Positions 1-64,000 of a DNA stretch of 64,000 nucleotides are shown piece by piece. Within the stretch, counting starts at the first letter, position 1. Every line of letters begins with the position of its first letter. Under the pieces are notes generated by a model. That model saw nothing but the letters and a program-made list of their open reading frames with translations. It searched no databases and was not told the origin of the DNA. The position numbers were made by a program, and so were the translations under genes. This stretch comes from Macrostomum lignano (taxonomy: Eukaryota): contig NIVC01001024.1 of assembly GCA_002269645.1 (NCBI GenBank), positions 62,001 to 126,000 of the forward strand, in the 5' to 3' direction.

Positions 1-570
1 TGTTTTTATTAATAATTGGATATAACGATGCACTAGGTATGTAATTAAGGGGTAATCTAATAAAGTAGGGTCCTCACAAAGCGCTGGACCAAATGTATAC
101 AGGGGGTAGTGCATTATTAAATAAGTAAAAAAGATAGACTAAAAAGCATATTGGCGCTATTTAATTTTGAAGGATAAAATATTGGACGTATGTAAAAGGG
201 GCTACTTTGAGTAGGATAATTTAGTGAAGAGATAAAAGCAGGTCAAAAGAGTAAAAACCGTAAATAATTTTTTTTGGAATTAGGTAATTACATAACGTTA
301 AAAACCGTTAATGAAAGCATTTTGAGATATTCAAGAGCTTGTTTTTGGAGTAAGATGAGGCAAAAGCCAGGTAAAAGCCGCAATAAAACCAAGATGTAAA
401 AATGGCGGGGTGTAAATGCAGGATTGTAAAACAGGAATAATAATAAAGAATACGGCGGATCAGTACAAATGGAGGCGATCACAGGTAAGAATGTGCATTA
501 ATTACTTTGGATCAGCCCTTATTGCTTATCTGCAGGCTGGATCATTGGCCCCACCCCAACCAGCCCAGCG

Positions 571-671
571 ATAATCCTTTATTTAGAGCGTGGTCAAATC
601 GCGAAACTTTGTCAGACTATTTATTTTCGAAATATGAATAAGCTGTGCATTTATTTTCATGAAAAACGACA
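571..671 (+). repeat. ~100-bp dispersed repeat, second copy at 29968-30069
   Basis: ataatcctttattt(a/g)agcgtggtcaaa...ttattttcatga(a/c)aaacgaca aligns end to end between the two loci. Confidence 0.85.
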
Positions 672-780
672 GCTGTCAGATAGTGTCATTATTCTCTGCA
701 GGTTTCTTTTCCACACGTATAACTCAAGGTGGTAGTCGTCAAAGGTACTGATTGTTCGTCTTTAAAGGTATTGTAGTCAT

Positions 781-849
781 TGAAGGTATCGTGAGGTAGA
801 CAATGGAGGTATCTTGAGGTAGTTATTGAAGGTATCGTCAGGTAGCAGT
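781..849 (+). repeat. Degenerate 23-bp tandem repeat, 3 units
   Basis: tgaaggtatcgtgaggtag / tggaggtatcttgaggtag / tgaaggtatcgtcaggtag. Confidence 0.6.
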
Positions 850-1129
850 TTAAATTACCGTCTGATATTTATTAAAATTATCTCAAGGGGCCCATAATTT
901 TATAAAGTTTTACGCGTTCATACAACTGTCTACATGTTAAACTACTGACAAATCGCGCTTTGAGTAGTGCGAGCATGTTAACTTTTGTTACCGAAATTAT
1001 AATATAGGATCGAATGATAAGGGTTTTGCTTTCACACCAGCTCCAAATTTTAAAGCATTAAACTCGTTAAAGTTGTAATACGATCGGAACTAACTATCAA
1101 TACTTTTTTAAGTTTCAAAGTGACTAGCA

Positions 1130-2125
1130 AAAACATGCATGCGAAACCGAAACGCGGCAAGCAAGGATTTGGAATGATCACCTGAAGAGAAGCTTGTGTA
1201 GTCTGAGTGGATGAACATTTGCTTCTCAGTCGTGTAGACTACGCTGGACCGTTTACAAGTACCTGCTCGTAATAGTCGATGCCTACAGCAAATGGGCAGA
1301 AGTACATGTTACGCAGTCAACCACATCGGCAGTGACTATCCGACGTTTCCGAAGAACGTTCGCGCAAGGTGTTCCCGCAACATTGACCTCGGCTTCGCCT
1401 CGGTCAATAAACGAGACCTCGAGCCTTTTCCCGCTAGACAGCAAAATAAGTGGGAAATATTATACATTGGTTACTGACAATGGTCCACAATTCACTTCAG
1501 TGGAGATGGAAAGCTGGCTCAAAGGAATCAGATGCAAACACGTGCTCACGCCTCCGTACCACCAACGATCAAACGGCCTTGCGGAAAGGTTTGTCAGAGA
1601 CCTGAAGAACCACGTGGCGGCATCAGGCGGCGAAGACGATAAGACGATCTACAAACCAGTGTCGACCGCTTCCTTCTACAGTGCAGGAACTCCCGTCACT
1701 CCACGACAGGAAGGGCACCTGCAGAGTTAATGCGAAGACATCTACTTCGGAAGGCAACGTTGACCTTGTCCAAAGAACCGGTGTGGGTAAAGACCTACAG
1801 GAACGAAACCGAGAAATGGAAGCCCGGTGCAATCGTTGCTAGAGAAGGTAAGAAAATCGTGGGAGTACAATTGGACGACGGAAAACACGGCCGATACCAT
1901 CTGGAGCATACCAAGCCGAGGATTCTACCTGTAACAGGAGATACTCTAATGGACGCACATGAAGATACAGCTGATACTACGGAGAGAAATGCAACGGAGC
2001 CAAAACAGACCGAGAGGAACAACCGCAGTCAGCGCAACCGAAAGGCGCCCGACCTTACTCTACTCTTGGAAGACCGGATGGTACTTGAACTGAATTTTGA
2101 ACTGTGTGACCGGTCCAAAGACTAA
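1130..2125 (+). pseudogene. Ty3/gypsy integrase remnant, frameshifted
   Basis: Translated pieces VDYAGPF, IVDAYSKW, VTDNGPQFTS...HVLTPPYHQRSNGLAERFVRDLK (rve DDE core) and a C-terminal VWVK...KWKPG segment. Confidence 0.9.
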
Positions 2126-2366
2126 TGGGGAGGAGTGTTAGATGCTTAGATAGTTTATAGAAAATCTCTTATGTTAGTTATTACCACGGTGCATACTCTA
2201 TGGCCGAAACTGTTAAGCAGTACTCTTTTCATTAAAGTGAGCAGAGCCGCAACGCTCAAATACACCAAGCATGAGTAGAGAGAGCTGCTTAACTGGAGCA
2301 CTCCAATTCGTAGCTACAGGCTGTACAATAAAACCGGTTTCCTTCGTGAACTATCACAAACCAACA
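2124..2366 (+). mobile_element. Polypurine tract (2124-2135) and 3' LTR (2136-2366) of the gypsy remnant
   Basis: aatggggaggag directly after the integrase stop, then TGTT...AACA termini; AATAAA inside. Confidence 0.75.
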
Positions 2367-2839
2367 AGAAACTGCAATGCATCATAAAGGCTTGCCATCT
2401 GTAGCATACGCTGCATGCTATGCTGTATTATTCATAGATTTATTTTCTTCTAAAAGTAGTATATGTGCCATCGGGGCAAAATGTTACCGTACACCTTGTT
2501 TGCTAGAAACTAAAATGCCCTTAAGAGAAAAGAAATATAAGAGCGAGCTTCGTACTCATGCCAATTTGGAGCTGCTCAAATAACGCCCTCCTTCAATTCA
2601 TAAACCCAAGTGCCTTCGTGTTCTTCAACCGTAACACCATCTGCATCCCAACACAGCGAATAATTCCAATCGCCGGAATTCCTGTATATTTCTGTATTAT
2701 CATCCAAATCGTTGTTCAGCTTTAACAGTCAGTGTTAATCACATGTTCGACACATCAGTTTTAACATCTGCGTTATTCCAAAGGTCGATTTCTGCAGTTG
2801 ACTTCTCATTTAGTTGTGACAGCGCCGCGCCCGCAAACA

Positions 2840-3607
2840 TCAGATGAAGGGCGAGACGCACTCGAACAGAACGGTAGACACAGTGCATGTCTCAGTACAG
2901 TCGGACAGACCAGCTACACCATGGAATCTGAATATAACATTTTCGACACCTCCATAATTGTTGGGCTCTTTGTTGTCCCACAGAGCAGCGTCCACGGTGT
3001 CATTGCAGCCGACCCAGTACCAGCCGACAGCCGGCTCAGCACTGCCTTCTGGCTGAAGGCCCCCGAGCCAGACCGATTGTTCGGAGCTGTAGTTCGAGTA
3101 GATCGAGTCCACATGGCTCTTCTCCTGCTCGCTGGTCACGTCGGCCATGATGACCAGACCTCTCTCTGACTCGCACTTCTGCCTGCCCGACCGTCACGTC
3201 CCGATGTCAGAGTACAGGCTGTACTTCACTCTGCACAGGTCCATGCCGTAGCCAGACGGACACAGCGCGCCCGCCTCGAGTCCCGGCCGCTGCTTGACGA
3301 ACACCCGGCCTCTCCTGGAGCAGCCGCAGCTCCTCACCGACTTGCTGCACTTGTCGAACACGAACAGCTGGCACGGACCGTCAGCCATGCTGAACGCCTG
3401 ACAGCGCTGGTTTTGGGTGCACAGAGCGGCGCACCCGACTTTGTTGAGTTCGCTTGAGTAGGTCTCAACAAACTCGCCGTTGATGCAAAGATATCCGTTG
3501 ATAAGAACATACAGCTGCTCGTTGTCACTGCCGAGCGTGAGGTCTAGAGCCAAGAACTTCGTAGGGAGATTAATGCTCATTGTTAGGAGATTATTGCTCA
3601 TTGTCAA
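2840..3607 (-). pseudogene. PAN/apple + C-type lectin protein, one in-frame TGA at 3194-3196
   Basis: CAALCTQNQRCQAFSMADGPCQLF (PAN-like); CPSGY...T*RSGRQKCE...VWLGG...W...WDNKEPNN...FEC (CTL with EPN motif); ORFs 3194-3607 and 2840-3148 are in frame, 15 sense codons apart. Confidence 0.8.
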
Positions 3608-3669
3608 TGCTGAAGAAACTGAGAAGGTAAAATCGACAGACGCAGCTGCAGCAGAGTTTCAGCTCAGAA

Positions 3670-3675
3670 TTTATA
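3670..3675 (-). promoter_or_regulatory. Candidate TATA box of the lectin gene
   Basis: TATAAA on the minus strand ~70 nt upstream of the first ATG; position only. Confidence 0.3.
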
Positions 3676-3734
3676 CTCGTAGCCTCCGATTCTAGTGCCT
3701 CAGCTGTATTTGAGCAGTAAACATGCACCTGGTG

Positions 3735-3830
3735 GCTGGTCTACGACATCGACTCGCAGTTCACCTCAGCGAAGTTTCCCACGTGCAACTGCATCCACCA
3801 CATCCTGCTACCGCGTCTTTTGGTCACATT
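3735..3830 (+). pseudogene. Possible second integrase-core relic
   Basis: Frame reads WLVYDIDSQFTSAKF...NCIHHILLP, similar to LVSDNGxQFTSxxF...GIxH of rve. Confidence 0.3.
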
Positions 3831-5128
3831 TGTGCAAGAAGGTAAAAACCTGTCACTCGGGGGTCGCACTGCAGCAGTCGGTTAGACCGGCAGAATGCAG
3901 CGGCGCCAAGAGCAGCAAGTGTAGCAGCAGCGCGCGACGGAGTTTGGAGATCTCGCTTACACCGGGACCCGCCAAGGGTGACTACACTAATGTGAAATCC
4001 TTCCGGCCCATCAGCCTCGCTTCCTTTTGTGTTAAGCTGATGGAGAGGCTCATCCTGTGGAGGCTTCGAGAGTGCGACCTGCGCTCCGACCCCGTCAGTA
4101 AGTACCAGTACGCCTTCTGTACTATAGAAATGAAAAGACCGATGGTCCGCCAAACTATTTTGGAGCTGAGGCTCAAGCGAGACGCTAACAAAACGAAAAG
4201 CGTAAACCGTACACAGGGCTAATAAGCCCTCTCGATGATATATTTATTGCAGTCAGTCAGAATCAGCCAGCGTGGAGGGGGGTGGGTGAGATGGGCCTGG
4301 GCTAAATCAGCGTACATAGAAAATTGAATAATAAACACGTACATTAAATCACGCAGTGGAATTGGAAAGAAAATCAATGCTACTAATCTACCTCCCAAAC
4401 ATACCCCCCACCTTGGCATAACAATGACAAAAACTATTCGAGGGATGAAACAATGAAAACGAATACGGTAATAGGAAAATATTCGAAAACGATGCGTGAT
4501 ACAAAATCGAACTCAAAAAGCAAAAAAACAACGTTGCATGAAACATTGATGGCGACATTGTGAATGGTAGAAAAATAGAGCAAAAGGTGAAGATAAGTAC
4601 GCAGATCGTAGATGACAATCGAAAATTTTGCAGAAGTACGTCAGCTATCATATAAAATTTCAAAATTGAACACGAACGCAGACTTCCGCCACCAAACGCA
4701 ACTGAAACAAAAACTGAAACAAAAATTGTAAGCATTGGGCTATCAAAAGGTCGGAACTGGCGCATAAACTATGGTACTTCTAAGCGCAGAAAATCAAGCA
4801 ATATTAAGTAGAGCTCAAATAATGCTAACATCGCTCGTAAAAAACTCAAAAAACGCAAAAGACAAACTTGCCGACAAATTCACTAAACCGTAACGACTGC
4901 TATTCAGCAAAAATTCACGCAAGAAAATAAATAGCTAAATAATGAATGTTAATCGCGTTGAACACTGAAAGCGAAAATTGGGTTAAGACGGCAAAAACAG
5001 GGTGATTCCTATTAGCATGAAAGGGAAAGAAGACTTTACGAACAATGCAACAAACAGGAAAATTGAACAACTCATCAGAAAAATTGCGAAACCTGACAAA
5101 GTCTAATTCTCTAGCAAAGGTTCGCAAA

Positions 5129-8100
5129 CTAACCTGCAGATATTGGACACAACTTTGTTATTGGTCTCGTCATTGTGCGATCACCGACTCTGATTGAGGC
5201 GACTCTCACGTGACCGTCCGAACCGCGCATGACCTCCAGCACGCGAGCCAGCGGCCAGTGACCCCGAGGCGAGTCCGGGCTCACCAGCAGCGCCACGTCT
5301 CCAGGTTGTAGGTCAGGCAGCTCGCGGCGCCACTTGCTCCGCGGTGCGAGTCCCGGCAGCCACTCGCGCAACCACCGGCGCCAGATCTGCGACACCAGCT
5401 GCTGGACGTGACGCCATCTTCTTGAAGGACTGCGGGCGATGGCAGCGTCGACCTCCGGTGCAAACTTCCCGCCGACTTGCCCGATAAGGAAGTGATTCGG
5501 CGTCAGCGGCACATCATCACTCGGATGCGCCGTCTGGTACGTCAGCGGCCTTGAATTCAGAAGTGCCTCTGCTCCAGCAAACGCGCTTAGCAGCTCCTCA
5601 TCGGTGACGTCCGTCTCCCTCAGAATTGACCAGATTGACTGCCAAAGCTCCTGCATCAGAATTTTCGCCTGCACGACAAACGGGGAGATCAGTCCAAGTG
5701 GATCGAAGACGCTCGCTAGCTTCTTCAGCAGACCTCTTTTTGTGGTCACCTGACACGACTCGTTTTCATCTTTAAAGGTAAATTCGTCCTGCTCACTCTG
5801 CCACGTGACACCCAGTGTCTTGGTGCTTGGTAGTTCTTTGCTGTCCAAGGTAACTTCTGCTGCACGGTCTTCAGGTGGGATTCTATCGAGCACAGCTCTC
5901 GAGTTCGAGACCCACTTGCGCGCGTGCATGCCGGCGCGCCTCCAGAGCTCACTGAGTTGATCGTACAGCCTGCAGGCGGCTGCCTCGGTGGGCGCAGAGT
6001 CCAGGCTGTCATCCATATAGGTAGAGTGCAGTACTGTCTCGGCCGCCTCTGGAAGCTCACCTTTTGACTTTTCAGCATGGCAGCGGGTAACGAACTGTGC
6101 CAAGAACGGAGAGCTGGTGACGCCGAACACCACTCTGTTGAACTCGTAGACATCCGGCTGCTTTGAAGGATCGGCGTCCCGCCAAAGGAAACTGTGCAGC
6201 GGCCTGTCCTTCGGGTCCATCTCGATCTGGAGATACATTTCCGCTACGTCGCATGCGATCGCAATCGGGTGTCGGCGGAACCGAAGCAGCACGTCAACCA
6301 AATCCCTCTGCAGTTTGGGGCCCTGGCGGATCTGGTCGTTCAATCTGGCAGCCGATGCATCAAAGACTATTCGCACTTTTGTCGTAGCCTTGTCTGGCCG
6401 CAGCACTGGGAAGTGCGGCAGGAAACAGCGGCCTTCAGTCTCAGCTTGCGACACTTTTCGGATATAACCTTGCTGTTCATACTTTTCAAGGATCTCCTGA
6501 TACTGCTTGCAGACGTTCATATCCTTAATCAGCCGCTGTTCGGTGTTCTTTAGTCGCTTCAAGGCCATTGAGAAAGTGCCTGCTGGAGCCAGCCGATCCT
6601 TTTTCCATGGAATCCCGATCTGGTAACGGCCCTTCGTGTACTTTAGCGACGACTTGGCTTGCTGGACGGCTCTCTCCTCATCGGCGGTCAGCGGACTTCG
6701 ATTGGCACCTTCTGAGACGTTCTCGATCTCCCAAAACTGCCGCAGGATCTTAGCCACCTGACCAGATTCGGAATCGCAGCTGAAGAAAGTGGCAGCAAAA
6801 TGGGCGTTCTGCATCTCAGAATTGTCCTGCTCTGTGCGACCGATGCACGTCCAACCCAGGGGAGTCAGGCGCGCCTTTGGCTCCAGCGGCTGTCCGACGA
6901 TTTCTTTGAGAGACACGTGAAGATCCGGGTGATCAGCACCAATCAGCAAGTCCACTACTGCAGGCTCACACAGCTTCGGAAACGGCACATTTCTCAGATG
7001 AGGCCACTGCTGCGCTTCTTCGTGCCAGTCGACGCCTTTGAGGGACCCAGTCACGTGATCAGCGGTGAAGGCGACGATCATTGAGCTGGTCTGACCATCC
7101 AGACTTTCCAAGCTAAAGCAGACTGGGGCTGTCATGAAGGTCTCTGTTTGGCCATTGATGACTCCGACTTTCACCTTTTCGAGCGCTCCATGCACTCCAA
7201 GCGCTTCTGCTATCCCGATGTTGACGTAGCTCCTGGTACTGGCATCGTCGAGCAAGGCATTCACCTTCAGCTTCCGGGACCCGTTCCGTAGGACTACAGG
7301 TACCGTTCGTAGCGAGATTGCCGTTTCACCAGCCGACAGAAGCGTCACCGGTCCAGTCTTTCCTGAACTGGAAGCGGATTTAGCGTCCTTGGATGCAGTC
7401 TGCTTCGCTTCACCAGACTTGGCCAACACTTTTTCTGCATGAAGCAGGCGATGATGGAACTTTGTGCAGCTGCTGATGCCGCACCGACGACCACGCCGAC
7501 ATTGGCTGCCAAGATGTCCTTGGCCCAAGCACCGGAAACAACACTTCGAGCTCTGCGCCGCGTCCCAGCGTTTTTCCACCGGAAGCTCCTTGAACTCACT
7601 GCAGGACCACAGCTCGTGATCACCTTGACAAACAATGCAAATCTTTCGCTGTACCTTCTTGTCACTGTCCGTAGTAACGAAAGTCTTTGGTCGCTGCTCT
7701 CGCTTTTGACGCTCCTGCTGCATGGTGGCAACGCCCTGCACAATCTCTGACGCTTCAGTCTGAAACTCTGCTTCTTGCAGCACCCAAATTCTCAGATTTC
7801 TAACACTCTCCGGCTTCCGCTGCTCAAAGATCCACCTCCGGTAGCTGGCAACCATCTGCTCAGGCAACTTTTTCTGCAGCCTCACATACAACATCCCATC
7901 TTGAAGCTCTGCCTCTTTACCCGCATCCTCAAGGTTAACGACAGCCACATCCAGTAGATTAGCAAAGCTTTTCAGATCCTTGGCGTTTCCATTTCGCACG
8001 ATCGGGAAGCTGTCCAGCTCTTCCAAGTGCAGAGCAAGTTGCCTACGCTGTCCACCAAATTCTCTCTCTAATCTCTCTTTTGCAGCTTCATATGCCGCAG

Positions 8101-8794
8101 CAGAGTGTCCTAGATGTTCTATAACCTTCAAAGCTTCACCGCTGAGGTACTGCCTAAGCTGCAGCAACTTGAATTCTGGTGTTGCAGGGGCGCTGTCGAT
8201 GCACGCAACAAAGGCTGCCTTCCAGTTTTCATACTTCTGCTTTTCTCCACTAAACGTTGGGATTTCAACACGCTTCAGCATCTTCCACAAATCCTTTGAA
8301 AGCTCCTTCGGGTTGGATCCTTTGCTGGACGCAGCACTGCCAGAAAGTTTGTCTAACTCACCAGCTGCTTCTTCTTGGTCACCCGCAGCGTTCTCACCGC
8401 TTGAACTCGCGGCAGGAGGGGCTTCTTGGGCGCGCTGCAATCCCCGGTTTCTGGAACTTTCGACGCGCTGAATGGCAGCTTGGTAGTCGCGCTCAGTCTC
8501 CTCCATCTCTTCTAGTAGGCGCTGTCGCCTCTCGTTGTCCTTGGCGTCGGCGTAGCCTTGATGCAGTTCTTCTTGGATGGCGCTGACCAGGTCCTGCAGG
8601 TCGGATAGAGCGTCGCAGGCAGCTTGCACTTCGTCATCAGAGGCGCGCGTCTTTAGCAGCCAAGAAAGCTTGTTTTTGCAACGAGTGAACGCTGCTTTTT
8701 TTCGGGATTTCTCGAAGCGCAGCTTCTCTAAACGCAGCGCGCCGGCATCGTCTTGGGCTTCCTGCTGTTGTTCATTGGCGTCGTCACTGTCCAT
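5129..8794 (-). CDS. BEL/Pao gag-pol polyprotein lacking most of RNaseH and the integrase N-terminus/core
   Basis: Three CCHC knuckles, protease ALLDDAS, RT YMDD, ASVFDPLG..ELWQ fused directly to SIWSILRE..EALLNSRPL and SPRGHWPLARV; ATG at 8794. Confidence 0.92.
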   Translation of the reverse strand: MDSDDANEQQQEAQDDAGALRLEKLRFEKSRKKAAFTRCKNKLSWLLKTRASDDEVQAACDALSDLQDLVSAIQEELHQGYADAKDNERRQRLLEEMEETERDYQAAIQRVESSRNRGLQRAQEAPPAASSSGENAAGDQEEAAGELDKLSGSAASSKGSNPKELSKDLWKMLKRVEIPTFSGEKQKYENWKAAFVACIDSAPATPEFKLLQLRQYLSGEALKVIEHLGHSAAAYEAAKERLEREFGGQRRQLALHLEELDSFPIVRNGNAKDLKSFANLLDVAVVNLEDAGKEAELQDGMLYVRLQKKLPEQMVASYRRWIFEQRKPESVRNLRIWVLQEAEFQTEASEIVQGVATMQQERQKREQRPKTFVTTDSDKKVQRKICIVCQGDHELWSCSEFKELPVEKRWDAAQSSKCCFRCLGQGHLGSQCRRGRRCGISSCTKFHHRLLHAEKVLAKSGEAKQTASKDAKSASSSGKTGPVTLLSAGETAISLRTVPVVLRNGSRKLKVNALLDDASTRSYVNIGIAEALGVHGALEKVKVGVINGQTETFMTAPVCFSLESLDGQTSSMIVAFTADHVTGSLKGVDWHEEAQQWPHLRNVPFPKLCEPAVVDLLIGADHPDLHVSLKEIVGQPLEPKARLTPLGWTCIGRTEQDNSEMQNAHFAATFFSCDSESGQVAKILRQFWEIENVSEGANRSPLTADEERAVQQAKSSLKYTKGRYQIGIPWKKDRLAPAGTFSMALKRLKNTEQRLIKDMNVCKQYQEILEKYEQQGYIRKVSQAETEGRCFLPHFPVLRPDKATTKVRIVFDASAARLNDQIRQGPKLQRDLVDVLLRFRRHPIAIACDVAEMYLQIEMDPKDRPLHSFLWRDADPSKQPDVYEFNRVVFGVTSSPFLAQFVTRCHAEKSKGELPEAAETVLHSTYMDDSLDSAPTEAAACRLYDQLSELWRRAGMHARKWVSNSRAVLDRIPPEDRAAEVTLDSKELPSTKTLGVTWQSEQDEFTFKDENESCQVTTKRGLLKKLASVFDPLGLISPFVVQAKILMQELWQSIWSILRETDVTDEELLSAFAGAEALLNSRPLTYQTAHPSDDVPLTPNHFLIGQVGGKFAPEVDAAIARSPSRRWRHVQQLVSQIWRRWLREWLPGLAPRSKWRRELPDLQPGDVALLVSPDSPRGHWPLARVLEVMRGSDGHVRVASIRVGDRTMTRPITKLCPISAG

Positions 8795-8859
8795 CTTGGT
8801 CCTTCGTTTCACAGTAGGATTCTATTGCTTGCCACGTCAGTGGTAATTTAGGCTTGTCC

Positions 8860-8877
8860 AACCACGCTCTGCTACCA
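8860..8877 (-). promoter_or_regulatory. Primer-binding site, tRNA-iMet type
   Basis: TGGTAGCAGAGCGTGGTT 3 nt from the 5' LTR, complementary to the ...CTCTGCTACCA end of initiator tRNA. Confidence 0.85.
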
Positions 8878-9452
8878 AAATGTACTATAGAAATGAAAAG
8901 ACCGATGGTCCGCCAAACTATTTTGGAGCTGAGGCTCAAGCGAGACGCTAACAAAACGAAAAGCGTAAACCGTACACAGGGCTAATAAGCCCTCTCGATG
9001 ATATATTTATTGCAGTCAGTCAGAATCAGCCAGCGTGGAGGGGGGTGGGTGAGATGGGCCTGGGCTAAATCAGCGTACATAGAAAATTGAATAATAAACA
9101 CGTACATTAAATCACGCAGTGGAATTGGAAAGAAAATCAATGCTACTAATCTACCTCCCAAACACCTTCCATCCTGGAAAGACGACTGAGCATGCTCTCC
9201 ATGCCATTACCTCCAAGATCGAGAGTGCCATCCTTAGCAAACAACTCGGGGGGCAAACGGCAACTTAAACCGAGGGACTCTGTGACATCCGCCAGCTTTT
9301 CGTTTTTCGAGGAGGCTCTTCCCCCTCCTTTTCGTTCTGGCCTGGCGTGGAAGCGGCTAGCTTCCTCGTCTTGGTCTGCTGGTGGGGGACGGATCCCCCC
9401 TGCTGCTTTTTTTGCGGGGCAGGTGGCTGCTAAGTAGTTGGCTGCTGGCTAA

Positions 9453-14539
<5,087 letters not shown>

Positions 14540-15089
14540 TCCTTGTGCTCTTTTACCTTGGGGTTGCGATAGGGGCCTCGCGGCCTATTCGCGGCGCCTG
14601 CGCCCCCCGTCAGTAGTAAGTAAGTAAGTAGCAAACAACTCGCCTGCGGGATGTTTGTTGACTTCGAAGGAGCGTTTGACAATGTCTTTTTCCGCTCCTT
14701 CAAAAACTCTCTTTTCCACAGGAATGTGAGACACAGCATTGTCCGCTGGATTTATTTTATGATCCGCAATAGGTTTGCGACATTTACGCTTATGGGCGTT
14801 ACCTACACCTGGGCGGTGATGAAAGGCTTAGGTGGCGTGCTAACTCCACTTCTTTGGAATCTCGTCATGGACGAACTTCTAACCGCTGACATTCCCAGCA
14901 GTATCACCAGGGCGGGCTACGCCGATGACGTTGCCGCGGTCGTCAGCGGACCCGACCCCGCCACTATGCGCAACCTGATGCAGCAATTCGCCGACAAGGC
15001 GGCCGACTGGGCTACGCAGCATGGCCTAAAAATCAGCGTCACCAAGACTGTCGCTGTCGTTTTCACCAAGCGCCGTGCATGGGAGATGA

Positions 15090-16582
<1,493 letters not shown>

Positions 16583-16969
16583 TGAGAACCAGCCGACTAC
16601 TGGCGGGGACTGGGCCCACCCCCAAGGCTAAGCCAGAACTATCGTTTAGCAGTTCTTATATTTGCTCAAAACTTGACTCGCTGCAGATTCCCGTTTAAAT
16701 TTGCGTGTCTTCATTGACAAGTCAAAAATCAAACATCTCAAACTGGGAGAAGCAATACAATAAAGCTGTCAGAAGTAAATTTTATAATATTTTCACATTC
16801 AAAGAAATTGTTGTTAAACTAGATGCTATATTGATGAACTGCATAATTTGTATAGATTTTGTTTTCGAAATTTTATACATGCCAACGAATAACCGTCAAA
16901 AAGTTGGACTAAAAAACCGCTAAACTGCGAATATTTCAGCATCAAAATTTTCACTCACTGACTTACTGT

Positions 16970-17352
16970 TGGCTGGCAAATGTCGGCTGGCAAACGTCCC
17001 GCAGGCAAACGTCGGCTGGCAAACGTCGGCTGGCAAACGTCGGCTGGCAAACGTCGGCTGGCAAACATCGGCTGGCAAACGTTGGCTGGCAAACGTCCCG
17101 CAGGCAAATGTCGGCTGGCAAACGTCCCGCAGGCAAATGTCGGCTGGCAAACGTCGGCTGGCAAACGTCGGCTGGCAAACGTCGGCTTGCAAACATCGGC
17201 TGGCAAACGTCGGCTGGCAAACGTCCCGCAGGCAAATGTCGGCTGGCAAACGTCCCGCAGGCAAATGTCGGCTGGCATACGTCCCGCTGGCAAACATCGG
17301 CTGGCAAACGTCGGCTGGCAAACGTCGGCTGGCAAACGTCCCGCAGGCAAAC
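16970..17352. repeat. 15-bp minisatellite (cggctggcaaacgt / cccgcaggcaaatgt variants)
   Basis: Direct reading; source of several spurious ORFs. Confidence 0.95.
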
Positions 17353-17483
17353 CTCGCTATCCCCTTAAAAGTACTCAATTTCTGGAATTGCTGTTCTACT
17401 GTCGCACTCCCGTCTCTCCCTCCCTTTCTCTTTGGCTATGTTTGATGATTAAATATAAAATATCAGAAGTGGCGCACAAAAGT

Positions 17484-17875
17484 GACGAGCATTAATCTCC
17501 TGACGATGAGCCTTAATCTCTTTTTCATGACGATGAGCATTAATCTTTTGACGATGAGCATTAATCTCTTGACGATGAGCATTAATCTCTTGACGATAAG
17601 CATTAATCTCTTGACGATGAGCATTAATCTCTTGACGATGAGCATTAATCTCTTGACGATGAGCATTAATCTCTTGACGATGAGCATTAACGAAAACGTT
17701 ATATTCAGATTCCATACATGTAGTGTAGCTGGTCTGACCGACTAAACCGAGACAGGCACCGCGTCTATCGTTCTGTGCGAGTGCGTCTCGCCCTTCGTCT
17801 GATGCCCGCTGGTGCCACGCTGGCACAACTAGCTGAAGTCAACTGCAGATATCGGTTTTTGGGAATAACCTGACA
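17484..17875 (+). pseudogene. Inverted, internally deleted remnant of the lectin gene with a 21-bp VNTR (about 10 units, 17484-17690)
   Basis: Unit gacgatgagcattaatctctt matches the lectin 5' end (3563-3605 minus); 17692-17872 matches the reverse complement of 2775-2945. Confidence 0.85.
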
Positions 17876-18469
17876 TTAATGGTTTCGTATGGAGTGCCGG
17901 ATTTACTATGAGTAGTAGCAACGAATTGGCTTTTCACATCTTTTTAAGCAAAGCCAATTAATGCCAATGAAAATAACCCTGACGTGCATATCTCCTTTAC
18001 TTTGTAATTCTCACAATAAATAAGTGTAAATTTTTATCCTATTTTTTCAATCTATTTAAGATCGATTAAATGAAAACCACAGCCTCGTAGGGAGGAATAA
18101 GTCCTATGGAGCAGACAAATATGCACGGTTCAGTAGCAGAATAAATCGATATAAAAAGCCATTCAAGAAATACAATTTTTGCCCACTCGTACAATTGTGC
18201 AGTTTAGATCCTTTTCGTCTCTTAAGTCTCGTTGTCTCAGTAATTTCCCTCCTTAGGGTTGGGAAAGCTACGTAAATGTATTGATATTAAAGTGCCTGCT
18301 CCCCATTTAGTACTGTACAGTGCTTTCCTAATTCACAAATACTAAATGGGTACGCGCTAGCCTCTAAATACACTCTGTGCAGGTAGAGAGCATAAGTTGC
18401 AAGAAGCAAAGCTGAAACGCACTAGCGCAGTTCCTACACGAAGCTGCCAACAGCAGAAAATCAGCAATC

Positions 18470-20228
18470 ATGCCACCTGCTCCTTGTTCAGCAATCATGC
18501 CACCTGCTCCTTGTTCAATGCGCCTCTGTCGCAGCCCCGCCATTGGCGAGTCACCTGTAACCTGCCAGCCTCTCTGCCACCTGCACATGCAGCAAGACTT
18601 CATCGAAGTAGACGAGGCTCAAGCCAGAGTAGCCCACAAAGTGCAGCTCTTTAAGAAGTACCAGGAGCCTATGAGACTGATGCAGCAGAGACTCACATCC
18701 GACCTGCAGCTGCTCGATGACACCTTTACCGACCTGAGAGAGACATTGGACAGGTGTCAAAGTGAGCTCGTTGCTGTCGTTACCAAACAGCATGACCAGC
18801 TCATGGACCACCTGTCAAGTGTCTCAGACATGAATGACTTTGAAAAAGAGCTAAAGAAAGCCAAAGATGACAAAAATACGAGGCAGGCCTTCCTCATAAA
18901 CAGGAGCATGGAGGGATCGCTGAAGACATTGCAGCTGGACTCGAATCTGGTGAGATTGGATGAGGAAAGTCAGACAGTCGAAATCGCAGCTTACCCGGAT
19001 TTGAACTCGAGAATAAGAGGGCTTGAGACCGGACTGAGAGCTGAGTTGGTTTTACTCGGAAAACTCGTTGAGCAGTTTGGTGCTGCTGCCGAGTCCATTC
19101 AGACTGATGATGAAATTGTACTTCGAGCAGAAGAGAGCAAAAGCGAGGCAGAGATTCTAGCGAGATCGGTATGTCTCACAGTGTGCAGCAACACCACTGG
19201 TTTTGTCGTTGGCGAGTTAGGTGTAATTGAGAAGGCTACTGAGGATTGCAATGACTGTCTGCCACAACCGAGTATCTTTGTAGCTGTCCTTCCTGAAGCT
19301 GATCAAGGGCAGCAACTCTGCTCAGAGACAATAGATAAAAGCCGTTCAAGCCCGAAAGACATGGCCTTTAAAATTTTGCTGCTCTCCGATGATGCAAACG
19401 AAGTTGGACGCCTGACGTGCAGCTGGGAGGCCGATCAGCCGATCCGAGATCTCCACTGCGACAATGAGCGACAGCTGCTGTTCATCGCTCAGGAGACATC
19501 GGTGACAGTGGCCGACCTCAGCGGAGCTCTCAAGTCAAGAATCTGCGTCACCGAGTTGCACGAAGGCGCTACGGAGCTGTGGTGCATTGCTGGAAACTGC
19601 GACAAGCTGTTTGCTCTAATTGAAAAGCCAGATCGACATCTGGCCATTGTGGGAGTCGAGAAAGACTCTGGTAAGGTTCAACTGGCTTTTCCCATACCCA
19701 GTGGTTGTGAGCTCATGAGAGATGGTTCGAAAATGTCAGTCAGAGACCAGATGCTGTTCTTGTCGGATAGGTGGAATGTTTCCACTATCTGCATCATTAC
19801 TACGAGCTAAGAAACTGATCAACTCAAGGTCGTTCTGTATGGGACCATGCCAGACGCAGGGCTTGTGCAGAGACACAGAAGATGAGGCCTATGCCGTGGC
19901 TTGGGAGAACTCTTCTGCAGCAGAATTTCAACTTGTTCCGTGCGCACCTTCACTCACACTGTGGCCGACATCCGAGACTCCGCAGTACATCCTGTCCTCT
20001 GATGCAGGTGTTCAGTACAAAGTGGCAAAGGTGGAGAATTATCGAGTCATTGTTACAACCTGGCGAATCGAATATGTGAACAGAGATGACATTGAATACG
20101 ATGATGAATATGAAGACGAAGATCAAGATCAAGATGAAGACGAAGATCAAGATCAAGAAGAAGACATCATCAACATTCGCATCATCAACAAACAACAGCT
20201 AAGCAAAATTCATTCGCATCACAGTTAA
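18470..20228 (+). pseudogene. Paralog 1 of the Cys/His + coiled-coil + beta-rich family; frameshift at ~19805; acidic tail
   Basis: ORFs 18470-19810 and 19722-20228 align to intact paralog 2; net +7 nt at attact-acgagctaagaaa-ctgatc. Confidence 0.85.
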
Positions 20229-20235
20229 ACTGCAG

Positions 20236-22983
20236 TTAAACAGCATTTAATCGCATCAGCTTCTTCCTCTCTTCAGCTCTCTTTATTCCTGTTGTACGCC
20301 CCCGCTTTCTCTGCTGAGCGAGCGTCCTCTGACTGTTGCACCATTGATGCAGGCGAAGTCTGGCAAACAACTTGGCCATTGCCTTAGCACAGCGTTCGCC
20401 GTGATCCGAGCTGTGCGTCTGAATATTAGCAAGAACAATGGGAAAGAACTTTTCCTGAAGCCGTTTGCTCACGTCCTTCAGAACGAACAGCTCTTTGTCC
20501 GTTGTCATGAAGGTGCGCTCCATCTGACAGACTGCAGATATGACTGCCTTGTTGGGAATGATCAGTTTTCCAGTCCCGCCCTGTCCGTTCTTGAGCTGCA
20601 GGAAGCGCATCTCTCCCCAGCCATCGCCTTTTAACGACTGCAGGCACTCCTCGCACTTTTCCTCAGATTTGAATAGCTTGAAAAGCAGCCAGCCTCCAAT
20701 GTAGGCGCACTTCTCATTCTCAAGGCTGCCGACTGTGCCAGCAGGCAGGTCTTGAGCTTCCTCAGTGAAGTCTGCTGAAATCAGACCATCGCCCTGCGGA
20801 CCAGGACTGGGCGCACTTGCACTTGCTGTTACTTTGGCCTGAAACTCGGTCAGCAAGGTGCTGCCATCGTTCTCGCAGTTGCTGTTGGTCTGCGATAGAC
20901 AGCCCAACAAGTGGTTGACAGATAAAGACCTCAGTGCCGCCACGGCTTCTCGGCACTCCGGTCTGTCATTGAAGCCGCCTCTACGCCGGATGCAATAAAA
21001 TCCGTTTTCGACGTGATCCTGTGTTAGCTGTCTCACCATCACCTTCTCAGTACTGTCGACTTAAAGGGCTTGCTCTGCGATTTGCTGAATCGACCTCAAA
21101 CTGTATTGCCAGCCAGTATTGAACTTCATTCCGTTCACTTTGACCCCATCCTTGTGAAAATCCAAAGCCTGCAACCAGTTACACCAATAATCGATTTCGG
21201 AATTCTTCGCGTCCCTGTTGTCAATTGTAATTCCATCTCGAGCCATTTGACGAATCGAAGAGAGCATCAACAAGCTCGCAGAACCTGGCGGTATGCAGAG
21301 CAGTGTCACTGACAATTACACCGTACTCAACGTAGACACGCAAAGCCTGTGCCATGGTTCGTGACAAGACCTGAGCAGCTAGCTTGACGCTCATATTCTT
21401 GCCAATTGTAAGATTGACGTGAACTTCCTTTAACTTGGGCCCCAGTCGGAATTGATCAGGCTTACTAAATTCAGTTTCTGCGACAGCTAAGATGTCGGCC
21501 CAGCAAGCGATCTGCCGCTGTCCATTGTCATCAAAATGAATGAAATGAATAATTTCATGAGCGCGTTTCGCATGTTCTTCAAACAGTGAGGAACATCCAC
21601 TACAGCTGAAATTCGAACGACACTGACGTCGATTTCGATGCTCATCTTAGGACTGTCGGCATTTGCGCCCAGATCACGAATGCACTTCCACTGTGTCGCT
21701 TCTTGGTCGCAGACAATCGCGTACACTTTCAGGCCCATTCTTGTGACAGCGGCGACAGCTTCAGTGAGAATTTGCTTGAATCTCAGAGCTCCTGGTGCAT
21801 GGTGCAAGAGTTAGAATCCGACTGGCTGCTTCCAGTTCGAGCAGAATCCTCTGACCCAGACGACAACCAGCTCGTCTGCAACCGTCGAGGTCCTACCACC
21901 CGCACTAGGGCCACAATCCTCAAATCCGATAATTTGGTCTGCATTTGGATCAAATCTTACCGACGGTGTGATTGCCATGCCATCAAGGCTGATGGTGCAC
22001 ATTTTCTCAGCTTCCGTCATTGAAACTGCAGCTGCTGCAACACTGCCCTCAATTATTGGACAGATGCCAGAATTGCGCACACAAGATCCAATTTTCTGTC
22101 GAAGTGTCGATCTACATGGCAAGAGAAAACCGATGTGCGCATAAATCAATGTGATCTCGGACTGTAATGCAACAGACCAATTGCCAGGCGTTGGGTTGCA
22201 CGCGACCAAGTCGGACGGCGCTTTTTCGAATTCTGCAACTGATCCTTGATGAATTCCTTCACCACTGGGGTCATCTGACTCAGTTGTGAGCAGTGGCATT
22301 TCACTCGATCATTGCGGAGCTTTGCATTTTCTGCAAGCAGCGTTTTATATTTAGCTTGAACAAGCGCCAGTTTTCGGTTCAAATTGCTGAATTTTCGGTT
22401 CTGCTGCCTCAATCTCGCCGATAAGTATGCAGCTGATGACGGCTTGCGGCCTCTTGCCGGAAGACTTTCGCTTTCAGTTTTGGCAACACCGACATCACTC
22501 TCGACCCCATGCACGACTGGGTGCGATCCCGAGTCAGTCGTTTCTCGACACTTCGGAGGTGGCCACTGCCGAGGCTCTGGAATTTCCTTGTAAAATTGAA
22601 GGCTTGGGTACGCACGGTCAGACAGCCTGGTGGATGTATCATGTCGGAGTCTTGGACATGAGTACATTTCATCCGTAAAATGGTGGCTGCACACAACGGC
22701 ACACTTTCATTTGCCTTCGTTTATTTTTCCAAGAAGATCGGCTCGAAAAATGCGTCTGGCCCAGTCTTCGCATCTGAAATTTGAATTTGCGCCAGAATTG
22801 AAGATTAGCCATGTTTTTAATTGTGTGAATTGCGATGCCGGTTGTACGAGGGTATTTCAAAAGTTCGTAGACTTGGTTGTAGGTCGTAGTCAAATGGCTC
22901 TTGACTGCTCCTTGGAGAATGCAGTAAATGCAGTGGGGGGGTTCAGAGTTTGATCGCAGATTTCTCGCGGTCATTTCAGTCAA
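20236..22983 (-). pseudogene. THAP-domain P-element-family transposase, decayed
   Basis: RCEDWARR..ADL...VCSHHF..AYPSL (THAP); CTISLDGM..D.IIGFED..WKQPVGF; IVCDQ; DVPHCLKNMRN; LTQDHVENGF.CIRRRGGFND.P; several stops and frameshifts; no TIRs found. Confidence 0.88.
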
Positions 22984-23354
22984 TTTTGCTGAAAATTTAG
23001 CTGCAGGCTGTAGATATATGGAATAATACTTGTGAAAATTTTCAAGGGCATATGTTTAAGGGGAGATGGCTACTCTACGAACTTTTGAAAGACCCCTCAT
23101 ATAATAAATTTACTGGTCTGGATTTTCCAACCATGCTGCGCAGAAAAGCTCAGACTGAACTTAATTTTCAGTCAAGTGAAAACCTTTCCTTTCCTTTTCC
23201 TTTTTCATTTTCATTCATAGAATAGTCTATGGCAAAAACTCGAGCCCTACTTATCAAAGCTTTAAAACAAGTGTGGGCTGGTGTGATTTTAATTCTTGTA
23301 CCGATTTTTTAAACAAAAATGATCGAATCGGCATTCCGTATATTCTGTGTTGAG

Positions 23355-23774
23355 AACTGACATCACTTACTCGTACAACGGTAAGGCCCGTGTTAATTCG
23401 TGCATTGACTTGTGATACTCATAACCCTAAAAACTTTATAACCAGAGAGAAAACTGCTTCGCTGCGACACCGCATAAGTTTAAAGTTCTCAGCTATGGTA
23501 GCATCTCATTCCATCTTATTCGCTTTTTCTCTTGTCTATTTTTCAAGAGAATACACCCATTTTTAAACCCAATTTTTTCATAAAAACTGTACAGTGAAAG
23601 GCAGTCTGTTCATTTATCTCATGCCGCAAACACTGTATTCTGCAAACACCAATTGTCACAAACTTGACAGTACATTAATTCTTGCTGGCTGCTGCGCACA
23701 CCGCAGGATACAAAAACAGAACCACAAACATAGATAGTTCGCTGTGCGAAGATTCATCTCAAATACAGACAGCC
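23355..23774 (+). repeat. Upstream region duplicated with paralog 3 (copy at ~25895-26335)
   Basis: ctgacatcac..gtacaacggtaaggcccgtg through caaatacagacagccATG aligns between the two copies. Confidence 0.9.
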
Positions 23775-25391
23775 ATGGAGACAGAAAGCTGTTCAGTGCG
23801 CCTCTGCCGCAGTCCCGCTGTTGGCGAGTCACCTGTAACCTGCCAGCCTCTCTGCGACCTGCACATGCAGCAAGACTTCATCGAAGTAGACGAAGCTGAA
23901 GCCAGAGTAGCCCACAAAGTGCAGCTCTTCAAGAAGTACCAGGAGCCCATGAGACTGATGCAGCAGAGACTCACATCCGACCTGCAGCTGCTCGATGACA
24001 CCTTTACCGACCTGAGAGAGACATTGGACAGGTGTCAAAGTGAGCTCGTTGCCGTCGTTACCAAACAGCATGACCAACTGATGGACCATCTGTCAAGTGT
24101 CTCAGAGCTGGAAGACTTCGAGAAGGAGCTAAAGAGAGCCAAAGATGACAAAAACACGAGGCAGGCCTTCCTCATCAACAGGAGCATGGAGGGATGGCTG
24201 AAGACATTGCAGCTGGACTCGAATCTGGTGAGATTGGATGAGGAAAGTCAGACAGTCGAAATCGCAGCTTACCCGGATTTGAACTCGAGAATAAGAGAGC
24301 TTGAGACCGCTATGAGCGCCGAGTTGGTTTTACTCAGAAAACTCGTTGAACAGTTTGATGCTGCTACCGTTTCTAGGCAGATTGATGACGAAGTTGTACT
24401 TCAAGCAGAAGAGAGCAAAATCGAGGCAAGGAGGCTGAAGACGACTGCAGCATGTCTCACAGTGTGCAGCAACACCACAGGTTTTTTTGTAGACGAGTCA
24501 GGTGTGATTGAGAAGACTACTGAGGATTGCAGCGACTGTCTGCCACAGCCGAGTATCTTCGTAGCAGTTCAACCTGAAGCTGATCAAGAGCAGCAACTCT
24601 GCTTCGAGAGATTACATAAAAGCAGTTCAAGCCCGAAAGACATGGCCTTTAAAATTTTGCTGCTATCCGATGAGGCCAAAGAAGTTGGACGTCTGTCGTG
24701 CAGCTGGGAGGCCGATCAGCCGATCCGAGATCTCCACTGCGACAATGAGCGACAGCTGCTGTTCATCGCTCAGGAGGCATCGGTGACAGTGACCGACCTC
24801 AGCGGAGCTCTCAAGTCAAGAATCGGCATTACAGAGTTGCGCGAAGGCACCAAGGAGCTGTGTTGCATTGCTGGAAACTGCGACAAGCTGTTTACTCTAG
24901 TTGAAGAGCGAGACAGTAGTCTGGCCATTGTGGGAGTCGAGAAAGACTCTGGAAAGGTTCAACTGGCTTGTCCCATACCCAGAGATTGTGAGCTCGTTAA
25001 AGAAAATACGAAAATGTCAGTCAGAGATCAGATGTTGTTCTTGTCTGATAGGCGCGATGTTTTCACTGTCTGCATCATTACTAATAAGCTGATCAACTCG
25101 AGGTCGCTCCGTCGGAGGCCCTGGCAGATGCCAGGTTTGTGCAGAGACACAAAAGACCAGGTCTATGCTGTGGCTGGGGAGAACTCTTCTCCAGCTGAAT
25201 TTCAGCTGGCTATCTGCGCACCTTCACTGACACGAAAGCCGATATCAAAGACACCGCAGTACATCCTGTCCTCTGATGCAGGCGCTCAGTGCAAAGTGGC
25301 AAAGGTGGAGAATGGTCGAGTCATTGTGAAAACCTGCCGTATTGACTGTGTGAACAGTAATGAAGATGAAGACGAAGACGAAGAAGGGTGA
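23775..25391 (+). CDS. Paralog 2, intact, 538 aa, intronless; B-box-like C-x4-C-x11-C-x3-C-x2-H motif, coiled coil, predicted beta-propeller-like C-terminal half
   Basis: ATG 23775 in GCCATGG context; CSVRLCRSPAVGESPVTCQPLCDLH; heptad-rich LQLLDDTFTDLRETLDRCQSEL; WEADQPIRDLHCD block. The domain names are inference. Confidence 0.8.
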   Translation: METESCSVRLCRSPAVGESPVTCQPLCDLHMQQDFIEVDEAEARVAHKVQLFKKYQEPMRLMQQRLTSDLQLLDDTFTDLRETLDRCQSELVAVVTKQHDQLMDHLSSVSELEDFEKELKRAKDDKNTRQAFLINRSMEGWLKTLQLDSNLVRLDEESQTVEIAAYPDLNSRIRELETAMSAELVLLRKLVEQFDAATVSRQIDDEVVLQAEESKIEARRLKTTAACLTVCSNTTGFFVDESGVIEKTTEDCSDCLPQPSIFVAVQPEADQEQQLCFERLHKSSSSPKDMAFKILLLSDEAKEVGRLSCSWEADQPIRDLHCDNERQLLFIAQEASVTVTDLSGALKSRIGITELREGTKELCCIAGNCDKLFTLVEERDSSLAIVGVEKDSGKVQLACPIPRDCELVKENTKMSVRDQMLFLSDRRDVFTVCIITNKLINSRSLRRRPWQMPGLCRDTKDQVYAVAGENSSPAEFQLAICAPSLTRKPISKTPQYILSSDAGAQCKVAKVENGRVIVKTCRIDCVNSNEDEDEDEEG

Positions 25392-25784
25392 TTCAATTTT
25401 CGGCAAGGAAAAAGAGCCAACTATAGCTTCTGCAGCGGCAGGAACCATTCGAGTATCGGATGCTAAATAATTATGAGAATACACTTAAAGACAGTTTTCT
25501 GTTCCGTTTTACTTTTTTGGGTTAGTAGTGGCCTTGTCACTCATTTATATCAATTTCTTCTGACCTTATTACTACGATTACTACGTATGCCGTTTTGCAG
25601 GGTCCTGTTAAAAGTACTAAATATAAAACTTTTGAAAAAGACAGAGTTTCTAATACCAATTTTGTTAGAGCGTTATCAAACCATAAACCTTTATTAAACC
25701 TAAATCATTGCATGTATATACCAAGAAGTTTGAGAAAATAGTTTTTGAGGAACGACATGGCTCCCACTGTAGACGTAAAAGTAT

Positions 25785-25840
25785 ATGACTGGAGACTCTC
25801 ATAGATGACTGAAGAGTCTCATATATGACTGGAGAGTTCT
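25785..25840. repeat. Short relic of the gactgg(a/g)gactctcatagat minisatellite
   Basis: Same unit as 32590-32880. Confidence 0.7.
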
Positions 25841-26335
25841 AAAATGTTTAAAAAATCTTTATTATGGTCACATTGCATAAAATGAGAGCGTTAAGAGCTG
25901 ACATCACATACTTGTACAACGGTAAGGCCCGTGGTAATTTGTGCATAGACTTCTGATAGTCATTACCCTAAATACTTTAAAACCAAAGAGAGAAAACTTC
26001 TTCTCTGCGACACAGCAGAAGCTTAAAGTTCTGAGCTATGCTAGTATCTACGCTCGTATTTCCATCTCATTCGTTTTCTTTTTTTTTCTATTTTACAAGA
26101 GAGTACACTCATTTTCTAACCCAAATTTTCTTCCATTATCTACGGTACCTTGTAAGGCAGTTTGTACATTAATCTCATGCTGCATACATCATGTTCCATT
26201 CTTCAAACACCAATTGTCACAAACTTGACAGTACATTAATTCTTGCTGGCTGCTGCGCACACCGCAGGTTACAAAAACACAACCACAAACACAGATAGTT
26301 CGCTGTGCGAAGATTCATCTCAAATACAGACAGCC

Positions 26336-28731
26336 ATGGAGACAGAAAGCTGTTCAGTGCGCCTCTGCCGCAGTCCCGCTGTTGGCGAGTCACCTGTAAC
26401 CTGCCAGCCTCTCTGCCACCTGCACATGCAGCAAGACTTCATCGAAGTAGATGAGGCTGAAGCCAGAGTAGCCCACAAAGTGCAGCTCTTCAAGAAGTAC
26501 CAGGAGCCCATGAGACTGATGCAGCAGAGACTCACATCCGACCTGCAGCTGCTCGATGACACCTTTACCGACCTGAGAGAGACATTGGACAGGTGCCAAA
26601 GTGAGCTCGTTGCTGTCGTTACCAAACAGCATGACCAACTCATGGACCATCTGTCAAGTGTCTCAGAGCTGGACGACTTCGTCAAGGAGCTAAAGAGGGC
26701 CAAGGATGACAACAACCCGAGGCAGGCTTCCTCATCAACAGGAGCATGGAGGGATCGCTGAAGACATTGCAGCTGGACTCGAATCTGGTGAGATTGGATG
26801 AGGAAAGTCAGACAGTCGAAATCGCAGCTTACCCGGATTTGAACTCGAGAATAAGAGAGCTTGAGACCGGACTGAGAGCTGAGTTGGTTTTACTTAGAAA
26901 ACTCGCCGAGCAGTTTGATGCTGCTGCCGATTCTAGGCGTTTTGATGAAGAAATTGTACTTCAAGCAGAAGAGAGCATAAGCGAGACGGAAGTGTTGACG
27001 ACTGCAGTATGTCTCACAGTGTGCAGCAACACCACAGGTTTTGTCGTTGACGAGTCAGGTGTGATTGAGGCTTGTGAGGATTGCAGTGACTGTCTGCCAC
27101 AGCCGAGTATCTTTGTAGCTGTCGAAACTGAAGCTGATCAAGACCAGCAACTCCCCCCAGAGTCAATACATGCAAGCAGTTCAAACCCGAATGACATGGC
27201 GTTTAAAATTTTGCTGTTCTCCGATGATGCAATAGAAGTTGGACGCCTGACGTGCAGCTGGGAGGCCGATCAGCCGATCCGAGATCTACACTGCGACAAT
27301 GAGCGACAGCTGCTGTTCATCGCTCAGGAGACAGCGGTGACAGTGACCGACCTCAGCGGAGCTCTCAAGTCAAGAATCTGCATTACCGAGTTGTTCGACA
27401 GATCTAAGGAGCTGTGGTGCATTGATGGGAACTGCGACAAGCTGTTTGCTCTAACAGAAGAACAAGACGGCAGTCTGGCCATTGTGGGAGTCGAGAAAGA
27501 CTCTGGAAAGGTTCAAGTGGCTTTTCCCATACCCAGTGGTTGTGAGCTCTTTAAAGAAGTTACGAAAATGTCAGTCAGAGATCAGATGTTGTTCTTGTCT
27601 AATAGGCGCAATGTTTTCACTGTCTGCATCATTACTAAAAAGCTGATCAACTCGAGGTCACTCCGTCAGAGTCCCTTGCAGATGGCAGGTTTTTGCAGAG
27701 ACACAGAAGACCTTGTATATGCTGTTGCTGGGGAGAACTCTTCTACAGCTGAATTTCAACTGGCTCCCTGCGCATCTTCGCTGAAACTGCAGCCGATATC
27801 AGAGACACCGCAGTACATCCTGTCCTCTGATGCAGGCGCTCAGTGCAAAGTAGCACAGTTAGAGAATGGTCAAGTCATTGTGACGACCTGGCGAATCGAA
27901 TACGTGAACAAAATTGAAGATGAAGATGGGGACAATGGCAGGGGTGTCGGTACACAGAGCATCAGACTATCAGAACCAGGAGCGACGCCGCACCGTCAAC
28001 CGAGCCCCCTGGCTTCTCAGTTCCACGATCGTCAGACGCAGCCGCTCCCGCTGCCGCAGCCGCAGCAGATGCAGCAGATGCAGCATCAGCAGCAGCAGCC
28101 GCATCAGATGCATCAGATGCAGCATCAGCAGCAGCAGCCGCATCAGATGCATCAGATGCAGCATCAGCAGCAGCAGCCGCATCAGATGCATCAGATGCAG
28201 CATCAGCAGCAGCAGCCGCATCAGCAATATCAGCCATATCAGCAAAACCAGCTGCATCAGCAATATCAGCTACATCAGCAATATCAGCTGCATCAGCAAT
28301 ATCAGCCATATCAGCAAAACCAGCTGCATCAGCAATATCAGCTGCCTCAGCAATATCAGCTGCATCAGCAATATCAGCTGCATCAGCAATATCAGCTACA
28401 TCAGCAATATCAGCTGCATCAGCAATATCAGCTGCATCAGCAAAATCAGCTGCCTCAGCAATATCAGCTGCCTCAGCAAAATCAGCTGCCTCAGCAAAAT
28501 CAGCTGCCTCAGCAAAATCAGCTGCCTCAGCAAAATCAGCTGCCTCAGCAAAATCAGCTGCCTCAGCAAAATCAGCTGCCTCAGCAAAATCAGCTGCCTC
28601 AGCAAAATCAGCTGCCTCAGCAAAATCAGCTGCCTCAGCAAAATCAGCTGCCTCAGCAAAATCAGCTGCCTCAGCAAAATCAGCTGCCTCAGCAAAATCA
28701 GCTGCCTCAGCAAAATCAGCAGCATCAATAG
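26336..28731 (+). pseudogene. Paralog 3; 1-bp deletion at ~26727; long Q-rich tail
   Basis: aggcaggcttcctc versus aggcaggccttcctc in paralogs 1 and 2; may be a long-read indel error. Confidence 0.8.
28060..28728 (+). repeat. Coding tandem repeats: 36-bp (HQMHQMQHQQQQP-type) then 18-bp (QQYQLH grading to QQNQLP)
   Basis: Direct reading, in frame with paralog 3. Confidence 0.95.
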
Positions 28732-28765
28732 AAGCACTGGTGACAGTTAACTGGGTAAATATTTT

Positions 28766-29887
28766 TCTATATGTAATACCTTTGTCACACATATCAATCT
28801 GTAATACCTTTGTCACCCATATCAATCTGTAATACCTTTGTCACCCATATCAATCTGTAATACCTTTGTCACCCATATCAATCTGTAATACCTTTGTCAC
28901 CCATATCAATCTGTAATACCTTTGTCACCCATATCAATCTGTAATACCTTTGTCACCCATATCAATCTGTAATACCTTTGTCACCCATATCAATCTGTAA
29001 TACCTTTGTCACCCATATCTATATGTAATACCTTTGTCACCCATATCAATCTGTAATACCTTTGTCACCCATATCAATCTGTAATACCTTTGTCACCCAT
29101 ATCAATCTGTAATACCTTTGTCACCCATATCTATATGTAATACCTTTGTCACCCATATCAATCTGTAATACCTTTGTCACCCATATCTATATGTAATACC
29201 TTTGTCACCCATATCAATCTGTAATACCTTTGTCACCCATATCAATCTGTAATACCTTTGTCACCCATATCAATCTGTAATACCTTTGTCACCCATATCT
29301 ATATGTAATACCTTTGTCACCCATATCAATCTGTAATACCTTTGTCACCCATATCAATCTGTAATACCTTTGTCACCCATATCAATCTGTAATACCTTTG
29401 TCACCCATATCTATATGTAATACCTTTGTCACCCATATCAATCTGTAATACCTTTGTCACCCATATCAATCTGTAATACCTTTGTCACCCATATCAATAT
29501 GTAATAGCTTTGTCACCCATATCAATCTGTAATACCTTTGTCACCCATATCAATCTGTAATACCTTTGTCACCCATATCAATCTGTAATAACTTTGTCAC
29601 CCATATCTATATGTAATACCTTTGTCACCCATATCTATATGTAATACCTTTGTCACCCATATCAATATATAATAGCTTTGTCAGCCATATCAATCTGTAA
29701 TACCTTTGTCACCCATATCAATCTGTAATACCTTTGTCACCCATATCAATCTGTAATACCTTTGTCACCCATATCAATCTGTAATACCTTTGTCACCCAT
29801 ATCTATATGTAATACCTTTTTCATCCATATCAATATGTAATAGCTTTGCCACCCATATTAATATGTAATACCTTTGTCACCCATATC
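28766..29887. repeat. 28-bp satellite tgtaatacctttgtcacccatatcaatc, about 40 units
   Basis: Direct reading. Confidence 0.97.
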
Positions 29888-30177
29888 GATTTGCAGTAGC
29901 CCTAACAGTATGCCATTTTGCTGTGTCCTAATTAAAAACACAAAATGAGAAAAAAATACAGCCTTCCATAATCCTTTATTTAAAGCGTGGTCAAACCGCA
30001 AAACTTCGTCAGACTAAATTATTTTCGAACTATGAATAAGCTGTGAATTTATTTTCATGACAAACGACATATCTCCTCCTGTAAAAGCACAATACCCTAC
30101 AGTACAGGACAATTTCAGACAGCAGAAATACTAGAAAAATGCAGTTTATTAAAAACTTCACTAGACGACACGAGAGG

Positions 30178-33100
30178 TCACTGAGTCTCATCAGCGACAG
30201 CATGGGCCGGATCTGCCCACAAGAACACGGCATCGCCCATCGCGGTGAGAACTCTGCACAGTTTCGGATGAGCCGACACAGACTGCACCACCGAAGCCTG
30301 AGTCCTGACTCCAGCCCTGGCGGGCTCAGCTGCGGGATGCCTCAGCCTGCACCGCAGCTCGCCGCTGAGCAGATCCCAGCAGATCAGCTCGCCAGAGCCG
30401 CCAGCCGAGCCGGACAGAACCAGCGAGTCTCCCGCGGACACGTCGCATTCAACTGACAGATCGGCCACGCTGTGACCCGAGTAGCTGGCCAGCAGGTCGC
30501 CAGTGTCCCGGTCGATGAGGCGGAGTCTGGCATCGGAGCAGCTGGCCAGAATGCACCGGCCATCGCGGGTGGCGCACAGCCCGATGAGAGGCTTGGACAG
30601 ATTGTCCTCTGCGAGGCGGCCTGCGGGGTTCGTTTATGGCTCAGCTGTTGCCTTGATCTGAGACACTGCTCGAATACAACTGCCCTGCAAAGTACATGTA
30701 AACTATGGTAGAACTGATAAGGAAAGAGACACTGCGCGTAGCAAAAGAGAAAAGTTGTTCGCAAATCGCAAATCAAAGTCATGAGTCTCATTTCGAAATA
30801 CTCAAGCTTGATTTGAGCTCAGGCCCAGCTCCCTTAAGCAATGACTGCCTTCGGCGCATCGTCCACAGGCAGCGCTGAGGGCCATTCTTCCCAATCGGCT
30901 CACGATCCTGACTGACGCAGAAATGAACAGCGGTCCTGACTTTCGAATCGTCAGGCATGTTCACTCTCTGTGCCTTGGGGGCTTGCCATTGGAAAATTGT
31001 GGCACCAGAGTCAGACGCATTCAGCTCGTACAGGTCTAGCTCTACATGTAGCTCTAGCTCTCTAGCTGTAGCTGTAGCTCTAGCTCTACATGTAGCTCTA
31101 GCTCTCTAGCTGTAGCTGTAGCTCTAGCTCTACATGTAGCTCTAGCTCTCTAGCTGTAGCTGTAGCTCTAGCTCTACATGTAGCTCTAGCTCTCTAGCTG
31201 TAGCTGTAGCTCTAGCTCTACATGTAGCTCTAGCTCTCTAGCTGTAGCTCTAGCTGTAGCTCTAGCTCTACATGTAGCTCTAGCTCTCTAGCTGTAGCTG
31301 TAGCTCTAGCTCTACATGTAGCTCTAGCTCTCTAGCTGTAGCTGTAGCTCTAGCTCTACATGTAGCTCTAGCTCTCTAGCTGTAGCTCTAGCTGTAGCTC
31401 TAGCTCTACATGTAGCTCTAGCTCTCTAGCTGTAGCTGTAGCTGTAGCTCTAGCTCTACATGTAGCTCTAGCTCTCTAGCTGTAGCTGTAGCTGTAGCTC
31501 TAGCTCTAGCTCTAGCTCTACATGTAGCTCTAGCTCTCTAGCTGTAGCTGTAGCTCTAGCTCTAGCTCTAGCTCTACATGTAGCTCTAGCTCTCTAGCTG
31601 TAGCTGTAGCTGTAGCTCTAGCTCTCTAGCTCTAGCTCTAGCTCTAGCTCTAGCTCTACATGTAGCTCTAGCTCTCTAGCTGTAGCTGTAGCTGTAGCTC
31701 TAGCTCTCTAGCTCTAGCTCTAGCTCTAGCTCTAGCTCTAGCTCTACATGTACACGAAATGACACATACTTTTTTAACAAAACGCTCAGGTTGGAAGTAC
31801 AACGTTTGCTTGCCGATTTTTGCTTTCAGGAATTTTGCTTGCCGAACTTTGCTTGCCGAACTTTGCTTGCAGGAAATTTGCTTGCAGGAATTTTGCTTGC
31901 CAAAGTTTGCTTGCAGGAATTTCGCTTGCCGAACTTTGCTTGTGGAATTTCGATGTCTGCTTCCTAGAAATCCTTCCTTCCTTCCTTCCTAGCAAGCCAA
32001 TTTCATAGAACCGGTTAGGTTGCTATCATTGACATCTTAATCGGGCTCACAACGTTGTCATTGCAAGGCAATTTTCAAGCATGAATGCTAAAAAAAGCTT
32101 TCAAACCAAAGCCCCTCAGCAACGGCACCTTTCCTGGCATCGTAGCAGCGCAAGCGTCCATCCAGACTAGCCGTATAGATTCGCCAGGAGTGAACAGCCA
32201 CCGCCGTGACGGAGTCCCTGGCATCGGTGAGCAGCTGCACAGGCGCTTGAGCTTTACTGCGCAGATCCCACAGGCGGACTGTGCAGTCCACTGAACCGCT
32301 GGCCAGCAGGGTGGCGTCCGGACTGAAGGCCAATGCGCCAACTCGAGCCAGGTGGCTGCGGTATCTGCGCAGGCAAATAGACAGGTTGGGAGGACTCGAT
32401 GCAGCATTTATTGGGATAAAAGAGGCATTTAAACGGCATGAAGGACTCAGCGTATAACTACTGCAGTACATGGACTGGAGAAAATCGTAGGACGTAGACA
32501 CAACAGTGCGTATGGACTCTTATGCATATGTCTAAATACATATGTAGACTTAAAGAAGTCTTATACCGGTAGATGGCTGGAGATTCTCAGATGACTGGGG
32601 ACTCTCATAGATGGACTGGGGACTCTCATAGATGGACTGGGGACTCTCATAGATGGGCTGGGGACTCTCATAGATGACTGGAGACTCTCATAGATGGACT
32701 GGGGACTCTCATAGATGACTGGAGACTCTCATAGATGGACTGGGGACTCTCATAGATGACTGGAGACTCTCATAGATGGACTGGGGACTCTCATAGATGG
32801 ACTGGGGACTCTTATAGATGGACTGGGGACTTAGAGATGACTGAGATTCTCATATGACTGGAGAGTCTTATAGATGCCTGGAGATTCTCTAAGATAGACT
32901 GGCCTTTCTAGAACAAACAGAAGACACTTAAAAAGCAAAGCCTCTAAGCCCTCACTTTCGCACGGCGGTACCGCTAGCCGTGTCCCAATAAGCCACCATT
33001 TTATCCTCGCCCCCGCTAGCCAGATTGGCATTGTCGCAGGCGCAGGCCACAGCCAGCACCTCCTGACCGTGGCCAAGATACGACCTGAGCAGCAAGGATT

Positions 33101-33233
33101 TGGCTGGATTCCACAGCTTCAAAGACTTGTCCGCGCCGCCAGTAAGGCAGTAATTGCCGTCGGCGTTAAATCTGACGCAACGAACGGCGCCCTGGCCGCA
33201 CACTGTGCGGCATTGCAGCTGCTCCGGTGTTGT
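30178..33233 (-). CDS. WDR83: WD40 protein WDR83/MORG1; exons 33233-32956, 32364-32129, 30620-30178; start codon not in these exons
   Basis: CGQGAVRCVRFNADGNYCLTGGADKSLKLWNP...GHGQEV, DARDSVTAV, SVVQSVSAHP..VLTAMG match WDR83; GT-AG junctions with consistent phases 2 and 1. Confidence 0.92.
30924..30980 (-). repeat. 57-bp dispersed repeat, inverted copy at 59069-59125
   Basis: ccccaaggcacaga.agt..acatgcctgacgatt.ga.agtcagg.ccgctgt.ca, 7 mismatches by eye. Confidence 0.75.
31035..31752. repeat. Compound (TAGCTC/TAGCTG) microsatellite with a 44-bp higher-order unit
   Basis: ctacatg recurs at a 44-bp spacing early in the array, then unit length drifts. Confidence 0.95.
31805..31945. repeat. 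15-bp minisatellite tttgcttgccgaac / tttgcttgcaggaa
   Basis: Direct reading. Confidence 0.85.
32590..32880. repeat. 21/22-bp minisatellite gactggggactctcatagatg
   Basis: Direct reading, about 13 units. Confidence 0.95.
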
Positions 33234-33269
33234 CTGAAAGTTTTTATTTAAAATTTTTTGTGTAGTACC

Positions 33270-33528
33270 TTATAGTAGTTTTTTGTCGGTAGTACCAGAA
33301 AATCCTCACATATTTTCATGTTGCCTACTAATAGTAGACTACTTGAATATTATTTTTTTTACTGTTTGGAGTAAAACAAGAAAACTACGAGTATCAATTT
33401 ATTCTATTACCAATCGTTAAGGACCAATCTATCTATTTATCAACCTATCCATGTATTTATCTATCTACTTATCCGTCTATCTACCTACCTATCTATCTAT
33501 CTATCTATATATCTATCTACCTAATCCG

Positions 33529-33592
<64 letters not shown>

Positions 33593-33601
33593 CCTAATCC
33601 G

Positions 33602-33656
<55 letters not shown>

Positions 33657-33661
33657 GTCTG

Positions 33662-33705
<44 letters not shown>

Positions 33706-33714
33706 CCTAATCCG

Positions 33715-33754
<40 letters not shown>

Positions 33755-34065
33755 CCTAATCCGTCTATCTATCTATCTATCTACCTATCTACCTATCTAT
33801 ATATCTATATATCTACCTATCTACCTATCTACTCATCTTTCTATTTATCTATCTATCTTCTATCTTCTATCTATCTGCCTATCTATCTATCTGCCTATCT
33901 ATTTATCTATCTATTTACCTCTATCTATTTATCTAGCTTTAAAATTTTATTATCCTATTTGGAGCAGTAGTTTAAAAGTAGTATTAAAAATATTTTATGT
34001 TGCTGACTAATGGTAGACTGTTTGTACATTATTTTTTAATGTTTCGAGCAAAACAAGAGAACCAT
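33270..34065. repeat. (ATCT)n microsatellite 33425-33935 between diverged ~110-bp direct repeats (33270-33390, 33965-34065)
   Basis: atatttt.atgttgc..actaat.gtagact...attatttttt...gag.aaaacaaga.aac on both sides. Confidence 0.8.
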
Positions 34066-34566
34066 ATAGTGACCTACTTACAGTAGTGTATACGCATATT
34101 ATTAAATGAAAAAGTACAGTTGTAAAAACTTGCAGCATTTTGTCGGTAAAACTCCATGTATTAGATATGATTAAAATGAATTAACCTTTGATTTATTAAT
34201 AATTTACAATCAAGACGAACAACATAAATCAACAGTTAAAGACAGAATGGATCCGTCAAAATACTGCGTAACACTGGATGTTTCTTTAAACGAGTTTTTT
34301 TCTGCGCATTTTTTTCGCTAAAATCATTATTGAACAACAGGGTACATTTGGGACTAACTAGAAATTTCCGAATGTACAAAATTACGATTTTTAATAACAA
34401 ATATTGTAAGATTATTTAATTAATGCGAGCTACTCGCAAAATAGAGTTGAGAGCAGATTGCTGACCCGAGTAAGCCAAAAACAAAAAGAAGCCATTTAAG
34501 ATAAGAAAATCACTAAATACTGTTTCTGATTACCATAGAATATTTTATTTAAGTCCAACTACTTAC

Positions 34567-34587
34567 CGACCAATAAGCAAGTAGCAT
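34567..34587 (-). other. Candidate 21-nt first coding exon for WDR83 (MLLAYWS)
   Basis: ATG CTA CTT GCT TAT TGG TCG|GTAAGT, phase 0 as required; no sequence support from WDR83 homology. Confidence 0.3.
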
Positions 34588-35117
34588 GCAACGAGAATGC
34601 TGTTTATAAATTGAATAGACACTAGTAAAATAATAAATCAATCATGCAAGTCAAAGTCTGTCTGCTTATGTGAATTAAGAAATAAAAGTTCAAATTTGGA
34701 AGCTGAAAATATGTTTATTAAAAACTACAAGCACTGGCAATTCTCAGTCTTGAATACAAATAAAAATTTCAAGGATTACTATCAAAGCATGCACATTGCA
34801 CAAACACATCTCAATTCAGGGGTCCATTATTTGACAATTTAGACATCGTTTTAAAAAGGTCGAACGATTTTGTTTGTACGCAGTGCTGTACTCATACAGA
34901 GCGCTCACTCGGGGTGTACAGCGGCTTCTGTGTCTTAGGCTTGACCCTAATGGCTGTGAATCTCGTGAAACACAAATATTTAGAATCAAAATACGCACAC
35001 CTGCAGACTATAAATATCCATATAACTGAAATAAGCCAGGCTAAGCAGTATAAAATGTTCAGCCTCTTTTCCAACAGCATGGGGATCAGCTGAAGGAGCC
35101 GTCAGTTCATCTCAAAA

Positions 35118-37918
<2,801 letters not shown>

Positions 37919-39816
37919 TTCTATAATTGATCTGCAAGTAAGTCAATCGATTATCTAAAGCAGCTGATATTTCTATATACATGTAGGTAGGTATCATAAG
38001 CACACCACAATAAACATATTTTGGTGCTCCCTATAGGAAAAAGTTGTAAAACCACAGACAGCATCCAATGCATTTTTTTTTTAATTTTTCTAAAGCGCAG
38101 TGCCCTTTCCTGCTGGCTACTGCTCCAGCAAAAAAATATATAGAAGGGCCTAATGCCTCTGTGGAAGGGGCCTATACACTTGTCATTTATAATGCTTAGA
38201 GATGTTCTGAAATTTTAATTTCGATTTTCTAAATTTCAGAATTTTTAAGAGTAAATTTTAATTGCAAAAAAATCATCCAATTAAAAATCTCTAAAAAGTG
38301 GCTAAATATAAACTGATTTATGCTACATATACATGTATTTTGTTTTGCATGAGCATAAAAAAGTGAGTTTTAAGGCATGCATCTGCAGGTTTTCAACATT
38401 TATTCCAATAGGGTTGGTGCCTAAGACAGATATTCCTAGATTTAACAGGTACAAAAATGTGCATTTGCCAGGACGTTTAAAGTAATAGCATGCATTAAGT
38501 TGCTATTTAAATAAATATCATGTATCAAGGCAATCAAATTTTTAATGTTATTTCTATATTATAGCCATATTATAGCAGCTATATTATATACAGACTATAA
38601 TTGAATTAAAATTCAAATAGTGCTATTTTGTCAAATGAAAGCCAATTGTCAAACAGTCAGAAAATAATCATTTTAATATTATATAAACATATTCTTATAT
38701 TCTTCTGTCTTTTCCTTGCTTTTTACCTGCTTCTTTATTTTCTATTTATTTGGCGATGCCAAAGGTTGTCAACATCAGCCACTTTAGCCCTCCACTGAGC
38801 AAGAAGCTGTTAACTTGCTGCAAGCAATGAAGGCTGCCAATGAAGCCAAAAAAGTCCAACAGCAAGGCTACGCTGCCAGCAACACTGCCAGCCAACAGCA
38901 AGCCACTGATAGAGCTGCACCCACCAGCGACAAAGCTGAGGCCATCAGCCAGCCATTACTAGGACTCACAGTAATCACTTACCAGCTTTAGTAGCATGAC
39001 AGGTTGCCTGTCTAGGAGCCACAAACTACTAGCTGAAGGTGACAAGGACAGCAACCACAGTATAGCCCAAGACAACTGCTGCCAACCCACTTGCTGAGAA
39101 GAGAGTGAGGTTCAGTTCTTGTATTTCATTATCTGCTAACAAATCCAAATCTGAAGATAGTCATACCAAAGCTACTGACAAATATCGACCTTTGGGCACC
39201 TCAACAAAATGTCAATTGGTCCAAGTAGTGATCATGCAAAGGGAGCTCTAGACCCCTAACCATGCTGCCATAGCCAAAGCTGCACCAATTAAAATTCTAC
39301 TAACAGACGCCAAACTTTGAATCTAACTGATTACATCCCAAGGCCAGTCACTCACAAGGAGCTCCAGACCTATCAGCATGCTAACTTTGCCATCACTATG
39401 GTGATCAACCTAATCGAAAATTGACAACCAAAGCTGCTGCTAAATCAGTGATTAAATTTGACAAGAGACAAACAAAATCTACTAGAATTTTATAAGCAAC
39501 TCGAAGTCTGAGACAGGACTGCTATGTTGGCAAGGAAGAGACAGCATGAATCATCCTGCCAAAGAGCCTTAATGTTACTGTTTGCCAACCTACATGGTTT
39601 ACTCTATTGTGGACACATGGGCCAAGACCTCACTGTTGCTAAAGTGTGTGAAAGGTTCTGGCAATGTGCCCTGGCAAAAGTAGTGTCTGACTATGTTGCT
39701 TCTTACCAGACCTGCACTCAAAGCAAAGGATGGCAACAAATTCCAGCGCATGTACAATTGTTTCTAGTCTGTGAGATCTATGGGCAATGTGCAATCAACA
39801 TCCTAAGCCCCATTAG

Positions 39817-39988
39817 CATACATGCGCAACCTTGGGAATCACTCGGCCGTTTCTATTGGCAACACACACATGTAAGTCGCTATTGGCTGAGAGCTGTAAC
39901 GTGACTACTATTCTGTCCAATAGCGACTTATGTGTGTGTGTTGCCAATAGAAACAGCCGGGTGAATCCCTAGGTTGTGCCCAAGCATG
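39817..39988. mobile_element. 172-bp palindromic MITE, P-superfamily-like
   Basis: 8-bp TSD CCCATTAG (39809-39816, 39989-39996), CAT...ATG termini, ~70-bp imperfect inverted arms; absent from the aligned young integrase. Confidence 0.9.
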
Positions 39989-42900
39989 CCCATTAGAGAC
40001 CCAATGGACTGGGGCAACAAGTACATCTTGACCTATATCAATACCATGTCAAAGTATTTATTTGCCTTCACTATGAAATATCAGTGCACCAAGACAATCA
40101 TCACTTTCCTGCAAGAACAAGGCTTCCTGATCAATAGAATCCCCATGTGGATCCATTCAGATCAAGGCAAACAGTTCACAGGACATAAGTTCTGACATTT
40201 CTGTGAGGTCTATGGTATCCAGTAGACAACAATGCACCATACTTGCCCTGGGCCAATGGAAAGCTAAATTGTGCAATAAGAACATTAAGAAAGTGCTTAC
40301 TTGTCTCCTCAAAGATCATCAACAATGAGACAAGATGCTACTAGCTGCTTTGACCATACTAAGGTCAGCCATCAACCATACTACTGGCAACCAGTCTATT
40401 GAGTGTCTTATTGGTACCACAATCAATAACACCCTAGACTGCCTGGACATATTGGCTGATCTCCTAGAGTACATCACCAAGCATCTGCACAGACTGGCCA
40501 AGACAAAGTGAATTGTATGACAACGACTGCAAGCTAAGATTTAACACCGAGAAGAGTATTACAAAAACTGACCAAAGCCCATGGAACTGCAGCCTGGAGA
40601 CCTAGTCTGCCTAGCCAACTTGGAGCTTGAGTTGGGAAAGCTGCCCAAGTTCTACTAGCCATACAAGAGCATGTACAAGGTCACTAAAAAGGTTGGCAAA
40701 GTAGCCTACTGGATCAAGCCTGCAACAGCCCAACAAGGATGCCTAGCTGAGATGTTTATCCATCGAAACAATATCATCAAGGTGCCGCAGATGATGGCAG
40801 ACCCACCATAGGAGTTGCCATGCAAAACTGAGTAGCCTATGCTGCCCTACAAGTCGAGCCTTGAAAGCAAAGCCAATCAGCCAATCAGCCCATTCTAGAG
40901 TAGCCAGCCGCAGATCAGCCTGACCTATGAGGCAGCCAGCTGTTTGAGCCAAGCCTCTGCCATTTAGAAGTGCTACCCAGAGGCAACCTAGATCTGCTTG
41001 AGATTAGCATAGAGGTTGAAATTTAAAGGTTATTACCAGCAATTATTGTTGCACCTTGTTGACAACTGTTGATACACATTACTATCAGTAGTCAAGTTTG
41101 CAAATAAATTTTAATTTAATTTGCCGCTGCCTACTTATATATGCTGAAAGCTGAATTTTTATTTTCTGTTTAATTTGACCTTATGCTTGAAGGTAAAAGC
41201 AGCCAATTTTCTTGTCATTGTCCCATGCTTGAGGGCAAAAGCAACCAATTTTTCTGTTTAACTTGGCCTTATGCTTGAGGGCAAAAGCAGCTTTTATTAA
41301 GCTTATGCCATTTCTTTATGCTTTCTAGCTAAAAACAGCATTTTCCTTTGAGCTATTTCAGTGCTTATGTACATTTTGCATTTGCTTTTTATCCAATGCA
41401 TTATAGTAAACTAGCACCTTGCACTCTAATATTTAGCCTTAGGCTTTATATTAGAAGCCCGTACCAATGCGTCAATATTTAACCAATTTGATATATTACC
41501 ATTGCTTAATTGCATTTTATAGGATTTTTGCATATCCCTATTTCATTCTGAGCTTTCTTTGCATGCAATCAAAGTGTGGAAAGTATCCTTTCTTTTCACC
41601 CTAACCTTATGCTTTTGGGAGAAAAGCAACAATTTCTATAAACCTTGCAGTTTGATTAAAACTGAAGGTATCTTTTCAATTTTGCGAGACTACTGTTTGA
41701 AGGACCATATAAACTTTTGCCCTGCTCACATAATAAGGCCCTGTTTCTAGGCCATGTCCTCAGAAAAGGGCATCTGAGATAACTCAAACCCTGTTCCTTG
41801 TCCCAATTTTGCACAAGCCTAGGAACTCTATGAGGGCCACCAGTTTGGCTTTTCTCCTAATGCCTTTTGCTAGCCCCTGTTTAATGTAACTCCTTATAGA
41901 GCCCCTTCCTCATGCATGACATATCGGTTGCTAACCTACTATTATTAAAATATCATTAATAAGGTGCCTACAATTGCCTTTTACTATTATAATATTTTTC
42001 CTCAACTTAATGTTTACACATTCAGCCTCCTCCTAAACACTAGTTCATATAAGATAGAGGCCTTATTCCCAGTATGGGACCCTCCTTTGTCTATCTGCAA
42101 GACACCACCTTAGTATTAAAGGCTGTTTTTTAACTTTGATTGCTTATTATTATAAATTATTCTGTGCCACACTATTATCTAAATCTGGCTAATTTCAAGT
42201 TTAATTTCCCTACATAGACTGTCAACTCCTCTTTGTTTTCATTCAATCTTGTTATTGTATACCCTTGTGAGTTTCTGCAAAATTTCTGACAACCCAATGT
42301 GGAATGGAGCTGCCCAATTGCTGCATTTGGCTCCCCATGACTAGCAAGACTTTGCCAATAATCCCCTGGTGCACTGCAATTACAATGCCTTATTGACGCC
42401 TACCCCAACCTTGAGTCTAGCTGAGTCAATGCCCAAATTGGTGGCTATCTAGTCTAGGACACCTTGGCTTTGTCTAGATAAGGCGGCCACTTTGCACACC
42501 TTCATGACTAGGCAGTATATCAGGCCACTAGAAAGGGACGCATGCAACTTATCCCAGCTGGCGAATGCTCTGTGGGTTCATGCTATTAGAATTAACCAAG
42601 GATCTCCTTGTAGAACAACTCACGTTTGCCAAGGAATATCTATGGCACAGACTGGGCTGACTACATCCAGCTTTGGCTTTACTCATGGCCTTAGCCTATT
42701 TGGAGGCCGGCTATCTCTAGGGAGGCTGGGACCCTAGGCTTTGCCGATTCTGGGATTCTGCAGTGGAGAAGTGCCCTGAGCATTTGCATTTCGATATAGC
42801 TGGCCAGGTCTATATACTCAGATAGCCAGTAAGTTTGCTTGCTGCCACTGCCCAACCTTGGACAACATGAGGTGAGGCCCAGAGCAAACCAGCCTGGAAC

Positions 42901-44850
42901 ACATGGCCTGTGGTCTGAGGTGGTCAAATGCCCACTAGCCAAGGTAGACACAACTGAGCAGCAGACTGCTAATATTTGTTAACAAGCTTATAGCCACCCA
43001 ATGCATGTGTTAGTTGGTTGCCATTGATTATTAAGAGACTGATTTAATAGTTTAATTTTTTATCTTCTTTGAAAATGCATCTGGTATCTAGCCCTGGAGC
43101 TAATTTTCCTGCTCCCGGGCAATTTTGTCATTTTTCTTGTCCTATTCATGGCATAGCATTTGTCTTCTCAATCCCTAGTCTTTCCACTTCTTTGTAGTAG
43201 ATCTTTTTGTTTTCTCCATTCAATCCTATATGTTATTTTGGTATCTATGCCTTGTTGTCCTTTCTCAGTCTATTTTGTCCCTTGCCTGACCCAACTGTTG
43301 GTGCTTGTTTTTATCCTATAAATATTGCTTACTTTACATGCTATTGAATTATTCTCTATCTTTCCCTTTTCCTCTCTTGTTTGTTTCACCTTTTCATCTT
43401 TTGGTTTGATCAATTAGTTACTTATATTTTGCTTTGACTCAAAGATCCCTACTTGAATATCTTGCTCTTTAATATGCATTCATATTTTTGCCCACACCAT
43501 GGCTCTGTTAGAACATCTCTATTGCAAGAAGCTTATTTCTTAAACTTGCAAAATAGCCACTAATAAGAATATTATGCCAACATTTATTTCATTAATTACT
43601 CAAAGCCCATAGCTTTATCTCGAGTTATTTGCCCATGGGGCATAAAACAACCAAACAGTTCTCATCTCAAAGAAAGTTCTAAGACTAATTAGTTCTATAA
43701 TATGAAAATTACAGTGGTGGCGGCTCTTTTCTATTGATAATAATTAGCTAAGCAAATCAATGTACATTAAATTATGATGTTAAAACTCTAGTGTCTACCA
43801 TTTGAATTACCATGCCTATTAAATGACTGCTTGACTACAATTACAACTACCTTCCCCCTGGGACTTGAGGACTTGGCAGCCAATGTAAAACAGGAGAAAA
43901 TCTAGTTATGATTTGTCTGTGTAATTTTCTAGTTTTTTTATGCAAACTTAATGCTAGTGTGGTAGGCCGGTCTACAACTGGGGTGAATGACGGCAGATCT
44001 CCCGCGGGCGACGACATGAGGACGGCCAGACAGATTGACGTCATTTTTTTTCAACTTTTGTTCCCTGGTTTGTTCCCCCATTTGTTCCCGCCCTTGCTCC
44101 CTTGTCTGTTCCCTTTTCTGTTCCCTCCCTTGGCCCCTGTTGTTTTAATGTTTCCAGCAGCCGGGTTTTCCTCTTTTTCCCTTCCTTGTCCCTTCCCTTG
44201 TCCCATCCTCTGTCCCACCCCTGGGATCCTTCACGCCAATATGTTATATATGAGTTATCTCTGGAGTCATTTTTTTAAAGTGTGTGTGTTTGTTTGGGTT
44301 TTAGTTTAGTTAGTTTCTACTCTTGTCTCTGCTCGTTCATCTCGCGTAGCGATAATAACTAACCGTAATAATAATTAACGAAATAATAATAAGTTTGCAA
44401 CATTTAATATTTATTCAGTTGTTCAGAATCGAAGCCTTTAGTTTTCTATTGAGTCATTTGCCCGCGGGGCCTAAAATAACCAATCAGTCTCATCTCAAAG
44501 AAAGCTCTGAGACCCTAAACGTTCTGTAAAACGACATTTATGGTGGTGGCAGCGCTACTTTACTACTGAGAGTAACACAACTAGCAATTTCGACAAACTA
44601 TAATTTTTCGGTGTCTGAGGACCTAATTTGAACGACCCGGGCTGCTACAGGACCGCTCGACTACGATTACGACTACCTCCCCCCCCCCCAGAATTGAGGA
44701 CCCGGCAGACGGAGTAACCTAGGAGAAGAATCAGCGCAGCAATTTGTGCAATTTTCCGGCTTTACGTGCCAATGACAAACCCAAATTTTTTATTTTCCCT
44801 AATCTTACAATTTCAAATCTTGTTTATTTTCTTCACTACCCCCACCTCAT

Positions 44851-44870
44851 TGGTGTCAGCTAAGTGGGAT
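44851..44870 (+). promoter_or_regulatory. Primer-binding site, tRNA-Leu type with a 2-nt insertion
   Basis: TGGTGTCAG(CT)AAGTGGGAT versus TGGTGTCAGAAGTGGGAT. Confidence 0.75.
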
Positions 44871-44990
44871 TACGAGACGCCAAAACCCATTCGACGAGTC
44901 GTAATTATTACTACTAATTCAACGGCCGCAGACGCGACAAACGACGCCGCGGGCCCCAACAACTCAAATACAAGACCGACCTACGACAAG

Positions 44991-46292
44991 ATGATTCACG
45001 CGGTGACCAAAGAGGTGCGCTAGCGACTGGAGCAGACCAGCCTGGGCCAGCCGCAACACCATCATCATGTGTACCAGCAGCCCCAGCAGTAGGATCGAAC
45101 TCCAGCGCCAAAACTGGTCAAGATTCAGCAGATCACGCCCAACCAGGAATTTGACGTCTGGATCAAGGCTCTCGAAGAGCGATGCAAGCTCAACGGAATC
45201 GTTGACGACAGACGAAAGAAGGCGGAGGTCCTTGTGAATTTGGACATTGCCACCACCTACCCCGCAGTCGTCAGAATGGAGCTGCCGGATAATCTGACGT
45301 TTGGTGAGTTCAAACAGCGATTATCTGAACGCTTTACACATGTTGCCGACACGCTGGAGTACCGGGAGCAGTTCCGAAGCTGCTAGCAGGGCAAGAATGA
45401 GAATGTTGACAACTACGGCGACCGACTAATTGCTCTGGCCGATCGAGTGTTCCCGCATTTTACCCCAGTTCAGAAGCAGGCTGAACTGGTGGATCAATTC
45501 ACTGTGGGAGTGCAGATTGCTCAGTCGGCCCGAGAACAGCTCATCCTGGTGTGACCGCCAAATCTGACTGCAGCGAGGAGGGCTGTGCTACGCCTGGAGA
45601 CAGCAGCTAGTCTGGCTCAGCGTGTAGCACCGCCGCCAGCAGCGAGGCATGTCCAGGTCCTGGAAGATGACGACAGTCAGACGCCCATTGCGGTGCAACA
45701 CGACGCCAAGTCATCTCGGCCCGAGGAGAACTGGTTGCGGGAAGTCATGGAACAACAAGCCGAGACATTGCAAGAGCAGCGACGCCTACTTGAAACTTTG
45801 AGTAATGAGATGCGAGAGTTCTACTCTTGGGGATCGCGCGATAACGACGCCCCGGAGCCATGGGAACCTCGCCACCAGCCGCGGGACTCGTGGGGCCAAT
45901 GCTCCAGATGTCTGGTACCCTCGACTCCTTGCCGCAGTGCCGACAGAAGCGCCCAATTTACGACACCTGGCACACGTATGGTGCCGCAGCAACCATTCCA
46001 TCGACTTCAGCAACCACGAGACGGCAGCAACCCGCTGCCGAGAACGCCGCCAGCAGGAGGTCAACGTCAGCAGCAGCAGCAGCTGCAGCAACGGTCGAGT
46101 TCGAGGCCGCCGCCCTATCAGCTGCGGCGGCAGAATGCCATGTGTTACAGGTGCAATCGCGAGCACCGCGCCGATGAGTGCCCGCACCGACGGTCGGCCA
46201 GCACCGCATCCCAGCACAACAGCAGCTCGGGAAACGGGACGGCTGGACGCGCCATCGGGGGAAGCGACATCCAGCAGCCGAGCCAGCACTGA
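44991..46292 (+). pseudogene. gypsy gag with four in-frame stops
   Basis: EQFRSC*QGKNENVDNYGDRLIALADRVF, LVDQFTVG, CYRCNREHRADEC knuckle. Confidence 0.85.
46229..46280 (+). promoter_or_regulatory. -1 ribosomal frameshift signal at the gag-pol junction
   Basis: G GGA AAC in the gag frame at 46229-46235, pol is in the -1 frame, and a downstream gctgga...tccagc stem follows. Confidence 0.75.
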
Positions 46293-49200
46293 AGTCCCCG
46301 CCGCGGACTTTAGTCACTCAGCAGGCCACTGCTGAGACCGCCACCGCCGCACCTGTACAGCCATTAGCACCCAAGCGACCTTGGAGAGACCCGTTTCTAA
46401 CTGGTAAGATTCAGGGCCGCTATTTTGCTTTCTTGCTTGATACCGGGTCCAAGTGCGAAGTCCTAGGATTCAGCACCTGGCACCACCTATGTACTGACGA
46501 CCCGACCCTGCGTGGCCAAATTGAGCCCTGCCTTTAACATATCGTGACCTACAATGGAGAGCCTATTCAAATGGCAGGCCAGCTATCTATTAAAGTGAAA
46601 ATTGGTAATTTCGAGCCTACAGTCAAGTTTCTGCTAGCGAAAGGATCGCATGACAACATTCTGGGTTTCGAGTTCCTGGAGAAGTACAGCACATCACTGG
46701 ACCTCGCCGCCAGAATGCTGTTTTTCAAGGACGGCACTGCCGCACCGCTTTGCTATACGCGAACTGAAGCTACAACGTGCAGAATTTACACCGCCGAGAG
46801 CACTACGGTGCCACCATTATCATCTGCCCGAATCAAAATCAAATTAGCAAAAGGACGAGAAGAAAACCAGGGTACACCCGCAGTGATTGAGCCGCTGAAA
46901 CCGGCTCGGCGTGAAGAAGATGTGCAGCACCTGGATGCCGCGCCTGCCTTGATTTCCATGGCTAATGGAGAAGGCGCTATCGAAATGATCAACCATGGCA
47001 CTACAGCCATCAAAGTGCGAGCGAATGCCCTAGTCGGGATTGCTAGACCAATCAGACTGCCCGAGCTACATTTCTTCCCGCTGCTGAAATCAGAAGACTC
47101 TGTCAATCAAATCCAAGACGAGGATCCCGATGCCTGGATTAAGGAGATCGATATCAGTGAGGATCTGTCCAAAGACCAGCGCGCTCAAGTCATCGAGCTA
47201 TTGAGAAAGTACAAGACCATCTTCTCGCAGGGGCCACACGATCTCGGCCGAACTCATCTGGTCACCCACAACATCGTACCTACAAATTGTGCAAGATTTC
47301 AGGAGTCTGAATCAAAAGTGTGAGTACTTTCCGTACCCGATTCCTAATATCCAAGAAGCGTTCGCTAGCCTTGAAGGAAGCCAGCTATTCAGCACGTTTG
47401 ACTTGAACAGCGGCTACTATCAGATTCCACTGCGTCCAGAGGATCAAGATCTGACTGCCTTCGCCATGCTGCACCGCGGACAATTCGCCTACAATGTTAT
47501 GCCTTTGGGACTAAGTTCAGCTCCAGCCAGCTTCATGCGACTGATGAACACTGTGCTCAACGGGATCGCCTACAAAAGTGCAATAGCCTATCTGGATGAT
47601 GTCATCGTCTATTCTAAGAAATTCAACAATCACCTACAACATATGGAAGAAGTTTTCAAATGGGTTCAAGAAGCAAATCTAAAGTTCAAAGGCAAGAAGT
47701 GCCATCTATTTCGGGCCAGTATAAACTATCTGGGACATGTGGTAACAAAAGATGGAATCAAGACTGACCCAGCTAAGATCGAAGCGATTCAAACCTGGCC
47801 AAGACCAAGGACAGCTCGCCAACTTAAAAGTTTTGTCTGCACGTGCGCTTATTATGCCAAATTCGTCCCTAGCTATGCAGAACTTGCTGCTCCACTCCAC
47901 GATCTGATTAAGGAGAAGAGGATTAGAAACTTCAATTGTCTATGGGGAAAAGCCCAGCAAGATGCGTTTGATCAGCTCAAGGCCGCAATGACTTCGACGA
48001 CAGTGCTCGCGTATCCGCAGTTCAGTGAAGATCCAGATGTAATGTTTATCCTGGACACGGATGCTTCTGCGACCAGAATCGGAGCCTGCCTGAGCCAACG
48101 CCAAGCTGATGGAGTTGAGCGACCAATTGGCTATTTCTCCCGGCGACTGAAACCAGCCGAAGCCCGATATCCGATTACTAAACAGGAACTCTTTGAATGC
48201 GACACTTCAGATTCTACCTGCTGGCCAAGAAGTTTATCTGCCGAACTGATCATGCCGCATTAACCTGGATCTTAAGGCGAACTCAGCAAGAAGGAATCTT
48301 TGGACAATGGCTACAGAGACTAAGCGAATTTGAGTTCGAGATCCAGCATTGCAAATCGAGTCAGCATCAAAACGCCGACGGTCTCTCGAGACGGCCGGAA
48401 GACGACGCCGAATGCTTGGAGGAGGCTCAGCGCAAGGCAGCTGATGAGGACCAAAGTAAGCAGCCAGCCGCGATAACTGGCGCAGCGGCGCTGAAGGTCC
48501 ACGACAGCAGCCACCCTAGTCCTCCACCGAGCAAGAAGCCGTCGACCCGCCGTAAGCGACGGAAACCGCCGACTAAGCCGAAGGAGTCCAACGGCGAGGC
48601 TACGCCGCCAGCAACCCCGACAGCCAACAGCAAGCCGCTGACAGAGCTGCACCCGCCGGCGACGAAGCCGAGGCCATTGGCCAGCCATTACGATGACTCG
48701 CAGAGGTCGCCTACCAGTTTTAGTAGCACGACATGTTGCCCGTCAAGGAGCCGCCGACTACTAGCTGGAGACGGCACAGACAGCGACCACAGCGCAGCCA
48801 GAGAGGACAGCTGCCAACCCGCTCGCTGCCCAAAGTTTGAGAAGAAGGTGAGATTCAGCAGCGACGCGGACAGCTCTGCTGACTCATCATCAACTGCTGA
48901 CCGATCTGAATCTGACAACAGTGACACCAAAGCTACCAACGAGGATCGACCTTCGGGCACATCAATGACCCGGCAACCGGCCAGAGTAGCGATCGTGCGG
49001 AGGGAGCTCCAGACCCCAAACCATGCCGCCATAGCCGAAGCTGCGCCGACTAATTTGACTAATCGACGTTCAACATTGAATCTAACTGATCACATCCCGA
49101 GGCCAGTCACTCGTGAGGAGCTCCAGACTCATCAGCGTGCTGACTCTGCCATCGCCATGATGATCAACCTTTTGGAAAGCTGACAGCCAAAACAGCCACT

Positions 49201-50418
49201 AAATTAGCGATTGAATATGACGCGAGACGAACGAAACTTACTAGCGTTCTACGAGCAGCTCGAAGTCCGAGACGATGGACTATTAGTTATTCATCTCGAC
49301 AATATTGGCGAAGAGGAGAAAGCGCGGATCGTTCTGCCGAAGAGCCTCGACCCCACTGTGTTTGCCGACCTGCACGGTTCGCCCTACTGCGGACACATGG
49401 GCCGAGACCTCACAATCGCGAAGGTGCGCGAAAGGTTCTGGCGACCTGCCCTGGCCAAGGCAGTGTCCGACTATGTTGCTTCCTGCCAGACCTGCACTCA
49501 AAGCAAAGGACGGCGACGAATTCCGGCGCATGTACAGTCGTTTCCGGTCTGCGAAATCTATGGGCGATGTGCAATCGATATCCTGGGCCCCACTGGAGAC
49601 CCGACAGACCGAGGAAACAAGTACATCCTAACCTACGTCGATACTACGTCAAAGTATCCATTCGCCTTCGCCATGAAAAATCAGCGCGCCAAGACAATTA
49701 TAACTCTGCTGCAGGAACAAGTCTTCCCGATCACCGGAATTCCCACGTGGATCCATTCAGACCAGGCAAGCAGTTCACTGGGCACGAGTTTAGACATTTC
49801 TGCGAAGTCTATGGCATCCGGCAGACAACGACGCCGCCATATTCGCCCTGGGCCAATGGACAAGCTGAATCGTGCAACAAAAACATCAAGAAGGTGCTCA
49901 CTTGTCTTCTCGAAGATCATCAACAGTGGGACAAGATGCTGCCAGCCGCTTTGACAGCCCTGCCATCAGCTGTCAATTGTACGACGGGATTCTCGCCGCA
50001 TTACGTCGTCTACGGAGTGCCTTATCAGTACCCGATCGATAACACCCTAGACCGCCTGGACATATCTCCGGACCTCCCCAAGTACATCGCGAAGCATCAG
50101 CGCAGACTGGTCAAGACCGAGAGAATTGTGCGACAGCGATTGCGAGCCGAGATCCAACGCCGCGAAGAATACTACGAGAACCGACCCAAGCCCGTGGAAC
50201 TGCAGCCCGGAGATCTGGTCTGCCTGGCCAACCTGAAGCTCGAGTTGGGTGAGCTGCCCAAGTTCCACCGGCCGTACAAGAGTATGTACAAGGTCAACAG
50301 AAAGGTTGGTGAAGTAGCTTATTGGATCCAGCCAGCAACTGCCCAACAAGGACACCCCGCCGAAATGTTGGTACATCGCAACAACATAATTAAGGTGCCG
50401 CAGATGATGGCGGATTGA
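46236..50418 (+). pseudogene. gypsy pol (protease, RT, RNaseH, long linker, integrase), several stops and frameshifts
   Basis: FLLDTGS; DFRSLN, FDLNSGYYQ, MPLGLSSAP, YLDD; LDTDAS, TDHAAL; HGSPYCGH..C..C, IHSDQG, NGQAESCNK. Confidence 0.93.
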
Positions 50419-50807
50419 CCACAGGAGCCACCGCGCCAAACAGAGCAGCCAATGCTGCCCTATGAGTCGAGCGAAGACAGCAAAGTCGACCCAGCCAATC
50501 AGCCCGCGCCAGAGCAGCCGGCCACAACTCAGCCAGACCTGCGAGGCAGTCAGCTGTTTGAGCCAAGCCTCCGCCATCCGGAAGTGCTCGCCGAAGGCGA
50601 CCCGGATCTGCCTGACATCGGCATGGAAATGGAGATCTGAAAAGGTATTTACCAATGAATTTTCTGTTGCGCCAAGTTGCTAACTTTCGATGCGCATTAC
50701 TAGTAGTAGTCTAATTTGTGAACACATTCCGATTTTAATTTCGCGGTAAGCTTTCTCTGTACCTGTTCTGTGCTGAAAGCAGATTTCAATTTTCCAGTTC
50801 AATTTTA

Positions 50808-51135
50808 TTTTCCTTATGCTTGAGGGATAAAAGCAACAAATTTTCTGTACTTTCCTTATGCTTGAGGGCAAAAGCAATTAATTTTCTGTACTTTCCTTAT
50901 GCTTGAGGGCAAAAGCAATTAATTTTCTGTACTTTCCTTATGCTTGAGGGCAAAAGCAACTAATTTTCTGTACTTTCCTTATGCTTGAGGGCAAAAGCAA
51001 CTAATTTTTCTGTACTTTCCTTATGCTTGAGGGCAAAAGCAATTAATTTCTGTACTTCCCTTATGCTTGATGGCAAAAGCAGTGTTTTTCAATGTACTTT
51101 CCTTATGCTTGAGGGCAAAAGCAACTAATTTTTTT
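50808..51135 (+). repeat. Eight ~41-bp tandem units inside the gypsy 3' region
   Basis: tttccttatgcttgagggcaaaagcaattaattttctgtac; three related units at 41180-41292 in the old copy. Confidence 0.95.
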
Positions 51136-52076
51136 TCCCATTTCTGCTCCTTACGCTTTCCGGTCAAAAGCCTTTGTACATTGTGCTCATGCTCAATTGG
51201 TGCACCTATTTATTCAACGCGACCTGCATTTCTGCGTTCTGATATTTAGCCTTAGGCTTGATGGGAAAAGCTAGCACCTACGCGACAATTATTTATCCGC
51301 ATGCGATTCATTAATTTGCTCAATTGCATGTCATTAACTTTGCGAAGTTATATTTCAATTGTAAACCTTGCAGTCCTTGCTTGTGGCTGAAGGTATTTTT
51401 TTTAATTTTTGCAAGCCAATGTTGCTCTGGTGCCCTAGTCGTTTGCCCCGCTTAGGTCTAGCCACCCTGGCTCTAGGCCTTGTCCTCAGCGGAGGGCATC
51501 TAAGGTGAATGGCCCCCTTTTTCTTTGTTATGACTGAGCCGAGCCTGGGAAAATTTGTAAGGGCGCCTGTCCAGCCCCTTCCCAGTGCCTTTTGCCGTTT
51601 TGTATAACTCCTTATGGAGATCCAAATTCTAACTCGGTCACTATGCCTGTATCTATCTGCTATTCTAATTTTTAGGAACTACCTATGTTCTTACTATTTT
51701 TCTAAACTATTGTTTATGCGACTGTTCAGCCCCCCCCCCCTCTCTCTCTAACCGCCAACCTGTTTTGTGAGCCGTGTGAGGCGCCCCATTCATTCATTCT
51801 GATTTTGGACCCCTGCCGCGCGGTTATCTATTTTATGACTCCTTGATTCATGCGCCCACCCCAACTCTGTGTGCCACCTTAGAGTGCATGGGGGTGATGG
51901 CTCAATTCCAGTGGTTGAATTTTATTTCCTCTGGTTGGTTTGGAATTCCACCAGTTGGAATATTTTGCGCCCTATTTAAGGAGCCATCTTCAATTTTATT
52001 TTCTCCAATTCTGTTGATCCGACCTGCTAAGCTAAATTTTCTTCTGGACACTCGCATTACGTCTCGTCACAGCTCT

Positions 52077-52595
52077 ATGGCTAACAATTGGTCCAACGGC
52101 GACAACGTCTCTCCAGAGATGCAGACAACCGCGCCCTGGCTGTCCACCAATGAAGCTGACACCCTGCGGGCCCTGGCCACTGCCCCGAGCGGCGCGGCCC
52201 CAGCTCGCGAACAGCTCCGCCGCGCGCTCAACGAGGCCTACCACCAGGCGGCCGACAAGGGCCGCGTTCAAGTGGATGTCCCATGGCGGACACTCTGCCG
52301 CGAAATGCCGCCCGTGACCACGAGGGAGCTCCTCGATGCGACGCTGCGGCATGCAGATGCCTGCTTTCGCGAGGGAGGACGACCCCGGCCTGCCCTTGCC
52401 CTATTTGTCACGCTGGCTTATTGGGAGGCGGGCCACCTCCAGAACGGATGGCTGCCAGAGGTCCGCCAGTTCTGGGAGGCCGCCATCGAGAGGTGCCCGG
52501 AGCGGCTTTACTTCGACGGGCAGCGCCTGCAGCTTCTCGACCTTCAGCCCGAGCCTGCGCGTGGCCGGCCGGCGAAGCAGGACTGCCGCCCCTGA
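52077..52595 (+). CDS. Unknown 172-aa accessory protein (third ORF of the gypsy element)
   Basis: Intact GC-rich ORF from ATG 52077, cacag| acceptor 4 nt upstream; homologous decayed ORF at 42429-42800 keeps the amino-acid motifs. Confidence 0.8.
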   Translation: MANNWSNGDNVSPEMQTTAPWLSTNEADTLRALATAPSGAAPAREQLRRALNEAYHQAADKGRVQVDVPWRTLCREMPPVTTRELLDATLRHADACFREGGRPRPALALFVTLAYWEAGHLQNGWLPEVRQFWEAAIERCPERLYFDGQRLQLLDLQPEPARGRPAKQDCRP

Positions 52596-54394
52596 GACGT
52601 CCGGGAGTTTGTCTTTCTGCTGCCGTTCGCCCCGGCGCCCCCGCGCCTGTGGTAGGCCGGTCTACCACTGGGGTGAACGATGGCAGATCACCTGCGGGCG
52701 ACGACATGAGGACGGCCAGACGGATTGACGTCATTTTTTTTTCAACTTTTGTTCCCTGGTTTGTTCCCCCATTTGTTCCCGCCCTTGCTCCCTCGTCTGT
52801 TCCCTTTTCTGTTCCCTCTATTGGCCCCTGTTGTTTTAATGTTTCCAGCAGCCGGGTTTTCCTCTTTTTCCCTTCGTTGTCCCTTCCCTTGTCCCATCCT
52901 CTGTCCCACCCCTGGGATCCTTCACGCCAATATGTTATATATGAGTTATCTCTGGAGTCATTTTTTTAAAGTGTGTGTGTTTGTTTGGGTTTTAGTTTAG
53001 TTAGTTTCTGCTCCTGTCTCTGCTCGTTCATCTCGCATAGCGATAATAACTAACTGTAATAATAATTAACGAAATAATAATAAGTTCGCAACATTTAATA
53101 TTTATTCAGTTGTTCAGAATCGAAGCCTTTAGTTTTCTATTGAGTCATTTGCCCGCGGGGCCTAAAATAACCAATCAGTCTCATCTCAAAGAAAGCTCTG
53201 AGACCCTAAACATTCTGTAAAACATACAGCAAAGTGCTACTTTACTACTGAGAGTAACACAACTAGCAATTTCGACAAACTATAATTTTTCGGTGTCTGA
53301 GGACCTAATTTGAACAACCCAGGCTGCTACAGGACCGCTCGACTACGATTACGACTACCTTCCCCCCCGGAATTGAGGACCTGGCAGACGGAGTAACCTA
53401 GGAGAAGAATCAGCGCAGCAATTTGTACAATTTTCCAGCTTTACGTGCCGACGACAAACCCAAATTTTTTATTCTCCCTAATCTTACAATTTCAAATCTT
53501 GTTTATTTTCTTCACCATCCATCCCCACCTCACTAGTAATAGTTCAAAAGTCAAAACCCCTTATTTTGGTATTAGCCAACTGACCACATTAAAATTATAG
53601 GCCTATTTCTTTTTCTGCCCCTACCTTAATATTTATTCTAATTTTAAGAAATAAATGCCAAGAATATATTATAAATATATAAAATATTATAAGCTAATAT
53701 TTATAATACATATATTTACTAAATATTTCAATAGGCCTTAATATTAATATTATGACCTATTTTACTAGGACCTATATTAATATTAGCACATTCTGTTTTA
53801 TTAGGCTTATTACTTATTAAAATTATATTATAGTTGCTAGGCCTAGGCTTATCATTAAAAAACATATTGTCTTATTTAATTTTAACTAGGCCTATTATAA
53901 GTTTAAAATAAGCCTAAGCCTTAGGCTAAGGAAGCGGAAGGAAATATTTTGCCTAACATTAAAAAAAATATTTTTTTGTAATTATTATATAACTTTTATT
54001 TTAAAAGGAAGTATTGACACTATTGCATACCATAAACATGGCAAAAATCATTAAAGTTTATAATTATATTATAGGCCTAATGTTGGCAAATGGCAATCCT
54101 GCACTGGTGCACTTTAATTGAGTAAATTATTTTGACATCGAATATGCAAGTTAAGCCCCCTACACTATTTCAATTTTACATGGATAGCAGAGACTTGTAT
54201 TTAATTAAAATCAGTCTTGTAAGTAATTATGTAAAAACATACTTGCTCACATATACACACTAGGCCTAATTCATATGGCACTAGCTTGTGGCCTCCCGGA
54301 TGAATGGATGATAGATCCGTCAGGCACCACCGAATCACTGCAGACAGGACTCGGACTGCAGTTGCACAATCCTGCGACCTGCGGCGACTGTTAC

Positions 54395-54580
54395 CTGCTG
54401 TACTTTAAAAACAATGGCTTAGGTGTTGACCTATCCCCACAATAACTACTGTTTATAACAAAAAATATACCATGATAACAGCAGAAACTACGCTCAGCAA
54501 AACAGCATAAAATTCCTCTTCCTCCAGGACCAAGTTGCAGCAGTTCAGTTTCAGCTTGTTGCGATTCTCGTTTCACGGAA
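54395..54580 (-). other. Candidate non-coding first exon of the myotubularin gene
   Basis: CAG|GTAACA donor at 54394 in a CpG-retaining patch; an unpaired acceptor ttgcag| lies 13 nt before the MTMR ATG (37932). Confidence 0.3.
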
Positions 54581-54822
54581 AGAAAAAATCGAGAGAAACA
54601 GAAACTCTATTGTAGCACGTATAACAAAACAAACTTTTATGTTTAAATGCTTTAAAAGCGAGAATACAAACTACTGCCTTCTATTAATTAGTTCTTTAAC
54701 TTTGAAAAGCAATATTCCTTCTTTATATAAGTTAAAACATTACGGCATTTACAATAATAAGTGAACTGCCTGAATTGAAAGATCGATCGATAGGTCGATC
54801 GCATCGTTTAATAGTTACAGGC

Positions 54823-55597
54823 TAGGGGTCCCAATGGATAGCTATCCCGGCTTTTTGTTAGTGTTCGGGATCCCGGGATTAGGGATCCGGGATCCGGGTA
54901 GCACGGGATTGCATGGAATTTACAATTTGCAAAAGTGAATATTTTTCGTCTTGCAGTTAGCAGTTAACAGTTTTGAGAGAATTTTTGCATCCTGAGAATG
55001 AAGTTTTAGAATGAAGGACAGTAGGACTATTAATCAACTGTATCAAGCACTACTACTAGTCACTGAGTAGACTAAGGGTCTAGTCTAGACTCTAACCTGT
55101 CAAGTGGCAATGGCCCTGGACACTGGGCCCAACTGGTCCGCGGGGCCCGCTGCAGGGCGCAGGCGCAGCTAGCTAAGGAAAAGAAAGGAAGCAGTAGAAA
55201 AAGGAGGTGGGGTGGGGACTGGGTTCTGAGTCTGAGCCTCGATCTGTGTGTGTGTGTGTGTGTGAGGTGGTCTGTGTGTTGGGGGCTGAAAGAGAGGCAC
55301 CCAGCGCAGCGTATACAGTCCTAATCCGAGGGGAGAGGGTGTAGTTTAGTTATGTATGTACAACTAACAACTAACTTCAACTATTTTATCAATGCAGTAT
55401 AAGCTAGAAATAGAAAGTAGAAATCCAACAAATGATGCATGCTCGAATTGGTTGAGAAATTTGTTTTGTGGATAATAGAAAGCTTTCCGTAAATTTTGTT
55501 TGTTTAAAAATCCCGGGATTGGCCCGGGATCCCGGGATTTGGTCAATTTTTTTCCGGGATACCGGCATTGTAAAATGTCCGGGATTTGGGACCCCTA
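54823..55597. mobile_element. 775-bp hAT-like MITE
   Basis: Perfect 12-bp TIR TAGGGGTCCCAA, 8-bp TSD TTACAGG(C/T), clustered subterminal CCCGGGAT motifs at both ends. Confidence 0.9.
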
Positions 55598-56667
55598 TTA
55601 CAGGTATATCTGATTTCGAAACGCCAAAGGGAAGGTATTTTATATCATATTTCCAATTGAACACATGATTGTTGGACACTACAACACCCTGTGTTACTGA
55701 AAGATCTTTTTTGAAAAAAAAAATTTTTTCAACAAGTCTCTTTAGTCCCTTTTTCGGATTTTTTTTAGCTTCGCTGAAACTATAACAAGAATTCGAGAAA
55801 TCGGATAAATTGTGCAGGTCATTTTTAAGACGTAGTACGACTTGCAGTGACATCAACAATCACATTAACTAATGATAACCATCTGATCGCGGCTTCCAAA
55901 TGGTTACATATAGCTATAAAGATTGCATGGTACATGTACATAGTAGCACGTTCGTCTCACATAATTTTAGAAGTCCACTAACTTAATTGCTGTGAAAGGT
56001 GCATACCATACCCAAGAACCATGCACTGTATAATACTGTATACCGGCGCAGCGGATCAGAGTATAATACTAAGACAACACTGCCAGGTGATTAAAATATT
56101 ACATAAAGTAATTATAATTTATGAAAAGTTTTCATGACAACTTAACGTTTATACGCTCGTGGGTTACAGCTAGTATATACATGTATGTAACAGAAAATCA
56201 CATTTGTAGGCGACGAAAGCGGTACAATTGCAACAGTTGCTCGATCATGAATCTCGCAATAAAAGTGTTCCTGCTTTTTGAGAACTTTAAAATATAAATA
56301 ACAGTACAACAGCAACAATTTATAATTAAATTGCACGCGCATAATTATACACTGGATTTATTAACTTACAGGACATGTACGCCTCGACTGTATTTGATTT
56401 TTAAACAGTATTAAGATCCGTACTCCCATAGCTACATGTACATGTATATTTAATTGCTTAATTGCGATGCGTAAAAGCCATCGCACGTACAGCAGTCCCA
56501 CGTCGACGACATCTGGCCGACTTTCCCGACGTCGGTATAGAGTCAGTCACCGACATCCGAGAAGTTTCTTATGGCGAGCTTTGCTCTCTGATGATACGTC
56601 ATTGTATTTGATGCCTTTGTGTTTCTATTCGGTGCTCCTTAACACAGAGAGAGTCTTGTCTAAAGAA

Positions 56668-58149
56668 TTAATCTTCATCCAGATCCACAAACTTGCAACA
56701 CAATGCGCCTTTCTGAACCGGAATAATCCTAGCCGTCGATAAATAACCGATGATTTGCATCGAGAGTCGAAGTGACAGACTCGAATCGTTATAAAAGTCC
56801 GAAAAGCGTTGCTCTATATCACCTAAGTCAGTTAAGAATTCTGTAATTTCAAGAGAGTAGCGGACATATGACCCAATCAGCAGTCCAGTAATGCTGTAGA
56901 TTGTGAAGACTTTCTCAGAATTTGATAGAAATAGAAACTGATCGCGCACGGTCATTTCAGTTGATTGATTCAGCGCCTGACTGCAAGTTTCCGGAACTGT
57001 AATCTTGCTCTGTACTTGACCTGTCTCTTTGGAAAGAACAAAAAATCAAAAAAATTTCATCATCTCTGATTTCAACAAGAACAAACAGCTTGTCGCGGTC
57101 ACCAGCGAGAAAAAATATCTCTACGATGTTGTTTTGAATGTCAGAGGCCACTTGACTCCACTCAGGTCACACACTGTAATCGCGCCAGGTTGAGCGATGT
57201 ACAACAGCTGTCGACGGTTGTCGCAGTGAAGGTCTCGGATCGGCTGATCGGCCTCCCAGCAGCAGCTTAATGGCTCTGAAATCAGTTTTGGTGCTGTCGA
57301 CGCTAGAAATATTTCCGAATCGCCAGCGGGATCGCCTTCATCCGATTCGCTGAGTGGGGAATCGTGACGCTTAACAGCTACAAAGACGGCCGCAGTGGGC
57401 AGCTGAGCAGCGCTCTGGTTGCAGTCTCGAATGATGATTCCTTCGCTGTTGAGACCGAAGCCGCTAGTGTTGCTACAGACTGTCTCGCACTGCAGTTGCC
57501 CATTCAGTTCAACAGTTTCAACAGTTTTTGACACTTTCAGACTTTTAAAAAGTTGAGTCTGATCAGTATTCTCAACGAGAAGGCAGGAGATGCCTAGCTG
57601 CATTTCAGCGCAGGCTTTCAAATTTTTGATAGGTGAAAGCAAATCAGGAAATGGTACCATGGTTATCTCATCGTCCTCGCTTTTAAATCCGACCAGCTTT
57701 GAGTCCAGCTGAATGTTGTCAAGAGACCTCTGCGTGCCGTCAGTAATTGCAAAGACTTGTTTCAGGTCAATTGCTGCTTTTGCTTGCTCGAGGTCTCGCT
57801 CAAAGTCCTCAAGACCTGAGAGAACTCCCAGGGACGTCACCAGATCGTCATTGTGCCTGGTGATGGCAGCGGTGAGGTCAGCTTGGCACTTGTCTAAAGT
57901 GTCTCTCAGCTCGTTGAAAGTGTCATCAAGCAGTTGCAAGTCAGCTACCAGTCGTTGTTGCATCAATCTCATAGGCGCTTGAAGTTTCTTAAAGCGCGAT
58001 ATTGTTTCCATGACAACTGTCTCAGACTCTTGGATTTTTAGTCGATCGTCCTCGATGTGCTTTGAGCAGAGCTTCAGGCAGGTGATTGGTGACTCAAACT
58101 CGGCTGGACGCTTGCATAGTCTCACATTGCACAATATTTGCGCCTCCAT
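56668..58149 (-). pseudogene. Paralog 4, divergent, two frameshifts (~57150, ~56956)
   Basis: CNVRLCKRPAEFESPITCLKLCSKH, MRLMQQRLVADLQLLDDTF, CWEADQPIRDLHCDNRRQLLYIAQ, GDRDKLFV, MTVRDQFLFLS. Confidence 0.85.
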
Positions 58150-59339
58150 TTGGCCCTTATTAACTTGAAATCTAACCTGCTCCTGTTTGTGTTCGGTCTA
58201 CTTTATATCTGTTTAGTTTCGGACTCTGTACAATTAAAATATCGATTTTACAAAACCAGGTTTTTCGAAAGAAATCTTTCTCACACCGAACCAGTTGCAA
58301 ACCAGTGACAGCTAAACTACATGTAGCGAATATCAAAGGCTTCAAGTTTTTTTATTTTTACTTTAATTAAAACGCATTCTACCCCACGGACTATAAAGAA
58401 TGGCGAAAGTGCACGGGTTGGGCGGGCGCGATAAAATTCCAATTACTGCATGACGCCGTAATTTAGCTTTTGCGACAGTTCAGTGCATATAAACTGCAGT
58501 CAAGTGCAGAGAGCCAGCTGTATTCTCTCTTAAATCAAGGTACATATTAACCTTTGCACAGTTTTAAATCAAATGATAGCACTTAAACTGGAGATTAGGG
58601 GTGCTAAAAGTACGAGGTTTACTACCCAGTACCCAGTATGATATATTGGTACATTGATACATGTATAATTGGGTTTGCATATAAAATTTTTTATAAAAAA
58701 AGAATAAAAAAAACGTGTACAGAATTGCAACCAGTACATTCTAGTGTTTCGCAAGTAAAGGCTATAGTTTAACCTCTTATTTTTCCACTTCAGATGTCGC
58801 ACTGTCATCTGGGAATGAACTCTCTCGAAGGTACGACCATCCAAAAGCTCGATAAATTTGACTAAAACTCTCGGGAGCATGACGATGCTGTCGTGTCAGA
58901 TTCCATCGCTCCAGAGATAGCTAGCTGTTGTTATTCGAGTCTGCAACAATACAAAAAGAAGAACAGATTGCATTTGTAGTTACCAGGGCAAGGGCAGGTG
59001 TATTTCAAACGCGCGTCTGGCTCAAAATCGACTCTGGCTTTCCTGCGATTCACACTAATGAGATTCAACCCCAAGGCACAGAAAGTATACATGCCTGACG
59101 ATTAGAGAGTCAGGGCCGCTGTACACCTTTTGTGAACGTGTAAGTATTGGCGTGCTTACATGTGCTCAAGTGTCAAAGGCGTTGCACACAAGGATGCTCA
59201 CTATACTAATCATTGCAAGGACAGTAAATTTCGATCAGCTGACTCACGGTAGCTCAGAGGTCGTCTCATCGAAAAACTTCTTTTCCTCGTATCTGCAAAA
59301 TGAAGTATTATAGAGTTTTCACGAGCTTTCTTGCTGATG

Positions 59340-61374
59340 TCATGAAAAATCCAAATTCCTTTTTAGCAAAGTTGCTTTTATTTTTGCTAAAAACCAGTAC
59401 GAATTCATATCTCGTTTGCATGTAGAATTTTCAGTGTTTAGTAATTTCTGACCGAACCTAAGCAGCAGCTCGACAAGTTCGCTTCTTCCCTTCTCCCTGG
59501 CCGAGTCCAGAGCAGTCCGGCCCCATCCATCTCGCAAACTCCAGTCTGACCCTGCGTCCAGGAGAACCCGACAAACTGCAGCGGCGTTAGCAGCAGGAGC
59601 CTCTCTAGCCGCGATCATGAGTGGCGTAGATCCGAAGCGATCTCTGGCGTTAGGGGAGGCTCCAGCAGCCAGCAGGGCAGATGCGGCGGCAGAATTGCCG
59701 CCCTGGGCCGCATAGTGCAGACAACTGCGAGACCACATGTTCGAGCAAGTTGGATCAGACAGCCGCAGCAACTGCTGCCACAATTCTTCATCGCAGCATT
59801 TGCTGTTGAAAGCTGCCCACATGAACGCAGTTGCACCGGATTTCTCTGGTAGGTCGCAGTTGCCGCGGGTCGCCGCTTTCTGCAGGCCCAACGAGTTGCC
59901 AGCATCGGCCAAGCGTTTTAAAGCTTTTCGATTTGACTTTTCCTAAATTGAGATGGCATTTAGAGAAGCAAGAAATACTGCTCATTTTCAGCGAGACTGA
60001 GCTAGGCTAATTGACAGAAACAGGGCTATTTAATATTTCCCTCACCTGAAATGTTAGGCCGGAGATGAAGCCAGCTTTCAGTACGAGTCGTATCTCACTG
60101 CAATCAAAAACATTAATTGAGTCAATAAAAGCTGATTCTCTTTATACATTAATATATTAATACAACCGTCTACATTTGAGAACGCTCATTACATCTGGTG
60201 GTCTCATTCATGTAAATGTTAGAAGTTACTTGTGAATAGTGACAAACGAATTAAGTTATTAAGCTATGAACGCTATACGTGATTACGTTTTTTGGCTGAT
60301 TTGTGAATCTAGCGACATGTTACAAACTTAGGATGTCTATGGCTTAGGATGACCTTTTTAGGATGTCAATGGCTTAGGATGAATTTTTTAGGGTGCCTGT
60401 GGCTTAGAATGACTTTTTTTAGAATGTCTATTGCTTAGCATGACTTTTTTAGGATGTCTATGGCTTAAAATGACTTTTTAGGATGCCTATTGCTTAGGAT
60501 GTCTATGGCTTAGGATGTCTATGGATTATAATGAATTTTTAGGATGTCTATGGCTTAGGATGACTCAGGATGTCTATGGCTTAGGTTGACTTAGAATATA
60601 TATATAGCTTAAGTTAACTTAGGATTTCTATGGCTTAGGATGACTCCCCGATCCAACGCGTAGTTGGATTAAATTTCCAACGCTATCTGATCGACCTCCA
60701 TCCACGGACTACTTAAGTAGACGACAATTAAGTAGTCCGTGCCTCCATCAGGACCATGGATAGCTCTGACAGGTGCTCAATGAAACACCCCTAGATGGTA
60801 TCGAAAATCTTTCTCACCGATTAATGTCTCTAGCCAGCTCTGAGTGGCCGTTAAATCTTGCCAGGTCCATAGCCGTCTGACCGCGTCGATCCTTCATTTC
60901 GAGCAGTTGCAATCTTTTCGAGTTGCCAAATTTTTCGAACTCATTAAAAATTGGTTGCCACAGAAGGTGCAGCAGGTGCTTGGCGCATCTCCAGCTGCCA
61001 GTCCGCGCCGCCTCCATCAGCGGAGTGGCGCCGGAGTGGTTCGGCAGCCACTTCGCATTGAACGGCAGCAGCGTCAGCAGCCGCAGGTGGTCCCTCCTTG
61101 AAGCCAGGTGAGCAGCCGTGTCGCCCGCATCGTCAGAAGCAAGAGGATCTGCACCCAGCTCAAATAAGTACATGATGCACTTTTCAGTCATTACGGGCGT
61201 ATCAGGAGCATCGGCCACCAGCATGAGGACGGTCTGGTGAGCAGCATCAGTTGCCGTCGCCAGCTGATGCGTAGCCAAACGCCGTACCTCGCCGAAGTTG
61301 GCATGGCAGATCAGGTGAGCAAGTGTCTGCATTGCAGTTCTGTCATTGGCAATGCTCGGATTACTGGTAGCCAT
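59340..61374 (-). CDS. Ankyrin-repeat protein, about 403 aa; exons 61374-60818, 60097-60046, 59942-59340
   Basis: GDTAAHLA, GATPLMEAA, RSCLHYAA, GSTPLMIAA, GRTALDSA; a 52-nt middle exon (ttgcag|...CAG|gtgagg) reconciles phases 2 and 0. Confidence 0.8.
60328..60645. repeat. Degenerate ~29-bp tandem repeat taggatgtctatggcttaggatgactttt
   Basis: Direct reading; in ankyrin intron 1. Confidence 0.9.
60703..60741. mobile_element. 39-bp inverted-repeat insertion with 8-bp TSD
   Basis: CCTCCATC [CACGGACTACTTAA gtagacgacaa TTAAGTAGTCCGTG] CCTCCATC. Confidence 0.75.
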
Positions 61375-62313
61375 GTGTGTTTGTTAGAGAGATACAGAGC
61401 ACAGCTTGGACTGAGAGAGGCTCTATGTGAGAACAGAGCTAGACCTATTGTACCTGGAGCTGGCTCCGAGACAGATCACTTATATTCGCGTACTCTGAAC
61501 TACACTACTGTACGGCAATGAAGGGATGAATTTTCCAACTGCAGTACAATAAAACTGAGCTCAGAACAGAGTGCTGCCCAACTATGTTTGTACTTAGAAG
61601 TACATCTCAACCGCAACTCTATCCTGTGCTCATGAATGCTCTCCAAGTAGCCCCTATGAATGTACAGCCTCTTTCACAGTTTAGTGGAAGACGCTGCATC
61701 TGAAGAAATCTTGAGCTGAGCACGTTCTGAGGCGAGAGTTAACAGTCTATACCAACAAGAACACCCCAAAGAATCCGTAGACAGCAAACGCAGTTTTCTA
61801 AGAAGCGAGATTTTATTTAAAATCTGTTTAAAACGAGGCTCAAAAGTAAACCAATTAAACTGAAAATAATTTTTTCTAAAAGAAGGAGTATCCAGTTTAA
61901 ACAAATAACTCTAGTTATAAATTTAGATCATACGCTTCGTAAAATAGAAAGTTATAATAGGGAATAATCAAGATGTCTTCAGATGAGGCGTCTTCCATTT
62001 AAAGTACACAAAATACGAGTACATGCCATAGAAATTGATTATAAAAATTTATTCTTATCTATAACGGATCTATCAGTTTCGAAGAGCGTTAAATGAGAGA
62101 TAAAAACAGCATCTACGTGGGGAGTTGTTAAATTGTCTTTAATGTGCAGCAGGGAGCAGGATAAATATTGAATTTGATCAGCCAGAAGCATTGGTAGAAA
62201 AAAATGGAATTTAAGCAGTTCTGAAGTTTGCTTAAAATTTTGTTTATTCGATTTTTCGAGGATTTATCGAAATAAAGTAGTAAACTTTTCACTGCTTGTA
62301 CAGGTAAAAAACT

Positions 62314-63882
62314 TCACTTCACTCGAAGAGTGTAGCATTGCGGACCACGGGCGCCACCCGAACTAAAGAACACTTTCCGATGCTTGCTACTCTCTGCCAG
62401 CACAAGCCGCAAGTTCTTCATTGAGGTCTCCCAGTCAGCAGCTTGGAGATGTTGGACAAGCGGAGCCTCGCCAAAAATTGGAATCCGCAATCCCCACGTG
62501 AATTCGCCAAACGATGCCAAAGAAAGTATTGCGGAATCGTTTTCCCTCAAATTAGACGTGTCACAGCCATATGCACAGTGCCGGTCTTCGGACTGCTCCT
62601 CGATGAGCATCTCCGTAATGATGCACACCTTGTAAAGTTTGGAGTCATGATAGACCATCAGCATAAAGTCGTGAACATTAATTAGCGATGACTGGGTCAA
62701 ATTATCCAGGAAATCAAGCTGCAGCTGACTTTGCTCTTCTCCAGAGTCCTTGGAAATGGCGAACACCGATGCGGATTCTACCGCCACAAACAGCTTGTCC
62801 GAGTTCCCAGTTAAACAGCAAATTTTAGGGTAGTTCACTGTCCAAAGCGCGACTCCGCATAGGTCTGTAGCAGTTACTGAATTTCTCTGAGCTACAAATA
62901 GCAGTTGTCGACGACTATCCCATTGAATATCGACGATTGAAGAATCGCTAATGAGTGATAGTGAGGATTGGCCAAAAAGCTCGTTATCGGCTGAGATCAA
63001 TACTGCGTCAAACCATGCGCGATATTCGCTTTCATCTAAAGCTTCAGATAGAAAAGTTATGTCAACTCTAGTGGTATTAATATCAACGAAAATGACCGTC
63101 GGTTCAGGCAGCTCACGGACCCCATCGATTGCCTGACCTCTGACAATTCTGCCAGACTTATCAAGTGCATAGCCTATGGTATTGTCGCACACCACCACTT
63201 TAACTGCATTGCTGCCAGCATCAAAACAGCTGTCGATTGTCAGCTCTGGTAGCGGCAGATTGTCGCTTGACTCAGTTGAGTTCGCTGCGCTAGAAACGTC
63301 AAGGTTATCCAGAATCTGCAGCGTGATTTCTTGTTGAATTTCGATGGCATTTGCAATGCTTTTTATCTGAGCGTTCACGTCCGGGTAGGCAACCATCCGT
63401 ACTTGTTCCGCTGATTCGTCCCAGTGAATCAACTTTGAGTCCAGCTCGATAGTTTCCAAGCATCTTTCGATATCGTTGCTGATTAGAAAGGCTTGCCTCA
63501 TGTCTTTCGATTCCTTGGCCTTGGAAAGGTCATTTTTTAATTCTTCCATCTCGGAGAAAGCCGTCATAGAATTTAAAATGTTCTCATGATGCTTAGTAAT
63601 CTTATCGGTAAGCTCCTTTTGACACTTGTCGAGTGCCTCGCGGAGGTCTTCAAAATTATCTTGAAGAAGTTCCAAGTCAAAAGAGAGCCTCTGCTGCAAC
63701 TTTTGCACTGCTGGCTTAAATCGATTTAATTCTTCGATTTTTTGCCTTACGGAAGCTTCATATTTTTCATACCGTTGAACATCCACCTTAAGGTGCTGAC
63801 TGCATAGAGGCTGGCATGTGCTGGGGGACGGACCCTCCGCTGGTTGCTGGCACATCCGAACGGAACAGTTTGTAGCTTCCAT
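62314..63882 (-). CDS. Paralog 5, intact, 522 aa, most divergent
   Basis: CSVRMCQQPAEGPSPSTCQPLCSQH, LQQRLSFDLELLQDNFEDLREALDKCQ, WDSRRQLLFVAQ, GNSDKLFV. Confidence 0.85.
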   Translation of the reverse strand: MEATNCSVRMCQQPAEGPSPSTCQPLCSQHLKVDVQRYEKYEASVRQKIEELNRFKPAVQKLQQRLSFDLELLQDNFEDLREALDKCQKELTDKITKHHENILNSMTAFSEMEELKNDLSKAKESKDMRQAFLISNDIERCLETIELDSKLIHWDESAEQVRMVAYPDVNAQIKSIANAIEIQQEITLQILDNLDVSSAANSTESSDNLPLPELTIDSCFDAGSNAVKVVVCDNTIGYALDKSGRIVRGQAIDGVRELPEPTVIFVDINTTRVDITFLSEALDESEYRAWFDAVLISADNELFGQSSLSLISDSSIVDIQWDSRRQLLFVAQRNSVTATDLCGVALWTVNYPKICCLTGNSDKLFVAVESASVFAISKDSGEEQSQLQLDFLDNLTQSSLINVHDFMLMVYHDSKLYKVCIITEMLIEEQSEDRHCAYGCDTSNLRENDSAILSLASFGEFTWGLRIPIFGEAPLVQHLQAADWETSMKNLRLVLAESSKHRKVFFSSGGARGPQCYTLRVK

Positions 63883-64000
63883 TGAATATCGAATTGAATA
63901 GACAATTAAAGAAAGAGAACTACGGAATAAAAAATAATTTGTTTATTTTCGTTTTCTTTTTCCGTTGCCGGCCCGTTTCCGTTCTTTCCTAGGTTTACGT

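Follow-up and report, generated by a model that had tools for sequence, protein, structure and literature searches.

The window, i.e. the whole stretch of 64,000 nucleotides analyzed here, derives from the Macrostomum lignano assembly Mlig_3_7 (GCA_002269645.1, contig NIVC01001024.1:62001-126000; PMC5730564), which was generated with PacBio/Canu, polished by Pilon on the basis of Illumina reads from both DNA and RNA, and annotated from transcripts. It harbors five paralogs of one protein family, P1 to P5, that start at positions 18470 (+), 23775 (+), 26336 (+), 58149 (-) and 63882 (-), respectively. A first-pass annotation had described this five-member cluster as well as a shared N-terminal Cys/His motif and common sequence blocks, all of which were borne out. 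Searches by tblastn with P2 and P5 as queries (E values from 1e-31 to 0) retrieved no other paralogs in the window, and a family HMM applied to the ORFs of all six frames returned the same five loci only. Identity among the five ranges from about 30 to 83%; P2 is 83% identical to P1, 80-91% to P3, 38% to P4 (E 2e-85) and 33% to P5 (E 4e-72), the most diverged copy. Every copy carries C-x4-C-x11-C-x3-C-x2-H at the N-terminus, a helix of ~100 residues and a beta-rich C-terminal domain, and the conserved blocks WEADQPIRDLHCDNERQLLFIAQ, GNxDKLF and VRDxxLF were found. In a neighbor-joining tree, the five copies form one clade with the proteins P0002 and P0003, referred to below as the window clade.

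Two of the five copies are intact. P2 (23775..25391, +) is a single-exon ORF of 538 aa that encodes a CCCH knuckle (residues 6-30), a helix (28-124) and a predicted propeller (about 225-522) followed by an acidic tail, and no other copy of the P1-P3 array is recorded as a called gene. P5 (62314..63882, -), likewise a single-exon ORF, comprises 522 aa, and no called gene is on record for it in the window. The other three copies had been reported to carry frameshifts, and these lesions could be located. The main ORF of P1 (18470..19810, +; 446 aa) spans the zinc motif, the coiled coil and roughly five repeats of the propeller, and a perfect 27-bp tandem duplication at its start (18461-18517) gives rise to MPPAPCSAIMPPAPCS. 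A 7-bp insertion, CTACGAG (19800..19806, +), displaces the last propeller repeats and an acidic tail derived from a GAT/GAA repeat into another frame (19812..20228, +). This insertion is absent from P2, P3 and a P1-like copy on contig NIVC01001101 and is not a homopolymer-type error; P1 is very probably a pseudogene. The N-terminal part of P3 (26336..26761, +) encodes the zinc motif and the first half of the coiled coil, while the remainder follows in a shifted frame (26746..28731, +) because a single C is missing from a CC pair at about 26726/26727. The propeller-coding region of P3 is open to about 27933, and its frame overruns the P2-equivalent stop into Q-rich microsatellites (28056-28727). 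P3 is either freshly broken or an assembly error, and that it is really intact is conceivable but doubtful. P4 (56668..58149, -) is a genuine pseudogene with two frameshifts. Its first ORF (58149-57121, -; 342 aa) is interrupted by a frameshift near 57150, the middle piece with the GDRDKLF block lies in another frame (57151-56957, -), and the frame is restored in T7/T6 runs at about 57054-57040, before the last piece with the VRDQFLF block (56955-56668, -). In-frame stops occur between the shifts, the first one at 57123-57121. Both frameshifts recur on contig NIVC01003310, where the P4 copy bears an extra 2-bp insertion.

Between P1 and P2 lies a degenerate remnant of a P-element/THAP9-like transposase (20236..22983, -) with TNP-like RNaseH N and C domains, of which L003 contains a 98% identical copy. 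The remnant stands outside the family and shows that the array has been subject to turnover. As for the proposed neighbors, the ankyrin gene was confirmed by Pfam Ank_2 matches in the ORFs 59340-59912 (-) and 60814-61374 (-), with E values of 6e-33 and 8e-11, respectively. The lectin gene, by contrast, could not be substantiated: the sole candidate ORF (2840-3148, -) is C-type-lectin-like by eye and has no Pfam match at E<=10. Transposons are abundant in the window (Pao/BEL, non-LTR, gypsy-type and P-element-like), which also contains a true WD40 gene (Pfam match, 1e-16).

An exhaustive HMMER profile search of 1.84 billion representative sequences extended the family to 33 proteins, of which 25 reached E<=1e-10. 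About 30 further clusters are located outside the window, where they belong to further tandem arrays of genes lacking introns, and nearly all members are annotated as M. lignano 'hypothetical protein BOX15_Mlig...'. The family is unnamed, intronless and the product of a lineage-specific expansion, as had been suggested from the sequence. A few members bear automatic UniProt names, among them 'Tripartite motif-containing protein 2' (one member), 'B box-type' (two members) and 'RING-type domain-containing'. Three clusters originate from environmental contigs of JGI, and their identity to the best-matching M. lignano member is only 28-37%. Elsewhere in M. lignano, tandem triads of single-exon genes on the same strand can be found, for example with 583 aa/1752 bp, 534 aa/1605 bp and 557 aa/1674 bp, and arrays at other loci are flanked by ordinary host genes (sulfatase, MBOAT). 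The divergence between family copies is deep, with 20-45% identity. A word-indexed homology search with P2 and the family alignment was too insensitive and returned only the query and unrelated NHL proteins. No account of the family was found in literature searches for Macrostomum TRIM/NHL proteins, and no expression entry for the Mlig gene IDs in the published supplements searched.

Pairwise dN/dS among P1, P2 and P3 amounts to 0.46-0.58; it is 0.24-0.27 when the coiled coil is considered separately and 0.56-0.71 for the propeller. For P5 and its copy on contig NIVC01003310, the ratio is 0.33 (0.16 in the coiled coil, 0.54 in the propeller). Every pairwise value is thus below 1, the coiled coil is outpaced two- to threefold by the propeller in its rate of evolution, and some 40-codon windows reach a pN/pS of about 1.1-1.2. 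Indels among P1, P2 and P3 are all multiples of three, with the exception of two frame-breaking ones, and a 15-bp in-frame indel distinguishes the two P5 copies. Judging from these comparisons, P2 and P5 are kept by purifying selection. The array as a whole is undergoing turnover. It was probably formed by local duplication, with P1-P3 as a recent triplication of a unit of about 2.5 kb and P4 and P5 as older duplicates. This agrees with the birth and death envisaged in the first-pass annotation, as copies are being both gained and lost.

It could be argued that the entire cluster is dead, with five pseudogenes or relics among which P2 and P5 are merely stop-free so far. Frame disruptions affect three of the five copies, the ratios for P1-P3 are rather high, the window P5 has no gene record and the published supplements searched yielded no expression entries. 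Yet dN/dS remains well below 1, particularly in the coiled coil (0.16-0.27), all indels apart from the named lesions are in-frame, including the one that separates the P5 copies, and P2 and both second-contig P5 copies are gene models in the transcript-built annotation, which renders a dead cluster very unlikely. Alternatively, the disruptions might be PacBio assembly errors in a partly duplicated genome, so that all five copies would be intact. While a PacBio/Canu assembly, the single base missing from a CC pair in P3 with the frame open for about 400 codons downstream, and the position of the second P4 shift in T7/T6 runs are compatible with such errors, the assembly was polished with Illumina reads, the 7-bp insertion in P1 is of complex sequence, the first P4 shift lies outside a homopolymer, and both P4 shifts are present on an independently assembled contig that is 1.6% different. 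Assembly error explains P3 at most and is highly unlikely as an account of all lesions. The intronlessness and copy number of genes in a transposon-rich window could also be accounted for if the copies were cargo of transposable elements. However, they form head-to-tail local arrays with a defined repeating unit, of which the P-element-like remnant, an insertion into the array, is not a part, and they are far too diverged from each other for an active element. Such an origin is practically ruled out by how the arrays are built and by their host-gene flanks at other loci.

With regard to the N-terminus, the family-wide zinc motif is a four-ligand C-x4-C-x15-C-x2-H. Across a set of 17 sequences with 15-45% identity to P2, no variation occurs at C6, C11 and C27, and conservation of H30 is 90% or higher. 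The fifth ligand of the motif as originally described (the C of C-x11-C) is kept only in the window clade and is not a family-wide feature. Clustering of the four putative zinc ligands is predicted from sequence and secondary structure only. The motif occupies the B-box position of TRIMs, directly before the coiled coil, and its C-x15-C-x2-H spacing resembles the B-box2 span between ligands 2 and 5/6. B-box zinc fingers possess eight ligands and bind two zinc ions. Homology to the B-box, which had been implied by the initial reading, could not be demonstrated: Pfam zf-B_box matched neither the window copies nor the scanned relatives, hhalign assigned the zinc motif and coiled coil a probability of 3-12% when compared with 40 sponge segments comprising B-box2 and coiled coil, and the N-terminal profile returned only apolipoprotein/keratin-type coiled-coil noise from the PDB. 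The window proteins are indeed RING-less, as Pfam detected no RING and the zinc motif already begins 5-6 residues from the protein start. Only the distant member P0031 was found to have one, i.e. a C3HC4 RING (zf-C3HC4_4, 9e-6, below the gathering score) that precedes the zinc motif shared with the family, with the coiled coil and propeller after it. Pfam Filamin had no match in any scanned member, and the linker (residues 145-225) contains only a hairpin and helices in the structural model.

This model was calculated by AlphaFold2 from a 22-sequence alignment and displays a zinc knuckle followed by a long helix and, towards the C-terminus, a beta-propeller (pLDDT 78, pTM 0.71). Per ten-residue block, the average pLDDT is at least 89 for residues 11-140 and 89-97 for the helix 28-124, which is followed by two return helices (128-144, 169-203). 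For the four-stranded repeats located between 225 and 445, values mostly lie at 84-95. Model confidence is lowest in the last two propeller repeats of P2 (pLDDT 33-68), which are the very repeats that provide the best NHL matches in other members. From the five window copies alone, AlphaFold2 produced an unusable model (pLDDT 40). The coiled coil and beta-propeller of the first-pass annotation are both predicted. In sequence searches, the coiled-coil region gave only weak matches of coiled-coil type. For the propeller, Foldseek matched known beta-propellers at E values of about 1e-8, with TM-scores of only about 0.5-0.66. Its top ranks were taken by seven-bladed WD40 and YncE propellers (WDR5, G-beta, YncE), and NHL structures were absent from the top 50 matches. 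This likeness holds only at the general level of the propeller fold, and Foldseek does not discriminate between an NHL and a WD40 assignment. When the propeller profile was compared with itself, a repeat of about 45 residues emerged at 95% probability, and the propeller seems to contain seven repeats rather than six, as counted from sequence and secondary structure.

A closer affiliation of the C-terminal domain emerged from profile comparisons. Against PDB sequences, the family profile matched TRIM71 (6e-26), Thin (1e-25), TRIM2 (1e-25) and TRIM3 (6e-22), and more weakly NHLRC2 (4e-13) and Brat (4e-12). The best matches are animal TRIM-NHL domains, at least 12 orders of magnitude ahead of other propellers. 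Using hhalign, the family was aligned to a canonical TRIM3-like RING/B-box/filamin/NHL protein with 95% probability (E 3e-8), and the match stays in register to both C-termini. In addition, P0014 and P0021 score above the gathering threshold of Pfam NHL, and a single-repeat NHL HMM matched one repeat in most members from outside the window (1e-4 to 1e-7). The window clade by itself gave no significant NHL, B-box or TRIM signal, be it by Pfam on the five window copies (no significant family), phmmer of P2 against the PDB, hhalign of the window-clade alignment against a canonical TRIM-NHL protein or the single-repeat HMM. Its NHL link is transitive, because it is carried by more conservative paralogs. 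The TRIM-NHL-like propeller proposed at the outset is supported at the level of the family profile. Given the NHL-type homology and the RING in P0031, 'RING-less TRIM-NHL-like' is a fair description.

Nevertheless, these proteins might constitute an independent, non-TRIM family in which a coiled coil was joined to a generic seven-bladed WD40/YncE propeller, with NHL likeness due to convergence or ancient repeat ancestry. The Foldseek ranking, the roughly seven countable repeats, the UniProt label 'WD_REPEATS_REGION' on two members, the undetectable B-box and the missing NHL signal of the window clade would all agree with such an origin. It is rendered quite unlikely by the specificity of the best sequence matches for animal TRIM-NHL domains, the alignment in register to the C-terminus, the order of zinc motif, coiled coil and propeller as in TRIMs, the RING of P0031, and the absence of Pfam WD40 (PF00400) from the five window copies and 20 scanned relatives.

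Taken together, the cluster probably belongs to a Macrostomum-centered, intronless and tandemly amplified family of TRIM-NHL descendants that have lost the RING. The intact protein of about 520-540 aa would consist of a zinc knuckle, a coiled coil and a diverged NHL-type propeller. Its ~100-residue helix with a shorter return segment may fold as in the antiparallel dimerizing coiled coil of TRIMs, and the resulting dimer could display two propellers for ligand binding. A protein would be a likelier ligand than RNA, because the window clade is acidic. Without a RING, self-sufficient ubiquitination is not to be expected; the protein may function in binding, scaffolding or sequestration, or it may pair with a RING-bearing paralog. 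A more far-reaching and rather unlikely version of this idea is a rapidly turning-over flatworm array of dimeric 'receptors', in which a zinc-knuckle/coiled-coil chassis carries a remodeled seven-bladed propeller with diversifying loops against varying targets (pathogen, transposon or mating-related) and pairs as a split TRIM with the RING-bearing Mlig004596. The fast propeller, the windows of elevated pN/pS and the RING-bearing relative are consistent with it. The innate-immune or anti-transposon role suggested in the first-pass annotation is hypothetical.

Among known proteins, the probable TRIM-NHL descendants of Macrostomum resemble class VII TRIMs (TRIM2, TRIM3, TRIM32/Thin, TRIM71/LIN-41), which likewise combine a zinc module, a long coiled coil and a C-terminal NHL-type propeller, whose NHL domains are the best matches of the family profile and whose RING is shared by one family member. 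In contrast to these, the window copies have no RING, recognizable B-box or filamin domain, their zinc module is cut to four ligands, and their propeller escapes Pfam as single sequences and seems to have seven instead of six repeats. Moreover, the Macrostomum genes are intronless and arranged in tandem arrays. RING-less TRIM-NHL proteins are known from Drosophila (Brat) and C. elegans (NCL-1), and bind RNA via the top surface of the NHL domain. The Macrostomum family shares with them the coiled coil and NHL domain, the latter being matched to that of Brat as described above, and the lack of a RING, so that all of them presumably function as binding proteins and not as ligases. Brat, however, differs in its pair of canonical B-boxes and in being conserved outside lineage-specific expansions, and the acidic propeller of the window clade (net charge -13 and -9, pI about 5) does not favor RNA binding.

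Many paralogs side by side also occur in a sponge TRIM3-like array, with more than 15 distinct proteins on one contig of 806,778 bp. Those copies have the full RING/B-box/filamin/NHL architecture and are easily recognized by Pfam, whereas the Macrostomum family is reduced and far more diverged. TRIM expansions are known from fish and invertebrates, and lineage-specific ones are common in animals; the present finding therefore extends a known theme and does not open a new one. The cluster is a real but fairly ordinary lineage-specific expansion of a very diverged RING-less TRIM-NHL variant. Through it, several dozen M. lignano genes, mostly labelled 'hypothetical protein', gain a family assignment and a structural model. 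It also illustrates how far a TRIM-NHL protein may be reduced and yet be preserved by selection, with the RING gone, a zinc module of half the size and a propeller invisible to Pfam. As RNAi and transgenesis are established in M. lignano, the role of such a RING-less, amplified TRIM descendant is directly testable.

The five paralogs proposed in the first-pass annotation, P1 (18470, forward strand), P2 (23775, forward), P3 (26336, forward), P4 (58149, reverse) and P5 (63882, reverse), were all recovered by tblastn with P2 and P5 as queries, which gave no others in the window, and the identical five were returned by a family HMM run on all six-frame ORFs of the window. Protein identity among P1, P2 and P3 amounts to 80–91%; P4 and P5 are 38% and 33% identical to P2, respectively, with E values of 1e-72 to 1e-85 that exclude chance similarity. 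The predicted C-x4-C-x11-C-x3-C-x2-H N-terminus and the sequence blocks listed with it (such as GN.DKLF) are present in all five copies. P2 (538 aa), which is recorded as a called gene of GCA_002269645.1 on contig NIVC01001024.1, and P5 (522 aa) are unbroken ORFs whose alignments with relatives span the full length; hence, these coding regions are intron-free, as had been supposed. The contig, of which the window covers positions 62001–126000, is part of Mlig_3_7 (NIVC00000000), a PacBio/Canu assembly of the free-living flatworm Macrostomum lignano that was polished by Pilon with Illumina DNA and RNA reads (PMC5730564). Owing to extra chromosomes in the DV1 line, duplicated blocks make up about 180 Mb of this assembly, and its annotation is transcript-derived with an average of about five introns per gene (PMC5730564).

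Single window sequences had no match in Pfam or the PDB, and a word-indexed homology search with P2 returned the query itself only. An exhaustive HMMER search with a five-copy profile against 1.84 billion representative proteins yielded 33 proteins, nearly all of which proved in cluster look-ups to be M. lignano gene models annotated as 'hypothetical protein BOX15_Mlig...', each with two to five near-identical copies spread over separate contigs. The family is thus indeed essentially unnamed, save for a few members with automatic UniProt names ('Tripartite motif-containing protein 2', or 'B box-type', 'RING-type' or 'WD_REPEATS_REGION' domain-containing protein). Three clusters of the 33 stem from JGI environmental contigs and are 28–37% identical to the best M. 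lignano member. As one such 1.9-kb contig carries, by our own reading, an uninterrupted ORF of 534 codons with the same zinc motif at its start, the family is present in at least one other organism. The 33 matches include no ortholog from another named animal, in keeping with the suggested lineage-specific expansion. The one other match, the weakest, is a 1,033-aa protein with many NHL-like repeats, which looks bacterial.

The proposed affinity to RING-less TRIM-NHL proteins finds its support at the level of the family profile, an alignment of 22 sequences. When compared with PDB sequences, this profile matched the NHL propellers of TRIM71 (6e-26), Drosophila Thin (1e-25), TRIM2 (1e-25) and TRIM3 (6e-22), followed by NHLRC2 and Brat at about 1e-12, a match that rests on the last two repeats of the profile. 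Using hhalign, the family was aligned at 95% probability, with the register kept to both C-termini, to P0049, a canonical sponge TRIM3-like protein (RING/B-box/filamin/NHL) that served as yardstick. Pfam NHL scored above cut-off in two family members, and an HMM of one NHL repeat, derived from sponge repeats, detected a single repeat in most members outside the window, but nothing significant in the window clade. In addition, the relative P0031 (Mlig004596) carries a C3HC4 RING at residues 8–48, followed by the family zinc motif, the coiled coil and the propeller. Unlike in the other members examined, its coding region cannot be translated straight through and is about 150 bp longer than the product requires, so that it probably contains an intron. 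In view of these matches and the RING of P0031, descent from a RING-bearing TRIM-NHL ancestor is the best reading, and the window feature is a TRIM-NHL variant centred on Macrostomum that has diverged strongly, lacks RING and introns and is amplified in tandem, with essentially the guessed architecture.

The B-box is the part of this architecture that fared less well. Among 17 members 15–45% identical to P2, C6, C11 and C27 show no variation and the conservation of H30 is 90% or higher, whereas the extra cysteine (C-x11-C) of the originally proposed five-ligand motif, present in all window copies, is confined to the window clade. The position of the motif is exactly that of the B-box in TRIM proteins, in P0031 about 45 residues past the RING. 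Homology to a B-box was supported neither by Pfam nor by the profile search of the PDB nor by hhalign with 40 segments of B-box2 plus coiled coil, so that the motif is best described as a putative four-ligand zinc knuckle, perhaps the vestige of half a B-box.

AlphaFold2 reached a pLDDT of 40 with the five-copy alignment and of 78 (pTM 0.71) with the 22-sequence alignment. The model comprises a small beta knuckle (residues 1–27), a single helix (28–124; mean pLDDT 89–97 in ten-residue blocks), return helices and, from about residue 225, four-stranded repeats, which are modelled with high confidence as far as about 445 and with low confidence in the last two (450–520). Foldseek against the PDB retrieved the beta-propellers WDR5, G-beta and YncE (E about 1e-8, TM about 0.5–0.66), among which NHL was not singled out. 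These predictions support the anticipated long coiled coil and propeller-like fold. A comparison of the propeller profile with itself revealed internal repetition with a period of about 45 residues (95% probability), and NHL-like strand triplets in the sequences together with strand groups in the model point to seven units, whereas canonical NHL domains have six.

In a neighbour-joining tree (no bootstrap), the five window copies form one clade with the relatives P0002 and P0003, and P1–P3 represent a recent triplication. For P1–P3, dS is 0.15–0.25 and dN/dS 0.46–0.58 overall (coiled coil 0.24–0.27, propeller 0.56–0.71), and all indels other than the frame-breaking lesions are multiples of three. 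Similarly, P5 and its copy on a second contig, NIVC01003310, differ by one 15-bp in-frame indel and show a dN/dS of 0.33 (0.16 in the coiled coil, 0.54 in the propeller). In sliding windows, pN/pS lies between 0 and 0.25 for the greater part of the zinc motif and the coiled coil; the linker and a clade-specific insert show about 0.8. In two windows of the propeller it rises to about 1.1–1.2, on small counts that do not demonstrate positive selection. Over the first half of the coiled coil (23895–24075, P2 codons 41–100, and the corresponding stretches of P1 and P3), synonymous divergence among P1–P3 is only about 0.05, compared with 0.2–0.3 elsewhere, which suggests gene conversion between tandem copies or RNA constraint.

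Frame lesions were found in the three copies for which they had been claimed, P1, P3 and P4. In P4, the frame changes near 57150 and reverts in T7/T6 runs near 57045, producing in-frame stops. NIVC01003310 repeats the window's gene order P5–ankyrin–ankyrin–P4, and its P4 carries both shifts plus an extra 2-bp insertion; as both recur at 1.6% nucleotide divergence, the lesions are real, and P4 is a real, older pseudogene. The P1 lesion, a 7-bp insertion of complex sequence (19800–19806) missing from P2, P3 and a P1-like copy on NIVC01001101, is very likely real as well. For P3, which lacks one C of a CC pair at about 26727, an assembly error is a possible explanation; downstream, the shifted frame stays open across the entire propeller and continues into Q-rich microsatellites. 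The P1-like copy is only 89% identical and has a 1-bp frameshift of its own. With the P1–P3 triplication, the P4 pseudogene, a transposase within the array and this independently broken copy, 'birth and death' is a fair description of the family. The start codon of P1 and the first cysteine of its zinc motif are doubled by a perfect 27-bp tandem duplication (18461–18517).

As to how the copies arose, the other family loci speak against transport as transposon cargo: there, too, same-strand single-exon genes form tandem arrays at 1.2–2.8 kb spacing, with ordinary host genes on their flanks. The lack of introns in a genome averaging about five per gene suggests a retrogene founder.

Mobile and repetitive DNA is plentiful in the window. 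Between P1 and P2 lies a degenerate P-element/THAP9-like transposase (20236–22983, reverse; Pfam TNP-like RNase H N and C domains). Its remnant on NIVC01001101.1 (16988–19898) is 98% identical, while the adjoining P1-like gene reaches only 89–91%, which indicates that the two contigs are mosaic. There, a WD40-gene fragment (15383–16693) separates the P1-like copy from the remnant, whereas in the window the WD40 gene (30116–32427) follows P3; either the duplicated regions differ in structure or there is a misassembly. Retroelements occur at 5129–8812 (reverse; Pao/BEL-type ORF, 1227 aa), 9603–16585 (forward; non-LTR with endonuclease, RT and RNase H, then a partial second copy) and 45585–50418 (forward; gypsy-type with RT, RNase H and integrase, its frame split into several ORFs). 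Close upstream of P1 lie tandem arrays of a 14-bp unit (16971–17356; 27 copies, 128-bp higher-order period) and a 21-bp unit (17487–17690). Paired microsatellites (28056–28727; 39-bp unit × 4.3 and 18-bp unit × 29) make up the Q-rich ORF extension of P3, and a 28-bp satellite (28772–29887; about 40 copies, 95% identity) follows directly. Acidic GAT/GAA-type repeats of differing length also form the C-terminal tails of P1, P2 and the NIVC01001101.1 copy. Between the cluster halves lie two ordinary host genes, a multi-exon WD40-repeat gene (30178–33203, reverse) and a myotubularin-related phosphatase gene (35556–37918, reverse; first exon 461 aa). Of the neighbours named initially, the ankyrin gene was confirmed and the lectin was not; an ORF at 2840–3148 (reverse) resembles a C-type lectin by eye but has no Pfam match.

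Judging from the protein anatomy, the products would most likely act as coiled-coil dimers that bind through their two propellers and have no E3 ligase activity of their own. Brat and LIN-41 bind RNA; the predicted window-clade propeller is acidic (net charge −13 and −9), which, with the acidic repeat tail, would argue mildly against this mode. Pairing with the RING-bearing paralog is conceivable, and an immune or anti-transposon role, as first proposed, is a guess; searches of the literature and of paper supplements turned up no record of expression of the genes. Expansions of TRIM genes in single lineages are common, and the yardstick protein P0049 itself belongs to one, a very large sponge tandem expansion with named relatives in Halichondria panicea. 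An 806,778-bp sponge ENA contig (proteins P0085–P0115) harbors more than 15 distinct full-length RING/B-box/filamin/NHL paralogs in tandem, an arrangement that the Macrostomum family shares, but in RING-less form.

What the first reader, a model, noticed from the sequence alone, without database searches (positions are those of the whole stretch)
52077..52595. Unknown non-env accessory gene conserved in a gypsy lineage
Seen: an intact 172-aa ORF in the env position with no signal peptide or transmembrane segment. The old, diverged copy encodes the same motifs: TPWLCLDKAATL versus APWLSTNEADTL, TKDLL versus TRELL, and PALALLMALAYLEAGYL*GGWDPRLCRFWDSAVEKCPEHLHFD versus PALALFVTLAYWEAGHLQNGWLPEVRQFWEAAIERCPERLYFD. 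Both have an AG a few nt before the ATG, as expected for a spliced subgenomic RNA. I recognise no family. Inference: a selected, TE-encoded soluble helical protein; an anti-silencing or RNA-binding role is a hypothesis, attractive given the CpG decay seen here.
Basis: partly seen in the sequence, partly recalled or inferred. Interest (0 to 1): 0.82.

Follow-up and report, generated by a model that had tools for sequence, protein, structure and literature searches.

The report
Orphan third gene in flatworm retrotransposon
The 172-codon reading frame is a real, selection-maintained "third gene" that one lineage of gypsy-type retrotransposons of Macrostomum flatworms carries between integrase and the 3' LTR; it encodes a soluble helical protein with no known relatives, and its role is still unknown.

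Summary
ORF 52077-52595 (172 aa) is intact, has no signal peptide or membrane segment, and lies 52 nt before the 3' LTR of a Ty3/gypsy element (43958-53532, TSD CTAG). The older copy upstream carries the same motifs in a broken frame.

It is a real gene. Homologues occur only in Macrostomum lignano, at five loci plus one chimeric gene model without DNA, each after an integrase of this lineage or a remnant of one. pN/pS is 0.37-0.41 in frame and 1.3-1.6 out of frame, similar to gag (0.45) and integrase (0.39).

No sequence or fold relative was found (Pfam, PDB, 1.84 billion proteins, Foldseek). It is neither env nor a chromodomain.

Some copies add a second helical domain and an Arg/Gly-rich tail.

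The window's element is dead, with about 11 breaks in gag-pol. An intact ORF3 here is therefore expected by chance (P about 0.36).

Upstream, diverged copies share a module: a conserved box, a 13-nt palindrome, a TATA-like box, then a pyrimidine run ending in AG. M. lignano copies lacking pol or a 5' LTR are annotated from transcripts. This suggests an own promoter or trans-splicing rather than only LTR-driven splicing.

Function is inferred by analogy only, with Cer1 CERV the closest case. The anti-silencing idea has no support.

The parts
43954..43957 (.). Left target-site duplication, CTAG. The right copy is at 53533-53536.
   Evidence: Sequence flanking the LTR ends.
43958..44849 (+). 5' LTR, TG...CA, about 892 nt.
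   Evidence: 94.9% identical to the 3' LTR over 880 columns. Ends fixed from the alignment and the TSD.
44850..44868 (+). Primer-binding-site-like stretch (TTGGTGTCAGC...) directly after the 5' LTR.
   Evidence: TGG starts 1 nt after the LTR end. The matching tRNA was not identified, and the window holds no tRNA gene.
44865..46292 (+). gag with one CCHC-like zinc knuckle. Broken gene: four in-frame stops and probably a lost start codon.
   Evidence: 83% aa identity to the gag part of M. lignano model P0003. Stop count. No Pfam hit.
46166..50650 (+). pol in the order PR-RT-RNaseH-IN. Broken gene: three frameshifts beyond the gag-pol junction and about four in-frame stops. Domains: RVT_1 47295-47741, RT_RNaseH_2 47943-48194, Integrase_H2C2 49337-49510, rve 49574-49774.
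   Evidence: Pfam hits. Frame order and stop counts. 82-86% aa identity to P0003.
50788..51157 (.). Array of about 41-nt tandem repeats in the non-coding spacer between pol and ORF3.
   Evidence: Family D13. Also present in the old copy at 41158-41290. L001 has repeat arrays in the same spacer.
51853..51981 (+). Conserved non-coding module upstream of ORF3: C-rich box 51853-51865, TTAGAGTGCA box 51879-51888, palindrome TCCACCAGTTGGA 51947-51959, and TATA-like CTATTTAAGG 51972-51981 (105 nt before the ATG). Candidate internal promoter.
   Evidence: The same order of boxes occurs in L001 and L002. Window vs L001: 93 nt at 72%, E 8e-10. L001 vs L002: 44 nt at 80%, E 4e-5, 0 of 100 shuffles. The pattern TCCANCNGNTGGA occurs once in the window (0.04 expected), once in each of L001-L004, always in this module, and not in L005.
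52037..52072 (+). Pyrimidine-rich run ending in AG, 4 nt before the ATG. Possible 3' splice or trans-splice acceptor.
   Evidence: L001 and L002 have comparable runs ending in AG 32 and 19 nt before their ATG. No RNA data were available.
52077..52595 (+). ORF3, 172 aa including the stop codon. The conserved helical core is residues 19-147 (52131-52517). This is the shortest known form, lacking the second domain and most of the Arg/Gly-rich tail.
52648..53532 (+). 3' LTR. The 52 nt between the ORF3 stop and this LTR hold no polypurine tract.
38772..43957 (+). Older, 5'-truncated copy of the same lineage (RNaseH/IN, spacer repeats, ORF3 remnant, LTR pieces at 43600-43879). The young element is inserted in or just after its 3' LTR.
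   Evidence: 76-78% nt identity to young 48504-50917, plus LTR matches. CpG o/e is 0.14-0.23.
42429..42850 (+). ORF3 remnant of the older copy. Broken gene: at least two frameshifts and three in-frame stops. Same motifs as the young ORF3.
   Evidence: The ATG region aligns with that of the young copy.

Best explanation
ORF3 is a genuine protein-coding accessory gene of one sub-lineage of Ty3/gypsy LTR retrotransposons of Macrostomum flatworms. It sits between integrase and the 3' LTR.

Shown:
- It codes for a soluble domain of about 130 residues, made of six helices and a small three-stranded sheet, with no signal peptide or membrane anchor.
- Its position is the same in all copies found.
- It has evolved under purifying selection about as strong as that on gag and integrase of the same elements, while changing faster in absolute terms.
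- It has no detectable sequence or fold relatives.
- It is modular: some copies add a second helical domain and an Arg/Gly-rich tail, while the window copies have only the first domain.

Inferred:
- The protein is made from its own short mRNA, not from the gag-pol message.
- That mRNA either starts at a conserved TATA-containing module 100-200 nt upstream, or is cis- or trans-spliced at the pyrimidine-AG site just before the ATG.
- It ends at the poly(A) site of the 3' LTR.

Inferred by analogy only: the protein acts in trans for the element as a regulatory or RNA-handling factor, as CERV does for Cer1 and Rev/Rex or Tas/Bet do for complex retroviruses.

The copy in this window belongs to a dead element. 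It is best read as a well-preserved fossil of that gene.
For: Coding and selection:
- NG86 dN/dS is 0.19-0.23 over whole alignments.
- Block pN/pS for ORF3 is 0.41 (Fisher p 8e-15), against 0.45 for gag and 0.39 for IN in the same pair of elements.
- pN/pS is 0.37-0.39 in frame and 1.3-1.6 out of frame, with a third-position excess of differences.

Lineage-wide position:
- L001 has gag and IN at 77-80% nt identity upstream, ORF3 at 10001-10876, and LTR-like sequence after it.
- L002, L003 and L004 have an IN remnant about 1.4 kb upstream.
- Model P0003 runs LTR-gag-PR-IN-[second domain]-LTR.
- The old copy in the window has the same layout.
- L005, a more distant M. lignano gypsy element (RT 50% aa), lacks ORF3.

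Protein properties:
- Soluble.
- AF2 with a 4-sequence alignment gives pLDDT 67.9, pTM 0.62, and 76-91 in the core.
- No hits in Pfam or PDB sequences even at E 10.
- Only M. lignano proteins were found among 1.84 billion representatives.
- Best Foldseek E is 0.5 against PDB and 0.2 against BFVD, with TM below 0.4.

Own expression:
- A conserved upstream module is shared by diverged copies.
- No LTR pair surrounds the L001 or L002 ORF3.
- Both are nevertheless GenBank gene models from an annotation built on transcripts and filtered against repeat overlap (PMC5730564).
- The stop codon lies 25-52 nt before the LTR-like start in the window, L001 and L002.

Against: - No RNA or protein data for this ORF were available, so the promoter, splice site and mRNA ends are predictions.
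- The upstream motif pattern was derived from the same sequences in which it was then counted.
- The spacer further upstream is also alignable between the window and L001 (295 nt at 62%), so conservation of the module between those two is not exceptional.
- Only four independent intact sequences and two decayed or partial ones exist. dS is saturated (pS 0.70-0.76), so omega values are rough.
- HSP-based blocks favour conserved stretches.
- ORF3 pS (0.72) exceeds that of gag and IN (0.47-0.53) for the same element pair, which is unexplained. Possible causes are recombination, composition (GC3 0.77) or an older split.
- The window copy lacks the tail and the polypurine tract, so it may be 3'-deleted.
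- Nothing in the sequence indicates a biochemical activity. There is no zinc knuckle, no known RNA-binding domain and no clear NLS or NES.
Confidence: 0.55

Rival explanations
1. Co-opted (domesticated) gene. At least the P0002/P0006 form is now a host gene. It survives with its own promoter in three homeologous, pol-less loci between a DM9 gene and a DEAD-box helicase gene, and is kept by selection on the worm rather than on the element.
For: - L002, L003 and L004 hold an intact ORF but only a 33-aa IN remnant, with no gag, PR or RT within 10 kb.
- In L002 vs L004 the ORF differs at 4 of 702 sites against 78 of 4418 in the flanks (Fisher p 0.015). ORF plus module gives p 0.001.
- Only one amino-acid change and one 5-aa repeat indel separate P0002 and P0006.
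- These are transcript-based gene models that passed a repeat filter.
Against: - The duplicates are very young (0.4-2% divergence), so few changes are expected in any case.
- L002 vs L003 alone is not significant (p 0.49).
- Gene conversion or local rate differences could produce the same pattern.
- The window's two copies and L001 sit inside recognisable elements.
- The selection signal between families (dS saturated) predates these loci.
Confidence: 0.15
2. One reading: ORF3 counteracts host silencing (DNA methylation or piRNA), comparable to viral suppressor proteins or foamy-virus Bet.
For: - ORF3 evolves fast relative to pol: 56% aa identity against about 80% for IN in the same pair. This is compatible with a host-interaction role.
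- The host has DNMT1 and DNMT3 and low 5mC (PMC11292947).
- The old copy shows strong CpG-to-TpG/CpA decay, so methylation-type pressure on this lineage is plausible.
Against: - No similarity to any known suppressor in the BFVD or PDB fold searches.
- The CpG decay is a property of one old copy and is unrelated to ORF3 presence. The decayed copy had ORF3 too.
- pN/pS shows purifying selection overall, with no sign of positive selection at this resolution.
- Other TEs in the window without this gene are not CpG-depleted either.
Confidence: 0.12
3. Passenger. ORF3 is a captured fragment of a host or foreign gene that rides along without serving the element.
For: - ORF3 is much more G+C-rich (0.68, GC3 0.77) than RT (0.47) or the spacer (0.42).
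- It is separated from pol by 1.4-3 kb of repeats.
- The accessory region is modular and variable between close relatives.
Against: - No host or foreign homologue was found among 5.8 billion clusters and 1.84 billion representatives.
- Purifying selection matches that on gag and IN across element families whose silent sites are saturated.
- gag of the same element is also G+C-rich at 0.62.
Confidence: 0.08
4. Degenerate env or chromodomain remnant, or a chance open frame in G+C-rich DNA.
For: - The ORF is in the env position.
- G+C-rich DNA gives long spurious ORFs. Several overlap ORF3 in other frames and on the other strand.
Against: - No signal peptide or membrane segment.
- No Pfam env, F-protein or chromo hit even at E 10, and no fold match.
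- The frame control and cross-copy conservation rule out chance.
Confidence: 0.02

Closest known systems
CERV of Cer1, the Ty3/gypsy element of Caenorhabditis elegans (PMC10309623)
   Same: [quoted passage not shown]
- Not an env.
- No homologues outside the host genus, and fast-evolving like gag.
- Made from a separate (spliced) mRNA.
- An acceptor-like pyrimidine-AG lies before the ATG here as well.
   Different: - No detectable sequence similarity: the profile search of 1.84 billion proteins returned only M. lignano.
- CERV is 517 aa, with N-terminal exons shared with gag and a GTPase-like G domain. ORF3 is 172-291 aa and all-helical, with no GTPase-like fold hit.
- ORF3 has a TATA-containing module of its own.
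- Function (genomic RNA export) is shown for CERV and unknown here.
Additional ORFs of plant Ty3/gypsy elements, e.g. the Retand pol-to-3'LTR region with the TRP28 domain (PMC11963269)
   Same: [quoted passage not shown]
- It also holds a conserved extra ORF of unknown, presumed regulatory, function.
- Variable architecture between families.
   Different: - The Retand ORFs are antisense, whereas ORF3 is in sense.
- Different kingdom.
- No homology: no Pfam hit.
Env-like third ORFs of flatworm and insect gypsy elements, i.e. Boudicca and Saci-3 of Schistosoma mansoni and the errantiviruses (PMC2582038)
   Same: A third ORF after pol in a flatworm Ty3/gypsy element.
   Different: Those ORFs resemble envelope glycoproteins. 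ORF3 has no signal peptide, no membrane anchor and no env similarity.
Accessory genes of complex retroviruses, in particular foamy-virus tas/bet driven by an internal promoter (from my own knowledge, not tested here)
   Same: - Small non-structural proteins encoded at the 3' end.
- Expressed from sub-genomic messages.
- A second, internal TATA promoter just upstream of the accessory ORF is what the conserved module suggests here.
   Different: - No fold match to any viral protein in BFVD.
- The promoter is only predicted.
- The host element is an LTR retrotransposon without env.

Membership tests
Ty3/gypsy (Metaviridae) LTR retrotransposon (applies to the host element) | Two LTRs ending TG...CA, flanked by a short target-site duplication | tested here: met
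   LTRs at 43958-44849 and 52648-53532, 94.9% identical, with TSD CTAG.
Ty3/gypsy (Metaviridae) LTR retrotransposon (applies to the host element) | pol domain order PR-RT-RNaseH-IN, and gag with a zinc knuckle | tested here: met
   Pfam RVT_1, RT_RNaseH_2, Integrase_H2C2 and rve occur in that order. A CCHC-like knuckle is seen in the gag translation. The clade within the superfamily was not determined.
Ty3/gypsy (Metaviridae) LTR retrotransposon (applies to the host element) | Primer-binding site after the 5' LTR and polypurine tract before the 3' LTR | tested here: inconclusive
   A TGG-initiated stretch follows the 5' LTR, but no tRNA was matched. No purine-rich tract occurs in the 52 nt before the 3' LTR of this copy.
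Retroviral / errantiviral envelope glycoprotein | N-terminal signal peptide and C-terminal membrane anchor | tested here: not met
   N-terminal 20 residues have a mean hydropathy of -1.0. The highest 19-residue mean is 0.63.
Retroviral / errantiviral envelope glycoprotein | Sequence or fold similarity to env / baculovirus F-type proteins | tested here: not met
   No Pfam hit at E up to 10. No Foldseek hit with E below 0.2 in PDB or BFVD.
Chromodomain of chromoviral integrases | Chromo domain C-terminal to IN | tested here: not met
   No Pfam Chromo hit in the IN pieces or in ORF3. ORF3 is a separate frame 1.4 kb downstream of pol.
Cer1 CERV-type accessory protein | [quoted passage not shown] | tested here: met
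Cer1 CERV-type accessory protein | Homology to CERV (H, M and GTPase-like G domains) | tested here: not met
   The profile search of 1.84 billion representatives returned no nematode protein. No GTPase-like fold appears among the Foldseek hits.
Cer1 CERV-type accessory protein | Translated from a spliced mRNA that joins gag-proximal exons to the 3' ORF, and required for export of genomic RNA | not testable with these tools
   Only an acceptor-like pyrimidine-AG before the ATG is visible. No RNA data were available.
Internal-promoter accessory genes (foamy-virus type) | A second promoter inside the element, just upstream of the accessory ORF | tested here: inconclusive
   A conserved box, palindrome and TATA-like module lie 100-200 nt before the ATG in three diverged copies. 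Copies without a 5' LTR are annotated from transcripts. No transcription start data were available.
Plant-type additional ORFs (Retand TRP28 and others) | Homology to the TRP28 domain or other described aORF domains | tested here: not met
   No Pfam family matches ORF3, P0001 or P0002 at E up to 10. Whether Pfam includes TRP28 was not checked. The shared features are positional only.

The most novel reading that the evidence does not exclude
This gypsy lineage has a two-promoter organisation. ORF3 is transcribed from its own internal TATA promoter, independently of the LTR. It encodes a new fold that acts in trans on the element's RNA or against host silencing. Because it is self-sufficient for expression, it outlives the rest of the element and is being co-opted by the worm at the triplicated DM9-to-helicase locus.
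Probability: 0.2. Interest if true: 0.75.

Novelty: new variant of a known kind. Interest (0 to 1): 0.55.

Why it matters
Extra genes in LTR retrotransposons are known, but very few have been understood in animals. Cer1 CERV is the main example.

This finding adds a second, unrelated animal case:
- The gene is clearly under selection.
- Its fold has no detectable relatives.
- Its domain make-up is modular.
- It may have a promoter of its own.

The host is a flatworm that can be made transgenic and already has public RNA-seq, 5'-end, spliced-leader and poly(A) data. How the gene is expressed could therefore be settled from existing data.

The finding also flags M. lignano 'hypothetical protein' genes (BOX15_Mlig013834, BOX15_Mlig017912) as retrotransposon-derived, with one set possibly being co-opted.

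It is not a breakthrough in itself, because the function remains unknown and the copy in this window is a fossil.

Tried and rejected
Protein identity searches that found nothing:
- Pfam at E 0.1 and at E 10 returned nothing for ORF3, P0001 or P0002.
- A PDB sequence profile search returned nothing at E 10.
- AF2 of the 291-aa P0001 with a 2-sequence alignment was too poor to use (pLDDT 49).
- The better 172-aa model gave no Foldseek match in PDB or BFVD.
- A second word-indexed search with a 3-sequence profile added no new family members.
- P0004, from the profile search, is a repeat protein and a spurious hit.

Domain questions:
- The N and C domains are not internal duplicates (best E 0.28).
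- No remnant of the second domain exists in the window.

Placing the element and the organism:
- The RT search gave only 45-50% hits and no clade assignment.
- Exact-protein look-ups of the window ORF3, of the myotubularin-like ORF and of P0003 found no record, so the source organism is inferred only from the homologues.
- The window shares no stretch of at least 88% identity with the fetched M. lignano loci.

Other negative results:
- No LTR pair surrounds ORF3 in L001 or L002.
- The ORF3 upstream module is not derived from the LTR.
- The rest of the old LTR could not be found after the young insertion.
- Rfam and tRNA scans of the window were empty.
- No heat-shock element of the type described for M. 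lignano LTR elements occurs in this element.
- The gene identifiers Mlig017912 and Mlig013834 appear in no searchable paper.
Full report
1. WHAT IS AT THE COORDINATES

The frame 52077-52595 (+) opens with ATG, runs 172 codons and ends in TGA. It lies inside an LTR retrotransposon.

- The LTRs are at 43958-44849 and 52648-53532. They are 94.9% identical, run TG...CA, and are flanked by the 4-bp duplication CTAG.
- Between the LTRs lie gag with a CCHC-like knuckle and a pol with Pfam RVT_1, RT_RNaseH_2, Integrase_H2C2 and rve in gypsy order.
- A 1.4-kb non-coding spacer follows, holding an array of 41-nt tandem repeats. ORF3 comes next, and its stop lies 52 nt before the 3' LTR.
- The element is dead. 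gag has four in-frame stops. pol has three frameshifts beyond the gag-pol junction and about four stops.
- With about 11 breaks in about 1870 codons, a 172-codon frame stays open by chance with P about 0.36. The intactness of this copy is therefore not evidence of selection.

2. THE SECOND COPY

Directly upstream (38772-43957) lies an older, 5'-truncated copy of the same lineage, 76-78% identical in RNaseH/IN. The young element inserted in or just after its 3' LTR.

It is spread over three frames with in-frame stops.
- Both copies have an AG 3-4 nt before the homologous ATG.

3. IS IT A GENE?

The only database relatives are Macrostomum lignano proteins:
- P0001, 291 aa, 56% identical over 142 aa, E 5e-41.
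- P0002 and P0006, 233 and 238 aa.
- A region of the chimeric model P0003.

Comparisons between the window ORF, L001 and L002 give a clear coding signal:
- Whole-alignment dN/dS is 0.19-0.23.
- In the conserved core, pN/pS is 0.37-0.39 in the annotated frame and 1.3-1.6 in the two shifted frames.
- Differences per codon position are about 0.30, 0.25 and 0.64.
- For the same pair of elements, ORF3 (0.41) is as constrained as gag (0.45) and IN (0.39).

ORF3 is thus a protein-coding gene that was under purifying selection while these element families diverged.

Caveats:
- Silent sites are saturated.
- Few sequences are available.
- HSP blocks favour conserved parts.
- ORF3 silent divergence (0.72) is higher than that of gag and IN (about 0.5). 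This is unexplained.

4. IT BELONGS TO THE ELEMENT

- In L001 the homologue (10001-10876) follows gag and IN of the same lineage (77-80% nt identity, RT deleted) and precedes LTR-like sequence.
- In L002, L003 and L004 it follows a 33-aa IN remnant.
- P0003 reads LTR-gag-PR-IN-[second domain]-LTR and is 83-85% identical to the window element in gag and pol.
- L005, a more distant M. lignano gypsy element (RT 50% aa, LTRs 99.9% identical), has no ORF3 and no separate frame after IN.
- The gene therefore marks a sub-lineage, not all gypsy elements of the worm.
- The source organism is inferred to be a Macrostomum. Exact-protein look-ups did not find the window itself.

5. THE PROTEIN

- It has no signal peptide and no membrane segment.
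- AlphaFold2 with four sequences gives pLDDT 67.9 and pTM 0.62, with the core at 76-91.
- The model has six helices (24-35, 37-61, 69-76, 79-100, 105-117, 127-138) and a small sheet (63-65, 144-146, 150-153). Both termini are disordered.
- Nothing matches in Pfam or in PDB sequences even at E 10.
- Foldseek finds nothing better than E 0.5 in PDB or E 0.2 in BFVD, with TM below 0.4.
- The family is modular. All copies share the N domain. P0001 and P0003 add a second helical domain (38% identical over 100 aa, E 2e-15).
- P0001, P0002 and P0003 end in Arg/Gly-rich tails. The window copies have the N domain only.
- The young copy also lacks a polypurine tract before its LTR, so it may be 3'-deleted.

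6. HOW IT IS PROBABLY EXPRESSED

The window, L001 and L002 share an ordered non-coding module upstream of the ATG. In order it contains:
- a C-rich box;
- a (T/C)TAGAGTGCA-type box;
- a 13-nt palindrome matching TCCANCNGNTGGA;
- 10-17 nt later, a TATA-like box (TATTTAAGG in the window and L001, TATAAAA in L002);
- a pyrimidine-rich run ending in AG, 4-32 nt before the ATG.

Evidence that the module is specific:
- The palindrome pattern occurs once in the 64-kb window (0.04 expected) and once in each of L001-L004, always in this module. It is absent from L005. The pattern was derived from these same sequences, so this shows specificity and is not an independent test.
- Window vs L001 aligns over 93 nt (E 8e-10). 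L001 vs L002 aligns over 44 nt (E 4e-5).

Evidence from the M. lignano copies:
- L001 and L002 have no LTR pair around ORF3.
- Both are nevertheless GenBank gene models from an annotation built on transcripts, trans-splice sites and poly(A) sites, and filtered against repeat overlap (PMC5730564).

The three cannot be told apart without RNA data.

7. WHAT IT PROBABLY DOES

Nothing in the sequence indicates an activity. The best-supported statement is positional and evolutionary: this is an accessory gene kept by the element lineage.

- The closest known case is CERV of Cer1. CERV is an ORF in the env position that is not an env, is restricted to Caenorhabditis, is made from a spliced mRNA and is needed for export of genomic RNA (PMC10309623).
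- ORF3 shares these general traits but no sequence or fold, so it is not a member of that family.
- Plant Retand elements share the long, repeat-bearing pol-to-LTR region with a conserved extra ORF of presumed regulatory function (PMC11963269).
- Schistosome Boudicca and Saci-3 have env-like third ORFs (PMC2582038), which this is not.
- I therefore commit, with moderate confidence, to a trans-acting regulatory or RNA-handling role for the element. This step is analogy only.

8. RIVALS

Co-option by the host is a serious second reading for the P0002/P0006 loci:
- There are three homeologous pol-less copies between a DM9 gene and a DEAD-box helicase gene.
- The ORF has 3-4 times fewer substitutions than its flanks in one comparison (p 0.015; with the module, p 0.001). 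The duplicates are so young that power is low.

The anti-silencing idea has no direct support:
- The CpG decay is confined to the old copy, where CpG o/e is 0.14-0.23 against 0.7-1.1 in most of the window, apart from low values over the 28-32 kb satellite arrays.
- Of 107 CpGs in the aligned young sequence, 73 read TpG or CpA in the old copy and 7 are kept.
- This fits the low-level 5mC with DNMT1 and DNMT3 reported for M. lignano (PMC11292947). It says nothing about ORF3, which the decayed copy also carried.

The passenger, env-remnant and chance-ORF readings are contradicted by the selection, hydropathy, family and fold results.

9. VERDICT

- It is a new variant of a known kind, namely extra ORFs of LTR retrotransposons.
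- It is of moderate interest, and its mode of expression can be tested with existing public data.
- The direct functional test of its role in the element's propagation is not proposed here.

Noticed in passing
window 38000-44000 (old gypsy copy), compared with 44000-53500: Strong, local CpG depletion. CpG o/e is 0.14-0.23 with a TpG/CpA excess over the old copy only. The young copy and most of the window are at 0.7-1.1. Of 107 CpGs in the aligned young sequence, 73 are TG or CA in the old copy and 7 are kept, and transitions outnumber transversions 247 to 89. This looks like methylation-driven decay of one silenced copy, and it inflates that copy's apparent age.
   Followed up: partly
L002, L003, L004 at 10001-10702/10717 (M. 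lignano NIVC01000292.1, NIVC01001863.1, NIVC01004115.1): Three homeologous loci between a DM9 gene and a DEAD-box helicase gene keep an intact ORF3 with its upstream module, but only a 33-aa integrase remnant. In one comparison the ORF shows fewer substitutions than its flanks. This may be co-option in progress.
   Followed up: partly
window 52596-52647: No polypurine tract lies between the ORF3 stop and the 3' LTR, and the ORF lacks the tail seen in relatives. This copy may have a 3' deletion spanning both.
   Followed up: no
ORF3 compared with gag and IN, window young element vs L001: Synonymous divergence of ORF3 (pS 0.72) is well above that of gag and IN (0.47-0.53) for the same two elements. 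The domain make-up of the accessory region also differs between close relatives. Possible causes are recombination or module exchange, a composition effect (GC3 0.77), or both.
   Followed up: no
window 4118-9164 (- strand): A BEL/Pao-type LTR element: a 1227-aa ORF with DUF1759, RVT_1, Peptidase_A17 and DUF5641, flanked by 284-nt direct repeats that are 100% identical. It looks like a very recent insertion.
   Followed up: partly
window 9603-16142 (+ strand): A non-LTR (LINE-type) element with endonuclease, RT and RNase H ORFs. Internal 2.1-kb direct repeats lie at 12730-13960 and 14830-16054 and are 95-98% identical.
   Followed up: no
window 18512-27934: Three copies of a repeat unit (spacings 5.3 and 2.6 kb, 77-96% identical) carry long ORFs of 446-661 aa. 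The two scanned have no Pfam match. The nature of this repeat is unknown.
   Followed up: no
window 27981-30000, 30966-31600, 32552-32819, 33370-33866: Several satellite arrays with periods of 9, 28, 12, 41 and 8 nt. The 28-30 kb block has a strong GC skew (-0.39) and CpG o/e of 0.22.
   Followed up: no
window 36533-37918 (- strand): An uninterrupted 461-aa ORF with GRAM and myotubularin-like phosphatase domains (E 1.5e-101) lies just upstream of the truncated old gypsy copy. It is probably a host gene or exon. No exact-match record was found.
   Followed up: partly
P0003 (UniRef A0A1I8GNL1) and P0005 (A0A1I8I3Q9), M. lignano ML2 gene models: Both are chimeric predictions. They fuse retrotransposon LTR, gag, pol and ORF3 sequence with neighbouring host genes (a family-C GPCR and CHMP2a), so their database names are misleading.
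   Followed up: partly
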